Assembly: GCF_020745735.1 (NCBI RefSeq)
Contig: NW_026867501.1
Coordinates: 310,001-374,000 of the forward strand
Length of the DNA: 64,000 bases
Reading direction: 5' to 3'
Source of the DNA: Hemiscyllium ocellatum
Taxonomy: Eukaryota
The translations under genes and the position numbers were made by a program. The notes beneath the pieces were generated by a model. The model made no database searches. It was not told where the DNA came from and saw only the letters and a list, made by a program, of their open reading frames with translations. Shown piece after piece: positions 1 to 64,000 of this stretch. Within the stretch, counting starts at the first letter, position 1. Every line of letters starts with the position of its first letter.

Positions 1-769
1 ATGTCTCATTCTTCTTGCCATTATTCCCAACATTTCATGCTTCAGTTCAGATAAAAATAAACTGATTATTAATATCGAATTCAAACTGTAAGCTAATTCC
101 ACCACCCCAACCCCCATTTTTGATTAATTGCTCAAAAACATTTGCCAATTTAAGTGGCTTAAAGCAAGTAAAACGACCGAAGTCGCGATAATGTCATGAC
201 CTTCATTTACAACAAAATTAACCTATATAGATAAGAACCGGATTCACTCTCTTTCTCGATGCTGCGAATTTAGCTGCAGTCGCTTCAATGTTAGTTTGAC
301 TTTTGAGGTGAGTTGATTTTATTTCGTCCATTGTAACTGTTCCCATGCATGGAGTGCTTTGGAGTACTGGTTGAAATGAGAGAATCGGGGAAATTGGATA
401 TTCTACGCATTGTAGTTCCAGCGACATGGTAGAAGGATATTGATGTTCGGATAGAGTTTGTGAATAGATTTGCAGAGCGTTCATTTGACCGAAGCAGACA
501 GGCATTGAGCAGAAGGGAAGTCTGCTGATGCAGGGAAAGTCAGAATATAGACAAAGAGAAACAACCGAAGAATGTCGACAAGCAAAAGTGATTGATGTGT
601 GACCTTCATCAGATCTGAGCAATCAACCAATCTTATTTCTTCAGAAAACCCGCTGTGTTTCCCCATGAGTGAAATATGCCCCGATCTGAATTCACTGTTC
701 TATATCGGATTTGAACTCTCAATATATTTGTAGATTCAATTATTACTGTACAAATCTAGAAGGCGTGTC

Positions 770-1191
770 ATGTGTCCCATATGCTCCTTGCTAATAATTA
801 TGTCCGTACTGCTTGGTGAGTCTATGTTTAAATGTTCATGAGTTATATTTTCTGACAGATGTTTGATAGATTGTGTTTTTTTGCAGGGACTAATAGCGAA
901 GATGCAACATTCCAGGATCCGCACGAATTCGTAGTCCTGGAAGGACAGAACATAACGCTGAACTGCAGTAAGGCGACATCTTCTGTTCCAACTGTGTTTT
1001 GATACATTCAGCATCCTGGGGACACTGCGGGATATTTAGTGAAAGCATATGTTTCGGGGGAAGGGAGAAACCTCCCAACATGTTCAAGACAGGTTCTCTC
1101 CTATTTTGTCCAAAGAAAACAACATGTTTCATTTCAAAGTCGCTCGAGTTCTTCTCTCCGACACCGCCGTGTCGTTTTGTGCTTTGGAACC
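770..1191 (+). pseudogene. TCR alpha/delta-type V segment pseudogene (V0): leader exon 770-815, intron 816-886, V exon 887-~1191
   Basis: Leader MCPICSLLIIMSVLL(G) ends at a GTGAG donor; acceptor ttgcag at 881-886. The V exon reads GTNSEDATFQDPHEFVVLEGQNITLNC...TVF*YIQHPG, with the conserved Trp replaced by TGA at 1000-1002. After a frameshift near 1075 it continues QHVQDRFSPILSKENNMFHFKVARVLLSDTAVSFCALEP. Confidence 0.85.
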
Positions 1192-1229
1192 TACACTGCT
1201 GTAAATACTTCAGTTGCTATACAGAAATG
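1192..1229 (+). other. Degenerate 23-type recombination signal sequence of V0
   Basis: TACACTG (1192-1198), 22-nt spacer, ACAGAAATG (1221-1229), directly after the CALEP codons. The essential first C of the heptamer is mutated. Confidence 0.6.
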
Positions 1230-3624
1230 TACCTTGAGACTTCCAACTGATGTCCACGTGAGGGAGTTCCAGACCAATAAACTCAGTCAATAATACAACA
1301 CCCAGGATGAGAATCACAAAATCATTAATGAAATAAAAAAAAACACTCAACAAGATCATGCAAGAAAAATACAGGAGAAATCGCCTTAATTCTTAATTTA
1401 ACTTGCAAAATTCATTTTTAAATAAATTATTGCCTGCTACATTTATGCATGTTCTGTCATGTTATCGTTTTCATATACCTCTGAAATTTACTGTTCATTT
1501 ACATTTGTTATTGATTTACATTTCACAAAGTAAAACTTTGGTAATTCAGTCTCTAGCATGGACTTCCCTCAATTGTCATTGTTTTTTTTTCGATATTTGT
1601 TCATTGTGTGCTGATGATATTCGTAAGCCAATGTTAACATCTAAAATGACTGTACAGTTGCTTCAAGCCCAACACAGACAGCATAAGCATTTCTGTTAGG
1701 AGGACATTATTGACACCTGAGCTTGATCTCGTTCAAAGGGAGCTAGTCCCCATCAGACAGATCTTACAACAACATCTTGTACACAACAATGTTCGTGCAG
1801 AGCATCCTGTAATATTTTCAGAAGATTCCTCAGGAGGTGGATTAGCATGAAATTCCTTTAATTCCATACCTCTTACAGTGCAACAGCATCACTGGATTCC
1901 TCAAGCAATTCTGATAGATAGCAGGAGGGGGAGGTGAGGGGGAAAACAATTTCTGATAGGTGATTCACGTAAAAAATTGAAGCATCTTATCTCTTTCATC
2001 AGGCCCAATTCGATTAAAATGTGAAGGAAATCTCTCCCGAAGTGTGAACTGGAATGACTCATGTTGTCTACATTGCAGTGGAATAATGTGATCTGATAGT
2101 CATCCGAAATACAATGGATACCACAAGAAATAACACAGTGAGCCCCTGATGTAGAACAGATGAGCAATCTATTAGCATTTTTCTGGAGATGTGTTGCCTC
2201 TGAAAGTCTTACATGAAGCATATTAATGTGCTAGTTATATCTAGACATGATATTACCAACCATTCTTATGTTCCTTCAATTGTGGGAAAGATCATGGAAA
2301 AATAAACGAATGAGGATGAAGATCTAACAGGGAGCACACATCTCATGTATGGTGACAGACAATTGCCCAGTTAGAGCTGTTTCTGTTCATTAACAGACAG
2401 ATAATCAATTACTGCTCTGAGAACAGGTCGATAAATACCCAAAAGAACTAGATAAGAGCATCCGAAGAAACAAAATCAGATAATTCATTGCGAAGATGAA
2501 AAGGGATGTCTTCATATCCTAGCCAGCCCTTTTACATCACGTGCAGGGAAGGTTTTATTACTCAACATTTCCTTTGACTATAGTGTATTCCTGGCAGTTC
2601 AGAGTTAACAAAGCATAAAAAGCCCCTCACTTTTTTATTCATTTTCGTTCAAACATGTTGTTTTTCTTTAAATCGGAGCCTTGGCTATTCTGTCACCCAG
2701 CTGTTCTATTCAATCCAAAAACAGGAATTGTTAGAAAAGCTATTATGTGTGGCAGTTTCTGTGAAGAGAAATCAGAATTAACCCTCCCGTTCTGGTGACC
2801 CTTCACCGGAATTGATGCTAGCTAGTAAAATGTCGGATTTTATGCAGAAGCTATGGTGGGGGGAGTGGTTAACGTCTAAATAGTAGATGGGCATAGAACC
2901 AACCGAGAGGGCGATCTGTTGGAAAGACAAAAGAATGGCTAACGATCTGGATATGAGGATTAATACCCGTTAATGAGACAGTTACTGACAAACAATAGGT
3001 AGTGTGCAATCGTAGAATAAACAATAATAATGCCTGTGTGCGGTAAGGGGCTCGGACATAGGAAATTTCAATTGAACTCAATAATGAGTCAAGGGAGCTA
3101 CGAATTCTCCAAGCAGAAAACAGGGTGTTGTGCTCACCACTTGCACTGAGTTTCACTGGTGCATTGCAGCAACCCTGAGACAAGAATGTTGGCAAAGAAC
3201 AGGGCGGTGTACTTGCTATACATGAATGTAAAATGTTGAGTTGTAGTGTATTGCACCCATTTGCAAAAAGCAGCAAGATTATATTCTCCCTGCTATTTTG
3301 AACAAGTGGAGAACAGTGGTTTATTAGATTATTGACTTGTGATTGGATTGGATTGCATTGCCTGAATATTAATCAGATAAACTATTCAAAATTAGTTTCT
3401 ATTTCAATGCTGGAAACTGCAATTCAATGTTTTTGGTGTAAGATGGAATAATCTGTTATCATTGTGTTCGACATTTCCATGCACAAATTTCATGATTATT
3501 ACGAAGAAAGTTATTGCAGAGCTGTCTTCATTTTAAACAATAGAATGACATATAGTGATTAATCAAGACAGTTCAATATTATGCTTAAATTTACCACAAC
3601 TACATTGTTTGAGAATGGCGATAC

Positions 3625-4490
3625 TATTACGGTTATCATACCATTAGGCAGATGGTGTGGACTCTCTTGGTGCACCACTATTTATTTTGCAGGGATAGCA
3701 GTGAGTGATTTAACGTGATTGGGTGCATCCTGAATTGGATCTGTGGTATTGACTTTTGGTACAGTGCTCGGTCCACGACCTCCGCCTATGAACACAACAC
3801 AGTGATCATCTATTCCAGGCGAAATTGCCCTGCCTGGCTGATTGTGCTATTCACTATCGACCATTTCGTGGTGATGTGTTGCCAGAATGAGAAGAGAAGA
3901 TATTGCATCATTAAACCTGTCTCGCTGTTCATCGGAGTGGGTTGTTTCCTGACCTGCATCCTTAGCCTCCCTTCCTATTTTGAAGACTGACTCTTGTACA
4001 AAGTAGACAGAATTACCTCATTCTGAGACTTCATAGACACATGGAAAAAAACTAACCTTCATGGAGGATCTATGAATGGCTGAATCACGTCTTGACGCGT
4101 ATTCTCTCGATCCTCCCCATTCCACTGCTCAATCTCTCGACAGTCAGATACGTCTTGGTGGCCAGTTATACCTGAATGAGACACTATGTTGAGGGAAACC
4201 ATGGTGACCCAGAGATGGCCACCCACAACTGATCCATTTTACTGTGCTTCACCATTTCGCTCAGCTTCATCTTCTTTGGAACATCAATGCCATGCTCTCC
4301 CTCTATGTTTGGTTAGGGCGAGTCCTACTTTAGAGACTTGGATTTCACAGACCCACAATTTCTGCTTCAACAATCGAATAACAAGCTGCAGAGACAACAA
4401 AATCTTCATTTGAGCAATATCCCAGTAGTTTCAAGGCAAACTCAAGAACTTGCTGGTGTCTTCTATCACATGTCTGGCCAGTTACGAATA
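3625..4490 (+). pseudogene. GPR139-like GPCR pseudogene (G1), exon 2 remnant
   Basis: Colinear nucleotide similarity to the intact copy at 20644-21539 (ggtgtggactctcttggtgcaccac; FTIDHFVVMCCQN; DLDFTDPQFLLQ) with several stops and frameshifts. Intron sequence ~3200-3600 and the 3' flank ~4630-4720 also match the intact copy. Confidence 0.9.
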
Positions 4491-5319
4491 ATCTTGTTAT
4501 GTTGTTTTCCTTCCATCAGAGAGGATCCGTATGTCGCACTCTCTCCACCCCCATCCCCCACCACCACCCACGATGGACCCACGTCTCTCCCTCTGTCTCT
4601 CTCTGCCTGTCTCTCTATATCTCGATAGCTCTCTTAAAGTTGACTAACGTTTGTGTGTTCTTGCTTCTCTAATGGAGATATGAACAATACATTCCACAGC
4701 CTTGATACCCGTGTTCGCTAAAACGAACGGATTATGAAAAAAAACGCAAATTGTATGCCGAAGATAGATATGCTAAAACAAGGCCCGTGCCTGTTATCAT
4801 TAATGCAGATTTCCAATGATCCGGCTCATTTCACTTGATATCACCACTTCCTGTCCTTTCTTCTCAGTCACCATTCTTGGGTGACTCAATACCTGATTCG
4901 CTCTCATTTACGTCTCAGGGTTGTTGTATTGATATAATTGAATCTGCCACTTTGTTCGGGTCCTCATGAACATGCCTCAACAATGATCCCGATAGTTTTT
5001 GTCATTTCTCTGGATTGTAGAATCGTGCCATTAGTGATTACGTCCCAATTTAGTTTAAGTGTTTCACAGTCCCAGCAGTTCCAGCCCATTTCGCACGAAC
5101 CACCAAACCCCAAACACACCTGAAGTCGTGCTTTACATTTTCCTTTCCACAAAAAGGTCAAGATTATTTTCGTGATTCTTTTAGTTTCTGTTTCGTTTAA
5201 TATTGTACAAAGTAATCAGAAACGAGGCTTTACTTCCATTTTACATCATTAAGTCACATTTGCCAGTTCCTGGTTGTCAGTTATCTCGTCTTCGGCTGTG
5301 AATATCCATAAGGATAAAT

Positions 5320-5333
5320 GCGCCACCTTGTGG
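5320..5333 (-). promoter_or_regulatory. CTCF-like motif
   Basis: Minus strand reads CCACAAGGTGGCGC, one mismatch to the CCASYAGRKGGCRS core. Motif match only. Confidence 0.4.
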
Positions 5334-6089
5334 TAGATTTGGATCAATTAGGTGTGTCGCCTTTCCATCACTGAATGTACTATATCTGTGATTCATTCTT
5401 CAGTGAAAGATATGTTATCATGAGGATAGTTTGCCCCCCTCCATGGTAAATATTGTAGACCCTGAATTATAAGTTGTTTGTTTTGAAAAATGCTAAATAA
5501 GATAAAAAATATATAATGTTTTTGGAATTTTGATAAATTCGTTGCGTATTGTTCGTACTGAAATTGTGCTTCTAATCACAGAAACTCCAAAATCCAAATT
5601 GTATGAAAATGGAATGCAAAGGTTGACTTGAACTTGTATCTTCAATTTGTCATGGACAGCCACTGAAATGGAAATGACAACATTGTTTTCTCCCCAGGAT
5701 CGTTATTGTTGAATTTCGCCAGCAAAAAGTGCTTTAGTTCAGATCTCCAGTTCATTGTTTTATTGTTTTAGTGTAATCAGTGATAGGAAATGTAATAAAC
5801 GCTTGTTCTGATAATGTCATTGAAAGATTCTGCAATTGAAATATTGCTTTCGAAAGCTTTCGACAATTCGATGAGCTGCACGACGTTAATGATTTCTAAG
5901 TTGCATTTGAAGCACAGGACACTTTTTTTCCTGCACGTCAGACATGCAATTGAATATGGTTTCACCATCGAAGAGGAATCCCAGCCATTTTGTTAGTTTT
6001 CTAGCTGACGTCAGTCACAACAATGGTCAGATATGGAGACTCGCAGAAAACAGATGCATTTAACAATCATAGACGCCCTACAGCGAGAG

Positions 6090-6370
6090 GCAGACCATGT
6101 GGCTCTTCTTGGCCATAACAATCCTCCGAAGAGCATTTCTACCAGACCCACTCCGTCTGTCCTTAATCCTGTATTTTCAGTGGCTCGTGCTATTCACCAA
6201 GACTGCACAACCCCGGGCTCTACGGGCAATATGGCATGGCTAATACACCCAACAGGCATAATTTGGTCTGTGGAAGAAGACAAGTGCATTTGAAGGAAAT
6301 CTAGAGAGACACGGAGAAATTAATCAAACTTCACGGTCGGTCGTCAGAGGATAGAGTCGATTCTTGATTC
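6090..6370 (-). mobile_element. Degenerate HE1-type SINE fragment
   Basis: The reverse complement resembles the body and CR1-derived tail of the SINE at 34650-34967. Confidence 0.5.
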
Positions 6371-6933
6371 TTTTAATGACCGAGTCAGCATGCCGCCCAA
6401 CAGCAACATTTTTATGTGAACAGTTACGTTGGTGGTAATGTCTATCTTTAATCAGAGAGGTTTATTCTGAGACTCTTATATTATCAGAACTGAGCTGGAC
6501 ATGTTTGTCTCTGTGTCGATCGCTGAAATTCATAACAGCCAAATCACATAATCCCTACAATGAGGAAACAAGCCCTTTGACCCAGCAACTACACTTGATC
6601 CTCCAAAGAAGGACCCATCCATACCATTCAACTACTGTACAGTATTTACGGGAATGGGTTGTCAATAGCAATGACAGTTACTTAAGAAAATGATTCATGG
6701 CTGACAATAAAAGTGCCACAGTGAAAAAGAATGATACTAGTAAGGAGTTGAGCCAACCATTCTTTACGCAAAAACTTAAAGAGAGGTTAAGAGGCAAGTG
6801 CAGGGATTGGGGATTCTTTTTTAATTACAATGGAAGATGGAGTTCTACACCAAGAATCAAACAAAATCTCATCTGCTTGTTTAACAAGGTAGTGACCTTT
6901 CAGTATACACTTAATGAGTTGAATATGGAGGGT

Positions 6934-7030
6934 GGGGGGGGGGGGGGGCGGAGAAATATACAGACAGATAAGAAATACAGAGAGGGAGAGAGCGACAGAC
7001 AGACAACAGAGAGAGAAAGAGAGAGAGAGA
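6934..7030. repeat. 15-nt G run followed by (GA)n/(CAGA)n microsatellite
   Basis: Directly visible: G15 at 6934-6948, then agag/acag repeats. Confidence 0.9.
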
Positions 7031-8410
7031 AACCAAACCAGCGATGTTTGTCACGTCTCAGATATAGGGCACCATTTAAAACAGCATTACGAGAGTTCCA
7101 TGTAGTCAATACATACTAACAATGGTTTCTCTGGTATCTCAATGCAATGGTCAACTATTTACTCGCCAGTTTTCGTGCAGTGAGGTTTCTTGGGGTGAAG
7201 TTATCACCAGGAATATTCACATTATACTTACTTTAAAAGTTACAGCGGTCTTGTAAAGTTATTAGTTATTTATCAGAATTGCAGGCTTTCAGGTTAATCC
7301 GATGTTTTTAGATTTATTGTGTCAACAAATTCCTCCAACGATCCCTCCGCATCATCTTCGAAACTCACACACTCTCCAATTCAGGACAAAGACATCAAAG
7401 TTACCTGAGCAACAGAAGCTTCAAAATCCTGGCCAAAGCATACATACCATTCCGAGTTTGAACTTCATAACGATTATTGCACATCCGCCGATTGAAAATC
7501 CTAGCCATCCCTTCTTAATATCATTGGCGTGCACACTCACTAGACTGAAAGTCGGTGGCATCGTGGTAACGTCAGCTGCTCAGATTATGTCTTACTGTTC
7601 ATGAATCCCATCATTCCATCTGGAGGTATTTGGGCCTGAACTTCTCATAATATGCAGTTAGAACCTTGTGCCTGGAAATACCAAGATTTCCAGTTCATTG
7701 GTGTGTTTTGAACAATATATTGTGTCACTTCAGTGAATTCGTTGGTCTGTTAATCAAACACTCGTGCAATGAAGGCAAATTTGGAAAATCCAACTGATTC
7801 CCTCATCCAAACATCGATAAAGGGTAGTTGGCCAAATGTTAAATGAACAATTCCTTGAATATTTTAGCGAGTTAGACATATGTTTAATTAATAAGAGAGC
7901 CAAGGGATATAATAGTAAGGCAGTAAATGGATATTAAGATCATTAAATCATCCATAATGCCAGTGAAAAGCAGAGATCCAATTGGACTTAATGTCCAATA
8001 TCTTGCCCATACATCCTATACTTAATTGCTTTCTAACGGTTATTGATGAAATTCTGGTTGATGTTTATAGACTTAGAAAGTTAACACTTTATGTGCCCAC
8101 ACAGTCACTGGAAACTGATTACACATGCATGTGAATAATCTTCATGCCACTGCTGCCTTCTAGTGGCAGCCAGTTATAATTGCGTTCAGAGAAATTGCAC
8201 AATTTCGCGTCATACAGTCACAGAGATGTACAGAACTGAAAGCGATCTTTTGGTTCAATTCGTCCATGCTTTCCAGATATCCCAAACAAATCTAGATCCA
8301 GCTCGGCGAACAGAACCACTACAACAAGCACCCGAGCTACAAATCTTCGCACAAACTTTGAAATCTAGATCCATTTGAAAGAATTTTGCGCATATCAATC
8401 TAAACCCTTC

Positions 8411-8760
8411 CTATTCATATTCATTCAGATTCTTTTTGAATTTTGTCATTGTACCAGCCTCAAACACTTCCTTCAGAAGTTCATTCCATACGTCTGCAAT
8501 ACCCCTCGTGGAAAAGTTGCCTCTTAAATCCCTTTGAAGTCTTTCTCCTCTCACCTTAAACCTATGCCCTCTATGACTGGGCTCCTCCCTCCCGGAGAAG
8601 CAATCTGGTCTGATCGCCCTATCCATGATCCTCATGATTTTATGAACTTCTAAAACGGAACCCCTCCGCCTCCAAAGCTTCAAGAAAACAGTTCCAGCCT
8701 GTTCAGCCTCTCACTACAGCTCAACTCTGGCAGAATTCTTGTAAATCTTTCGGCAATATG
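8411..8760 (-). mobile_element. CR1 LINE 3' ORF2 fragment
   Basis: ORF ...SHRGHRFKVRGERLQRDLRGNFSTRG..VWNELL resembles the C-terminus of the CR1 ORF2 at 24762-27665. Confidence 0.85.
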
Positions 8761-9189
8761 TTCAGCTTTAAGACAGATGTAACTAATGTAGTCATTAATT
8801 GTATGGGCATTAATTCTTCATTGTTGTAATGATCTTTATATCTATTTAGCAATCGAAATGACTTCAACGAACAAAGTATAATGCAAAAGTGGAGAGAATG
8901 GCTGCAGTGGAGTTGAACAGGGTGCAATTACAAAAGAATGTTTTCATCATCGCACAGTTAGCACAAAAATTATAGGCTGCTCAGACTGTTTGTGTTGTGC
9001 TATTCTATGACTGACTATGACCGCAAGTTGCTTCTCTTGATTGAATCAACAAGAAGTTACGCCACTATCGTTGTTGGTGGTCCTGAGTTATCACACAGTG
9101 ACGTGTACCACTGTACAAATGGTGTACTGACACAAAGACAGAGCACTCCTATAGACTGTGAATTTCTTTTAATAATTCTTTATTCACAT

Positions 9190-10620
9190 GTGAGACTTGG
9201 CGTCACTGGCTGGCCAGTATTGATAGATCGTCCCTATTTGACCTTGAAAAGGTGGTGATGAGCTACCTTCTGAAATCGCTGCAGTACACTTGCAGTAGGA
9301 TAACCTACAATGCTGGTAGGGAGGAAATTCCAAGAGTTTGACCTAACGACTGTGAAGGACCAAGTCCGAGTGATAAGTGGCTTGGAGGGGAACTTGCAGT
9401 TGATGTTGTTCCCAAGTACCTGCTGCCCTTGTCCATCTACATGGACATGCTTGTGGGTTTTCTAGTTGCTTTCTTAGAATGCAGGGTGTAGTTCTGCAGT
9501 GCATCTTGTAAATGGTACATACTGCTGCAACTGCGCATCAGTGGTGGAGGGATTCAATATTTGTATATGTAGTACCAATCAAGTGGGTTGCTTTATCCTG
9601 GATGGTGTCAAGCTTGTTGAGTGTTGATACAGCCGCACGCATCCAGGCAAGAGTGGATTTTTCCATCATACTCGTGACTTGTGCCTTTTAGTTATTGTAT
9701 CGACCTTGAGGTGTCAGAAGGTGAGTTACTTGTCGCAGTATCCCTAGTTTCTGACCTGCTGTTGCGGCCATTGTGTTCATGCGGTGAGTCCAATTGAATT
9801 TCTGCACAATGGCAACCAAGGATGTTGCCAGTGGGGAGTTCTGTGATGGTAGTACCGTTGAACGTCAAGGGGCGTGTTTAGAGTGTCTCTAATAGTTGAT
9901 GATCATTGTCTGCCACTTGTGTGGCGCGAATGTTACTTGCTATTTGTCGATCCAAGCATAGATATTGTGTAGATTGTGTTGCATTTGAGCCCGGACTGCT
10001 TCAGTGCCTGAAGAGTTGCGAATGATGCTGAACACCATGCGATCATCAGCGACCATTCCCACTTCTGAACTTATCACAGATCGTCGATCTGTCGATGAAC
10101 CAGCTAAAGATTGTTAGGTCTAGGACATTCCCCTGAGGGTCTGCTGCAGAGATGTCCTGGAACTGAGATTTCTGACCCTCCACAACCACAACTATCTTCC
10201 TTTCTGCCAGGTGTGTCTGTAACCAGTGGCGTCTTTGCCCGCTGATATCAAATGATTCCAGTTTTGTTAGGGCTCCTTGATGCTCGACTCTGTAAAACGC
10301 GGCCTTGATGTCACGGGCTGTCACTTTCCCCTCATGACTGGAATTTAGCTCTTTCATCCATGTTTGAACCAAGGCTGTAATGAAATCTGGAGCTGAGTGA
10401 CCCTGGTGAAAGCCAAATTGTTTGACACTGAGAACGCGGTTGCTGAGAAAGTGCTGTTAGATCGCATTGGTGATGACCTCTTCCATCACTTTACTGATGA
10501 TGGAGAGGCGACTGTTTGGATGGTAATTGGCCAGGTTGGATTTATCCTTCTTTGTTGTGTACAGGACATACCTGTGCAATTTTCGACATTGTCGTGTAGC
10601 TGCTGATCAGACACTCCCAT
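9190..10620 (-). mobile_element. Old non-LTR retrotransposon (CR1/L2 clade) RT remnant
   Basis: ORF 10046-10372 has DIKAAFYRVEHQG...PQGNVLDLTIFSWFI, which are degenerate RT motifs (DxxxAFD, PQG). Confidence 0.8.
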
Positions 10621-11535
10621 GACTGCTCATGACATTCATCAACAGACTACACATCTTCTGTAACGAAAGAGTTATTCTGACTGTGCAGAATCTAGTAACA
10701 CCTGCAGGGTGCCAAGTTCTATGTACATCCCCTATTCTGCAGAAGCAGATTACACTTGATTCGATCACGCAGAGTCAAGAATATTTCTTTTATGACTCAC
10801 TTTCGAACTAGCAACCTGTCCTTTTTTCTCAGATGTCAGCAGTGGGAGATGAGGAACTCATTAGTCTTTACACGACTTATATATCCAGATCAGGCATTTC
10901 CACAGAGGATGGAAAATGCTCATTTACGCCCTGCCACCAGAAGAAATGTCATGTGACTGAGGCTTTCATCGCTGGCTCTGACTCATTAATTAATCGATAC
11001 AAAATGTCTTTCACTGTTTACCGCTGTTCAGATGTGAGCTCGATCCCGATTTCTTAATGGTATTTTAACGAAGACTGCATTGTCCTGAACCACTCAAATC
11101 TATGATTCACCGTTCAGGGGCTCCAAATATGGAGGTACAAGGGCAGCAGTCAATAACCCGCAACGCGTTTGACATTGTTCAAGTTACCAGAGTGATTGAT
11201 TATTACAATCACGTGGCAAGTTATTGCCTCTCAAACGGAATGCTGCAATCCCCTTTTTCGGTGGAGAATTTTGTTTAACCTAAACTGGTTCATGTATTTT
11301 CTACACCACATCATCACTGAAACAGTGAAACACCATGGGACATTTCAAAAGACATAAAATAAATTATTTCGTTCTCATTCATTGAACTAACAGCACTAGT
11401 TCGTTTCAATAAACGGTTAAGGTTTTATGTTAAATGCGATGCATGAGATATCACCGTGAATTCGCCAGCCTCTTCAGATCCGTTTCTGATCTCACTGCTC
11501 CCTTTACGAATCGTCAGGTTTAGTTGCTCTCTGAG

Positions 11536-11574
11536 AGTTTTTGTAAGGACACAACCCAGTTCTGAATCTCTGTG
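11536..11574 (-). other. 23-RSS of V1
   Basis: Minus strand: CACAGAG (11574-11568), 23-nt spacer, ACAAAAACT (11544-11536). Confidence 0.95.
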
Positions 11575-12014
11575 GGGCTCAGTGCGCAGAAATACATCGC
11601 GAAGTCTGTCAGTTCTGCTGTCAACACTTTCAGCTGGATAGTGCGTTTCACATGATCAAACTCCGAGGAAAACCGGTCTTCTGGATGATTCTCTGTGTTC
11701 GTGATATATTGGTTTCTGTTTAGCAGATACTCCATGGAGCCGTTGGAATGCTGACGGTACCAGAACAGATAAGGATTGCTATTTGATGTAGCTGTGTAAT
11801 TACAGAATAACAGGACATCATCCGCCTCGTTCACTGTGACTGCGGCCGGTGATTGTGACACAGAATCTGCACGACAAACTCCTGTCATAAAATAGGAGTG
11901 AGAATAAATTTTAGAAGTTACTTCGTTACACTTATAGCATAGAATTAGCCCATTCACCTCGAACAATAAACAGAGGAATAAGAGACAGGGAAGATGAACA
12001 AGAATCCATTTCAT
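11575..12014 (-). CDS. Germline TCR alpha/delta-type V gene segment (V1), apparently intact: leader exon to 11958, 76-nt intron 11957-11882, V exon 11881-11575
   Basis: V domain GVCRADSVSQSP...LLFC...LFWYRQ...DRFS...LTDFAMYFCALSP has both Cys and the Trp, with no stops. GT-AG intron and a 23-RSS are present. The CALSP ending is typical of TCR Valpha/delta. The leader phase is ambiguous (see findings). Confidence 0.9.
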
Positions 12015-13499
12015 ACAACTCAGCCATTGCGACAGGCAAGGGCTTCAACAGATGTAATAAAACATCCTTGAAGGCATGGGCCACACCTTTTAAAGAGGTG
12101 AATTCCCATTTTAACTCCCGACATAAAAGGTAAAACTAAAATAAGTCGGTGAGTTTAAAAGTCCGGCCTTTGTCTATTCATCTCAACCTCAGTCCGGTCT
12201 GAAGTCCCAGCTTAACTCTTCCATGTTAGTTCACGCAGACGGGTTCGCTAATTTCTCCTAAACTGTGCTCAGTGTTGGTACAAGTATAGATCTAGATTTT
12301 TTCAATATCGGGACAATGTGTTGCTACTTCTGTGATGCTAGAATTGTTAGAGTACATATAATTCCCAACAAAGCGTTGAAGCATAAAGTTCCACAAGTTG
12401 TGCACCTACCAGTTAGAACAGCTGCAGCTGTGAGAAGTAAACACAGAGCTTTGGGCGACATTTTTTCAGAGATCACTATGAAAATGAACAAAACTGGCCG
12501 AAGCTAAAATTGTTCTCGTCAACAGTTGGGAAATGTTTCAGTTATTTCCGGATTGTTTCTCATTGGTTCATTGTTGGCAAAGATACCAGATGACAGCCAA
12601 TGGACTTCAAGTTCATTTATCCTTGAACCAAACACTTTCAATATCCTACGAACCCCACTTCACACCATGACTTTTGTAAGAAAGGAACAAAATTCTGAAA
12701 ATGGGTCAGTGGACTTGAAATTTTTGACGTTTTTTTTCTTCACAGATATTGTCAAAACTGCTGAGTTTCTCCGGATATTTTCGTTTCTGTCTCACGTTTC
12801 CAGCAAGTGCAATTATCTGCTTTTGGTTTAAATAACAAAGTGAATTTGATCAAGTGACAAAATGATAATATTTAAACGATATGTTGTTCTTTAAATTTTA
12901 TTATTTCTGTAGGCAAAACCAGTGATGGAAAGTACTTCATGTTGTTCCAGTATCAGAACTGGAGTTTCCCAGTGAACAGAGTACCTCGCTGACTGCGAGA
13001 GTTTTCCTGGAACTGATGCAAAGGGCCTGTGTGTCTAAGAAAACAGTCAGAAAAACAAATAAAGAAATAAATGAATGAACAAGTAAGATTTCAATAAATG
13101 TGAAAGTAGAAACGAATTTTTCTTCGACTGCAATTGCTGGTAAGTGCCATTAGGAGGCATAGGGACTCACTGGGTCGCAATGCTGCTTCCCTGCGCTCGA
13201 GATGCAAGTAAAATTTCACCTTCCTGCGACCACCTGCGTCGAGTTTGCACATTCTTACGATGCAGTGGGTGTTCTGATACTCGCCCACAGTTCAGTGATG
13301 TGCAGGCTAGGATGAATGACCGTGGGAAACTTGTGTTTACAGAAATAGAATGGATGTTTTCTGGAATGTAATTGCAATCTACATTCAATTAAACTGAATG
13401 GCCTGCTTCTAGATTCGCGGGATTCAATGGTATCAAAAACTGTCTTGCTTTAACTTAACCTTGCATCATTGCCAATGTACATCATGCATTTATATCAGA

Positions 13500-13930
13500 T
13501 GCAGTGTGCCAAAATGATCGCCCACCAACACATTGTCATGCAATATTAGAGATGAATATCGCCTTTGCCAGCAGCGCCCATGTAAGGACAATGGATATTT
13601 CAAGGAAAAAATTGCACTGTTGTAAAATCTCCCTTTCTTTAATGGGAATGGTGAGAAAGCAGCGATACATGTCAACACACCATCCAACCAATGACTGAAG
13701 TGAATGTACTGCTGACAAGTTTACAGATGATGCAAAATTAAATGAAAAGTCAATTGGTGAGCGTGACTCCAAGTGCCTGCAAGCGAACAATGACAGAGAC
13801 TGCATCAGAGAGTGTGATTATAACGCCTTCTGCGGGTTCTGTCGGAAATTTGCACTGCCAGGAAATGAACGATTTATGGATGGGGCAATACCAAATGATG
13901 AATTTTCAGGGAAGCATTCTTGAGATGGTT
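13500..13930 (+). mobile_element. Degenerate CR1 RT fragment
   Basis: gacaagtttacagatgatgcaaaa encodes a remnant of the (S)KFADDTK RT motif. Confidence 0.6.
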
Positions 13931-14419
13931 AGATTAAATAACTATTGAAGTTCAAAGAAAGGCGACTATACGACCTTTATGTTTCATTCAGTTGTAATTT
14001 AACCTGATCTTTTCTCACCATTCTCTCATGCAAAAGTCTTCTTGCTGAATTTCCCTGCTTTGTCTTTTCTCCTTCAATGTTTCTGGCTTGAAATTATTAT
14101 GGTCCTTCACCTCCGTCCACCTATCCAATTGTCTTCACTTCTGACCATCTTTAACTTTTGTAAGTCGATATTTTCTGTTGTAATTTCCTCTCATTTCCCT
14201 TCATTCGGATTTTTGGACCCCACAGTAACACAGATATTTCAAATCAGCACAGCGGAATACTCGAGACGTCTGTGTAATCTTATATAACCTTCTTCAGTAT
14301 CAACCCTCCCCTCTGGTGACATCCACAGACTTATTAACCATATCTTTTATATTCTCCACTAAATCATTTACATAAAGGACAAACCTAAAGGGATGCAGCA
14401 GCTGAAGATTGTGAGTGGT

Positions 14420-15050
14420 ATGAAGCGGAACCTGAACAAAAGCACTATTTCAATGCATCTTCTTCACTTGTCCGTCTTGGTAGCAGATATCGTTAGTGTT
14501 TGAGATATTACGGTGGACGGGTGTTGAGTAACCACTGTGTATCTTGCGAATGGTGCATACTGCTGTCTATAGAATGTCACGACGAAAGTTGCAGGAGGAA
14601 GATGGGATGCCTGTGAATGAGAATGCTTTGCAATTGATGTCGTCGAGCATCTTAAATGGTTTTGAAAGCCTTGCACTTATTATTGCAGATGCAATATTTA
14701 TATAGTTATACAAGTATCAGAACGATGGTAATGCCTGAGGTTGCTGACTGTCGGAGATTCAACGATGGTAATGCCATTGAACCTCTAGATGCAACGTTTA
14801 GAATACTTGCTGTTGCAAATGGTCACTGCATGGAACTTGGCTGATGCGAATGTTACCTTCACTTATCAGTAGAAATTTGAGTGTTGTCCTGATCTTCCAT
14901 GTCATCATGAAGGTGAACTGCGTCAATGACTGGGGAGTGGCAAATGATTCCGAGCCGTGTGAAATCATCATCAAATATACCAACTGCTGACATTATGATG
15001 GAGGGAAGGCAATTGATTAAGCACGTGAAGATTGTTGGATGACACAATAT
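14420..15050 (-). mobile_element. Old LINE remnant (family of 9.2-10.6 kb; paralogous to 51780-52830)
   Basis: Nucleotide similarity to 9500-10100 and, more closely, to 51780-52100. Confidence 0.7.
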
Positions 15051-15519
15051 GGCTGTTTCTCTTCTTATTTTTCACTGCAGAAGCTGGATTCGTGCACGCT
15101 GCACTATGTCTGATTGCATTATGTCTGAGTGGAATGTTCCACAGAATACTGAATATAATGAAATACTGTCGAAAGTTTAAAGGAAGGACACAGAGTGGAA
15201 AGATTTTTTTTATCAAAGAGATTGGTTATGAGAACCATCCTTATTTCGGCAGAGTGGAAAGAGTCGTCGAGGGAGGGACTTCCAGAGATTAGATCCACGA
15301 CAGCTATAGGTTGAAGTGACAGCTATGACCTGCTGCAGGGATGAACATGAGGACAGAATTGGAGGTACGTTGTGATAGTAGATGGTTTTAGAATTTCAAA
15401 TTGATGCAACTTGAAACATTGTTCTACTTACAAATATGAAAGTGAAATCTATCAAAGTGAGACATTGCCAGGCGGGAAGCCAATGTCAGATAATGTGCCT
15501 GGGAAAAGGGATGAACTGG

Positions 15520-15830
15520 ATACTGCACACTTACCTGGAACACAAATTCGAATCCACCCTTGTCTGTGTGGAGTTTACACATTTTCCCTGCGTCTGCATT
15601 GGTATTTGCTGCGTGGTCAGAATTCCTCCCACAATACAAAAATGTACAGGTTAGATGGGTTGACGATGCTAGATGGCATCATGTTTAGCAGGGGATATGC
15701 AGATTTGGTGAGTTAACTGTGATAAATACGGGCCTACCAGGACACGGTGGGTGTGGATGGATGCTCTTTGGAGGTTCGTTAAATACTTAATACGCCTATC
15801 AGCCTCTTCCCACACAGTAGGGATTCTATA
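15520..15830 (+). mobile_element. Degenerate HE1-type SINE
   Basis: tgtgtggagtttacacattttccctgcgtctgc...ttcctcccacaatacaaaaatgtacaggttag matches the body of the SINE at 34650-34967. Confidence 0.75.
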
Positions 15831-16051
15831 CTTCTATCATGTTTGTAAGGACAAGCAGATATGAGCAGAGAGCAGAAATTGCATTTACAAATGACTTATC
15901 CACGAGTGACTCCATGTATTTTAAAAAAGTCATTGCCAGAAAGTGACTAAGGATGTTTTAATATGATATCAATAACAGTCTGGATGAGACAAAAGCTGTC
16001 ATTTAAAATTAGAGCAGTATCATCTGGCTCTTTTGACCTCTTCCATCCAGC

Positions 16052-16850
16052 TTGATGGCAATCATAATGCTATCCCGAGGTCAGTGTAGACCCTCGCATT
16101 GCATTACCTACGATCTCATAGCGATAGTTATCGCTGCTTTCCTTGTTATTATCACTGGATGCATTCTGAATAGAATCTCCGGCATTTACTATAGATACAC
16201 TATCCTGTCTAATACACTAGTGAGTGTGTGTTTAGTGCAGTGGTGGTTTACATCAACCGAAATGGATAAGTCTGGCTTGCAGTAACCTCCACGATTCAAT
16301 GTTTTGTGGTCATCTCCTGCCAGAGCCTGAGCAGCAAAAACTGCACCGACAAAACTGCTTTGCGCCTCATGGGAGGGATCTGCTCCTTGTTCTGCATCAA
16401 GAACGCACCATTTTACTTTGTCTCACATCCCTTGCTTATACTGGAAGGGATGCTTTCTCTCTATGTCATCAAGACAAGCTTCTACACCTCGCTTGCTTGG
16501 CAGATCTACCGATACCATGACCATATATATCTTAACTCCCGTTCATTATCGTTCTACTGCTCACCGCCCTTACCGTTAGCATCATCATAGAGGCCAAAGG
16601 GCAGACAAAAGGTTCTGAAGCTCTGCATAGTGAAGACAACGAGATGATCAAGCACAATTGTTCCATTGTTCTTCTGTTCCCAATGTCTAACAGCTTTGTA
16701 TTCCTGTGGAGCTTTTATGTCAGACGATTCCTCTACACTTAGGTTCGAAGACAGGACTGCCTTGGTAGTCTGGATTTGGGATGTTTGCCGGCATATTCTG
16801 TTCTATTCGAACAAAATAGAACGTGTCTTCAACTACAGATCTGCAAATAT
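16052..16850 (+). pseudogene. GPR139-like GPCR pseudogene (G3)
   Basis: MAIIMLSRGQCRPSHCITYDLIAIVIAAFLVIITGCILNRIS.. and ..CIKNAPFYFV.. are colinear with the intact copy. Frameshifts and stops are present; exon 1 was not found. Confidence 0.85.
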
Positions 16851-16859
16851 AAATTCACC

Positions 16860-18860
16860 CCATATACATACAAGCGTGTGTTCGTGCATGTGTATGAGAT
16901 CTACCTGTGAGAGTGTCTGCGTGTGTGCTTGATAGTGTGTGGGCGAGTTTATTGGAGTGTTTGCCTGTGAGATGATGCACGTTTGAATGTGCATGTGTAG
17001 ATGCATGTGTTTGTGTGTGTCTGAGAGACTGCATGTGCCTGAGAGAGATCATGTTCGTAAGAGAGGGTCTGTGTGAGTGTGCAAGTGTGCGTATAAGGGC
17101 GTACAGTGTAGTGGCGTCCCTTGGAGTACGACATGAACCCAACATCCCGGTTCAGGTCGTTCTCATTGATACTGAATTCAGTGATCAGCCTCTGCTGGAC
17201 TATTCTGTGTTGTTACACATCCACATTCTGTCTTGGAGGATGGTCACGTGAAGATCCAAAGCAGAATATACTTCACGGGTGAAGTATTCTCCAACTGAGA
17301 GGCAGCATCCCTGTTTGGCGATTGCTGCACAGTGTTCATTTATTGGTTGTCTTCGCATCCGTGTGGCCTCGCCATTATACTATCATGAGAGCAACCTAGC
17401 CTGCAACATATGAGAGCGACGATGTTGGCCAAATCACATGAGTAACTGCCACGTATTTGATGGGTGGTGGCCAACGTGTAATTGTACTATCCAAGTCGAT
17501 GCTCTGACACGTCTTGCAATGGTGTGCTTTGGTGTTGTGTTCAATGTCATCCTGGACGCTTGGCATTTTGTTGCGATCAATGGTTTGTTTATACAAATCT
17601 GTGATGACAACCACTGCAACATGTGTCAGAATGTCACAATGGATACTATCATCACAAGTGCGGACACCACCCACCTGGTGTGTGGCAGATATTCATGCGA
17701 CTCAGCCAAAATTGTCTACCTCAAATGTTGCAAGCTGGGATCCCTGTGGCATCATATATTGGTGAGACCACGCGGGTGCTAAGAGAATGGGTGAATGGAA
17801 CCACACAACCATTTCCAGATGGGGAGCTCCCTTCCAGGCGTGGAGCACTTCGGGGTCAAGGAGGATCTCCCTCGGATCTTCAAGTGACCATGCATCATGG
17901 AGGAGTTTGGGTCACGGAAAAATGCAGGGTTGTCGAGAAGACGCTGATAGCCAATTTCGGTATTAATGAGGACATCCTCAAAAGGGATCGTGGATCATGT
18001 CACACCACAGGGTACTCCCCTACATTGTGCACCCTGAAACAGACACTCACACACAAGCAAATCAGCATATACATACATTCGGACACAGGATCACACTCGA
18101 ACAATCACACAGATCCTCCCTCACACACGCGCTCTCTGAATTACACTCGCACACACATTCACACTCAAACATATGTGCGCATCTTCTCACAGGCATATAC
18201 TCTGTCACCAACACGCACACACTGCATCCAGAGCGCACACGCATACACACACACACACTTACACACACACACACACACACTTTCTCCCTCTCCCACACAC
18301 GCATGTTTTCTGTCTCTCTCTCCCTCACACCCTTGCACACGCACATGTAAGTCTATGGGTTGAAATTATATTTGCAGATTTGTCTTTGCAAGTTTATTCT
18401 ATTTTGTTCAAAAATACACAATCTGTAGGCAATCAGTTCATGTGGTATTTGAAAGTTGCTACTTTGGAAATCAATGTAGTCGGACTTCAGCTTGGGATAC
18501 AGACAGACACTAACCGCACACATTTAATGTCTAAGTAGAGGTGTCACTTTTTTCTAATAAAACCTTAATTTATATCGGGACAGTGACGTGAAAGCAGTTC
18601 TGGGATATACATATCAATATTCGAAACCTGTATCCTCATTGTTAGTGATTAAAGATTTAACAGCAATCTGATTTTGTTCAATCCATCGCATCAGTCGTTT
18701 GACAGTTTGATCTTTTATTGTAAATGCTGTGTTCTATGATCCTGCCACACTAGCTGACAAAGGAGCAGCTCACCAAAAGCTCGTCCTTCCGGATAAACTT
18801 GTTGGATTGCAACCTGCTGTTGTGCGATTTTTTTGACATTACGATATAATTATTCTGACT
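16860..18860. mobile_element. Head-to-head inverted pair of Penelope-like (GIY-YIG) element 3' fragments with CA/TG microsatellite tracts
   Basis: The + arm from ~17590 encodes ..YIGETTRVLRE..FGINEDILKRDRG (GIY-YIG remnant). The reverse complement of 16860-17575 gives the same motif series. TG-rich tract at 16860-17100, CA-rich tract at 18040-18350. Confidence 0.75.
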
Positions 18861-18959
18861 GGACTCGACTGAAAAGCCTACCTGCAGCTTACGTGAATTA
18901 AGCTACCACTTAGTTTAATTATATTAATGAGTTTCCAAAAACTATGATTCACACAATCA

Positions 18960-19700
18960 TTATTTGATTGTCACGCTCTGCATCACTCATTGTTGAGACA
19001 TACAACTATTAACAGTCGGCCATTCTTAAAATAACTCATTCCTTTTTACTGTTTGATTTCTTCTCATTACTTCATCACAGCACCTTAACATCAATCTCGT
19101 AAGACCTCATCAGTCTGGCATGTTATCAAAACTTTCTAATGTCCGAAAATACATTGCACACACTGGTTGTCCCTTATTAGTGCTAAAATTAGCATCCACA
19201 AAACGAATTCCAATGGTTTTGCCAAACATTCATTCCCTTTTATAACTTCATATTGAGTCATCTCAATCATATCATATTTCAAAATGTCTACTTATCGTTT
19301 CCTTCATTATATGACGTGGCTTTTATTCTTATAACCAACATTCAACATGTCTTTGGTGGCTGTTTTCTTATCCCACTCTTCTTAAATAGTTGGGTTGTTT
19401 TCCCTACTTTCTAAACCTAAGGAACCATTCCGAAATTTCTCGAATTTCCAAGGATAACCATCAGTGCAATCACTTTTTTCTCCCCACATCATTCAAGACT
19501 CTGGAATGGACTCCATTTGGTCGAGGGATTTATCCATCTTTATTACAAGAAGTTTTCTGTTCTCATTTGCTAAAAAGTTTTCATGCGCTGGTATCAGATA
19601 CTATGCTTCTCAAATGTCATCCATCATTGGTAAACCGAATTTCAAACTTTTCAGCTTTAAATATAGATAAATGTTAAGACAGAATAACAGTAGAATGCAA
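18960..19700 (-). mobile_element. Old CR1 remnant
   Basis: Degenerate similarity to antisense CR1 RT sequence (e.g. 19140-19300). Confidence 0.5.
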
Positions 19701-20092
19701 ATCTTTAACTAATTTCACAACTAAAGAGACGAAACAATTGAGAAAATCGCAGAGAAGGGCTGAGAGTTCCTTCAAATTACGCAAAAGACATAAGCTCATG
19801 TTTTGAAATCGGGAATCCATTTGATGGAGAAATTAAAATACTTGGAAGGGGGCTTTAAATTTGCCGGTTGCTATTCTCAGTTTACGTGTGTGCAATTGTG
19901 TAACATTACAATTTACATAGAAAGCATGAAATAGTGAGTAATTAGGTTTTTTCGCCAGACTGAAACAAAGGTACATGTTGAAACTTAATTAACACTCTCG
20001 AGATCCTGAAGCATTATAAATTAGAGACCTGTTGTTTGTGTCACAGAGCTCATGTGAGAAGTTTTGTGATTTCCATTAGTTTATAACAAGTG

Positions 20093-21539
20093 ATGCATGG
20101 CCCAGCGAGTGGCCCTTTCTATGCCATTTACTATCCAGCTCTTGCTGCTATTGGTGTCCCTGGTAAGTTACAGATTCCAAATATATGTTTGTTAGTTGAA
20201 AGAAAATCTTTTGTATTAAATTTCAGGAATGACATTTTTTTCTGATCTTCACGACTGAAGGAATTGAGCGCAAGTCCCTATACATGTGTCAAACATTGAG
20301 CTTTCCTCAATTGCGTCCTCTGCAGTACACCGCAACATTCTATCCAAAATGTAATATTGAACAATTATGGAGCAATTGGTTATTACATCATTGAGTTCGT
20401 TATTGTAATATGTAGCATTGCCTGCATATTAATCAGAATAACTGCACAAAATTAAATTCAGTTGTAATGCTGGAAATTACTGATGTATGGAATAATACGC
20501 TATCGTTGCGTTCGATATTCTCATGCACAGATTACATGATAATCCCGAAGAAAATCATTGCAGGTAGGTCATTATTTTAAAGATTATAAGTATATCTAGT
20601 GATTAATCAGGTCCGTTCAATAATACTTCGCAATTTCCCCCAGCCAACCTGCTGGCGATCGTCATACTATTGCGAGGACGGTGTGGACTCTCTGGGTGCA
20701 CCACCTATTACTTGGTGGGGATAGCAGTGAGTGATTTTCTTGTGATCATCACTGGGTGCATCCTGAATCGGATCGGTGGCATTTATTTCCGACACAGCAC
20801 ACTGTCCACGACCACTGCATGTGCAGTCAGCACCGTGATGATCTATACCAGCCGAGATGGCTCAGTCTGGCTGACCGTGGCATTCACCATCGACCGTTTC
20901 GTGGCCATATGCTGCCAGAATATGAAGACCAGGTACTGCACTGTGAAAACTGCATCACTGTTCATTGGAGTAGTTTGTGTCCTGAGCTGTATCAAAAACC
21001 TGCCTTCCTACTTCGTCTACCAGCCCTTGTACATTGTGGACGGGAGGTCCTGGTTCTGTGACTTCAGAGACACGTACTATAACTCACCTGCATGGAAATC
21101 CTATGACTGGCTGAATCACATCTTGACGCCTATTCTCCCGTTCCTTCTTATTCTACTGCTCAATGCCATGACTGTCAGGTACATCTTGGTAGCCAGCAGT
21201 GCCCGAAGGAGGCTTCGGGGATTGGCGAGCCACGGAGACTCAGAAATGGCCAACCGCAAGAGGTCCATCATACTGCTCTTCACTATCTCGCTCAGTTTCC
21301 TCCTTCTATGGGTCACCTATGTCGGGCGCTTCCTCTATGTGCGGGTTACAGGTGAGGCATATTTCAGCGGCTTAGATTTCACTGACCCACAGTTTATTCT
21401 CCAAGAAACGACGAACATGCTGCAAATATTAAGTTCCTGCAACAACGTCTTCATTTATGCAATATCCCAGAACAAATTCCGAGATGAACTGAAGAAAGTG
21501 ATGTTGTCTCCCTTCACAACTCTCGCTGTGTGCAAATAA
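20093..21539 (+). CDS. Intact two-exon class A GPCR, GPR139/GPR142-like, 321 aa (G4): exon 1 20093-20162, intron 20163-20643, exon 2 20644-21539
   Basis: Spliced protein MHGPASGPFYAIYYPALAAIGVP|ANLLAIVIL... with a GTAAGT donor, cccag acceptor and seven hydrophobic segments. Motifs: TM2 IAVSD, TM3 SVWLTVAFTIDRFVAIC, TM6 LLFTISLSFLLLW, TM7 NMLQILSSCNNVFIY. These parallel GPR139 motifs as I recall them (VYYSLLLCLGLPANIL, SIWITVPLTIDRYIAVC, NMLALLNTAINFFLY). Orthology not established. Confidence 0.92.
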
Positions 21540-22769
21540 TGTTTTGACGTGTTCCATCGATCAGAGTGACTCAGTGCATAAAATATTCTCTCCTACTAAA
21601 AACTAAATAATGTTTGTGCGTTTCGTGCTTCACTACCGGAGATATGACCAGTTCCTTTTCCAGCCTTTATATTGCCTGTGATTAAGACAAACAGAAAATA
21701 AAAAGCAGCCGAAGTAGTGTTTTTATGGATGTGAGGCGAAATTGTCTTCTTTGCCTCTGATGACTGCATTATAGTTCTAGTGGTCTCGGCTAAGTCATTT
21801 AATATTCATCTATTTTGCTGCTTCCCTCCTTCCCTCTCAGTTGCCATTCTATTCTTCCTTCCTCCTTCTCCATCATTCGTGTTTCAGGATTATTGCATCT
21901 ATTTATTTGAATCGCACACGTTGCCTTTTACTTTGACATAGACCCGATGAACAGCTCATTACACCCTAAAAAATGTTCTCGACAGTTTTCATGTTCTCAC
22001 TGCATCATACAATCCATGCCTCTCCTGTTAAATCTCAGATTTACTTTTTGCAGCTCCAGAGATCTCGGCGTCTCCATCCCGTCCCAGCCTCTACACAGCA
22101 AACCTTGACATGCAGACATATATCCTGGACCTAAAGTCAAACGTAACTCTCGTTCCTTTAACCACAAGAAATTCAAGGTTATTTTCATGATTTCCTAACA
22201 TTGCGTTTTGATCAATATTCTAAAAAGCAAACAGAAACGATGCTTTGCTTGTACTACAGACAATTAACACATCTGCCAGGTCCTGATTGTTATTCCTCTC
22301 CTTTCCCTGTGTGAATATTGTGAATGGACTAAGGACACAATCTGGTGGTGGTTTTGGAAAATTAAGTCTAAATGTTTAATCAAATAAATTTAATGTTTCT
22401 GCTTTTTTTTTGCAATGAAACCGATATTATCATGAGGACAAACAATTGCTCCTCAATTTCAACGATTGAGGACATCTACATTGTTATTTATCTGTTTTTA
22501 ATCAGACTAATAATTTAATTTTTTTTAAAAATGTGTGTCATACATTCTTCGGAAGTGAACGTCTCCACCAAAGTTTCTTGCGTATTATTCATGCTGTAAT
22601 AGGGCTAGGATTTCTAGAAGTTTCAATATTCATGCAAATGAAAATGAAATGCAACAGGTGAATTGAACACGTTCCTTTAATTTACCATGTTCTGATCGTT
22701 GAGAGCACGGGTAAGTGGAGCTGAGTCCACAAAACAAATCAACAATTAGCTTATTATAAGGCGGAGCAG

Positions 22770-22960
22770 GCTTAAAGCGTCGAAGCCCCTATTCCTGCTC
22801 TTAATTCTAGTGTTCCTATCACAGTCAACTGGAACACGCAGTTTTCTGATGAAGAGTCACCGGCCTCAAAATTCTTACTCTGCTTTCTCCCAACAGCTGC
22901 TGCCAGATCTCCTGAGTTGCGCCAGCAACTTGAGTTTAGTTTCAGATCTTCAGCATGCAC
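22770..22960 (-). repeat. Short interspersed shark repeat (similar copies near 2.7, 12.7, 46.3, 59.2, 61.7 and 63.5 kb)
   Basis: Recurring core aactcag...tctggcagca(g)ctgt.g.agagaaagcagagt seen at several positions. Confidence 0.55.
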
Positions 22961-23618
22961 AGCACGTTATTTTATTGTTATGGTACAGACAATAATATGA
23001 AATACCAATTAACGATTGTTCTGATATAATGTTTGAAAGTTCTATCCAGGAAGTGGACTTTGACAAAACACTTTTTTGTTTGCATATCTCGATGAGTTGG
23101 CAATTTACACGACTTTAATCTTTCCTGTGGTGTATCTATATGCTGCACAGTACAGTTTTTTCAACACTTAACACCGACAGGTCGGCGTTATTCTGGACCT
23201 GCAAATCGACAACGTGACATTTTGGAACTGTTATCATGAAGATGCAATGGCAGTACACAACAACCCACAATGTGGAGGTTGTTTCAGTGTCTCATTATTA
23301 GAATTTTGTGACAGGTCATTGTATCTCAAACAGGATACTACAGTTCCCTGTTTTGCCTGAAGATTTTGCTGGATCAAAACGAGTCCCTGAATTTTCTATC
23401 GCACGTCATTCCTAAAACAATAAAACGTTTTGGAACACCATGAAGGATGCAAAATAAATTAGTTGTTTTCTGTTCTCGAAATTGACGGCATTCCTTTCAA
23501 TAATAGATTTATACCAATTAAAGTGTTGTGTCCGAATGATAAGTATCAGCTATCACCTTGAACTCCGGAACCACATTAGATCCACTCCTGATCTCAATGT
23601 TTGCCTAGACGCTCCGAG

Positions 23619-23657
23619 AGTTTTTGTACACGGTCAGCCAAGTTCTGAGTCTCTGTG
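23619..23657 (-). other. 23-RSS of V2 (intact)
   Basis: CACAGAG (23657-23651), 23-nt spacer, ACAAAAACT (23627-23619). Confidence 0.95.
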
Positions 23658-24091
23658 GGACTCAGTGCGCAGTAATACACTGCAGTGTCTGTGAGTACTG
23701 TTTTCAAAACCTTCAGCTGCATAGTGCGGTTCACATGGTCAAAGTCCCAGGAGAGCTTGTCTGGTAGAAAACTCGTTTTCTGGCTATATTGGTTAATCTG
23801 CAGCAGAACATTCATGGACCCGTTGGAAGGTTAACGGTACCAGAACAGAGCAGGATTGCTGTTTATTGTAGAGTACTGACAGAACAACAGGGCATCATCA
23901 CCCTCGTTTACTGTGATTTCAGGCGGAGTTTGTGCGACAGAATCGCCATGACAAAGTCCTGTAAGAGCCAAGAATTAAAGAAATTTAATGAGGTACTTCA
24001 ACATTCTTATCTCATATACTCAGCCAGTTTACCTTCATCAACAACCCGAGAAAGAAAAAAATCAGGGAATTTGGACTGGGATCAATTTCAT
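23658..24091 (-). pseudogene. TCR V pseudogene (V2), paralogue of V1: leader 24091-24033, intron 24032-23959, V exon 23958-23658
   Basis: GLCHGDSVAQTPPEITVNEGDDALLFC...LFWYR*PSNG...TDTAVYYCALSP, with TAA at 23833-23831. The leader MKLIPVQIP* contains stops. Confidence 0.92.
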
Positions 24092-24678
24092 ATTAGGAGA
24101 TCATTCCCCATTTCATCTCCCACAACGTGAAAGGAAAACTGAAATATATTGGTGAATATAAAACACTCCGTTCTGTCGAATTATCTCAATGGCCTCGGTC
24201 CTGCCTGAATTTGCCGTCTAACTATTCCACTGCCATTCACTCACGTAAATTTGCTAATTTCTCTCGAAATCTGCTCATTGTTGGGGAAAGCTTAGATCTG
24301 AATAGTTTTATTTAGGAGAATGTATTCTTACTTCTGCATCACTCAAATTGATCGAGTAAACGTAAGTCCCAGCAAAGAGCTGACACACATAAGTAGACAA
24401 GCTTTCAACGTACCAGTGAGAAGACCTATAGTTCAGAGGAGTAAACAAAGAGCTCCAGGTAACATGTTTGCAGAGAATTTGCGATGAATGTGAGCAGAAC
24501 TGGCTGACGCTAAAATGGGTTTCATCAAGAGTAGGGTAATTGAGGTTGAGTAATTTCCGGATCTCTCCTCGTTGGATCATTGTTGCTCAAGGCATCACAT
24601 GATAGCCAATGAGCTACAGGCTCCCTTATTACTCAATTCCGCCATTCAGCTTCAAGCTCTTTTGAGCTCCACTTCATA

Positions 24679-27600
24679 TTATAGAACATAGAACATAGAA
24701 AGATACAGCGCAGTACAGGCCCTTCGGCCCTCGATGTTGCGCCGACCGAATCCTACCTAACCTACACGAGCCCAATAACTTCCAAATGCCTATCCAATGC
24801 CCGCTTAAATGACCATAAAGAAGGAGAGTTCACCACTGCTACTGGCAGGGCATTCCATGAACTCACAACCCGCTGTGTAAAGAATCTACCCCTAACATCT
24901 GTCCTATACCTACCACCCCTTAATTTAAAGCTGTGTCCCCTAGTAACACCTGACTCCATTAGCGGTAAAAGGTTCTCAGTGTCGACCCTATCTAAACCCC
25001 TAATCATCTTATACACCTCTATCAAATCTCCCCTAAACCTTCTCTTCTCCAATGAGAACAGCCCCAAGTGCCTCAGCCTTTCCTCATAAGATTTTCCTAC
25101 CATTCCAGGCAACATCCTGGTAAACCTCCTCTGCACTCGTTCCAATGCCTCCACATCCTTCCTATAGTATGGCGACCAAAACTGCACACAATACTCCAGA
25201 TGAGGCCGCACCAGAGTCTTATACAGTTGCAACATGACCTCAGGACTCCGGAACTCAATTCCTCTACCAATAAAGCCCAGTACACCATATGCCTTCCTCA
25301 CAGCACTATTTACCTGGGTGGCAACTTTCAGAGATCTGTGTACATGGACACCAAGATCCCTCTGCTCATCCACACTACCAAATAGCCTACCATTAGCCCA
25401 GTAATCCATCTTCTTGTTACTCCTACCAAAGTGAATGACTTCACACTTAGCTACATTGAATTCCATTTGCCACATTTCTGCCCAGCTCTGCAACTTATCT
25501 ATATCCCGCTGTAACCTACCACTTCCTTCCTCACTATCCACAACTCCACCGACTTTTGTGTCATCCGCAAACTTGCTTACCCAGCTTTCAAGCCCTTCCT
25601 CTAGATCATTTATAAAGATAACAAAAAGCAATGGTCCCAAAACAGATCCTTGTGGTACACCGCTAGTAACTGCACTCCAAGATGAACATAGTCCATCAAC
25701 TACTACCCTCTGTCTCCTTCCAGCCAGCCAATTCCTAATCCAAACCTCTAATGTATCCTCAATGCCATACCTCCGTAGTTTTAGCATTAGCCTACCATGG
25801 GGAACCTCATCGAACGCCTTACTAAAATCCATATACACAACATCTACTGCTTTACCCTCGTCCACTTCCTTAGTCACCTTCTCAAAGAACTCAATAAGGT
25901 TTGTGAGGCACGACCTGCCCTTCACAAAACCATGCTGGCTATCCTTGATCACGTTATTCCTATCCAGATGTTCATAAATCTTATCCCTTACCATTCTCTC
26001 TAAGACTTTGCCCACCACTGAAGTCAGACTCACTGGCCTATACTTACTAGGGCTATCCCTACTCCCTTTCTTGAACAAGGGGACCACATTCGCTATCCTC
26101 CAGTCCTCTGGTACTATTCCCGTTGACAATGACGATATAAAAATCCAGGTCAATGGCTCTGCTATCTCCTCCCTAGCTTCCCATAGGATCCTAAGGTAAA
26201 TGCCATCAGGCCCAGGAGACTTATCTATTTTCATCCTCTCCAATATTCCCAGAACCTCTTCCCTGCATATTTCCAGGCCATCCATTCTAATCATTTGTGA
26301 CTCCATATTCACATCAGCAACAGTGTCCTGTTCCTGAGTGAATACTGATGAAAAGTATTGATTTAGTGTCTCTCCAATCTCCTCCGCCTCCACACACAAC
26401 TTCCCACTACTATCCTTGACTGGACCGATACCTACCCTAGTCATCCTTTTATTCCTGACATACCTATAGAAAGCCTTTGGGTTTTCCCTAATCCTACCAG
26501 CTAAAGACTTTTCATGTCCCCTTCTCGCTTCTCTTAGCTCTCTCTTTACATCCTTCCTGGCTACCTTATAACTCTCTATCGCCCCAACCGAACCTTCACG
26601 CCTCATCTTTACATATGCCGCCTTCTTCCCTTTCGCAAGGGATTCCAATTCCTTACTAAACCACGGCTGCCTCACAAGGCCCTTTACACCATGCCTGACT
26701 GGTACATATTTATCGAGGACACGTAGTAGCTGCTCCTTGAACAATCCCCACATCTCATTAGTGTTCTTCTCTTGAAGCCTGTTTTTCCAGTCCACACATC
26801 CTAAGTCATGCCTCACTGCCTCATAATGTCCCTGCCCCCAGCTATAACTCTTGCCCTGCGGCGCACACTTATCCCTCTCCATCACTAAAGTAAAAGTCAC
26901 CGAGTTGTGGTCACTGTCACTGAAGTGCTCACCTACCTCCAAGTCTAACACCTGGCCTGGTTCATTACCTAGAACCAAGTCCAGTATAGCCTCACCTCTT
27001 GTTGGCCTGTCTACATATTGTGTCAGGAAACCCTCCTGCACACATTGGACAAACACCGACCCATCTAATGAACTCGAGCTATAGCTCTCCCAGTCAATAT
27101 CTGGGAAGTTAAAGTCCCCCATAACAACCACCCGACTACCTTCACTCTTTTCCTGAATCATCCTCGCAATATTATCCTCTACTTCTCTAGGACTATTAGG
27201 AGGCCTGTAGAAAACACCTAACAGGGTGACCTCACCTTTCCTATTTCTAACCTCAGCCCAAACTACCTCAGATTGCAAGTCCTCTTCCATCGTCCATTCC
27301 ACTGCTGTAATACTATCTTTGACAAGTAATGCCACACCTCCCCCTTTTTTACCCCCATGTCTGATCCTACTAAAACATTTAAACCCTGGAACCTGCAACA
27401 GCCATTCTTGTCCCTGTTCTACCCACGTCTCTGTAATGGCCACAACATCGAAGTCCCAGGTACTAACCCACGCTGCAAGTTCACCTACCTTATTTCTTAT
27501 ACTTCTGGCATTGAAGTATACACACTTCAATCCACCCTTCTGTTTACAGGCACCCTCCTTTGAGATCGCTGCATTATTCATAACCTCCCTACACTCAAGG

Positions 27601-28531
27601 TCCTGTACCCTAAAGCTACAGTCCAGGTTCCCATGCCCCGGCGGAGTTAGTTTAAACCCTCCCAAAGAGCACTAGCAAACCTCCCCCCAAGGATACTGGT
27701 GCCCCTCAGGTTCAGGTGTAGACCATCCTTTTTATAGAGGTCCCACCTTCCCCAGAAAGAACCCCAGTTGTCCAGAAACCGGAATCCCTCCCTCCTGCAC
27801 CATCCCTGTAGCCACGCATTTAACTGCTGTCTCTCCCTATTCCTCGACTCTCTATCACGTGGCACGGGTAACAAACCAGAGACTACAACTCTGTTTGTTC
27901 TAACTCTGAGCTTCCAACCTAGCTCCCTGAAAGCCTGTCTGACATCCTCACCCCTCTTCCTACCTATATCGTTGGTGCCAACGTGGACCACGATCTGGGG
28001 CTGATCCCCCTCCCCCTTAAGGACCCGGAAAACACGATCAGCGACATCACGTAACCTTGCACCTGGGAGGCAACATACCAAACGTAAGTCACTTTCGCCC
28101 CCACAAAACCGTCTGTCTGTACCTCTCACTATCGAGTCCCCAAGAACTATCGCTCTACCTTTCACCACCCTTCCCTTCTGAGCAACGGGGCCAGGCTCCG
28201 TGCCAGAGGCCTGAACCTCGTTGCTTGCCCCTGGTAAGTCATCCCCCCCACAAGTATCCAAAACGGTATACTTGTTCTTGAGGGGAATGACCGCAGGGGG
28301 TCCCTGCACTGGCTTCCTCCTCCCACTCCCCCTCACTGTCACCCATCTATCTTGAACTTTCGGAGTAACTACTTCCCTAAAGCTCTGATCTATGACCCTC
28401 TCTGCCTCCCGAATGATCCGCAGTTCAACCAAATCCAGCTCCAGTTCCCTAACACGGGCTTGGAGGAGCTGGAGATGGGTGCACTTCTTGCAAGTGTACT
28501 CAGCAGGGACGCTAATGGCTTCCCTTCCCTC
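24679..28531 (-). mobile_element. Young CR1-clade LINE, 5'-truncated in ORF1 (left arm of palindrome)
   Basis: ORF1 remnant (CKKC, coiled coil, SGNH esterase), uninterrupted ORF2, 3' UTR and (TTCTATG)n tail ending at ~24679. Confidence 0.97.
24762..27665 (-). CDS. CR1 ORF2: APE endonuclease plus reverse transcriptase, uninterrupted 967 codons
   Basis: Endonuclease motifs FNARS, ITETW, MGDFN, SDHN. RT motifs QHGF, MDFSKAFD, PQGSVLGP, FADD. Confidence 0.95.
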   Translation of the reverse strand: MGGFKLTPPGHGNLDCSFRVQDLECREVMNNAAISKEGACKQKGGLKCVYFNARSIRNKVGELAAWVSTWDFDVVAITETWVEQGQEWLLQVPGFKCFSRIRHGGKKGGGVALLVKDSITAVEWTMEEDLQSEVVWAEVRNRKGEVTLLGVFYRPPNSPREVEDNIARMIQEKSEGSRVVVMGDFNFPDIDWESYSSSSLDGSVFVQCVQEGFLTQYVDRPTRGEAILDLVLGNEPGQVLDLEVGEHFSDSDHNSVTFTLVMERDKCAPQGKSYSWGQGHYEAVRHDLGCVDWKNRLQEKNTNEMWGLFKEQLLRVLDKYVPVRHGVKGLVRQPWFSKELESLAKGKKAAYVKMRREGSVGAIESYKVARKDVKRELREARRGHEKSLAGRIRENPKAFYRYVRNKRMTRVGIGPVKDSSGKLCVEAEEIGETLNQYFSSVFTQEQDTVADVNMESQMIRMDGLEICREEVLGILERMKIDKSPGPDGIYLRILWEAREEIAEPLTWIFISSLSTGIVPEDWRIANVVPLFKKGSRDSPSKYRPVSLTSVVGKVLERMVRDKIYEHLDRNNVIKDSQHGFVKGRSCLTNLIEFFEKVTKEVDEGKAVDVVYMDFSKAFDEVPHGRLMLKLRRYGIEDTLEVWIRNWLAGRRQRVVVDGLCSSWSAVTSGVPQGSVLGPLLFVIFINDLEEGLESWVSKFADDTKVGGVVDSEEGSGRLQRDIDKLQSWAEMWQMEFNVAKCEVIHFGRSNKKMDYWANGRLFGSVDEQRDLGVHVHRSLKVATQVNSAVRKAYGVLGFIGRGIEFRSPEVMLQLYKTLVRPHLEYCVQFWSPYYRKDVEALERVQRRFTRMLPGMVGKSYEERLRHLGLFSLEKRRFRGDLIEVYKMIRGLDRVDTENLLPLMESGVTRGHSFKLRGGRYRTDVRGRFFTQRVVSSWNALPVAVVNSPSLWSFKRALDRHLEVIGLV

Positions 28532-28576
28532 GCCATTAGCGTCCCTGCTGAGTACACTTGCAAGAAGTGCACCCAT
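27647..28576 (-). CDS. CR1 ORF1 (truncated Zn motif, coiled coil, SGNH/GDSL esterase), open from an ATG supplied by the opposite arm; 309 aa
   Basis: GDSIVRG, VGTND and DGLH esterase blocks are intact. The in-frame ATG at 28576 lies in the antisense strand of the right arm. Confidence 0.75.
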   Translation of the reverse strand: MGALLASVLSRDANGEGREAISVPAEYTCKKCTHLQLLQARVRELELDLVELRIIREAERVIDQSFREVVTPKVQDRWVTVRGSGRRKPVQGPPAVIPLKNKYTVLDTCGGDDLPGASNEVQASGTEPGPVAQKGRVVKGRAIVLGDSIVRGTDRRFCGGESDLRLVCCLPGARLRDVADRVFRVLKGEGDQPQIVVHVGTNDIGRKRGEDVRQAFRELGWKLRVRTNRVVVSGLLPVPRDRESRNRERQQLNAWLQGWCRREGFRFLDNWGSFWGRWDLYKKDGLHLNLRGTSILGGRFASALWEGLN

Positions 28577-31500
28577 CTCCAGCTCCTCCAAGCCCGTGTT
28601 AGGGAACTGGAGCTGGATTTGGATGAACTGCGGATCATTCGGGAGGCAGAGAGGGTCATAGATCAGAGCTTTAGGGAAGTAGTTACTCCGAAAGTTCAAG
28701 ATAGATGGGTGACAGTGAGGGGGAGTGGGAGGAGGAAGCCAGTGCAGGGACCCCCTGCGGTCATTCCCCTCAAGAACAAGTATACCGTTTTGGATACTTG
28801 TGGGGGGGATGACTAACCAGGGGCAAGCAACGAGGTTCAGGCCTCTGGCACGGAGCCTGGCCCCGTTGCTCAGAGGGAAGGGTGGTGAAAGGTAGAGCGA
28901 TAGTTCTTGGGGACTCGATAGTGAGGGGTACAGACAGACGGTTTTGTGGGGGCGAAAGTGACTCACGTTTGGTATGTTGCCTCCCAGGTGCAAGGTTACG
29001 TGATGTCGCTGATCGTGTTTTCCGGGTCCTTAAGGGGGAGGGGGATCAGCCCCAGATCGTGGTCCACGTTGGCACCAACGATATAGGTAGGAAGAGGGGT
29101 GAGGATGTCAGACAGGCTTTCAGGGAGCTAGGTTGGAAGCTCAGAGTTAGAACAAACAGAGTTGTAGTCTCTGGTTTGTTACCCGTGCCACGTGATAGAG
29201 AGTCGAGGAATAGGGAGAGACAGCAGTTAAATGCGTGGCTACAGGGATGGTGCAGGAGGGAGGGATTCCGGTTTCTGGACAACTGGGGTTCTTTCTGGGG
29301 AAGGTGGGACCTCTATAAAAAGGATGGTCTACACCTGAACCTGAGGGGCACCAGTATCCTTGGGGGGAGGTTTGCTAGTGCTCTTTGGGAGGGTTTAAAC
29401 TAACTCCGCCGGGGCATGGGAACCTGGACTGTAGCTTTAGGGTACAGGACCTTGAGTGTAGGGAGGTTATGAATATTGCAGCGATCTCAAAGGAGGGTGC
29501 CTGTAAACAGAAGGGTGGATTGACGTGTGTATACTTCAATGCCAGAAGTATAAGAAATAAGGTAGGTGAACTTGCAGCGTGGGTTGGTACCTGGGACTTC
29601 GATGTTGTGGCCATTACAGAGACGTGGGTAGAACAGGGACAAGAATGGCTGTTGCAGGTTCCAGGGTTTAAATGTTTTAGTAGGATCAGACATGGGGGTA
29701 AAAAAGGGGGAGGTGTGGCATTACTTGTCAAAGATAGTATTACAGCAGTGGAATGGACGATGGAAGAGGACTTGCCATCTGAGGTAGTTTGGGCTGAGGT
29801 TAGAAATAGGAAAGGTGAGGTCACCCTGTTAGGTGTTTTCTACAGGTCTCCTAATAGTCCTAGAGAAGTAGAGGATAATATTGCGAGGATGATTCAGAAA
29901 AAGAGTGAAGGTAGTCGGGTGGTTGTTATGGGGGACTTTAACTTCCCAGATATTGACTGGGAGAGCTATAGCTCGAGTTCATTAGATGGGTCGGTGTTTG
30001 TCCAATGTGTGCAGGAGGGTGTCCTGACACAATATGTAGACAGGCCAACAAGAGGTGAGGCTATACTGGACTTGGTTCTAGGTAATGAACCAGGCCAGGT
30101 GTTAGACTTGGAGGTAGGTGAGCACTTCGGTGACAGTGACCACAACTCGGTGACTTTTACTTTAGTGATGGAGAGGGATAAGTGTGCGCCGCAGGGCAAG
30201 AGTTATAGCTGGGGGTAGGGAAATTATGAGGCAGTGAGGCATGACTTAGGATGTGTGGACTGGAAAAACAGGCTTCAAGAGAAGAACACTAATGAGATGT
30301 GGGGATTGTTCAAGGAGCAGCTACTACGCGTCCTCGATAAATATGTACCAGTCAGGCATGGTGTAAAGGGCCTTGTGAGGCAGCCGTGGTTTAGTAAGGA
30401 ATTGGAATCCCTTGCGAAAGGGAAGAAGGCGGCATATGTAAAGATGAGGCGTGAAGGTTCGGTTGGGGCGATAGAGAGTTATAAGGTAGCCAGGAAGGAT
30501 GTAATGAGAGAGCTAAGAGAAGCGAGAAGGGGACATGAAAAGTCTTTAGCTGGTAGGATTAGGGAAAACCCAAAGGCTTTCTATAGGTATGTCAGGAATA
30601 AAAGGATGACTGGGGTCGGTATCGGTCCAGTCAAGGATAGTAGTGGGAAGTTGTGTGTGGAGGCGGAGGAGATTGGAGAGACACTAAATCAATACTTTTC
30701 ATCAGTATTCACTCAGGAACAGGACACTGTTGCTGATGTGAATATGGAGTCACAAATGATTAGAATGGATGGCCTGGAAATATGCAGGGAAGAGGTTCTG
30801 GGAATATTGGAGAGGATGAAAATAGATAAGTCTCCTGGGCCTGATGGCATTTACCTTAGGATCCTATGGGAAGCTAGGGAGGAGATAGCAGAGCCATTGA
30901 CCTGGATTTTTATATTGTCATTGTCAACGGGATTAGTACCAGAGGACTGGAGGATAGCGAATGTGGTCCCCTTGTTCAAGAAAGGGAGTAGGGATAGCCC
31001 TAGTAAGTATAGGCCAGTGAGTCTGACTTCAGAGGTGGGCAAAGTCTTAGAGAGAATGGTAAGGGATAAGATTTATGAACATCTGGATAGGAATAACGTG
31101 ATCAAGGATAGCCAGCATGGTTTTGTGAAGGGCAGGTCGTGCCTCACAAACCTTATTGAGTTCTTTGAGAAGGTGACTAAGGAAGTGGACGAGGGTAAAG
31201 CAGTAGATGTTGTGTATATGGATTTTAGTAAGGCGTTCGATAAGGTTCCCCATGGTAGGCTAATGCTAAAACTACGGAGGTATGGCATTGAGGATACATT
31301 AGAGGTTTGGATTAGGAATTGGCTGGCTGGAAGGAGACAGAGGGTAGTAGTTGATGGACTATGTTCATCTTGGAGTGCAGTTACTAGCGGTGTACCACAA
31401 GGATCTGTTTTGGGACCATTGCTTTTTGTTATCTTTATAAATGATCTAGAGGAAGGGCTTGAAAGCTGGGTAAGCAAGTTTGCGGATGACACAAAAGTCG

Positions 31501-32371
31501 GTGGAGTTGTGGATAGTGAGGAAGGAAGTGGTAGGTTACAGCTGGATATAGATAAGTTGCAGAGCTGGGCAGAAATGTGGCAAATGGAATTCAATGTAGC
31601 TAAGTGTGAAGTCATTCACTTTGGTAGGAGTAACAAGAAGATGGATTACTGGGCTAATGGTAGGCTATTAGGTAGTGTGGATGAGCAGAGGGATCTTGGT
31701 GTCCATGTACACAGATCTCTGAAAGTTGCCACCCAGGTAAATAGTGCTGTGAGGAAGGCATATGGTGTACTGGGCTTTATTGGTAGAGGAATTGAGTTCC
31801 GGAGTCCTGAGGTCATGTTGCAACTGTATAAGACTCTGGTGCGGCCTCATCTGGAGTATTGTGTGCAGTTTTGGTCGCCATACTATAGGAAGGATGTGGA
31901 GGCATTGGAACGAGTGCAGAGGAGGTTTACCAGGATGTTGCCTGGAATGGTAGGAAAATCTTATGAGGAAAGGCTGAGGCACTTGGGGCTGTTCTCATTG
32001 GAGAAGAGAAGGTTTAGGGGAGATTTGATAGAGGTGTATAAGAAGATTAGGGGTTTAGATAGGGTCGACACTGAGAACCTTTTACTGCTAATGGAGTCAG
32101 GTGTTACGAGGGGACACAGCTTTAAATTAAGGGGTGGTAGGAACTTGACAGATGTTAGGGGTAGATTCTTTACACAGCGGGTTGTGAGTTCATGGAATGC
32201 CCTGCCAGTAGCAGTGGTGAACTCTCCTTCTTTATGGTCATTTAAGCGGGCATTGGATAGGCATTTGGAAGTTATTGGGCTAGTGTAGATTAGCTAGGAT
32301 TCGGTCGGCGCAACATCGAGGGCCGAAGGGCCTGTACTGCGCTGTAGCTTTCTATGTTCTATGTTCTATAA
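28532..32371 (+). mobile_element. Young CR1 LINE (right arm of palindrome), disabled
   Basis: Near-identical inverted copy of the left arm. ORF1 has a TAA at 28814-28816 and a 1-nt deletion near 28875; ORF2 has a TAG at 30216-30218. The (TTCTATG)n tail ends at ~32371. Confidence 0.97.
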
Positions 32372-33120
32372 AAGGTAGGTGAGTTCTGAAACTACCATTT
32401 TGTGCTGGTATTTACGATAGAGAAGGAACTAGTGGAGTCTGAATTTACAATTCAAGTTACTATTAAAAAGGAAGACATGTTGTGTGCCTTAAAAATATCA
32501 TTAAGTTAGATAGGTCCTCAGGTTCTCATCGGATCTAAGCCAGAAACTTGAGGGAGGCAAATAAGCAAATTGTTGAAGCATTGACAGACATTTTTATATC
32601 ATGTTGGCTATAGGTGAAGTCCCAGAGTAGTGCAGAACGTTTAATGTTGTCCCGTTGTTTAAGAAGAGTAGCAGGGATAATCCAGGAAATTACAGGCCTG
32701 TGAACCTCAGGTCAGTGGCACGGACATTATTGGAAAACATTCTCAGGGAGAAGATCTGTACGTATTCAGAGGCAATTGGACTTGTTAGTGATGCACAGCA
32801 CGGTTTTGTGCAGGGACGATTTAGCCCCACTAACTTGTTTGAGTTATTTGAGGAGGAAATTAAGATGACTGATGAAAGAAATGTGTTGATGTTGTCGACA
32901 GGGACGTAAGTAAAATATTTCACTCACACGCTCATGACAGACTGGTGTCAAACGTTGAAGTCACACGGCATCAGAATGAGCTGGAAGATGGTCACAGAAC
33001 TGGCTTAGTAATAGGAGACAGATGGTAGTAGTGGAAGGCTGTTTTTCTGAATGGAGGTTTGTGACTAGTGATGCTCCACATGGATCATTGCAGGGACCTT
33101 TGCTGATCGTGGTCTACATA

Positions 33121-35120
33121 TATAGAACATAGAACATTACAGCGCATACAGGCCCTTCGGCCCTGGATGTTGCGCCGCCCTGTCATACTAATCTGAAGCC
33201 CATCCCAACTACACTATTCCATGTACGTCCACTTGCCTGGCCAATGATGATTTAAATGCACTTAAACCTGGCGAATCTATTACCGATGCAGGCAAAGCAT
33301 CCCATACCCTTACTACTCTTTGCGTAAAGAAACTACCTCTGACAATTGTCTTATACCTATCTTCCCTTACTTTAAAGTTGTGTCCCCTCGTTTTTGCTGT
33401 CCCCATACGTGGAAAAAGGCTCTCCCTCTCCACCCTATCTAATCTTTGATTATCTTGTGTGTTTCTATTAAGTCACCTCTCAACCTTCTTCTCTCTAACG
33501 AGGACAGCCTCAAGGCCCTCAGCCTTTCCTCGTAAGACATTCCTTCCATGCCAGGCAACATCCTAGTAAATCTCCTCTGTACCCTTTCCAAAACTTCCAC
33601 ATCCTTCTTATAATGCGGTGACCAGAACTGTACACAATACTCCAAGTGTGGCCGTACCAGAGCTTTGTAGAGCTGCAGCATAACCTCCTGGTTCCGGAAC
33701 TCAGTCCCTCTATTAATAAAGGCTAAAACATTGTATGCCTTCTTAACAACCCTGTCAATCTGGGTGGCAACTTTCAGGGATCTGTGTATATGGATACCGT
33801 GATCTCTTTGCTCATCTGCACTCCCAAGAATCTTACCATTAGCCCAGTACTTTGCATTCTGATTACTCCAGCCCAAGTGTATCACCTCACATCTGTCCAC
33901 ATTAAACTCCATTTGCCAACTCTCAGCCCATCTCTGCATCCTATGTATGTTTCTCTGCAACCTACTACATCCTTTGTCATTATCCACAACTCCACCGACC
34001 TTAGTGTCGTCCGCAAATGTACTATCCCACCCTTCTAAGCCCTCATCCAGGTCATTTATAAAAATGACGAGCAGCATTGGACCCAACACCGATCCTTGCG
34101 GTACTCCGCTAGTAACTGGACACTAAGATGAACAAGTTTCATCAACTACACACTCTGTTTTCTTTCAGCAAGCCAATTACAGATCCAAACTGCTATGTCA
34201 CCCACAATCTCATTACTCCGCACTGTGTATAAGAGCCTCCTGTGGGGAAGCTTGTCGAATGCCTTGCTGAAATCCATATGCAACACATCAACCGGTTTAC
34301 ACTCATTTATCTGTTTGGTCACTTTGTCAAAAAACTCAATAACATTCGTTAGGCACGACCTACCCTTCACAAAACCGTGCTGACTGTCCCTGAACCGATT
34401 ATTCTTTCTGGATGGTTGTCAATCCTGTCTCTTATAAACTTTTTCACCACTTTACCAACAACTGAAGTGAGACTCACTCGTCTTTAATTACCAGGGCGGT
34501 CTCTACCACCTTTTTTGAACAAGGGAACCACATTTTCTATCCACCAATCCTCAGGCACTATTCCTGTAGAAAATGATGATTTGAAGATCAATGCCAAAGA
34601 CTCGGCAATCTCTTTCCTTGCATCCCAGAGGATCCTATAATCGATCCTAGGCGGCACGGTGGCACAGTGGTTAGCACTGCTGTCTCACAGCGCCTGAGAC
34701 CCGGATTCAATTGCCGACTCAGGCGACTGACTGTGTGGAGTTTGCACGTTCTCCCCGTGTCTGCGTGGGTTTCCTCCGGGTGCTCCGGTTTCCTCCCACA
34801 GTCCAAAGATGTGCGGGTCAGGTGAATTGGCCATGCTAAAATGCCCGTAGTGTTAGGTAAGGGGTAAATGCAGGGGTATGGGTGTGTAGCGCTTCGGCGG
34901 GTCGGTGTGGACTTGTTGGGCCAAAGGGCCTGTTTCCACACTGTAAGTAAACTAATCTAATCTAATCATCCCAACCAGCCCAGGGGACTTGTCTATTTTC
35001 ACACTCTGCATTATTTCTAATAACTCTTCCTTGTGAACCTCAATCTCTTCTACTCTAGATGTAAGTATCTCTGTATCTTCCTCATCAACATTTTCATTTT
35101 CTATAGTGAAAATGTTTGCG
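33121..35120 (-). mobile_element. 5'-truncated CR1 LINE nested in the older CR1 and itself interrupted by a SINE
   Basis: tagaacatagaac tail at 33121; ORF 33439-34089 includes STFADDTKVGG. Confidence 0.9.
34650..34967 (+). mobile_element. Full-length tRNA-derived HE1-type SINE
   Basis: A-box TGGCACAGTGG, B-box-like GGATTCAATTG, a CR1-like 3' end (gggccaaagggcctgt...ctgta) and a (TAATC)n tail. Confidence 0.9.
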
Positions 35121-36509
35121 AGGAAGATGATTTGAAGGAAAACGTAGCTGTTCTAATAAATAATTCAGAGGAGCTTACAAAGATTGATAGAGTTGCGAAT
35201 TGTAAAGAGGGCAGTGCGAGAATATATCAGAATATAGGTCAGTTGGAGGCATGGGCAGGAAAAAGGCAGATGGAATTTCATCTAGACAGATGTGAGGCGA
35301 TGCATTTTGGTAAGTCAAATACTGCTGAAAATTATGAAGTGAATGCCAGAACATGTTGAAATTTTGATATGCAGAGCGATCTGGGTGTGCACATCCACAG
35401 ATCCCTGAAGGTGGCAGTGCAGATAAATAAGGTAGCAAAGTAAAGGCCTATGACATGCTTGCCTTCATTTGAATGGACAAGAATATAAGGTCTGAAAGTT
35501 GTGCTGCAGCATTATGAACTTCAATTAGGCCACACTTGAAATATTGATACGGTTCTGTTCATCATACTACCAGAAGGAAGTCGGCGAAGTGGGGAAATGT
35601 TTTACAATAGTGTTGCCTGGTTAGGAACCAGTTCAACTGTCAGGAAAGGGTGGATGTACTAGGATCATTTTCAATGGAACGCAGGAGGTTGAGGGGCGAC
35701 CTGGTAGACTTTTTAATGTTGCAAATGGCATGATAGAGTGGAAAGTATGAGGACTTCTCCCAGGATGGAGGGGTTAATTAGTAGGGGACAAAGGTTCAAC
35801 GTGCGAGGGGGAGGGTTTAAGAGAGCTGTGCGAGGCAAGTGTTTCGCACAAAGGGTGATGAGTGCCTGGAATATGCTGCTGCCCGAGCAGACGGTGGAAG
35901 CAGACAGTAGCAGAATTCAAGAAACACCTGAATGAATACATGAATAAGAAGGCAATAAAGGAACACATTCCTTTCCTTCACTCTTAATTTTTTCCATCAT
36001 TCTGAATCGTCTTTTTTTTTGCAATTATCCAGCTCCTATCTGCATACTGCGAATCAAATCAATGATACCGATTCTCGGTTTTTGGCTTCCAGTGGATCTG
36101 ACCATTATCAAAACAATGACAATTTCCTCCCCTGAAGTATGTTAGTGACTCAGATGTTGTTTTTTCTGGCAAGTGGCAATGGGTTCATAGACATCATTAG
36201 AGTATTAATTCCAGATTTAATTATTCTTTTTCCCTCAAACGAATTGAACATAGCACGAAACAAGGCTCTGGCCATTTGTATTTGCTACAATGAATTTTGA
36301 TCACAGTCTTTCTGGCCAGTGCCAGTAGTACTACACTTGAAGTACGAAAACGCAAAAAAAATTTTGAAAATGTTCTAATTAAAAATAGCTACCTCGGGCA
36401 GAGACAGGTTGCACTCATTGGCAAAGTGTGGCCATAATTCCATGCTCAATTTGACTATATTCCCAATATTCAGATATTTGTGCAAACTACAAATAGCCCA
36501 AACATCAGC

Positions 36510-36840
36510 TTAGAACATAGAACGTAGAACATACAACAGTACAGCAGAGTATAGGCCATTCGGCCCACCATTTTGTACTGACCTTTCATCCTTCTCTAAG
36601 ATTTAACTGAGCTACACACACGCAATTTTACCATCAGTTATGTTCTGATTCATGAGTAGCTTGAATGCCCCTAACGTATATGACTCGACAACCACTGCTT
36701 GCAATGCATTCGACGCACCCACCACTCTCTGTGCAAAGAACCTACCTCTGACATGTCCCCTAAGCGTTCCTCCAATTATCTTAAAATTTGCACCATCGTA
36801 ATAGCCATTTCCTCTCTGGAAAATATATTTGGCTATCCAC
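36510..36840 (-). mobile_element. CR1 3' end fragment
   Basis: tagaacatagaacgtagaac tail plus antisense ORF2 end (WNAL..). Confidence 0.8.
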
Positions 36841-37104
36841 TCGACCTATGCCTTACGTCATAACTTGTTTTAAAGTGGGAAGGCATTTCAAAGCAATGAC
36901 GCAATGTCCGGACAAAGGTGCAAAATGACCATCCACGATCATTGACTATCACCAGCAAGCAGAGAGTCGGCAATGAGCAACATTCCGTACTGAAAAGTAG
37001 AGACACGCAGTTTGTCAATGGTCACTGGCAGTGCTCATTGGGTGTTAAACACATTGTAGACATTTTTAAACAACTGAGAGTTCTTGTTGCGAACGTTTTG
37101 TACT

Positions 37105-38400
37105 CTTTCTAGGTGGCATCCTCAGTGCTTGGGAGCCTCCTGTGAAGCGCTTCTGTGATGTTTCGTCTGGCACTTATCGTGGTTTGTCTCTGGCACTTCC
37201 GGTTGTCAGTTGCTGTCCGCTGCAGTGGCCGGCATATTGGGTCAGTGCCATGCCTCTAGGAATTCCCTGGCTGTTCTCTGTTTGGCTTGCCCTATAATAG
37301 TAGTGTTGTCCCAGTCGAATTCATGTTGTTTGTCATCTGAGTGTGCAGCTACTAAGGATAGTTGGTCGTGTCGTTTCGTGCCTATTTGGTGCTCATGGAT
37401 GCGGTCTGTTAGCTGTCTTCGTTTTTGTCCTATGAAGTGTTTGTACAGTCCTTGCATGGGATTTTTTACACTACGTTTGTTTGCTCATGCTGGGTATCGG
37501 TCCTTTGTCCTGGTGAGTTGTTGTCTGAGCGTGGCTGTTGGTTTGTGTGCTGTTATGAGTCCTAATGCTCGCAGCAGACTGGCTATCAGTTCGGAAATGC
37601 TCTTGATGTATGGTAGTGTGGCTAGTCCTTTGGGTTACGGCATGTCCTCGTTCCATTGTCTTACCCTTAGGCATCTGTTGATGAAATTGCGCGGGAATCT
37701 GTTTTTGGTGAATACCTTGTATAGGTGTTCTTCTTCCTCTTTTTGCAGTTCTGGTGTGCTGCAGTGTGTTGTGGCCCTTTTGAATAGTGTCCTGATGCAA
37801 CTTCTTTTGTGTGTGTTGGGGTGGTTGCTTTCATAGTTCAGGACTTGGTCTGTGTGTGTGGCTTTCCTGTATACGCCACTGAATTCTCCACTCGGTGTTC
37901 GCTGTACCATCATATCTAGGAATGGGAGCTGGTTGCCATTTTTTTCCTCTCTCGTGAATCGGATTCCTGTGAGTGTGGCGTTGATGATCCGGTGTGTGTT
38001 CTCTATTTCTGTGTGTTTTAATGATTACAAAGGTTTGGGTTGCATTTGCGCTAAGACTGTTTGTTCTAACCTTTGCATTACTGCTTCTGCTACCAGTCCA
38101 GAAATCGGTGAGCCCATGGGTGTTCCGTTGATTTGTTCGTCTATCTGGTTTTTGAATGTGAAGTGTGTTGTGAGGTACAGGTCCAGTAATTTAAGTATGC
38201 CGTCTTTGTTAATAGGTTCAACGTCCTGTTGTCTGTTCTGTATGTTCAGCAGGTTGGATATTGTTTCTCTGGCTAGGGTTTTGTCGATCGAGGTGAACAG
38301 TGCCGTTACATCGAATGAGACCATGGTTTCTTCCTTGTCTATGTGTATATTTCTGATGATGTCCAAGAATTCTTGGGTTGACTGTATAGAGTGTCTGGAT
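37105..38400 (-). mobile_element. Penelope-like element fragment (RT plus GIY-YIG endonuclease)
   Basis: MVSFDVTALFT, GTPMGSP, YRKATHTDQVLNY, FIGQKRRQLTDRIHEH, AREFLEAWH. Confidence 0.9.
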
Positions 38401-38789
38401 CCGCAGATCAGGTGCTACAGCAGAAACTGGAAAAGGATGGGAAAGGATCTTAAGACCTAGATTTGAGATCTAGCTGTCTCTGCGGCTTGTTCTGATGACG
38501 TCTCGAAAATCTGTGGACAAAAATGTTGACACAAATAATAAGAGCACTCTTACAAATAAATTAAATACGTGAACTAATCTGAAATTTCAAAACAAACACT
38601 TAATTGAAGAGATAAAGTTGACGATCTTAGAAATGGAAATATGAATCATCAGCGGTTCAGTTGATGGAGAGAGAAAACTAGGTTTGTGGAAAGGTTGGAA
38701 GCACAGAATCCACGATCTTCCACAGATATAGAGCAAACATTTATTTTACCAATGATGCAGACTGAAGGCGTGAAACAGCACATTGAACT

Positions 38790-39775
38790 CGATGTTCACT
38801 AACCTGTAAAACGTGTGCTTGAATGCGGAAGTGGAAAGCTGGATGAGTAAATTTGCCGATGATAAGAAGGGATGTGGAATGGTAGAGAGTTTGGAGGAAT
38901 GTTGCAAGTTGCAAGGGGACATTGAAAGCATGCAGAACTTGGCTGAGAAGTGGCAGATGGAGTTCAACCTTGGAAAATATCAAGAAATTCACTTTGCAAG
39001 TTTGAATTTGAATGCAGAATACAGGGTCAAGGCAGCATTCTTGGCAATATCGAGGAACAGAGAGATCTTGGAGTCCATGTCCACAGATCCTTCAAAGCTG
39101 CCACCCAAGTCAAAAGGGTCGTGAAACAGCTATATTGTGTTTTGGCTTTCATGAGTAAGGGGATTGAGTTGAAGGGCCGCGAGGTTATGCTGCAGCTCTA
39201 TAGAGCCATGGTCAGATCACACTTGGAATATTGCGCTCAGTGATGGTTCACTCATGATAGAAAGTATGGGGAAGCCTTAGAGGTAGTGCAGAAGAAGCTT
39301 ACAAGGATGCTTCCTGGTCTGGAGGACATTTCGTATGAAGCAAATTTGAGAGAGCGAGGGCTTTTCTCAATGGAGCAAAGAAGGATGAGAGATGACTTGA
39401 TAGACGTGAAGAAGAGGATGAGTATAATAGATACAATGAATAGTCAGAGACGTTTTCCCATGGTGGAAGTAGCTATCATGTGTGGGCATAATTTTATGTT
39501 GAATGGAGGAAAGTTTAGACAAGATTTCAGGGGGTAGATTCTTTACACAGAGAGTCGATGGTGCGTGGAATGCACTGCCAACAGTGGTAGTAGAATTAGA
39601 AACTTCACCGAAATTTTACCGACTCCTGGATAGGGACATCGAAGATAGTACAATGAGGGATATGTCGATTAGTCTGGTCAATGAGTAGAATAAACGTTCG
39701 GCACAATATCGAGGGCCCAATGGCCTGTATTGTGTTGCACTGTTCTGTTCTCGATGTTCGACGTTCAATGTTCTA
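38790..39775 (+). mobile_element. CR1 3' fragment
   Basis: SKFADDKK, RDLGVHVHRS, RSHLEYC and a ttctg/ttcga tail. Confidence 0.88.
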
Positions 39776-39964
39776 AATCGTACTTTATATCTTCCCAAAG
39801 TTGTCACTCACAATGTCCAGCTATTTATTTTACTAGACTAGATACTACATCACCTACGCCTATAGAGAGCTGTGCCATTAATTACAGTTAACTTCACTTT
39901 GTCATTTCTCTCAGATTTGCTGGAATTACGTTACACCCTGTCTCTGTTCAAAATAAGTTAGAGT

Positions 39965-42185
39965 TTGGACTGGATAACGAACCCGGCCAGGTGTTAGGTT
40001 TGGAGGTAAGTTAGCACTTTGGTGATAGTCACCATAATTCATTTATGTTGATTTTAGTGATGGAAAGGAATAGGTATGTAACGCAGGGCAAGAGTTATAG
40101 CTGGGGGAAAGATGCAATTAAGCAAGATTTATGATGCATAATGATGGGCACAATTAAAATGTGGAGCATATACAAGTTCCAGCTGCTGTGGGCCCTTCAT
40201 AAGCATGTACCGATCAGGCAGGAACAAAGTTTTTGAGCGCAGGACCGGGGTTGATTGAGGAAGTTGAATCTATTTTCAAGAGGAGGAAGAAGGCTTATGT
40301 TATAATAAGCTGTGATGGCTCAATTGGGGCGCTTGAGAGTTACACGTTAGCCAGGAAATACCTAAAGAGAGAGCTAAGAAGAGTCAGGAGTGGACATGAT
40401 AAGTCATTGGCGAACAGGATGAAGGAAAACCCTCAGGCTTTCTACAGATATATCAGAAATAAAAGAATGATTAGAGGAAGATTACGGCCAATCAAGCATA
40501 GTGGTGGGAAGTTGGAAGTGGTGCCAGAGGAAATAGGTGAATACTGTTCTTTGGTATTCACTTTAGAAAAAGATAACGTCCTCAGGGAGTACACTGAGAT
40601 AAAAGCTACTAGACCAGATAGGACTGAGGCGCACAAGGAGGAGGTGTTAGCATTTCTGGAAAGTGTAAAAATATATAAGTCCCCTGTGCTGGATGGAATT
40701 TATCCTAGAATTCTCTGCGAAGCCAGGGAGGAGATTGCTCAGCATTTGGCTTTGATCTTTATGTCACCATGATCTACAGGAACAGTGCCAGAAGATGGAA
40801 GGATAGCAAATGTTGTTCCCTTCCTAAAGAAGGCAAGTAGAGACAACCCTGGGTATTTTGCACCTGTCAGCCTTATTTCGGTTGTAGGTAAAGTGTTGGA
40901 AAGGGTTGTAAGAGGTAAGATTTATAATCATCTAGAGATGAATAAGTTATGGATAGTCCACGCGGTTTTGTGAAGGTTAGGTCGTGCCACACAAACTTTA
41001 TTGAGATTTTTGAGATGGTGACCAACAGGTGGGTGAGGGTCAAGCGGTTGATGTGCTGAATATAGATTTAAATAAGGCAATTAATAAGGTTCCCCACAGT
41101 AGACTAGTGCGCAATGTATAGATGCATGAGATTGAGGGTGATTTAGACGTTTGGATCAGATATTAGCTCACTGAAAGAAGACAGAGATGGTTGGTGGCAA
41201 ATGTTCATCCTTGAGTTCAGTTACAAGAGGGAGACTGCAAGGATCTGTTGAGCATCCGCTGTTGTTTGTCATTAATATAAATGACCTGGAACAAGGCATC
41301 GAAGTTTGGGTTAGTCAATTTGCGATTGACACTAATGTCTGTAGAGTTGTGGATCGTGATGAAGGATGTTGGAGAGACGTGGATAAGCTGCAAAACTGGG
41401 CTTACAGGCGGCAAATGGAGTTTAATGCGGAAAGGTGTGAGGTGATTCACTTTGAAAGGAGTAACAATAATGCAGAGGACTGTGCTCATGGTCAGTTTCT
41501 TGGATATTTCAGTGTCCAGGTACACAGATCCCTGAAAGTTGCCACCCAGCATGATAGGGCTGTTAAGAAGGCAAACGGTTGGTTAACTTTTATTGGTAGA
41601 GGGATTGAGTTTCCGAAGCATGAAGTCATGCTGTAGCTGGACAAAACACTGGTGCAACATTTTGAGTGTTGCGTACAGTTCTAGTCACCACACTATAGAG
41701 AGGATGTGAAAGCTTTGGAAATGGCTCAGAGGATATTTACTGGGATATTGCCTGTTATGGAGGGAAGGTCTTATGAGGAAACGCTGAGGTGCCTGTAGCT
41801 GTTTTCGTTGGAGAGAAGAAGGTTGAGACAACTTAATTGAGACATATAAAATAATCCGAGGGTTAGATAATTTGGACAGTGAGAGTCGTTTTATCTCGGA
41901 TGGCGATGGCTAGCACGATTCGATATAGCTTTAAATTGAAAGAAGATAGATACAGGACAGATGTCAGAGTTAGCTTCTTTACTCAGAGATTAGCAGGGGG
42001 CGTATAACGCATCCCATGCAACAGTTCTGGATTCGCAACCTTTCAGGGCATTTAAGTAGTCATTGGATAGGCATATGGAACCAAATTGGATCTGGAAGGT
42101 TAGATGAACATCAGATTGGTTCCACCGGTTGGCGCAACATTGAGTGCTGAAGGGCTGGTGCTTAACTGTCACGTTTTATGTTCTG
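39965..42185 (+). mobile_element. Degenerate ~2.2 kb CR1 ORF2 fragment
   Basis: ENPQAFYRYIRNKR, KSPVLDGIYPRIL, WRIANVV-like and later RT motifs, with many lesions. Confidence 0.88.
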
Positions 42186-43177
42186 TGTCACTAATGTATG
42201 AAATTATCCTCTATCTTAATTATTGTTTCTTGGAACAGTGTCAATGGCGTTATGCAATCACGTTATTTACTGGATTTGACCTTGTTTTAGTTCATACTGC
42301 AACTTTACGTGTCTTAATTGCTACTGCAAATTTATATATCTCTTTCAAAGTTACACTACGTCTGTCCCAGTGAACACTTCAATCAGGTTCATCCCAATTG
42401 TTCCTGCAGACACTGTGGAATTTCTGCATTACACTGACCGAGTCTGCTTTGTTGATGAACCTGGCAACATATTTTAAAACAGCTTCCAGTCACTCGTTTA
42501 TCTGATATTTCTGTCCTTATATTAAACATTGACATTGATCAACTGTTCCTGAACAAGCAACTGTGATCAGGAGCATCAGCACTTAAACGGCCTTTCGGCA
42601 TTCTGATTGTTCAGATTAAATTAAGGATTTTTCAGATTCAGTGGGTGGGAGAAGATTTGCATTTGATAACCACTACCACATTAACGTCCCATGCTTGCTA
42701 ACTTCCCATGCTTGTTTCCCAAAGGTTCAAACGCAAATTTATGAAAATGGTAAAATACCAGTCACTAAAAGATATATGAATGAACGCAAATGAAAATCTA
42801 GGACAACGCTTTAAATGATTAATCAACTGGGGAATAGCAGAAGTCAAAGTAGAAAGAAAGTTCAGATGCAGGAGCTCAGCTCAATGTCCACCATTGGCGG
42901 ATCTACCTGATGCAGACACAACATCATGATTTGTGGACCTGGACGAAACAAAGCAATTCCAACGACCCTGTCCCAACCTCAAATACAATTATTCACCTTG
43001 TTTAAAGACATGAAGCAGAGAGTTAATCTCTTTGTGTAGCGAACTGTAAGTAAGGTGCATGCTGTTATTTAATTGTCACTCTCGAGACAATCACTTAGAA
43101 TATATGAGAGCCCACTTGAATGTGTCACAGAACCAACATCCACAGCAACAGCCAACTGCTACCGTTTCTGAGCGAAG

Positions 43178-45564
43178 ATGCACGCGCCAGTCATTGCCCC
43201 CTTCTTTCTCATTTGCTATTCAATTCTTGCAGTTATTGGAGCCCCTGGTAAGACACTGACGCTCGAGAAAATCGTTCTCCCAATACTTTATCTGCAAAAA
43301 ATTATTTTTTTTCACTTTCAGGATCCTGCAGATCTTTTAAAATATTGAGCGTTTTGATTTTAAGTGACTTCAACCGGATTCCTGTGCATACATTGCATTT
43401 TGGATCCGATAGTCCCAAGGCAAATAATCGTGCACTACTTCCAATTTCATTTTAATACAAGGCAAGCTGTTCTTGTTTCTTGTATGTTGTGTATTTATTG
43501 GAAAATGGTCCAGTAGACGCTGAATTGTGAGAAACAACTATGCATGAATATTAAATTGTAATTATTGTTATATATACTATCCATTCCAATTCAGCAGAAT
43601 GCAATCGAGCCTTTCAGTTGATTGTGTGTTGAATACTTTGTCACAGTGTAGTGAAATGCTCTTCTGCATGGACCGCATTGCAGTATTTGAAGATGATTTA
43701 TTTTGTGGTAGTACTTTACGAGATGTTTATTATTTTAAATAAACGTTTAGTGATCATATTAATCTACAGTGTGCGCTGTGGAAGGATATGTTAAAATATA
43801 GAATTCCCAATGGATGGCACCAGTGGTTTCAGGAATACATTCAATTTAATCCAAAGACGTCAGTGGAGATGCAATTTTTCAGCCATTGGTATTTTGATTC
43901 TCTGCAGCAAAGTTTCGAGTATTTTGGATAATTGTATTTTTATATAATTACCCAGAAAAGCGTTGTTCACAACTACGAGAAAGTGTAGTGGCGTTTCGCC
44001 TCGAAATGCCTCACTGTATGTAGCATTCACCAGAACAACTTCAGCAAACCGATTTAGACTCGAGTAATGTGAGATATTGCCAAACGTTTTGATCAATGTA
44101 ACATCTGATAGAAGGGCGCAGAAGCAGAACAGCTGAGGTGACAATTCCAGATAGTGTTACGAGTGGCTTTATGAGTTAAATCTTTAAGTGACACAGTTCG
44201 TAGGATCAATTATAGGAGACACGGGAAACAGATTGAAGTTAGCTGAGATTTCAGATCATTTTGCATGATTTTCTGAAACCGATGTGGTGAGTCATCAGAA
44301 GTTCAGAAAAGTCGTAGGTTGATATTATAAAGAATGAGACATCACTCGTAAGGAGGTCCATCTTTATGAGTTGAAGGTTGACCGGGGTTTGGTATGAATA
44401 ATTCATGGCAATAACATTACTTCATTTGTTCCTGAATTGTACAAATCACAACTGGTATTTATTTATTGACCAGAGAGTGATGTTCATTCCCAGGACTGAT
44501 TATATTGATTGGTGTTTGATGCTGACAATGGATGTCCAATATTTGTCAACAGTTTCAGAAAATGCAGAGACTCGAAGTGGCAGGTTGATGATTGAAGAAT
44601 GCACAAAGCAGCAATTAGTGTTTGGAATGCGTTCAGTTATAGCTTTCTCTTTTAATCTCTCACAGCCAACTTGCTGGGAATCATAGTCCTATGTCGAGGA
44701 AGGTGCGGTCTCTCCCGGTGCATCACCTACTACCTGGTGGCGATCGCAGTGACTGATTTCCTTGTCATCATCTTTGCAGTCATCCTCAACCGAATCAGCC
44801 GCTTCTACTTCCGGGAAAGTGCCTTGTCTACCACTCCTGCATGCACTCTCAGCATCGTGGTAGTCTTTGCCATCTGGGATTGTTCGGTCTGGCTGACAGT
44901 TGCCTTTACCTTCGACCGTTTTGTGGCCATCTGTTGTCAGAAATTGAAGACCAGGTACTGCACAGAGAAGATGGCGTCATTGGTCATCGGGATAGTTTGT
45001 GCATTGTGCTGCGTCAAGAACATCCCATTCTACTTTATCTATGAGCCCATATACATCTTAGATGGGATATCCTGGTTTTGCAACATCAAAGCCACTTACT
45101 ACATCTAGCCAGCTTGGCAGGTTTATAGTTGGTTCTTCCAGATGTATACTCCCTTTCTCCCGTTCTTTGCCATTCTGCTGCTCAATGTCCTGACCATAAG
45201 ACAGATCGTAGTGGCCAACAGAGCCCGCAGAAGGATCCGGAGCACAGAGAAGAAGCATGACTCAGAGATGGATAACCGCAAGAGGTCAATTATTCTGCTG
45301 TTCGCTATCTCTTTCAGTTTTCTCCTCCTGTGGGCCCCTCTTGTTGGACATTTCATCTTCACGAAGCTTACAGCTGAGGGTTACTATGGTGGGCTTGATT
45401 TCAATGACCCTCGGTATATCTTCCAAGAGGCAACCAATACACTTCAGTTACTAAGTTCCTGCAACAACGTCTTCATTTACACAATATCTCAGAATATGTT
45501 TCGAGAGGATTTGAAGAATGTTCTGATCTACCGCTTTGCCACTCTCATTAATTGCTTTAGATAG
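43178..45564 (+). pseudogene. GPR139-like GPCR (G5) with one in-frame nonsense codon: exon 1 43178-43247, exon 2 44666-45564
   Basis: Exon 1 MHAPVIAPFFLICYSILAVIGAP ends at GTAAGA; acceptor cacag. ORFs 44671-45108 and 45142-45564 share a frame and are separated only by TAG at 45106-45108, where G4 has Ser (YYNSPAW vs YYI*PAW). Confidence 0.92.
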
Positions 45565-46822
45565 TGTGGGGAAAGAAACATCTCTTCATGTTGTTTCTTT
45601 TCCATCAGAGTAGCGCAGAGTACAATGCTTAATCTGCATTTGATTCAGAAAATTATGGAAAACCAAGACAAATAACAAAATGGCAGAACGTCCATTCTCC
45701 ACCTCTGACAATTATTTGCAATCGACCCTGAGCAAATGTAGAACAATTGAAAATTCGTCCTTTCTTGAGGAGAGGCGAACTCACGATTTATGTCCCATTC
45801 CCAGCCCCAATCTAAATGCTTGCAGTCTGCAATGTTCTTGTCCAAGTGGCATTTGTTAAGTTATTTATGACTCTCCCCATTTCAGTTCTTCCTACCTATT
45901 CCCATTCACTCATTCTTTACTCACTCCTTTCCTTCCAACCTTGCTGCATCACTCCGTGCTCCACTGCCATTTTTTTCAGACCAATCGTTTCTATTCATCC
46001 CAGTTTCTTCTTCATGATAGCCTGAAATGTATTATTATCCAGAAGAAAACCCAGTCCAAATGTTTGAACCGCATCGCCAAGAATAATGTTTTCAATTGAT
46101 CGTTGACGCTATCTGTTTTACACTCCATGCCCCTACTGCTACACCAAGGATTCTTTAACTGCGTATCATCATTACCAAGTTCTTACCCAGTTCCTGCATC
46201 AGATGTCTGTTTTATTTCTCTGGCTTTCTGTCTCTCTCTGTTTTTTTTTATTCAGTTACAAAGTGGGAAATTCATGGTAATAATTGCTGGAGAAAGTCCA
46301 CAGTTCTGGAGGCATCTGTGAAGAGAAAGCTGAGTTAACATTTCGAATGCAATGACAATTATCCTGATTTTGTTTTGCTTGCACTCTTTGATATTTCTTC
46401 ACATACGTTTTGATTTATTTTTCAGGAAGACAGAAAGCATGTTTTCAGATCGAATTTAGCTCTTCAATTCTCTTTATGCATTTGACCGTTACTCATTGCC
46501 ATTCCACTCTTGCACAAGAGTGAATTTTCCTAATGGTGCTGATGTGCAGCTGCAGGTCGTCCATTCAGTTATGATTTTTCTTTTATTGATACTGTCAAAT
46601 TCGTTTCTTAGTCACTAGGAAATTTGATTTCCTTATATTTAACCTTTTAATGAAATAATTCAAGGGAAGAATTTATGTTTTTAGACTGGAACCTAATTAA
46701 AATACAAATTCAAAAGCAATGTGGAATGTAAACCTCCACAGTTACCTGTCAGAAGTGCCCCTCAGACAAACCAGACACTGAGTAGCCGCAAATTTCGCGA
46801 AAGGAGAGTCAGGAATGGGAAG

Positions 46823-49800
46823 TGTTATGGACCAGGCTGGACAGCTCAAAACTATTCAAGAAGGTAGCCCTGACCCTAACTTTGCTCGTGTTTTAAGGAG
46901 GGATAAAGAGAATATTCCTGGGCGGGGGGTCTGGTGGAGAGAGTGGATTTCAGGTAGTCGAACCACATAGTTTCAAACAAAACAGAATGAAGCACAAACA
47001 ACATAAAACAGAATACTGAATAACTTGACCTCTCACGAAAATCGAAGAGATCATTGCAAATAAATGATGCTGTTCCAAATATTTGCAGCAATCCCCATAA
47101 ACAGCCCTTCCCTCAAAAGTTAAAATCAAACTCAAATTCTTTCAGGTGGAAGTCAGAGCGAGAGAGAAAAAGAGAGTCAGTAAGCTGGAAAGCCTCGGCC
47201 TGAGGCAGGATCTTTTAACAGACTGGCCCTAAAATCCGACGTCCCAGATTGTTCAGTGTCTGTGATTTACGATCTCTGAAAATAAAACAACTGACTGAAT
47301 AACTGTGTTAAAGTAGCAGCTTCGTCACACCTACCCCTTTAAAAATAATGAACCAACAATATCCAAAGATGGCTTAATTTTTCAAACACTTCAATATTCA
47401 TTAGTATTCTAAGACACACATATACCACTACATTTACTATAAACGTGCACTTTTTAGTCTGTTTTACACCTGCCACCGAATGCCTGCGCTTCTCATTCGA
47501 GTCTTGACAATATGTCGGCAATCACACTTTCTTGTTCTATCACATGCACAATTTTCAGATCGAATGGTTGTAACAACAAGTTCGATCTGAAAGGTCTGTT
47601 TGTGTTGTCCCTAAGCGTCTCCACATTAACCAATAGGTTACGATCAGTGTATATGATTGTCTTAGATACATTACTGATAACATAAACACTGAAATGTCGT
47701 AATGTCAACACCAAACGCACATATTTTTCAACCGTCGAATATTTCTGCTGATGAATGTTCAACTGCCTGGAGAAGTACTAGATATGTACTTTTGTCTTCT
47801 CGTTAACTTTTTTTTAAGAGCGTGGCACCAACACCCACATCACTTGCTTTGATGATCACCTTGAATGGTTTTACAAAATTAGGTGTGGCTAATACAGGGG
47901 CAGTGGTTTACACAGGTTTCAGGCTGTGAAATGCCTTCTGACACTTTGTTCTCCACTGAAACGTCATGCTTTTGTTGAGCAATTCAGTGAGTGGAACAGT
48001 CACACTGCCAAAATTTGGTACACATTTTTGAAGCATTCACACAATCCCAGAAACGGCAGTATTGCTCTTTTAGGCAATCGTATGGGCAATTCCCGAATTA
48101 CCTTTCTTTTGCATCGTGTTGAGCCATTTGCCCTGTTCAATAACGTAGGCCAGGAAGGTCACTTGGGCTTCAACAAATTCACTTTTATGCCTTCCAAAGC
48201 CGATTGAATAAGTCTGATAAAGGTTGTAAATGTCACTTCTGTGTCGTGTATAATGATGACGAAAAGTCACCAGGACAACGATATATGCGACGCAGTTGGG
48301 CAACCCAGCAATTGGTTACTCTCTGAAATGTGGCTGGCGCATCTTTCATTCAAAGTGGCCTGACTTTAAACTCAATTTGGTGTAATGAAAGCCGAAAATG
48401 TGTCTGTTCTTTCTGAGAAAAGAACCTGTCAGTATCTCCGAGCAAGGCCAACTGAGAATAATAAGTTACTTCTTCCACCTTCATAACATAATCTTCCAAT
48501 CACGGAATCGGGTATGCATCAGTCTTTATAACTGCATTGACTTTGTGATCGTCCACACATAACCGTTGAGTGCTATTTGGTTTTGGCACTATTACTATGT
48601 GTAAGTTCCAATCACTGTAACTCACTTCAAATATGTCTTGGAGTATATATTCAATCTCCTTGTCAAGCTGTGCCAACTTTGAGGGTTATGCCTGTGAGGA
48701 TGTTTCGTCATCAGAACAGCACCTTCTATGTCTAGATCATGCACAATTAAGTGAGTACTTTCAAGCTTAATTCCACTTACTCGTCCGAACCCCACCCCCA
48801 CAACACCCAAACCCCCCCACCCCGCCTCCAGCCCATGTGATAGCAGCAATTCTTTCAGGAAAAGTCGATTTTCCTCTGGCAAGTTAAGTCAATAATTTTT
48901 CCCAATTTTTGACAGTTTCCTCATTGTCGAATTTAATTTGAGGAATGTCCAATTAAGAATCCTCTGAACTTGGCTCTTCCCTCTGTGTTGTAATCGGAAA
49001 CATATTCTCCTGCTGCTTACCTTCCTTGTCAAGATACCTTTTGAGTATGGTCGCATGACACACTCTGTGAGATTTCTTTCTGTCGGGAGCCCTTATCAAG
49101 CAGTTCACCTCACTAAATTTCCTTTCGAGTTGAAGTTGGTAAGGTCCAAAAACCCTTGCCATTAAAGGTTTACCTCCCACTGGAAGTCACACTAATACTT
49201 TAGATCCCACAGAAAAATTGCGAAGTGCTGATTTCTTTTCTTCTTCTTGTTTCGTTATATACTGTTATGCTATTAAAACCCGTCTCGTCAACTCCTTGGC
49301 TCTATTTAATCGTTCCCTAAAATTTGACACATAATCCAAATAAGTCGCCTTTTACTTCTGACTATCAATTTCTATTTTCATCGATTTTAACGGTCCTCTC
49401 ACTTCGTTGCCAAAATCTAATTAAAATGGATTGAACTTGATCAATACATTTGTTGTTTCTCTGATCACAAAAACGCAAATGGAATTATCTTATCCCAATC
49501 GGCTGGACAGTCTTGACTATAAACCCTAAACATGGCCTTTAATATTTGAGGCCCCCTTTCTAGCACTCCCTGCAATGCTGAATGTTACAGAGTAGATCTA
49601 AATTGTTTTCATCCTAAGATGTCCATAACTTCCTTGAATAATTTTGATGTGAAGTCTGACCCTTGATCTGATTGTATTTCTGTGAGTAGTACTTACCTCA
49701 TGGAAAATTTGAGTAATATCACGACAAACCTTTTACCTGCAATCTTGTGAAATGCAACAGCCTCTGGAAATCTAGCCTTTTCGTAACACTCCTCTGTTTC

Positions 49801-50849
49801 TCTTTCATTATCTCCCTCTTCTCTCTGTCCTTCCTTATTTTTCCCTTCTGCTTTCAATCGTAATTCGTTGTCCTTCGCCTCTAACTCAAGTTGCTTCATT
49901 TTGAATTGATTTTTAAACATCTCTCAGGGCTCTGAAGGAGTTTCCAGCAAACATCTATGCTGAGCTCTTGCTGTAGGTAACTTTCATTTCCTCACAGAAG
50001 GAGGCAGCTCCAACTCCAGCATATCTGCTAATTACAGCGGCTTGGCCTTAATCACCTTTTGTAAAACCCGGAAGCCAGAAAACTCTTGGTAATTGAAAAA
50101 GCCATTTCTAAGCCAAGCACGATTTAAACTAACCAAAATCAACACCAAGAACAAAAGACGCAAGTACCTAACACTCACTGCCTTTGAATCCAACAACTCG
50201 AATCCCAATTTGGAACTAGAGCAAATCCAGGACGAGCCCTCAACCTGTTATGGACCAGGCCAGACACCTCCAAACATTTCAAGAAGGTATCCACAATCAA
50301 AACTTTACTAGTTGTTTAAAGAAGATGTAAAGAGGATATTCCAGGAGATAATCAGCTGGGAAAACTCCGAGTGGTTTTCGAAAAGAAAGAATTCATTTAC
50401 AAGATTACTGAATGAAACACGACCACGAAAATAACAAATAACTTCACCTTTCCAAAAACGCAAAAGATCATCGCAATCTTATGATGCTGTTTCAAATACT
50501 TTCAACAATTCCCAAAAACATCTCATGGCACAAAAGTTCAAATCAAATGCAAGGCCATCCAGAATAGAAGTTAGAGAGAGTGTACCAGCCTAGACATGCT
50601 TCTGTAGATCCAGCAACTGTTTTGACACCACTGTTAAAAGAAACCAGAGATATCTGAGCTCGTAGAAATGGCCACATCGCTTTCATTGACCAGCTTTCTT
50701 TCATTGAAAGCCTCCGCATGGGGCTTTATCCATTAGTTATTATCAAATTCGCCCTAAAACCGTCCACACCAGAGTTTTCAGTGTGTCATTTACGACTTCT
50801 CTGAAAAAAAAGGCCAACATAACTTTGTTAAAGGAGCAGCTTCGTCACA
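46823..50849 (-). mobile_element. Internally deleted Ty3/Gypsy LTR retrotransposon of Gmr1-like architecture
   Basis: Diverged direct repeats 46823-47329 and 50246-50849 (TGTTATGGACCAGGC...GTCACA). A PBS TGAGGGCTCGTCCTGGAT (16/18 to the tRNA-Pro PBS) follows the right LTR on -, and a PPT AAAGGGGTAGG abuts the left LTR. Minus-strand order: gag-like ~49.9-49.7 kb, integrase ~49.56-48.95 kb, RT ~48.56-48.07 kb, RNase H to ~47.49 kb. Confidence 0.85.
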
Positions 50850-51779
50850 GATGACACGAATTCTGAAACCCCGCTCTCAGTGCTCTGCTGTCTTGGGGTA
50901 TCAGTTGGTCCCACATTGCTGATTAGTCTTAGTTTCCCACTGTCATGACACGAAAGAACAGAACATTCTGACACAATATCTTTCATCAATTGGATGCAAT
51001 TCCTCAGATTTCCAGTAGTCTTGCTATAAAGACTTTTTTTCTACATGTTCCACTTCTTCATTTTGTTACAGGTTATCTTGCTGCAAAGTTCATTTTTACA
51101 GCCCAAATTGGCCATGCACCCTCTCCCGATAATTCCCCCTGTTACGAAGTTGGAAGAGTATATGCTCACTTTAAGATACATAGTGCGTTCTGAATTTGAA
51201 AGTAAATTTGAAGTGCAAACACAACTGCTAGAATACAGAACAGCGAAGAGACGGACTGTTCCAAATTAGCTAAATGCCACAATGGCTGTTAAATGGTTAC
51301 CTGAGTTTTGATTGTTGTTTTGACAACATTTCAAATTTGACCCATTGATTTAATTAATTCCCAGGATACTAAAATCCAATAGAGTTTGAATTTGTTGCCT
51401 GAAAAAAATTGGGCCAATGAGAGGGAATGATATTGGAACATTTAAAAAAGGGTGCATTTTGCAAACTTACCAGAGCAACTGCCATCTGAAGATGTAAACA
51501 TTTTACCTCAAAGAAATTTCAGCATGCACTATCCATCAAAAGTTTTTTTTCCCTGTAAAAGTAGGAAAAATTAACAAGATTACCCAGGGATGAATCGGAA
51601 GGCTGGAAGGAAGACCAGAAGGAAGACAGCATAAGAGGCTTATGGAATTTGAGAAATTAAGCCAATGAAATGTTCGGTATTTGTGTAATTGGAACTGCAT
51701 TTTAAAGGAATTGTGTTCAGCTAAGGGATAGTGGTTGGTTATGGGAAAGAGTGTTTATGTTTGAGCTCAAGTTCAGCTT

Positions 51780-52830
51780 TTGATTGATAGTAATGCCAGA
51801 AATTGTTGACAGTCTTAGATTCACCAGTGATAAAGCCACTGCACCTTTGGATGAAATGTTTAGAACAAGTGTTATTTCAGATGTTCATTGCACGGAACTT
51901 GGTTCGCCCAAACGTTACTTCCACTTAACAGTAGAAATTTGGGTGTTGTTGATGTCTTCCACGACATCATGAAGGTATACTATTTCAATGTGTCAGGAGT
52001 CATGTATGATTCCTAATATTTTGCAATCATCATCGCATGTTCGCACTTTTGACACTGTAATGGAGGCAAGATCATTGATGAAGCAGATGAAGATGGATTG
52101 ACCTCGAATATTATCCTGAGGAACCCCTGCAGACATGTCCTTGGGCTGAGAAGGCTGGTTTGCAACAACAATAACATATTCCTTTGTGTTAGATAGCGGA
52201 GAGCTGGTCGCTTGATTCCCATTAATTCTACATTAGTTAGGGATCCGAGATGGCATATTACTCAAATGCGGCCTGTAGTTTACAGGCAGTCATTCTCTTC
52301 TCTGATATGGAGTTCATGTGTTGTTTCCACTTTTAAACTAAGGCTGCAATTAGAAAACGAGTGATCCTACCTTGATCCAAGATGAGTATAAATCACCTGC
52401 ACAAACACAACCTGATGGCACTATCGATAGAATCATCCAGCACTTTCTTGGTGATAGACAGTGGACTGTTCGAACATTAATTGGCCGGATTGGACTTGTT
52501 CTTATTTTTATAAGAAGCAACGTAATTGGGCAGCATTCCACTTTACAGATAAGTGTTCGTGTTGAAGATAAAATGGAATAAGTTGGCTGACGGCACGAAT
52601 GTTGGGAACACAAACCAGAGTTATATCCTCGAAAACTGCAGGTTGAGTTCTTTACATTTCGTACTTGAGGAATGTACAAGACAGCAGAATTGGAGGCATG
52701 TGGTGATAGCAGGTGTCTATGAATTCCAAATGGATACAAATGGCAACATTACTGTCCTTAGAAGCATTATGAAGAGTTTAATCAAAATGAGGTGATGCCA
52801 AGCGGATCACCAATCTTGGTCAACATGCCT
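51780..52830 (-). mobile_element. Old LINE remnant paralogous to 14420-15050
   Basis: Colinear similarity, including the shared gtagaaattt(g)..tgttgt segment. Confidence 0.7.
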
Positions 52831-52869
52831 GCGTCAAGGGCTGAAGTGGATACTATACGAAGGTGAGGA

Positions 52870-53160
52870 ACTCAGACTCGATTCCAGCCTTGTCTGTGTA
52901 GGGTTTTCACACTCTGCCTTCGGATTCGTAAGTTTCTGCTGCATTGTCAGGATTCCTCCCATAATCCAAGATATGCAGGTAAGATGGATTGACCAAGCTA
53001 AATTGCGCCATTGTGTCCAGGTAATATGAAGGCTAGATGGGTTATCCCTTAACAATGCGGGGTTATGGGGTCATAGTTGGTATGGACGGGATGCTCTCCG
53101 GAGATTTGGTAAATACTCGAAACGCCAAACGACCTCTTTCCACACCTTAGTTAATCTATT
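52870..53160 (+). mobile_element. Degenerate HE1-type SINE
   Basis: ccttgtctgtgtagggttttcacac...ttcctcccataatccaagatatgcagg, similar to 15520-15830. Confidence 0.7.
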
Positions 53161-53399
53161 TAACTATAATGTTTGAATGGATAGGTGGATATTACCAGAA
53201 AGAAGAAATTGTAACGGGATAGATTTCAGGAACTGCGGTATTGACAAATGATGTGTCCTGAGTGAGTCTATGTTTTAGAAGAGTCATTATCTCAGAGAGA
53301 TGAATGATTTTTTGAGATGATATTAGTAACAGACTGGATAAGACAATGGCTGGCATTTGAAATTGCAATACTAGCCTCTCTCCCTTTTGACTATTTACA

Positions 53400-54281
53400 T
53401 GCAAGTTGATGATAATCGTAAACATGTCCTGAAGATGGTGCAGACTCCCACGTTGTATCACATACTATCTGATGGCGATAGGTTTCACGGATTTCCTTGT
53501 TATTATCACTGGGTGCATTCTGATTAGAATCGGCCACATTTATCTTCGATACACAATCTGATCTTTTACACGAGCGTGTGCGTTTAACGCAAGATTGGTC
53601 TACATCAGCCATGATGGATCAGTCTGGCTGATAGTGGCGTTCAGCATTGATTGTTTTGTGACAATCATTTGCCCGATTCTGAGTACCAGATACTGCAAGG
53701 AGAAAACTGCATTGCTCGTCATAGGCGTGATCTGATCCTTGTTCTGCAGCAAGAACGTCGCTTTGCACTTTGTCTCTCAACCCTTGGCTATACTGGATGG
53801 GATGCCTTCGTCCTGTGGCATTGAGCCCATCTTCTTCGCTTCACCTGTTTGGCAGGCCTACCACTACGGTGGCCGTATCTTAACTCCATTTCTCCCGTTC
53901 TTTCTCATTCTACTGCCCAACGTCCTCACTGTTAGGCATATCTCAGAAGTTACCGTGTCACATAAGAGGCTCAGTGGCTCTCAGAATGGTGATGATCAAG
54001 AGATGGCCAAACGCAAAAGGCCCATTGTTTTGCTGTATGATATCTCCAACAGTTTTCTACTCCTGTCAGGCACATGTGTAGGACGATTCCTCTACATTCA
54101 GGTTACAGGAGAGGATTACATTGGTGGCCAAGATTTTAATGACCCACAATACATCCTCTCAGAGATGACAAATATGCGTCAGTTATTCATTTCCTGCATA
54201 AACTTCTTCATGTATGTGCTAGCTCAGAAAAAGTCCCGAGAGGAATTGAAGGAGGTGCTAATGCATCCTATTACCTTATAA
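53400..54281 (+). pseudogene. GPR139-like GPCR pseudogene (G6)
   Basis: ITYYLMAIGFTDFLVIITGCIL.., stops, then ORF 53739-54281 with LTPFLPFFLILL and GQDFNDPQYIL. Closest to G3. Confidence 0.9.
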
Positions 54282-54559
54282 CCAGTTGCCTTAAATTGCA
54301 AAAAAGCGCAACAGAAAATCCCCACATAAGTTTTCCTACATCATTGTGTCTCAGAATGTTATGCTGCATTACAATGCTGAAACAAATGTTGTGTATTTAA
54401 GCTCCTGAACTAGTGAAATGTAAAACTCTCTCTGCTACCAATAATTATAAAATACAGAAAAATTGGAGGTTCTGCATTTCTGGGTGGCGTGGGAAATCAA
54501 AATCTACATCGATGGTCACAATTATGAAATTAGGAGAGGGGGGAAGGAAATATTTAAAG

Positions 54560-55010
54560 AATTTCCCCAGTGATGAGGAACACCAGGAACATCAAAGTAT
54601 AGGAAAGTTTATGCCTAATTGCTTGGGAAAAGAAAAGTTTGAACCCGGGTGAAGTATAAGTGTTTAGAATGACAAGGACTCTGAATAGACTGGAGGAAGG
54701 TAACGGTTCCCTATGATGTAAGGATTTACAGGCAGCAAATGGTACACATTTCAGGCACACGGGAGACGAAAGGACAATGGTATCATAATTTCAATAAACA
54801 CAGAGAAAGTATAGAAGTTATGGGAATCTAACTGAGAATCTGTTACAGGCAGGTTCTACAGAAACTTTCAAAAAGGGAAAATAAATTTCAGAAACATAAA
54901 TATAGTCCTCATCTGTGGAAGGCGACTGGCCCGAGATAAATTGCTCTTTCAGGCACATTCACATTAGCCGAATGGCTCTTTTTTTGTTCCAATATGTCTA
55001 TGTTCCCAAC
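54560..55010 (+). mobile_element. Very old CR1 3' remnant
   Basis: Degenerate similarity to the CR1 ORF2 C-terminus and 3' UTR. Confidence 0.45.
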
Positions 55011-57319
55011 ATTCTTCTTAGGATCATGAACTCAAATTGACTTTTCATAGCATATCCGTTAACAAAGTATGTCTTGTTCATGGCATTGAAATCATGATAA
55101 TGTATATTGCATGAATCTGTTTAAAAACATAACTGCACTGGAACCAGACTCAGTTTACATGAGTACATCAAGAGTACATCAAGTGATACCTCTGGTTATA
55201 ATACAGCAAAACTTGACTCAATTTAACCTAAAAGCTTGCCCAGTTACTGCATAGGAGCATATGTCATAGGACTCGAATATGTGTCCATTCGTGCATACTG
55301 CGATAATCAACAGGATAATGTCTGGTAAGGCTTTTCTCTCATTTCCACCTTTGGATTCGGTGTCGTCATTACTGGAATTGCATCCAATCAAAGCACTGGC
55401 CTAAAGTATCTTGTTGGGCAAGTGTTTTCATACAGTGATGGCCCTTTGCGGGATGCACAAGTCACTGCTCCAGTGATTTAAAAACGCAGTGAACAGTTTC
55501 CTTGATTTCTGATGCAACTTCAATTTTTTATATGTTTCAACTTGCGAAGTATTTTGCTGGATTCACACCCGTTCTTTCTTCGAATTTTGGATTTCTACAT
55601 TAGAATTAATGTTCCACATCAGGATTGTAACAAATTTACACTTGATCTGTAACTTGAAATTCACAGATATGAATGATTGCGCTGGAATTTCCTCTGGATT
55701 TGACTTACAATATTCCAATGTGAACTTTTCTGATTGATATTCCAAACAGTTTTATTAATTGCACGGGTTAATATTCTGCAGACAGAGCGGCTAGTAGAAT
55801 GACAATTCAGTTAACCTGGAATTACATAGTTCATTTAATGGCGGACGTGAAACGGTAAACAATTGATATGACTTAAGATCAACAATCTTTGATATCGTTT
55901 AGAAGTGTATTGCCAGAGTTCCCTGGTGTGCATGTGTATCCTGACAAAGCGGTTGATTCTTAATTAACCTCCGAATATATTTTTCAATGCACAAAATTCA
56001 AAGGGCAATTAGGGAAAGGCAAAAATGCTGCCTTTACCAGTGACAACTGCTGGAGATTTCAGGGATACTGCTTTTTCTCGTAGTTTGATCACGTGAAACG
56101 CTCGTTCCAGGTGAAACTGTTGAAAACAGAACTCACAAACTCTGCAGTACATTGCTCCTCTCAGAGACCTATTCAAACCAGAATTGAAATGGTTCATCTT
56201 TTGACCGTACATATTCAAGCAAAACTTCAATATTTATAAATATATTCTTAAAATGGATTGATGCTGCCAGTTTAGGAAATGAAAAATAAAGAACGTGTTT
56301 TGGGCCTTTCTAAAAGTCTCGAAGTTTTTCCCCATTAAACAAATGGGGCGCTGTAGAAAACCTAAGAACCAGTTTAGTAGAGTAAAATCTTACTGCAAGT
56401 AACTGCAGCACCGATTCGAGTAACATTGAAATGTTACATGGTTCCAATACGAAAATACTTGAAGAGACAGAATCATGTCAAACACAAAACAGTGGCATGG
56501 TGTCATTGTATCACTTTAAACAGAAGAGGGAATAACAGGTATGCAGATGTAGAGAGAGAGATTCTGAGCCTCCTATTCATCAGGTTGAAAGTCATTCATT
56601 CAAAAGTCTCTCCAGGACAAAGGCTTTCACATTGCAGACAGAGATGATAACACACACACACACACAAACCTATCGACCAGCAACATTTCATCACTTTAAC
56701 AAGAGAGACAGATAAAGGGAAAGAGATGCTGACTCTTTTCTTCAGATAAAGCTCCGAAACAACAGACAATCCATTGCACACAGGTACAGATATAGAAACA
56801 TACACAAACATAGAAACGCACATGAATATACACTAAATACAAAAATACGTACTTACAAACACACATGGATAGTTACGAGCAGAGATACAGAAACACACAG
56901 ATAGAGAAACAAAAACACAAATATATGGACGCATGTACTCACTGTCTGGGTATCTCTGACAGTCCATCTCTCGAATTTCCCTTGTGCAATCTTGAAAATG
57001 TCAAACTTCGGAGACATTCTGAGAATAGAGTTCATGAAGCGCGTTCCCTGTGGGCTGGAATGTTGCTAACTGAGCTCACATTCTCCGGATAATGCGTCAT
57101 TAATTTAGGAATGAAGTGAGGAAACATTACTTCGCACAAATGATTATGAAACTTTGTAATTCTAAATTAAATTTGTAATGAATCAACAAAGTAATTCCAC
57201 CGCAATTATAAGATATAAATAGACATCTTTACTCTTGGTGTGAAACTAATGAACGGTCACACCAGGGAAAGAGTGATTTGCCACACAATTCCCCGGTCAC
57301 TCTGCATTTTATTCTGTAT

Positions 57320-57930
57320 TGGGTGCAGGTTTGCTTGCTGAACTGCAGGTTTGATATCCAGACGTTTCATTATCTGGCTAGGTAACATCATCAGTGGCGA
57401 CCTCCAAGTGAAGCGAAGCTGTTGTCTCCTGGTTTCTTTTTATACCTTTCTCCTGGAAGGGGTTCCTGGGGTTTGAGGTGATGTCATTTCCTGTTCGTTT
57501 TCTGAGGGTTTGATAGATGGCATCTAGATCTATGTGCTTGTTTATGGCGTTGTGGTTGGAGTGCCAGGCTTCTAGGAATTCTCTGGCACGTCTTTGCTTA
57601 GCCTGTCCCAGGATAAATGTGTTGTCCCAGTCGAAGTGGTGTTTTTTTTTCATCCGTGTGTAGGGCTATGAGGGAGAGAGAGTCGTGTCTTTCTGTGGCA
57701 CGTTGGTGTTCATGTATCCTGGCGGCTAATTTTCTTCCTGTTTGTCCTGCATAGTGTTTGCGGCAGTCCTTGCATGGAATTTTATATATGACGCTGGTTT
57801 TGTCCATGGGTTGTCCTGGGTCTTTTAAGTTTGTTAGTTTTTGTTTGAGAGTTTTGGTGAGTTTGTGTGCTACAAGGATTCCGAGGGTCCTCAGTCGTCT
57901 GGCTGTCATTTCTGAAACTGTAATATTTAG
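57320..57930 (-). mobile_element. Penelope-like element 3' fragment (GIY-YIG)
   Basis: VIYKIPCKDCRKHYAGQTGRKLAARIHEH; AREFLEAWH. Confidence 0.9.
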
Positions 57931-59964
57931 TATAGTCACAGGATAAGTATGTACGTTAGATGAGGACATGAAGTTAACAGTGAGGTAACCAATTCAGTTT
58001 TACAAATGCTCTGAAACTTTCGATGTGAACATCAATCCCATATAATGCACAGTAGCAGCACAATACCCAGTGTTCCCTATATGATCTAACCAGGGTTTTG
58101 TACATCAGCAGCCAACCTGACTTTCCGTCTTCTCTATCACAGCCACCATAATAGGTTGTGTATGAACAAAGATTATTTTGAACGCTGACTGATATAAATT
58201 AAGGTGTATTGAACATGAAAAAATATCTTAAAATGGACATCAAATTTGAACTTAACTTTTTGAATTCATACACAGAGTTGCACAGCACAGAAATGGACAG
58301 TTTGGCTTGACTTGTTCATGCTAAACAGATGTTATAAATTGATTGTGTCTCATTTGCTGGAATTTGATCGATATCTTCCAAAACTCTTCCTATTCATGTA
58401 CCCATCCAAATGACTTGCAAATGTCCTAATTGTACCCACCTCCAATTGTTCCTCTTGTAGCTAATTACACTCATGCACCACCGGAACACCCTTTTTTTTA
58501 CGCTATTATTATTTCACAAACAGTATCAGAGACCAGACTGCAAGCCAAGATTTTGTTGGGTATGGAAAATGCGTTAATAAACACAAACTCTGTATATGCC
58601 CTGAAACTACGTGAAATCAAATTCAAAAACATTACCTTTTATCTCACAATATCTCCTGTCCATGTCCGGACCGTAGCAATAGCATCATGAGCAATGCAAT
58701 ACCGACTTGATCATGAGCCCTAAATATTGTGAAAGACGCATGCACGATAAGGTTACTTGGTCTCTGGCAAATATGAAAGAAAGCAAAACGTGGGAGAGTC
58801 ATTGGAGGTGGTTGCAGGAGCGTGGAGCTTTCATAAACACCGAGTGCAGACCTCAAACCTCGAATAATGCACTCATGGCCCTGTTTTGACAGCCACTAAC
58901 CTGAAGCTATTCGGCCAAGTATCTCAGCGACAAGCCTTGCCTAATGGTTGACATCATTTTTGGTGGGGTGCAATGACTATCAGCGTACATGCGCGCTAAT
59001 TCTGAGTTCAGAGAGGAACGCCACGAATATCTCTGCAAAACGGACGGGGATGAAGTTTATAAAATCGTTTTGTTGGGGATTTATCCACGGGGAATTTAAA
59101 CCAAGAGGAATGGTGAAGGAAGACTGGAAGTACAAAGAAATTCATGCCTGGCAGAATCTTTGGAGGGACACGCAGCGTTCCTAATAAGGTACATGAGTTG
59201 CTGAACTTGAAATGTTCGTCCTAATTTACCCTACAAACATGATGCTGGGCCAATTATGCTACTCTTTCATTTCAGATCTCCAAAACTTGCAGTATTGCAT
59301 ACTTGTTCAAGAGAAATATTTGTCACTTCTGCATTTCTATTCAGAACTGGTATTGAAGGCCTTAATTATGTTTTTTTTTTTCTGCAGTACCTTTGAAGCA
59401 GAGAGTTTATCACTGAGAAGCTGAGCTCAGCCGTCACATCAAGATACGACACAGGGATGTGAAATTCTTCAAGATCTGAACATCATTTGTTTTGAAGTTG
59501 GAACACAAATGTCCATTTATTCTGTCTGTCGGCAACACTGCAAGGAACAGTAAGAGCCATTGGGTGGAGACGCAACTTCAATGGGTATGAATGGATTGGA
59601 GGCAGATAAATTGCAATCACTATGATGGGTGAACATTGTACTGCTTTCAAGCAGAAATAGTTCTGACAAGATCAAGGTATATTCTCATCAACGGTGGACA
59701 CAGTGGTCACAAAGCCAATGCTGTCTTGATGACAAAATAAAGAGAGAAATTGACATTCTCAAGAAAAAGTCACTTGTTGATAAGCTTGAGTTTGATAGGT
59801 TAATGATAACCAGGATAAATTTGGACTCATTCGACAGAAGTGAATAAATAAATGTCAGAAGCGGAAACAAAGTTTCAAAAGATTGTCAAGCTAACTTGGC
59901 GGTGAAGCAAAAGCTCTTCAATAGGTATGTAACCAATAAATGTGCAATTAAATGAACATAAATT

Positions 59965-60595
59965 GAGTGTGGAGAAGCTTTCAAAAGATCATCCAAACTG
60001 GAGAGATTCAATTTTACCTGCACCAGAGATTGTGGAAAAGGGTTCAAATACCCGTCCGAGTTGGAAATTTATCAACAAAATCACACTGAGTAGAAGCAAT
60101 TCATTTGTTTGAAGTATGGAAAGGGATTTATTTGGTATTCACATATGCTGACATCTTAGCGGTTTCACGCTGAAGAGGAAAGAGACATTTTAAATCTCCA
60201 AATTGCGAGAATTTCTCTAAAAGTTCTAGTGAACTGAATTTTCATCAACGTGTTCATGAGGACAAGAGACAATTCGTCTTATCTCTCTGTAGCACTAGGT
60301 TCAAGTGATCATCTCAACTCGTTGTACATCTGCGGGTTCATGCCACATGACATCATTCTCCCACTATGACTGTGGGAAAACATTTACCACTTCATCCAAA
60401 CATTTGGCACACCAATGATTCGTATTGTGAATAGACCACTCTCCTGTCTTGGGTGGGGGAAGGATTTCACTAATTCATCTGAACTGGTGATTCGTCAGCG
60501 TCTTCACTCTAGAACAACGCCGGTTTTTTTTTGCCATAAATGTGGGAAATGATTCATTTTCATCCAATCTCGTCATACAGTAACAAATTCACAAA
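59965..60595 (+). pseudogene. Decayed Kruppel-type C2H2 zinc-finger array (~7 finger remnants)
   Basis: Manual translation: ECGEAFKRSSKL; DCGKGFKYPSELEIYQQNHTE*K; CLKYGKGFIWYSHML..RFH; SELNFHQRVHEDKR; CSTRFK*SSQLVVHLRVH; CGKTFTTSSKHLAHQ; WGKDFTNSSELVIRQRLH; CHKCGK*F. Stops and frameshifts throughout. Confidence 0.82.
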
Positions 60596-60656
60596 TTAGA
60601 TATCATTCATATCTTATAACAAACTGTTATATGTCTTGGGGTACACAATGAATCAA

Positions 60657-60830
60657 TCCTAAAGATGTGCAGGTCAGGTGAATTGACTGTGCTAAATTAC
60701 CGTAGTGTTAGGTACGTAAGGGGTAAATGTAAGGGAATGGGTCTGGGTGGGTTACCCTTTAGTGGTCAGTGTGGACTTGTTGGGCTGAAGGGCCTGTTTC
60801 ATTTCTGTAGGAAATCTAATCTAATCTAAA
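60657..60830 (+). mobile_element. HE1-type SINE 3' half
   Basis: aaagatgtgcaggtcaggtgaattg...gaagggcctgtttc...(taatc)n tail. Confidence 0.88.
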
Positions 60831-61789
60831 TACTTCGAAGAAGATCTATTTTAGATTGATCGTTGAGAAGATGGCCACAGAGACATCCAAGGTGTCAAAC
60901 TGACCATGCAGTTTCCACTTGTGCAGACTACGATTCCAAACTTTGTGGCTGGAGGGGTGTCACCAGGAAAGAGTTTTCCACTTACCTGATGTGATTTGAT
61001 TTTTTTTTACTTGGGCATCGATGATCTGGTGGTATATTTTAATGGTAGTTGGATGGAAGTTTAGGGAGATATGAGGGACAATACATTAACCAAATGACTT
61101 GCGAATGTTCAATTCACTGCCTTTCAGGGTGGTGGAGGAGAAACTCAAAAGACATTTAACAAGAATTTAGAAGGTCACACACAATGTCAATAAATGTCTT
61201 CAATATCAGTGATCCTGAAAATAAGTCCATTTGTTTTAGCTTCCTTTACATAGTCCTACAATGCGCCCATGCCTTCCTGAAACGAGAAGCGTTCTGGACT
61301 TGGAAGCCAACATATTCTAATATTGACATTTTTGTTTAGCTCCATGATTATAATCATTCCTGTCGATGTAATCTCTGCAGAAGCATAACCTTCTAAAATA
61401 TCTGCATTCATCTCATTCAGGTCTGTTATGCATTCTTGATTACTTCATGACTGAGGGCCATTCTTTTGTTTTGCACATGTAAAATGCTCGAGAAGTTCCT
61501 GGTTAAAGTGTTCCTCCTGCATACACCCCTTTCCTCCTTAAAAACACCCCTGAACGAATTCCCCCATGACCAACCTATCTGTCAGCTGTTCTAATATCAT
61601 CTAGGCAAAAAACGCAAGACATTCCCGACCTGGATACCTGAAACAACAACAAAAATTGCTGTAGAAACTCAGCATGCCTGGCAATGTCTGTGGAAGAGAA
61701 AGGTTCTAATTAAGAATAACTGTTCTCCAGAACTGAAGAGACGTGGAACATTGGTGGAATTTAGATTGTACAGAAGGGTATGTAATCAG

Positions 61790-61870
61790 TTTCTCCTCAG
61801 TGTGGATTTGTTGATGTTTCAGTGTGGATGACTGAGTGAATCTCTTCCACAGTTCAGGCAGGTCAAAAGC
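61790..61870 (-). pseudogene. Single C2H2 finger remnant
   Basis: Minus strand reads TCLNCG / KRFTQSSTLKHQQIHTEEK with a 1-nt gap. Confidence 0.7.
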
Positions 61871-61935
61871 TTTGTTTCAGTTTGATACCACCAAACCCCT
61901 ACGGCGACAATAAATCCTGCAGTTTCTGAACAAAG

Positions 61936-63244
61936 ATGCATGAGCCAGCCATTGCGCCATTCCTCATTTTCTATTCAATTGTTGCAGCTATCGCTGGCCC
62001 TGGTGTTACTGATGTTCGAGAGAATCGATTAATTCATCATGTTTTTCCAGAAATTTATTCTTTTCCCTTCCAGAATTCGGTAGCATTTTCTCAACATGCA
62101 ACTCCTTGATTTTAAGGCACATCCACAGGTCTCCAATCCGTATAATACATCATGCAATAATATCTGTGCTACGGCAAATCATTATGAATTGCTTCCGATT
62201 TCAGTATAATAAAGAGAACTGCGTTATTCAATTTTGAATGCTGTAAACTTTTCTGAAATCATTTACAATTATTAGATATCTCGTGCAAAATTAGAAACTT
62301 AGTGCAGTATCAATCATCTAGCAATACACGTGATGAAGTAACAGCAGTCCGAAATCTTCTTATTTCAAACAAAACCGTTGGAAAATAACCTGGGCTACTG
62401 TCATATCTGACTTTCTCCACCCCAGTCTAACATTGCATCATCACATCATCTATCAATGAGATCAGTCCACGAAATGAAATCGCTCTCCAGTGACTGAGTC
62501 AATGTTAAGTAGCCACTTGTCTAATTCGGAATAACAAGAATAATGTAGTTGCCATGAACATATTCATATGAAGCACAGGCCATGTTTCATACCACATCGT
62601 GTTAAATCGCAGACAACTTTCAGGCAATTATAATCCTATTGCAAGAATGGTGCTGTCTCTCGAGGTGTATCACCTACTACCTGGTGGCAATTACAGTGAG
62701 TGATTTCCTCGTCTTGTCCACCATTCCTGTGTGCACTCTTAGCATCGTATTGGTCAATGCCACTCTGGATTGCTCGGTCTGGCTGACAGTGGCCTTTACC
62801 ATCGATCGCTTCGCAGCCATCTGCTACCAGAAACAGAAGACCAGCTACAACAAAGAGCAGGCTGCATCACTGGTCAGAGAAATGGTCTGTGTTCTGAGTT
62901 GCCTCAAGATCATGCCTTTGTGCTTTAAATTTGTTCATTTTTTGATGGGGTACCCTAACTTTACGTATGCGTGGCTGAAAGCTAAGAGTGACTTTGATGG
63001 ACTGGATTTCAGTAAACCGGAGTACATCTTTGATGAGAACACAAACATACAGTTCGCATTTGTTTATTCATTTCTTTCCTCACTGTTTTGCTCTTCATGT
63101 CATTTTCCCATCTCTTCACTCCTTTCTCACAGCATTCCTTCCACGTTTCCGTCAGCACTGTCTCCCTGTTTGCCGTTATTTCTTTTCCGAGGGCTGTCTT
63201 ATCTGCTCATTCTAGTCTCCAGTTCACGATGTTGTGCAGAGTAA
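61936..63244 (+). pseudogene. Internally deleted GPR139-like GPCR (G7) whose spliced frame is still open (~232 aa): exon 1 61936-62002, exon 2 62613-63244
   Basis: Exon 1 MHEPAIAPFLIFYSIVAAIAGP ends at GTGTTA; acceptor cgcag. Exon 2 reads (D)NFQAIIILLQEWCCLSRCITYYLVAITVSDFLV/LSTIPVC...TIDRFAAIC...DGLDFSKPEYIF, then a non-homologous tail. Confidence 0.85.
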
Positions 63245-63569
63245 CGTGATCTTCAAGAAGACCCATAACCCAATCCCTGTGTTTGAACTGTGTCCACAGT
63301 AAAGATGCATTCTGTTTATTGTTGAGTCTGCATGTTTTACATTTACTCTCCTGTTGAATTCCTCGGAGTCTTGAACATTGTAACGATATCATTAGATTCT
63401 GCCCCAGTTTCTACATCAGAACTTCGTTTTCCTGCATAAACAGGAATATATGCTAACCACAAAACCAAATTTCCAGAAAAACTCAACAGGTCTCTCAACG
63501 TTTTGGAGAAAAAGCTGAGTTGATATTTCCAGCCCAGTGACTGGTCCTCAGAACGTCTCATTAAAATTT

Positions 63570-64000
63570 CTGCTATTTCAGTCTGTGTGGTCTCGCCAAA
63601 ATACCATGTCTGAGGGCAACCTATCCTGCATCTTACGCGATAGACGATGTTGGGCGAGTCACATGACTAAGTGCCGTCCACCTGGCGGGTGGCGGCCCCA
63701 CTTTTAGTTGTAATATCTATGTCAACACTCTGACACGCTTTGCAGTGGTGTTGAATTCAATGTCGTCCGGAAGGCTAGGCATTTGTCTGCAAGCTGTGGT
63801 TTGGTTATGCAAACCTATCACGACAACCACTGCAAGACGTGTCAGAATGTCGAAATAAATATTATCATTACAAGTGCGGACACTACCCACCTGGTGCGTG
63901 GCAGATATTGATGAGACTCAGCCAACATTCTTTATCTGAAATGTTGCAGAAAGGAGGCATATATTGGTGAGAGCAAGCGCACGTTGCAACAAGAGATGAA
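63570..64000. mobile_element. Second copy of the inverted Penelope dyad (runs off the window end)
   Basis: Junction ggtgttgaattcaatgtcgtccggaaggctaggcattt...gacaaccactgcaagacgtgtcagaatgtc matches 17530-17635; YIGESKRTL lies at the window end. Confidence 0.8.

Follow-up and report, generated by a model that had tools for sequence, protein, structure and literature searches.

How do GPCR genes come to lie among TCR V segments in a shark, and does this neighbourhood have a function? The question is raised by a 64,000-nucleotide stretch of the Hemiscyllium ocellatum genome (the window), in which an initial annotation described six GPCR copies alternating with V segments and proposed that the two families had been duplicated together and may share the regulation of a TCR locus.

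GPCR copies and V segments in the window

We searched the window by tblastn, using the intact GPCR copy and two further family proteins as queries, and located six GPCR loci and no more, each on the + strand. Together with a search for V segments this gives the order V0 G1 V1 G3 G4 V2 G5 G6 G7, with V0 on the + strand and V1 and V2 on the - strand, in agreement with the initial annotation; chance is excluded by E-values of 1e-23 to 1e-170. At 56.1 kb lies a further V fragment, of + orientation, that the earlier list lacks. The features are as follows.

770-1201, + strand: V0, TCR V pseudogene (leader exon 770-815, V exon from 887)
3617-4479, + strand: G1, GPCR pseudogene of subfamily A, decayed (at least five stops and three frame changes)
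12027-11536, - strand: V1, TCR alpha/delta-type V segment (V exon 11881-11575, open)
16040-16835, + strand: G3, GPCR pseudogene of subfamily B, decayed (frameshifts and stops)
20093-21539, + strand: G4, intact two-exon GPCR gene (exon 1 20093-20162, exon 2 20644-21539)
24091-23619, - strand: V2, V pseudogene (TAA in FR2, directly after WYR)
43178-45564, + strand: G5, GPCR of subfamily C (exon 1 43178-43247, exon 2 44666-45564)
53439-54275, + strand: G6, GPCR pseudogene of subfamily B (two in-frame stops)
56072-56236, + strand: FR3-only V fragment of V1/V2 type, with a stop, oriented opposite to V1 and V2
61936-63049, + strand: G7, decayed GPCR of subfamily C (exon 1 remnant 61936-62001)

These coordinates confirm that the GPCR copies are interleaved with V segments of TCR alpha/delta type. 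The uniform orientation of all six GPCRs could hint at more than chance.

A tree of the copies resolves three groups, {G1,G4}, {G3,G6} and {G5,G7}, each of which also includes orthologues from other species. The only intact member, G4, has GT/AG splice sites and encodes a product of 321 aa, with 96% identity to an epaulette-shark protein and 89.6% to its whale-shark orthologue. Comparison with whale shark (dN 0.056, dS 0.45, dN/dS 0.12) indicates that G4 is under purifying selection. The two nearly intact copies are G5, whose frame is interrupted only by one TAG (45106-45108) and which shares 95% identity with an intact protein of epaulette shark, and G6, for which a search found no exon 1. 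The other three are decayed: no exon 1 was found for G1, whose homology to G4 starts within the intron; G3 is paralogous to G6, the likeness extending ~2 kb upstream; and G7 has suffered large internal deletions, its exon 2 surviving as two pieces (62615-62932 and 62957-63049).

Among the V segments, V1 is the best preserved. Its hallmarks can be read (C23, W41, YFCAL), it is recognized as a V-set domain (Pfam, E 1e-11), its best matches among solved structures are almost all TCR alpha chains (E ~1e-15), and a 23-RSS follows immediately after the V exon (11574-11536; CACAGAG-23-ACAAAAACT). That V1 is functional is not certain, because the phase of the leader intron puts the leader frame out of register with the V exon: with canonical splice sites, the hydrophobic frame of the leader runs for 57 nt (phase 0), whereas the acceptor needs phase 1. 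Starting at an upstream ATG (12027) brings the leader back into phase, at the cost of a poor signal peptide; without splicing, the frame stays open. V2 retains a 23-RSS (23657-23619) with the same CACAGAG, 23-bp spacer and ACAAAAACT as V1, and its leader is broken by a 2-nt insertion and a stop. V0 has an in-frame TGA (1000-1002), a frameshift between ~1003 and 1043, and a degenerate RSS. Birth-and-death evolution, which the initial annotation saw among the receptors, is visible in both families; five of the six GPCRs and three of the four Vs are dead.

No J or C segment lies within the 64-kb window, and a Pfam scan of its remaining long ORFs returned only pieces of LINE reverse transcriptase and endonuclease. 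The window appears to be a stretch of a shark TCR alpha/delta (TRA/TRD) V-gene array, a placement that rests on the type of the V segments.

A duplicated block of GPCR and V sequence

Two parts of the window, referred to here as cassettes, are collinear over the GPCR gene, four patches of spacer, and the V together with sequence upstream of it, at about 68-76% identity.

3216-12620: cassette copy 1, G1 (exon 2 only), spacer and V1
20278-24629: cassette copy 2, G4 exon 2, spacer and V2

Copy 1 contains an extra 5.4 kb (5831-11191), in part common to whale shark, and copy 2 ends 50 bp short of a CR1 palindrome. Sensitive blastn found no extension of the cassettes past 12620 and 24629, nor any V that had been duplicated along with the pairs G3/G6 or G5/G7. 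Co-duplication of receptors with V segments therefore holds for the block that joins G1 to V1 and G4 to V2, but not for the other four copies.

The left breakpoint of this block falls inside the G4 intron, and for this reason G1 was copied without exon 1. One usable gene is left in each cassette: V1, with its ambiguous leader phase, in copy 1, and G4 in copy 2. A joint functional expansion is not supported by these observations, since the block held only exon 2 of the GPCR, and afterwards the V was kept in one unit and the GPCR in the other. The duplicated block is best read as a case of hitch-hiking.

We sampled ~20 kb at each of several loci in other orectolobiform sharks and in skates, and in the sharks GPCRs again lie near Vs. 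A GPCR of zebra shark has two V neighbours at 5-8 kb, one intact and with a 23-RSS, the other a pseudogene; in bamboo shark, a V has a GPCR remnant 8 kb off; and in whale shark, two of three loci show weak V remnants. No V was found near the GPCR at two skate loci by the same ~20-kb sampling, with a home-made HMM whose tuning to one V family makes its negatives weak. A strict scan for RSS plus Y-x-C found clean V ends in the window, bamboo shark and zebra shark only, with none in whale shark or the skates. On the ~20-kb loci sampled, the GPCR-V arrangement is shared among orectolobiform sharks.

We consider it probable that the association reflects passive hitch-hiking and birth-and-death turnover of GPCRs inside a duplication-prone TRA/TRD V array. 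On this account, two-exon class-A GPCRs from a large family that expanded in elasmobranchs would have become embedded in an array that turns over by segmental duplication and decay, so that sequence between Vs would be copied and lost alongside them. A single event would have duplicated a V together with the spacer and exon 2 of the GPCR that converges on it; the GPCR copy born without exon 1 would then have died, while the other unit would have lost its V to decay and retained, under purifying selection, its GPCR (G4). The remaining GPCRs would represent two further old subfamilies, now mostly pseudogenes.

A receptor family distantly related to GPR139

GPR139 and GPR142 are class-A receptors for aromatic amino acids, and GPR139 has two exons, as do members of the shark family. 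The copies in the window had been described as GPR139-like, a label that stands in so far as no solved structure is closer than GPR139. When 18 family members are combined in a profile, its top match among solved structures is GPR139 (83.5 bits, E 1e-22), followed by CCR1, NTSR1 and PrRPR at ~60 bits; for a single family sequence the corresponding scores are 42.6 bits for GPR139 and 40 bits for other peptide receptors. Both GPR139 and the shark proteins have a TIDR[Y/F]xAxC motif at the end of TM3 and N-x-F-x-Y, without proline, in TM7, although GPR139 has DRY where the shark family has DRF. The label does not stand if it is taken to mean an expansion of GPR139 itself, which is ruled out by the scores: human GPR139 matches a family sequence at 42 bits, whereas the nearest outside relatives, 'GPR139-like' proteins of salamanders, coelacanth and teleosts, do so at 110-155 bits (29-33% identity). 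Moreover, GPR139 is single-copy in mammals, in contrast to hundreds of elasmobranch copies. Judged by these scores, and with a tree that is without GPR139 and GPR142, the family appears to be a separate and hugely expanded elasmobranch clade, distant from GPR139.

The family search yielded 891 hits (E<=1e-3), every one with the automatic name 'probable GPR139'; in each species they are spread over many contigs, and the family occupies many chromosomes. At E<=1e-30 there are 103 clusters at 50% identity. The spread over many contigs weakens the case for a tie to TCR loci. In the searchable literature we found no description of this GPR139-related shark family, and nothing relevant on GPCR genes in the germline TCR loci of sharks.

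These properties suggest an alternative for the family as a whole, namely that it is an unrecognized elasmobranch repertoire of chemosensory type, partly lodged in the TRA/TRD V array, with a sensory or other non-lymphoid function to which its location is irrelevant. Its size, its many pseudogenes, its deep subfamilies and its absence from the literature we could search all fit such a repertoire, as does the concentration of invariant residues in the TM2, TM3 and TM7 signalling motifs amid otherwise variable sequence. The OR, TAAR and ORA receptor repertoires published for sharks are also tiny (PMC11979771). However, the same catshark study has no GPCRs among the 50 genes most specific to olfactory tissue or brain (PMC11979771), and large GPCR expansions can equally serve the sensing of peptides or metabolites in other tissues. 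We regard a chemosensory role as possible but doubtful. It is compatible with passive hitch-hiking, to which it adds a claim about what the family does.

V(D)J deletion and mammalian parallels

The initial annotation also proposed functional coupling: the receptors would share TCR-locus regulation and be expressed in T cells, and V usage would leave clones with differing GPCR complements, with consequences for their biology. The geometry of this proposal is correct for a J-C situated left of the window, as V1 and V2 are on the - strand with their RSS on the low-coordinate side; joining V2 or any more distal V of that orientation would then remove G4, whereas joining V1 would keep it. Clone-specific deletion of GPCRs follows from the mechanics of V(D)J recombination, although a function for it is hypothetical. 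The intact and constrained state of G4 speaks for coupling, but most GPCRs and Vs around it are dead, its co-duplicated partner G1 lacked exon 1 from birth, and the family is present on many other contigs too. A gene in the deletion path is also a poor candidate for a T-cell function, because TCR-alpha loci rearrange repeatedly and on both alleles; mature T cells are unlikely to depend on genes so placed. To our knowledge, the OR genes among mammalian TRAV segments and the trypsinogens in TRB play no such role, being deleted likewise with no known consequence. Coupling of this kind is thus very improbable. We give scarcely any credence to its central element, that array-embedded GPCRs are expressed in the T lineage and that V(D)J deletion makes their content clone-specific by V usage; if true, it would add to the TCR a second layer of receptors, linked to it and somatically variegated.

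False interleaving by mis-assembly, in which repeats would have mis-joined separate GPCR and V arrays, might be suspected in a repeat-rich window with a 7.7-kb LINE palindrome, but its probability is negligible, and it is ruled out by copies 67-76% identical to one another, too diverged for collapse or mis-joining, and by recurrence of the adjacency in the independent zebra shark and bamboo shark assemblies; the window also has no N runs, and the G4 region is collinear with whale-shark DNA across 3.5 kb.

Passive hitch-hiking, by comparison, has a parallel in the OR genes among mammalian TRAV segments, and it is partly on this parallel that we infer the association to be passive. The interval between mammalian TRAV1 and TRAV2 contains OR genes, a synteny kept between related species (PMC4574546). 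Human OR10G2 and OR4E2 and mouse Olfr1507-1509, at the 5' end of TRA/TRD, are like the shark copies class-A GPCRs located between TCR alpha Vs; they belong to a multigene family with birth-and-death evolution, and distal V-J joining would delete members. The shark family differs in being related to GPR139 rather than to OR, in being mostly pseudogenes, and in having had a GPCR-plus-V block duplicated as one unit; its members are also far more numerous and lie deeper inside the array than the two or three OR genes at the edge of theirs. A second parallel is provided by the trypsinogens in TRB, a non-immune multigene family with copy-number variation that is embedded in a TCR locus and that T cells lose through V(D)J joining (PMC8945572). 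These are proteases, however, situated mainly between the last V and D-J-C, without cassette-wise interleaving with Vs. The window displays the features of an embedded family, in that unrelated genes lie between V segments and, in one block, have been duplicated with them. Deletion of the GPCRs by V-J joining in T cells would be a functionless by-product, and the shark array as it stands does not demonstrate a new immune mechanism.

After the OR genes of mammals, the shark array would be a second, independent instance of a multigene family of class-A GPCRs residing within a TCR alpha/delta V array; it is far more extensive than the mammalian one, and its GPCR-plus-V duplication unit is documented. 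It offers an example of V-array turnover dragging bystander genes along, and it draws attention to a shark receptor family of very large size, of which the literature we could search appears to contain no description. The 'probable GPR139' labels of shark genomes conceal this distinct family and should be read with caution, and maps of shark TCR loci should be expected to contain many non-TCR genes.

GPCR copies and V segments in the window

The 64 kb contain no runs of N and are vertebrate in composition. Using tblastn, with the longest GPCR open reading frame and two full-length family proteins as queries, we located six GPCR loci, all on the plus strand; these are listed below with the V segments.

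GPCR loci and V segments
G1, 3617-4479, plus strand: GPCR copy with multiple stops and frame changes
G3, 16040-16835, plus strand: GPCR copy with multiple stops and frame changes
G4, 20093-21539, plus strand: complete GPCR copy in two exons
G5, 43178-45564, plus strand: GPCR copy with one stop in exon 2
G6, 53439-54275, plus strand: GPCR copy with two in-frame stops
G7, 61936-63049, plus strand: GPCR exon 1 remnant and heavily deleted exon 2
V0, 770-1201, plus strand: V segment with an in-frame TGA (1000-1002), a frameshift and a decayed recombination signal (RSS)
V1, minus strand: open V exon showing the hallmark Cys, Trp and YFCAL
V2, minus strand: V segment sharing the RSS of V1, with FR2 interrupted by TAA and the leader broken
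Fourth V piece, 56072-56236, plus strand: FR3 only

These results confirm the six copies of the initial annotation, their order (V0 G1 V1 G3 G4 V2 G5 G6 G7) and the rough state it gave to each. Exon 1 of G4 (20093-20162) ends in a GT donor and exon 2 (20644-21539) is preceded by a pyrimidine tract and AG; joined, they encode a product of 321 aa (Pfam 7tm_1, E = 2e-19). Comparison with the whale-shark orthologue (dN = 0.056, dS = 0.45, dN/dS = 0.12) shows that purifying selection maintains G4 as a working gene. In G5, exon 1 is intact and retains its donor (43178-43247), and exon 2 (44666-45564) is open except for a single TAG at 45106-45108; no exon 1 of G6 is detectable in the window. One 6.18-Mb scaffold encodes two epaulette-shark proteins (P0001 and P0070), neither of them the window's own, that match G4 and G5 at 96% and 95% identity. 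Either the window stems from a close relative or another haplotype, or the genome has two copies of a block, at least 24 kb long, that carries both genes. Just upstream of G1 lies an RSS-like site (3428-3466, minus strand; CACAATG, 22/23-bp spacer, A-rich nonamer) without an adjoining V coding end, probably a chance match, as the window holds about 15 comparable loose matches.

V1 is recognized as a Pfam V-set domain and is directly followed by CACAGAG, a 23-bp spacer and ACAAAAACT. Among solved structures, TCR alpha chains make up almost all of its top matches, and the window's V segments would fit a TRA/TRD V array. The functional status of V1 is nevertheless uncertain on account of a phase clash in its leader: in the hydrophobic leader (region 11958-12027, minus strand) the stretch from ATG to a strong donor is 57 nt, giving phase 0, whereas the V-exon acceptor requires phase 1. 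The leader intron is 76 nt long, and the frame is open throughout if it is left unspliced. Starting from an ATG further upstream, at 12027, would bring leader and V exon into phase, with a poor signal peptide. A bamboo-shark paralogue (L002:7050-7200) has leader and intron lengths identical to those of V1 and carries ACG in place of ATG in this region (11958-12027). Where the two leaders differ, codon position 2 of the hydrophobic frame (MKWILVHLPCLLFL...) is spared, which suggests that selection acts on this frame.

Identity of the GPCR family

A database search returned 891 relatives at E <= 1e-3, the best 120 of which come only from sharks, skates and rays and are automatically named 'probable G-protein coupled receptor 139' nearly throughout; when representatives at 50% identity were searched exhaustively, 103 clusters were obtained at E <= 1e-30. 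Outside elasmobranchs, the family's nearest proteins occur singly, under the name 'GPR139-like', in salamanders (33%), coelacanth (32%) and teleosts (26-29%). Against one family sequence, human GPR139 scores 42.6 bits, barely more than LPAR6 or PrRPR; against a family profile it ranks first among solved structures by a clear margin (83.5 bits, versus 60 for the next). GPR139 and the shark family are also alike in carrying TIDR[Y/F]xAxC and, in TM7, an N-x-F-x-Y that lacks proline. Given these scores and motifs, 'GPR139-like', as the family had been labelled, is fair as the name of its nearest neighbour. An expansion of GPR139 itself is rejected, in view of the low single-sequence score and the closer relatives in salamanders, coelacanth and teleosts.

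FastTree analysis of the six copies, to which 120 relatives and three outgroups were added, gives long pseudogene branches and three groupings: G1 and G4 together with the orthologues of G4 (support 100), G3 plus G6 (support 98), and G5 plus G7 as a third clade (support 100). The literature searched, which most subscription journals lie outside, yielded no description of the family or of its place in shark TCR loci; this is absence of evidence only.

Duplication of GPCR and V segment as one block

The proposal that GPCRs and V segments were co-duplicated is supported for one pair of blocks and not for the remaining copies. By sensitive self-comparison of the window, unit 1 (G1 to V1, 3216-12620) and unit 2 (G4 to V2, 20278-24629) are collinear, with no homology beyond 12620 and 24629.

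Matches between unit 1 and unit 2
GPCR body, 3216-4521 versus 20278-21566: 70% identity
Four spacer patches between GPCR and V: 68-77% identity
V segment with upstream region, 11191-12620 versus 23286-24629: 68-69% identity

This collinearity indicates a single duplicated block, holding a GPCR on the plus strand and a convergent V segment on the minus strand. In non-coding flanks, window and whale shark are 72.8% identical over 3.5 kb, about as diverged as the two units are from each other, so the duplication is old. On its left side the homology starts within the intron of G4, and a search of the window found no exon 1 for G1, so the new GPCR copy was most likely incomplete from birth. Unit 1 contains an extra 5.4 kb that unit 2 has probably lost, because parts of it are also found downstream of the whale-shark G4 orthologue. 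At present, unit 1 keeps V1 and its GPCR is dead, while unit 2 keeps G4 and its V segment is dead. Among the other copies, the flanks of G3 and G6 are homologous over about 2 kb upstream, and those of G5 and G7 are homologous with exon 1 included; self-comparison of the window found no V segment co-duplicated with either pair.

A 7.7-kb palindrome of two CR1-type LINEs, head to head (24679-32371), begins 50 bp past the end of unit 2 at 24629. Its arms are 98.9% identical, each with a GDSL-lipase-like ORF1 and an endonuclease/RT ORF2.

The simplest account of the interleaving is bystander turnover: members of a large, fast-turnover receptor family would have become lodged in a V array evolving by block duplication and decay, and would be copied and lost along with the V segments.

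Distribution in elasmobranchs and relation to TCR loci

Going by the contig sizes of each species, the closest relatives of G4 cluster on a single small chromosome in whale shark (11.7 Mb) and likewise in zebra shark (16.4 Mb); in epaulette and bamboo shark they are spread over several other large chromosomes as well. The whale-shark chromosome carries three family members (at 1.70, 4.78 and 5.59 Mb), with weak remnants resembling V segments no more than 10 kb from two of them. At the zebra-shark locus, an apparently intact V segment (Pfam V-set, YFCAMA, CACAGCG-23-ACATAAACG) lies 5.5 kb from a GPCR, and one V1/V2-type pseudogene is also present. This intact V segment (L006:19509-19917, plus strand) belongs to a different V family (…MYFCAMA), with a 23-RSS, and is oriented as its neighbouring GPCR; the window pairs are convergent. 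A decayed GPCR is found 8 kb from the V segment at one of two bamboo-shark V loci. No V segment was found near family GPCRs at either of two skate loci, where the GPCRs lie beside a zinc-finger gene or alone. The former is a thorny-skate pair (L007:21116-22153, plus strand) flanked by a C2H2 gene of about 11 fingers, with no V detected, which points to some clusters of the family being located away from TCR loci.

The initial annotation held that, with deletional joining, use of V2 would excise G4 and use of V1 would keep it. By ordinary V(D)J mechanics this geometry is correct, conditional on the J-C segments lying on the low-coordinate side of the window. Because TCR alpha rearrangement is repeated and involves both alleles, a position in the deletion path argues against, rather than for, a role in mature T cells.

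Mammalian olfactory receptor genes among TRAV segments are a close precedent for non-immune GPCRs in a TCR V array. OR10G2 lies between TRAV1-1 and TRAV1-2 and OR4E2 between TRAV1-2 and TRAV2, three mouse Olfr genes lie between TRAV1 and TRAV2, and the synteny is kept as far as sheep (PMC4574546); TRB houses trypsinogen genes (PMC8945572). Compared with these cases, the shark family is different, its extent is far greater, and a GPCR-plus-V duplication unit is demonstrated. The finding is of a non-immune GPCR family within a TCR V array, a kind of arrangement already known from mammals; the family itself, which may be a sensory repertoire not recognised before, is perhaps a more interesting lead than its position in the array.

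What the first reader, a model, noticed from the sequence alone, without database searches (positions are those of the whole stretch)
24679..32371. 7.7 kb palindrome of two head-to-head CR1 copies, confined exactly to the LINE, with a 12-nt loop
Seen: arms of 3841 and 3840 nt. Both run to the end of the (TTCTATG)n tail, and unique DNA starts immediately beyond on each side (..cttcatat|TATA..TATA|aaaggtag, consistent with a self-complementary TATA target). The two 5' truncation points differ by only 12 nt. The spacer is native left-arm ORF1 sequence (E-G-R-E). Inference: a genomic fold-back would duplicate flanking DNA, ordinary twin priming inverts without duplicating, and two independent insertions would not truncate 12 nt apart. 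The best fit is a single event in which first-strand cDNA snapped back, self-primed a copy to the tail and was joined to the other target end. Long palindromes with tiny spacers are normally unstable (cruciforms, hairpin cleavage), so persistence in a RAG/Artemis-active locus is notable. Read-through transcription would give a ~3.8 kb dsRNA against an active family.
Basis: partly seen in the sequence, partly recalled or inferred. Interest (0 to 1): 0.8.

Follow-up and report, generated by a model that had tools for sequence, protein, structure and literature searches.

The report
Shark CR1 retrotransposon inserted as hairpin-shaped double copy
One jumping-gene insertion in a shark T-cell-receptor V-gene region consists of two mirror-image 3.8-kb copies joined head to head. 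It most likely arose when the new DNA copy folded back and copied itself during insertion, an accident known from engineered elements but rarely seen whole in nature.

Summary
Window 24679-32371 is a 7.7-kb inverted repeat with arms 24679-28519 and 28532-32371 and a 12-nt spacer. The arms differ by 35 substitutions and 1 indel (99.1% identity). Each arm is a 5'-truncated CR1-type LINE (esterase ORF1, APE+RT ORF2, (TTCTATG)n tail), with the tails outward and non-duplicated flanks.

A related full-length ORF1 contig shows the spacer is native ORF1 sequence in left-arm sense (10/12 nt). So the left arm is the RNA-templated copy, 12 nt longer than the right.

The arm differences look like neutral decay: 22 nonsynonymous to 4 synonymous, about 11 left-derived to 18 right-derived, evenly spread. 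That argues against a fold-back read artefact.

Best reading (about 0.6): one retrotransposition in which the first-strand cDNA snapped back, copied itself to the tail and was joined to the far target side. The main rival is priming from both target ends. No reads, second assembly or empty site could be checked.

Snap-back junctions are published for engineered R2, and this scan noted a smaller CR1 case in the same genome (s1-147025). This is therefore a new natural member of a known kind. What stands out is its size, its flush ends and its apparent long survival with a 12-nt spacer.

The parts
24679..28519 (-). Left arm: 5'-truncated CR1 copy, sense on the minus strand, tail at the left flank. 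Inferred to be the RNA-templated first-strand cDNA arm.
   Evidence: arm limits; domains; continues into the spacer as native ORF1 sequence.
28520..28531 (-). 12-nt spacer or loop. Native ORF1 codons 15-18 (E-G-R-E) in left-arm sense. No internal base pairing is possible.
   Evidence: sequence; 10/12 nt identical to L001 ORF1; homologues read EVRE; unpaired loop in the fold.
28532..32371 (+). Right arm: inverted copy, sense on the plus strand, starting at ORF1 codon 19 and ending in the tail at the right flank. Inferred to be the DNA-templated snap-back copy.
24680..24700 (-). Left 3' tail: (TTCTATG)x2 plus TTCTATA, read on the minus strand.
   Evidence: The same tail type occurs on older CR1 copies at 33122 and 36511.
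32350..32370 (+). Right 3' tail, identical in length and sequence to the left tail.
24762..27665 (-). Left-arm ORF2, open for 967 aa, with APE endonuclease and reverse transcriptase.
27647..28531 (-). Left-arm ORF1 (GDSL/SGNH esterase type). It lacks only about 14 N-terminal codons and the 5' UTR. The frame is open and runs on through the centre into antisense right-arm sequence.
28532..29403 (+). Right-arm ORF1, broken by a stop at 28814-28816 and a 1-nt deletion near 28873.
29385..32288 (+). Right-arm ORF2, broken by one stop at 30216-30218 (Q278 to stop).
24659..24678 (.). Left target flank. Partly complementary (11/20) to the right flank 32372-32391. Not a copied flank.
   Evidence: p about 0.013 by resampling.
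32372..32391 (.). Right target flank (see left flank).

Best explanation
This is a single CR1 retrotransposition event that ended in a snap-back.

Inferred steps:
1. The top strand was nicked at an AT-rich site (...CATAT/TATA/AAAGG...). Its 3' end primed reverse transcription on the RNA tail.
2. First-strand cDNA was made for about 3.85 kb, up to ORF1 codon 15. This is the left arm plus the spacer.
3. The cDNA 3' end then left the RNA, folded back 12 nt and used the cDNA itself as template. The sense strand was copied all the way back to the tail. This is the right arm.
4. The returning 3' end, which finishes in the self-complementary TATA, was joined to the other side of the target. This happened either by ligation back into the original nick, leaving a hairpin on one strand that the next replication fixed as a palindrome, or by annealing and end joining to the second-strand break followed by fill-in.

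Shown: the structure, the native spacer, the identical tails, the unique flanks, and the neutral 0.9% divergence between arms.

Inferred: the order of events, the enzyme that made the second arm, and how the far end was joined.

Since insertion the two arms have decayed independently. The right arm has lost both reading frames; the left has not.
For: The palindrome stops exactly at both tails and the flanks are not inverted copies.

The two truncation points abut and differ by 12 nt. Those 12 nt are native ORF1 sequence of the left arm only, which is what a small hairpin loop at a cDNA 3' end would leave.

The tails have identical length on both arms, while other CR1 copies in the window have different tail lengths.

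The arm differences behave as neutral, roughly symmetric decay:
- 22 nonsynonymous to 4 synonymous in ORF2, against a neutral expectation of 0.78 nonsynonymous.
- About 11 left-derived to 18 right-derived, p=0.26.
- Uniform spread along the arm, KS p=0.35.

Snap-back 5' junctions, where the cDNA 3' end primes synthesis on the cDNA before the upstream junction forms, are documented for R2-driven insertions in human cells (PMC11371274; PMC11331408).

Against: There is no read-level or second-assembly support. Look-ups of the centre-spanning and arm ORFs found nothing.

The present sequence shows no base pairing that could have held the folded-back 3' end. Microhomology at 28531|28532 is 0 nt if the native upstream codon is as in L001, and at most 2 nt (GC) if it is as in some homologues.

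Why synthesis stopped flush with the tail is not explained by data. The other case in this genome is reported to run on into the flank.

The flanks are weakly complementary to each other (11/20, p about 0.013), which would suit a symmetric two-ended priming model.

The 0.9% arm divergence would mean millions of generations of survival at the pedigree rate published for the epaulette shark, which I take only as the nearest species with a measured rate (PMC10587355). That is surprising for a palindrome with a 12-nt spacer.
Confidence: 0.6

Rival explanations
1. This is one event with two cDNAs (symmetric twin priming). Both strands of a quasi-palindromic TATA target were nicked. Each 3' end (...TATA) primed on the tail of a CR1 RNA. 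The two cDNAs were then linked at their 3' ends by an end-to-end template jump or by end joining.
For: Both junctions read primer-TATA-GAACATAG, so either strand of a single TATA could pair with the RNA end. The flanks are weakly complementary around that TATA (11/20, p about 0.013). The centre junction is blunt, with 0-2 nt of homology, as in template jumps or end joining.
Against: Two independent cDNAs would have to stop within 12 nt of each other along about 3.85 kb. That is roughly 0.6% if stops are uniform. No ribozyme or other sign of a discrete RNA 5' end is found at that point, and the point lies inside ORF1 codon 15-19. Identical tail lengths are not required by this model.
Confidence: 0.15
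2. This is an assembly or sequencing artefact, for example a fold-back chimeric long read or a mis-join, and only one CR1 copy exists in the animal.
For: No independent read or assembly evidence could be obtained. Palindromes are hard to sequence. If the genome is the CLR-based epaulette shark assembly, polishing in repeats can add errors.
Against: A fold-back read mirrors everything up to the molecule end, flank included. Here the symmetry stops exactly at the element's tail on both sides, and different unique DNA follows. The arms differ at 36 evenly spread sites, whereas the two strands of one molecule would give identical arms. An asymmetric native 12-nt spacer is not expected from a strand-switch artefact.
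Confidence: 0.08
3. This is a DNA-level rearrangement after an ordinary insertion, such as replication template switching or hairpin-capped break repair, that duplicated the LINE in inverted orientation.
For: Inverted duplications with small hairpins and 0-2 bp of microhomology are known at L1-induced breaks (bioRxiv 10.1101/2024.12.14.628481).
Against: Such events duplicate genomic DNA without regard to element borders. Here the outer breakpoint would have to coincide to the base with the end of the 3' tail. No flank is duplicated.
Confidence: 0.06
4. The structure comes from two independent CR1 insertions, or from retrotransposition of a transcript of an already palindromic parent locus.
For: CR1 debris is dense here, so repeated hits in the region do occur.
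Against: A second insertion would have to land exactly at the 5' end of the first, be truncated within 12 nt of the same position and have the same tail length. A palindromic transcript would have to begin exactly at the complement of the tail and be copied through a 3.8-kb RNA hairpin.
Confidence: 0.02

Closest known systems
Snap-back 5' junctions of target-primed reverse transcription (R2-based PRINT insertions in human cells; PMC11371274, PMC11331408)
   Same: [quoted passage not shown] This gives antisense element sequence fused to the target on the far side.
   Different: Those are engineered R2 templates at rDNA in cultured cells, read as short junction reads. Here it is a natural germline CR1 at a non-specific site. 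The self-copy ran the full 3.84 kb and ended flush with the tail, so the product is a complete palindrome confined to the element.
Twin priming of L1 (5' inversions)
   Same: One retrotransposition event gives two oppositely oriented segments of the element. It involves the second target end.
   Different: Twin priming inverts the 5' part and duplicates at most a few bases, and the two segments together make one element. Here every base from codon 19 to the tail is present twice.
Head-to-head inverted copies of Penelope-like elements
   Same: Two 5'-truncated copies are joined head to head with tails outward. The arrangement is attributed to self-priming.
   Different: PLEs carry a GIY-YIG endonuclease and hammerhead ribozymes, and they make such structures routinely. 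This element has an APE endonuclease, an esterase ORF1, a microsatellite tail and no ribozyme hit. For CR1 this is an exception, not the rule.
L1-associated inverted duplications and fold-back junctions in cancers and L1-expressing cells (bioRxiv 10.1101/2024.12.14.628481)
   Same: Self-annealing of a 3' end with a small hairpin and 0-2 bp of homology primes synthesis at a TPRT-generated end.
   Different: There the duplicated DNA is genomic flank, or the whole chromosome arm is mirrored. Here no flank is duplicated.
Hairpin-primed second-strand synthesis in classical cDNA cloning (established laboratory knowledge, not searched here)
   Same: Reverse transcriptase products fold back at their 3' end and self-prime a full second strand, leaving a small loop.
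   Different: That is an in vitro reaction, and the loop is cut away. Here the loop survives in the genome as the 12-nt spacer.

Membership tests
CR1-clade LINE | ORF2 with an N-terminal APE-type endonuclease and a reverse transcriptase | tested here: met
   Pfam Exo_endo_phos 2.4e-19 and RVT_1 6.5e-35 in the 967-aa left ORF2.
CR1-clade LINE | ORF1 of the esterase (SGNH/GDSL) type found in CR1/L2-group elements | tested here: met
   Lipase_GDSL_2 6.6e-13. There are 106 homologues, mostly from sharks and rays, 300-315 aa long.
CR1-clade LINE | 3' end made of a short microsatellite-like repeat instead of poly(A) | tested here: met
   (TTCTATG)n on both arms and on older copies at 33122 and 36511. 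Seven matches against 0.2 expected.
CR1-clade LINE | Phylogenetic placement of the RT within the CR1 clade rather than L2 or Rex1 | tested here: inconclusive
   The best non-shark ORF2 matches are bird and turtle reverse transcriptases at 50-56% identity, which fits CR1. No tree was built.
Snap-back TPRT insertion | Reverse-complemented element sequence fused directly to the 5'-truncated end of the element | tested here: met
   The right arm begins 12 nt from the left arm's end.
Snap-back TPRT insertion | The sequence between the two copies belongs to the RNA-templated copy (hairpin loop) | tested here: met
   The spacer is 10/12 identical to native ORF1 in left-arm sense only.
Snap-back TPRT insertion | Both copies derive from one cDNA molecule | not testable with these tools
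   The identical tails and neutral, roughly symmetric divergence are consistent with this but do not prove it.
Twin-priming inversion | Inverted and direct segments are non-overlapping parts of one element (no large duplication) | tested here: not met
   The arms overlap over 3840 nt.
Penelope-like element head-to-head insertion | GIY-YIG endonuclease and hammerhead ribozyme in the repeat | tested here: not met
   The endonuclease is APE type. There is no Rfam hit at gathering threshold in the window, and only sub-threshold generic hairpin matches at the centre.
Genomic fold-back or inverted duplication | Flanking genomic DNA is mirrored together with the insert | tested here: not met
   Flank complementarity is 11/20, then 33/100, which is random.

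The most novel reading that the evidence does not exclude
The palindrome was made without any second-strand break. The snap-back strand returned to the original nick and was ligated there, so a 7.7-kb hairpin sat on one strand until replication fixed it. This predicts an empty site that is exactly left flank plus right flank, with no duplication or loss. If the 0.9% arm divergence is real age, a near-perfect 3.8-kb-arm palindrome with a 12-nt spacer has then survived millions of shark generations. That would mean either unusual germline tolerance of long palindromes or protection by the asymmetric loop. CR1 snap-back would then be a recurrent natural source of long palindromes in this genome.
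Probability: 0.2. Interest if true: 0.7.

Novelty: new member of a known kind. Interest (0 to 1): 0.45.

Why it matters
How LINE insertions are completed is still the least understood part of retrotransposition: second-strand synthesis, 5' junction formation, and which polymerase does what. A natural product in which the first strand served as template for the whole second copy is a frozen intermediate of that step. Its loop, its blunt centre junction and its flush outer end each constrain the mechanism.

It also shows that LINEs can create kilobase palindromes in one step. In yeast, quasi-palindromes with 12-bp spacers raise gross rearrangement rates more than 10,000-fold (PMC8053094). A copy that has accumulated about 1% arm divergence is therefore a useful test case for palindrome tolerance in a vertebrate germline.

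If transcribed, it would give a long hairpin RNA against the CR1 family. That remains speculation.

Tried and rejected
**An apparent excess of changes on the right arm.** Distant ORF2 proteins alone suggested the right arm carried about four times more derived changes (4:16), hinting at an error-prone copying step. The closer outgroup L001 and the older copies in the window brought this to about 11:18, which is not significant. I dropped the idea.

**The transversion-rich spectrum.** The arms show 14 transitions to 21 transversions, 10 of them A/T transversions, which looked abnormal. The same family gives 50:44 against L001. The difference is not significant (Fisher p=0.24 and p=0.12).

**Independent support for the centre.** Exact-protein look-ups of the two centre-spanning ORFs and of both ORF2 versions found nothing on record. 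The one close relative, P0126 from Hemiscyllium ocellatum (96% over 71% of the C-terminal query), could not be fetched as DNA because its gene range is too long.

**An empty-site proxy from a paralogue.** The left flank 24107-24629 is paralogous to the region upstream of the other V gene (12105-12620). The homology ends 49 nt before the insertion, so it gives no proxy.

**A discrete RNA 5' end at the truncation point.** There is no Rfam match at gathering threshold. Near the centre there are only sub-threshold microRNA-precursor models matching the hairpin.

**The GPCR ORF 3 kb to the left as a handle for orthologous loci.** It has no proper start and is probably a pseudogene, so I did not pursue it.

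**Literature.** I found no paper describing a natural LINE-confined full palindrome. Absence from this library is not proof of absence.


Full report
**1. The observation**

The repeat finder reports two contiguous inverted pairs (24664-28176/28874-32386 and 28169-28519/28532-32882), split only by a 1-nt indel. A global alignment of the two halves and blastn define arms 24679-28519 and 28532-32371, separated by 12 nt (28520-28531, ttcccttccctc). The arms differ by 35 substitutions and one 1-nt indel, which is 99.06% identity.

Both arms end in the same tail: two TTCTATG units, then TTCTATA, plus one more complementary T/A pair at 24679/32371. Outside that, complementarity falls to 11 of the first 20 positions and 33 of 100. 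The symmetry is therefore confined to the element. A 172-nt piece around the centre folds into a perfect 80-bp stem with the 12 nt as loop.

**2. What the element is**

Each arm carries two reading frames.
- ORF1 is of the GDSL/SGNH esterase type.
- ORF2 has an APE-type endonuclease and a reverse transcriptase.

ORF1 homologues are almost all from sharks and rays and are 300-315 aa long. Beyond sharks, the ORF2 C-terminal half matches bird and turtle reverse transcriptases best, at 50-56% identity. The 7-nt tail repeat recurs on older copies in the window at 33122 and 36511. This is a CR1-type LINE, not a Penelope-like element: there is no GIY-YIG domain and no ribozyme hit.

The only close relative in the protein collections is a partial protein of Hemiscyllium ocellatum (96% over 71% of the C-terminal query). 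Earlier notes of this scan call the genome a shark.

**3. Where the arms stop**

I aligned the ORF1 fragment with full-length homologues and the DNA with a Logan contig that carries a complete ORF1 plus 131 nt of leader (L001, 93% nt identity).
- The left arm plus spacer begins at ORF1 codon 15.
- The right arm begins at codon 19.
- Both therefore lack the 5' UTR and the first 14-18 codons.

In left-arm sense the 12 spacer bases match the native sequence at 10 of 12 positions (E-G-R-E against E-V-R-E). In right-arm sense they do not. So one arm is simply 12 nt longer, and the 'spacer' is its own 5' end. Past it, each arm runs straight into the antisense of the other, with no homology to native upstream sequence.

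The junction 28531|28532 has no microhomology if the upstream codon is as in L001. It has up to 2 nt (GC) if the codon is TGC, as in one homologue. The 12 nt cannot pair among themselves.

**4. The differences between the arms**

The ratio is 14 transitions to 21 transversions. It looks odd, but it does not differ significantly from the 50:44 seen between this family and L001.

In ORF2, 22 of 26 differing codons are nonsynonymous. The neutral expectation is 0.78, so there is no selection between the arms.

I polarised the changes with L001, the older copies in the window and ORF2 homologues. This gives about 11 changes on the left arm and about 18 on the right (p=0.26). An earlier 4:16 impression from distant proteins alone did not survive the closer outgroup.

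The sites are evenly spread (KS p=0.35). One cluster of four changes lies within 5 nt (24904-24908/32142-32146).

The right arm has a stop and a frameshift in ORF1 and one stop in ORF2. The left arm is open throughout. With about 4.5% of random changes giving stops, that is within chance.

These features fit two copies that were identical at birth and then decayed independently. They do not fit the two strands of one sequenced molecule.

**5. Mechanism**

Four observations have to be explained together:
- complete duplication in inverted orientation;
- truncation points that abut and differ by a short stretch native to one arm;
- identical tails;
- no duplication of the flank.

The alternatives fail as follows.
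- Ordinary twin priming does not duplicate.
- Genomic fold-backs and L1-associated inverted duplications mirror the flank.
- Two separate insertions would need an absurd coincidence.
- A later DNA rearrangement would need a breakpoint exactly at the end of the tail.

A snap-back of the first-strand cDNA explains all four. The loop is the last 12 nt made on RNA. The second arm is a copy of the first, tail included. Synthesis runs out where the cDNA meets the target. This junction class is documented for R2-driven insertions in human cells, including junctions of antisense transgene to upstream target DNA (PMC11371274; PMC11331408).

The tail ends in TATA, which is self-complementary. The returning 3' end could therefore pair with the opposite target end. 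Alternatively, if the second strand was never cut, it could be ligated back into the nick, leaving a one-strand hairpin that the next replication fixes. That last step is my inference and makes a clear prediction for the empty site.

**6. The main rival**

The main rival is priming from both strands of a quasi-symmetric TATA target. Both junctions read primer-TATA-GAACATAG, and the flanks are weakly complementary (p about 0.013). The blunt centre would suit a template jump or end joining.

But two independent cDNAs ending 12 nt apart along 3.85 kb has a chance of roughly 0.6%, unless the RNA had a fixed 5' end there. I found no sign of one. I give snap-back 0.6, two-ended priming 0.15, artefact 0.08, later rearrangement 0.06 and the rest 0.02. 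The remainder stays unassigned.

**7. Artefact question**

I could not see reads. Look-ups of exact ORF products spanning the centre or the arms found no record elsewhere. The internal evidence is against an artefact: the symmetry ends at the element border on both sides with different unique flanks, there are 36 evenly spread arm differences, and the loop is asymmetric and native. If the genome is the CLR-based epaulette shark assembly, some substitutions could be polishing errors in repeats. That would make the palindrome younger, not unreal.

**8. Age and persistence**

Arm divergence is 0.0092 after correction. At the pedigree rate of 7e-10 per site per generation published for the epaulette shark (PMC10587355), this is about 6.5 million generations, with a range of 3-33 million from the rate's confidence interval. 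This holds if that species' rate applies and all differences are real mutations.

In yeast, inverted repeats, including ones with 12-bp spacers, raise gross rearrangements more than 10,000-fold. Loops over 8 nt do escape one nuclease pathway (PMC8053094). Long survival is therefore notable.

The locus is indeed a TCR-like V cluster: there is a V with a 23-RSS at 11520-12014, and a second V exon at 23612-23965 about 715 nt from the left tail. But those enzymes act in lymphocytes, not in the germline.

**9. Novelty**

The mechanism class is published for engineered R2. This scan has already noted a smaller CR1 palindrome with a copied flank in the same genome (s1-147025; not verified by me). I found no paper describing a natural, complete, element-confined LINE palindrome.

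I file it as a new natural member of a known kind. It is interesting for its completeness (3.84 kb self-copy), its flush ends and its apparent age.

Noticed in passing
window 11520-12014 (-) and 23612-23965 (-); weaker matches at 56072-56200 (+) and 1070-1195 (+): TCR-like V gene segments. The first has a leader, a V-set domain ending in YFCALS, and a 23-spacer recombination signal (CACAGAG, 23 nt, ACAAAAACT). The second is 61% identical at protein level. A conserved upstream block (12105-12620 and 24107-24629, 69%) ends 49 nt before the palindrome.
   Followed up: partly
window 20670-21539 (+), 44671-45108 (+), 62639-63244 (+): Rhodopsin-family GPCR reading frames (Pfam 7tm_1) interspersed with the V segments. 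The first lacks a proper start and a normal first helix, so they are probably pseudogenes.
   Followed up: partly
window 32579-33104 (+), 33122-34637 (-), 36511-36583 (-), 38834-42188 (+): Older CR1 fragments, 66-74% identical to the arms, crowd the DNA to the right of the palindrome. The 33122 copy has the same tail type ending in TTCTATA.
   Followed up: partly
window 24659-24678 and 32372-32391: The two target flanks are complementary at 11 of 20 positions (p about 0.013). This is too weak for a copied flank. It may be chance, a quasi-palindromic target, or microhomology used in joining.
   Followed up: partly
window 24904-24908 / 32142-32146: Four differences within 5 nt between the arms, with the right arm derived. 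This is a single multi-nucleotide event or a polishing error.
   Followed up: no
window 27647-27665 (-) and 29385-29403 (+): ORF1 and ORF2 overlap by 19 nt in different frames, and ORF2 has no ATG near its start. Another note on this window proposes a -1 frameshift here (s1-210525). I did not examine it.
   Followed up: no
window 28475-28576: Because the spacer is a multiple of three, reading frames on both strands run from antisense sequence of one arm, through the centre, into ORF1 of the other arm. An ATG lies 14 codons before the spacer. This is a by-product of the symmetry.
   Followed up: partly
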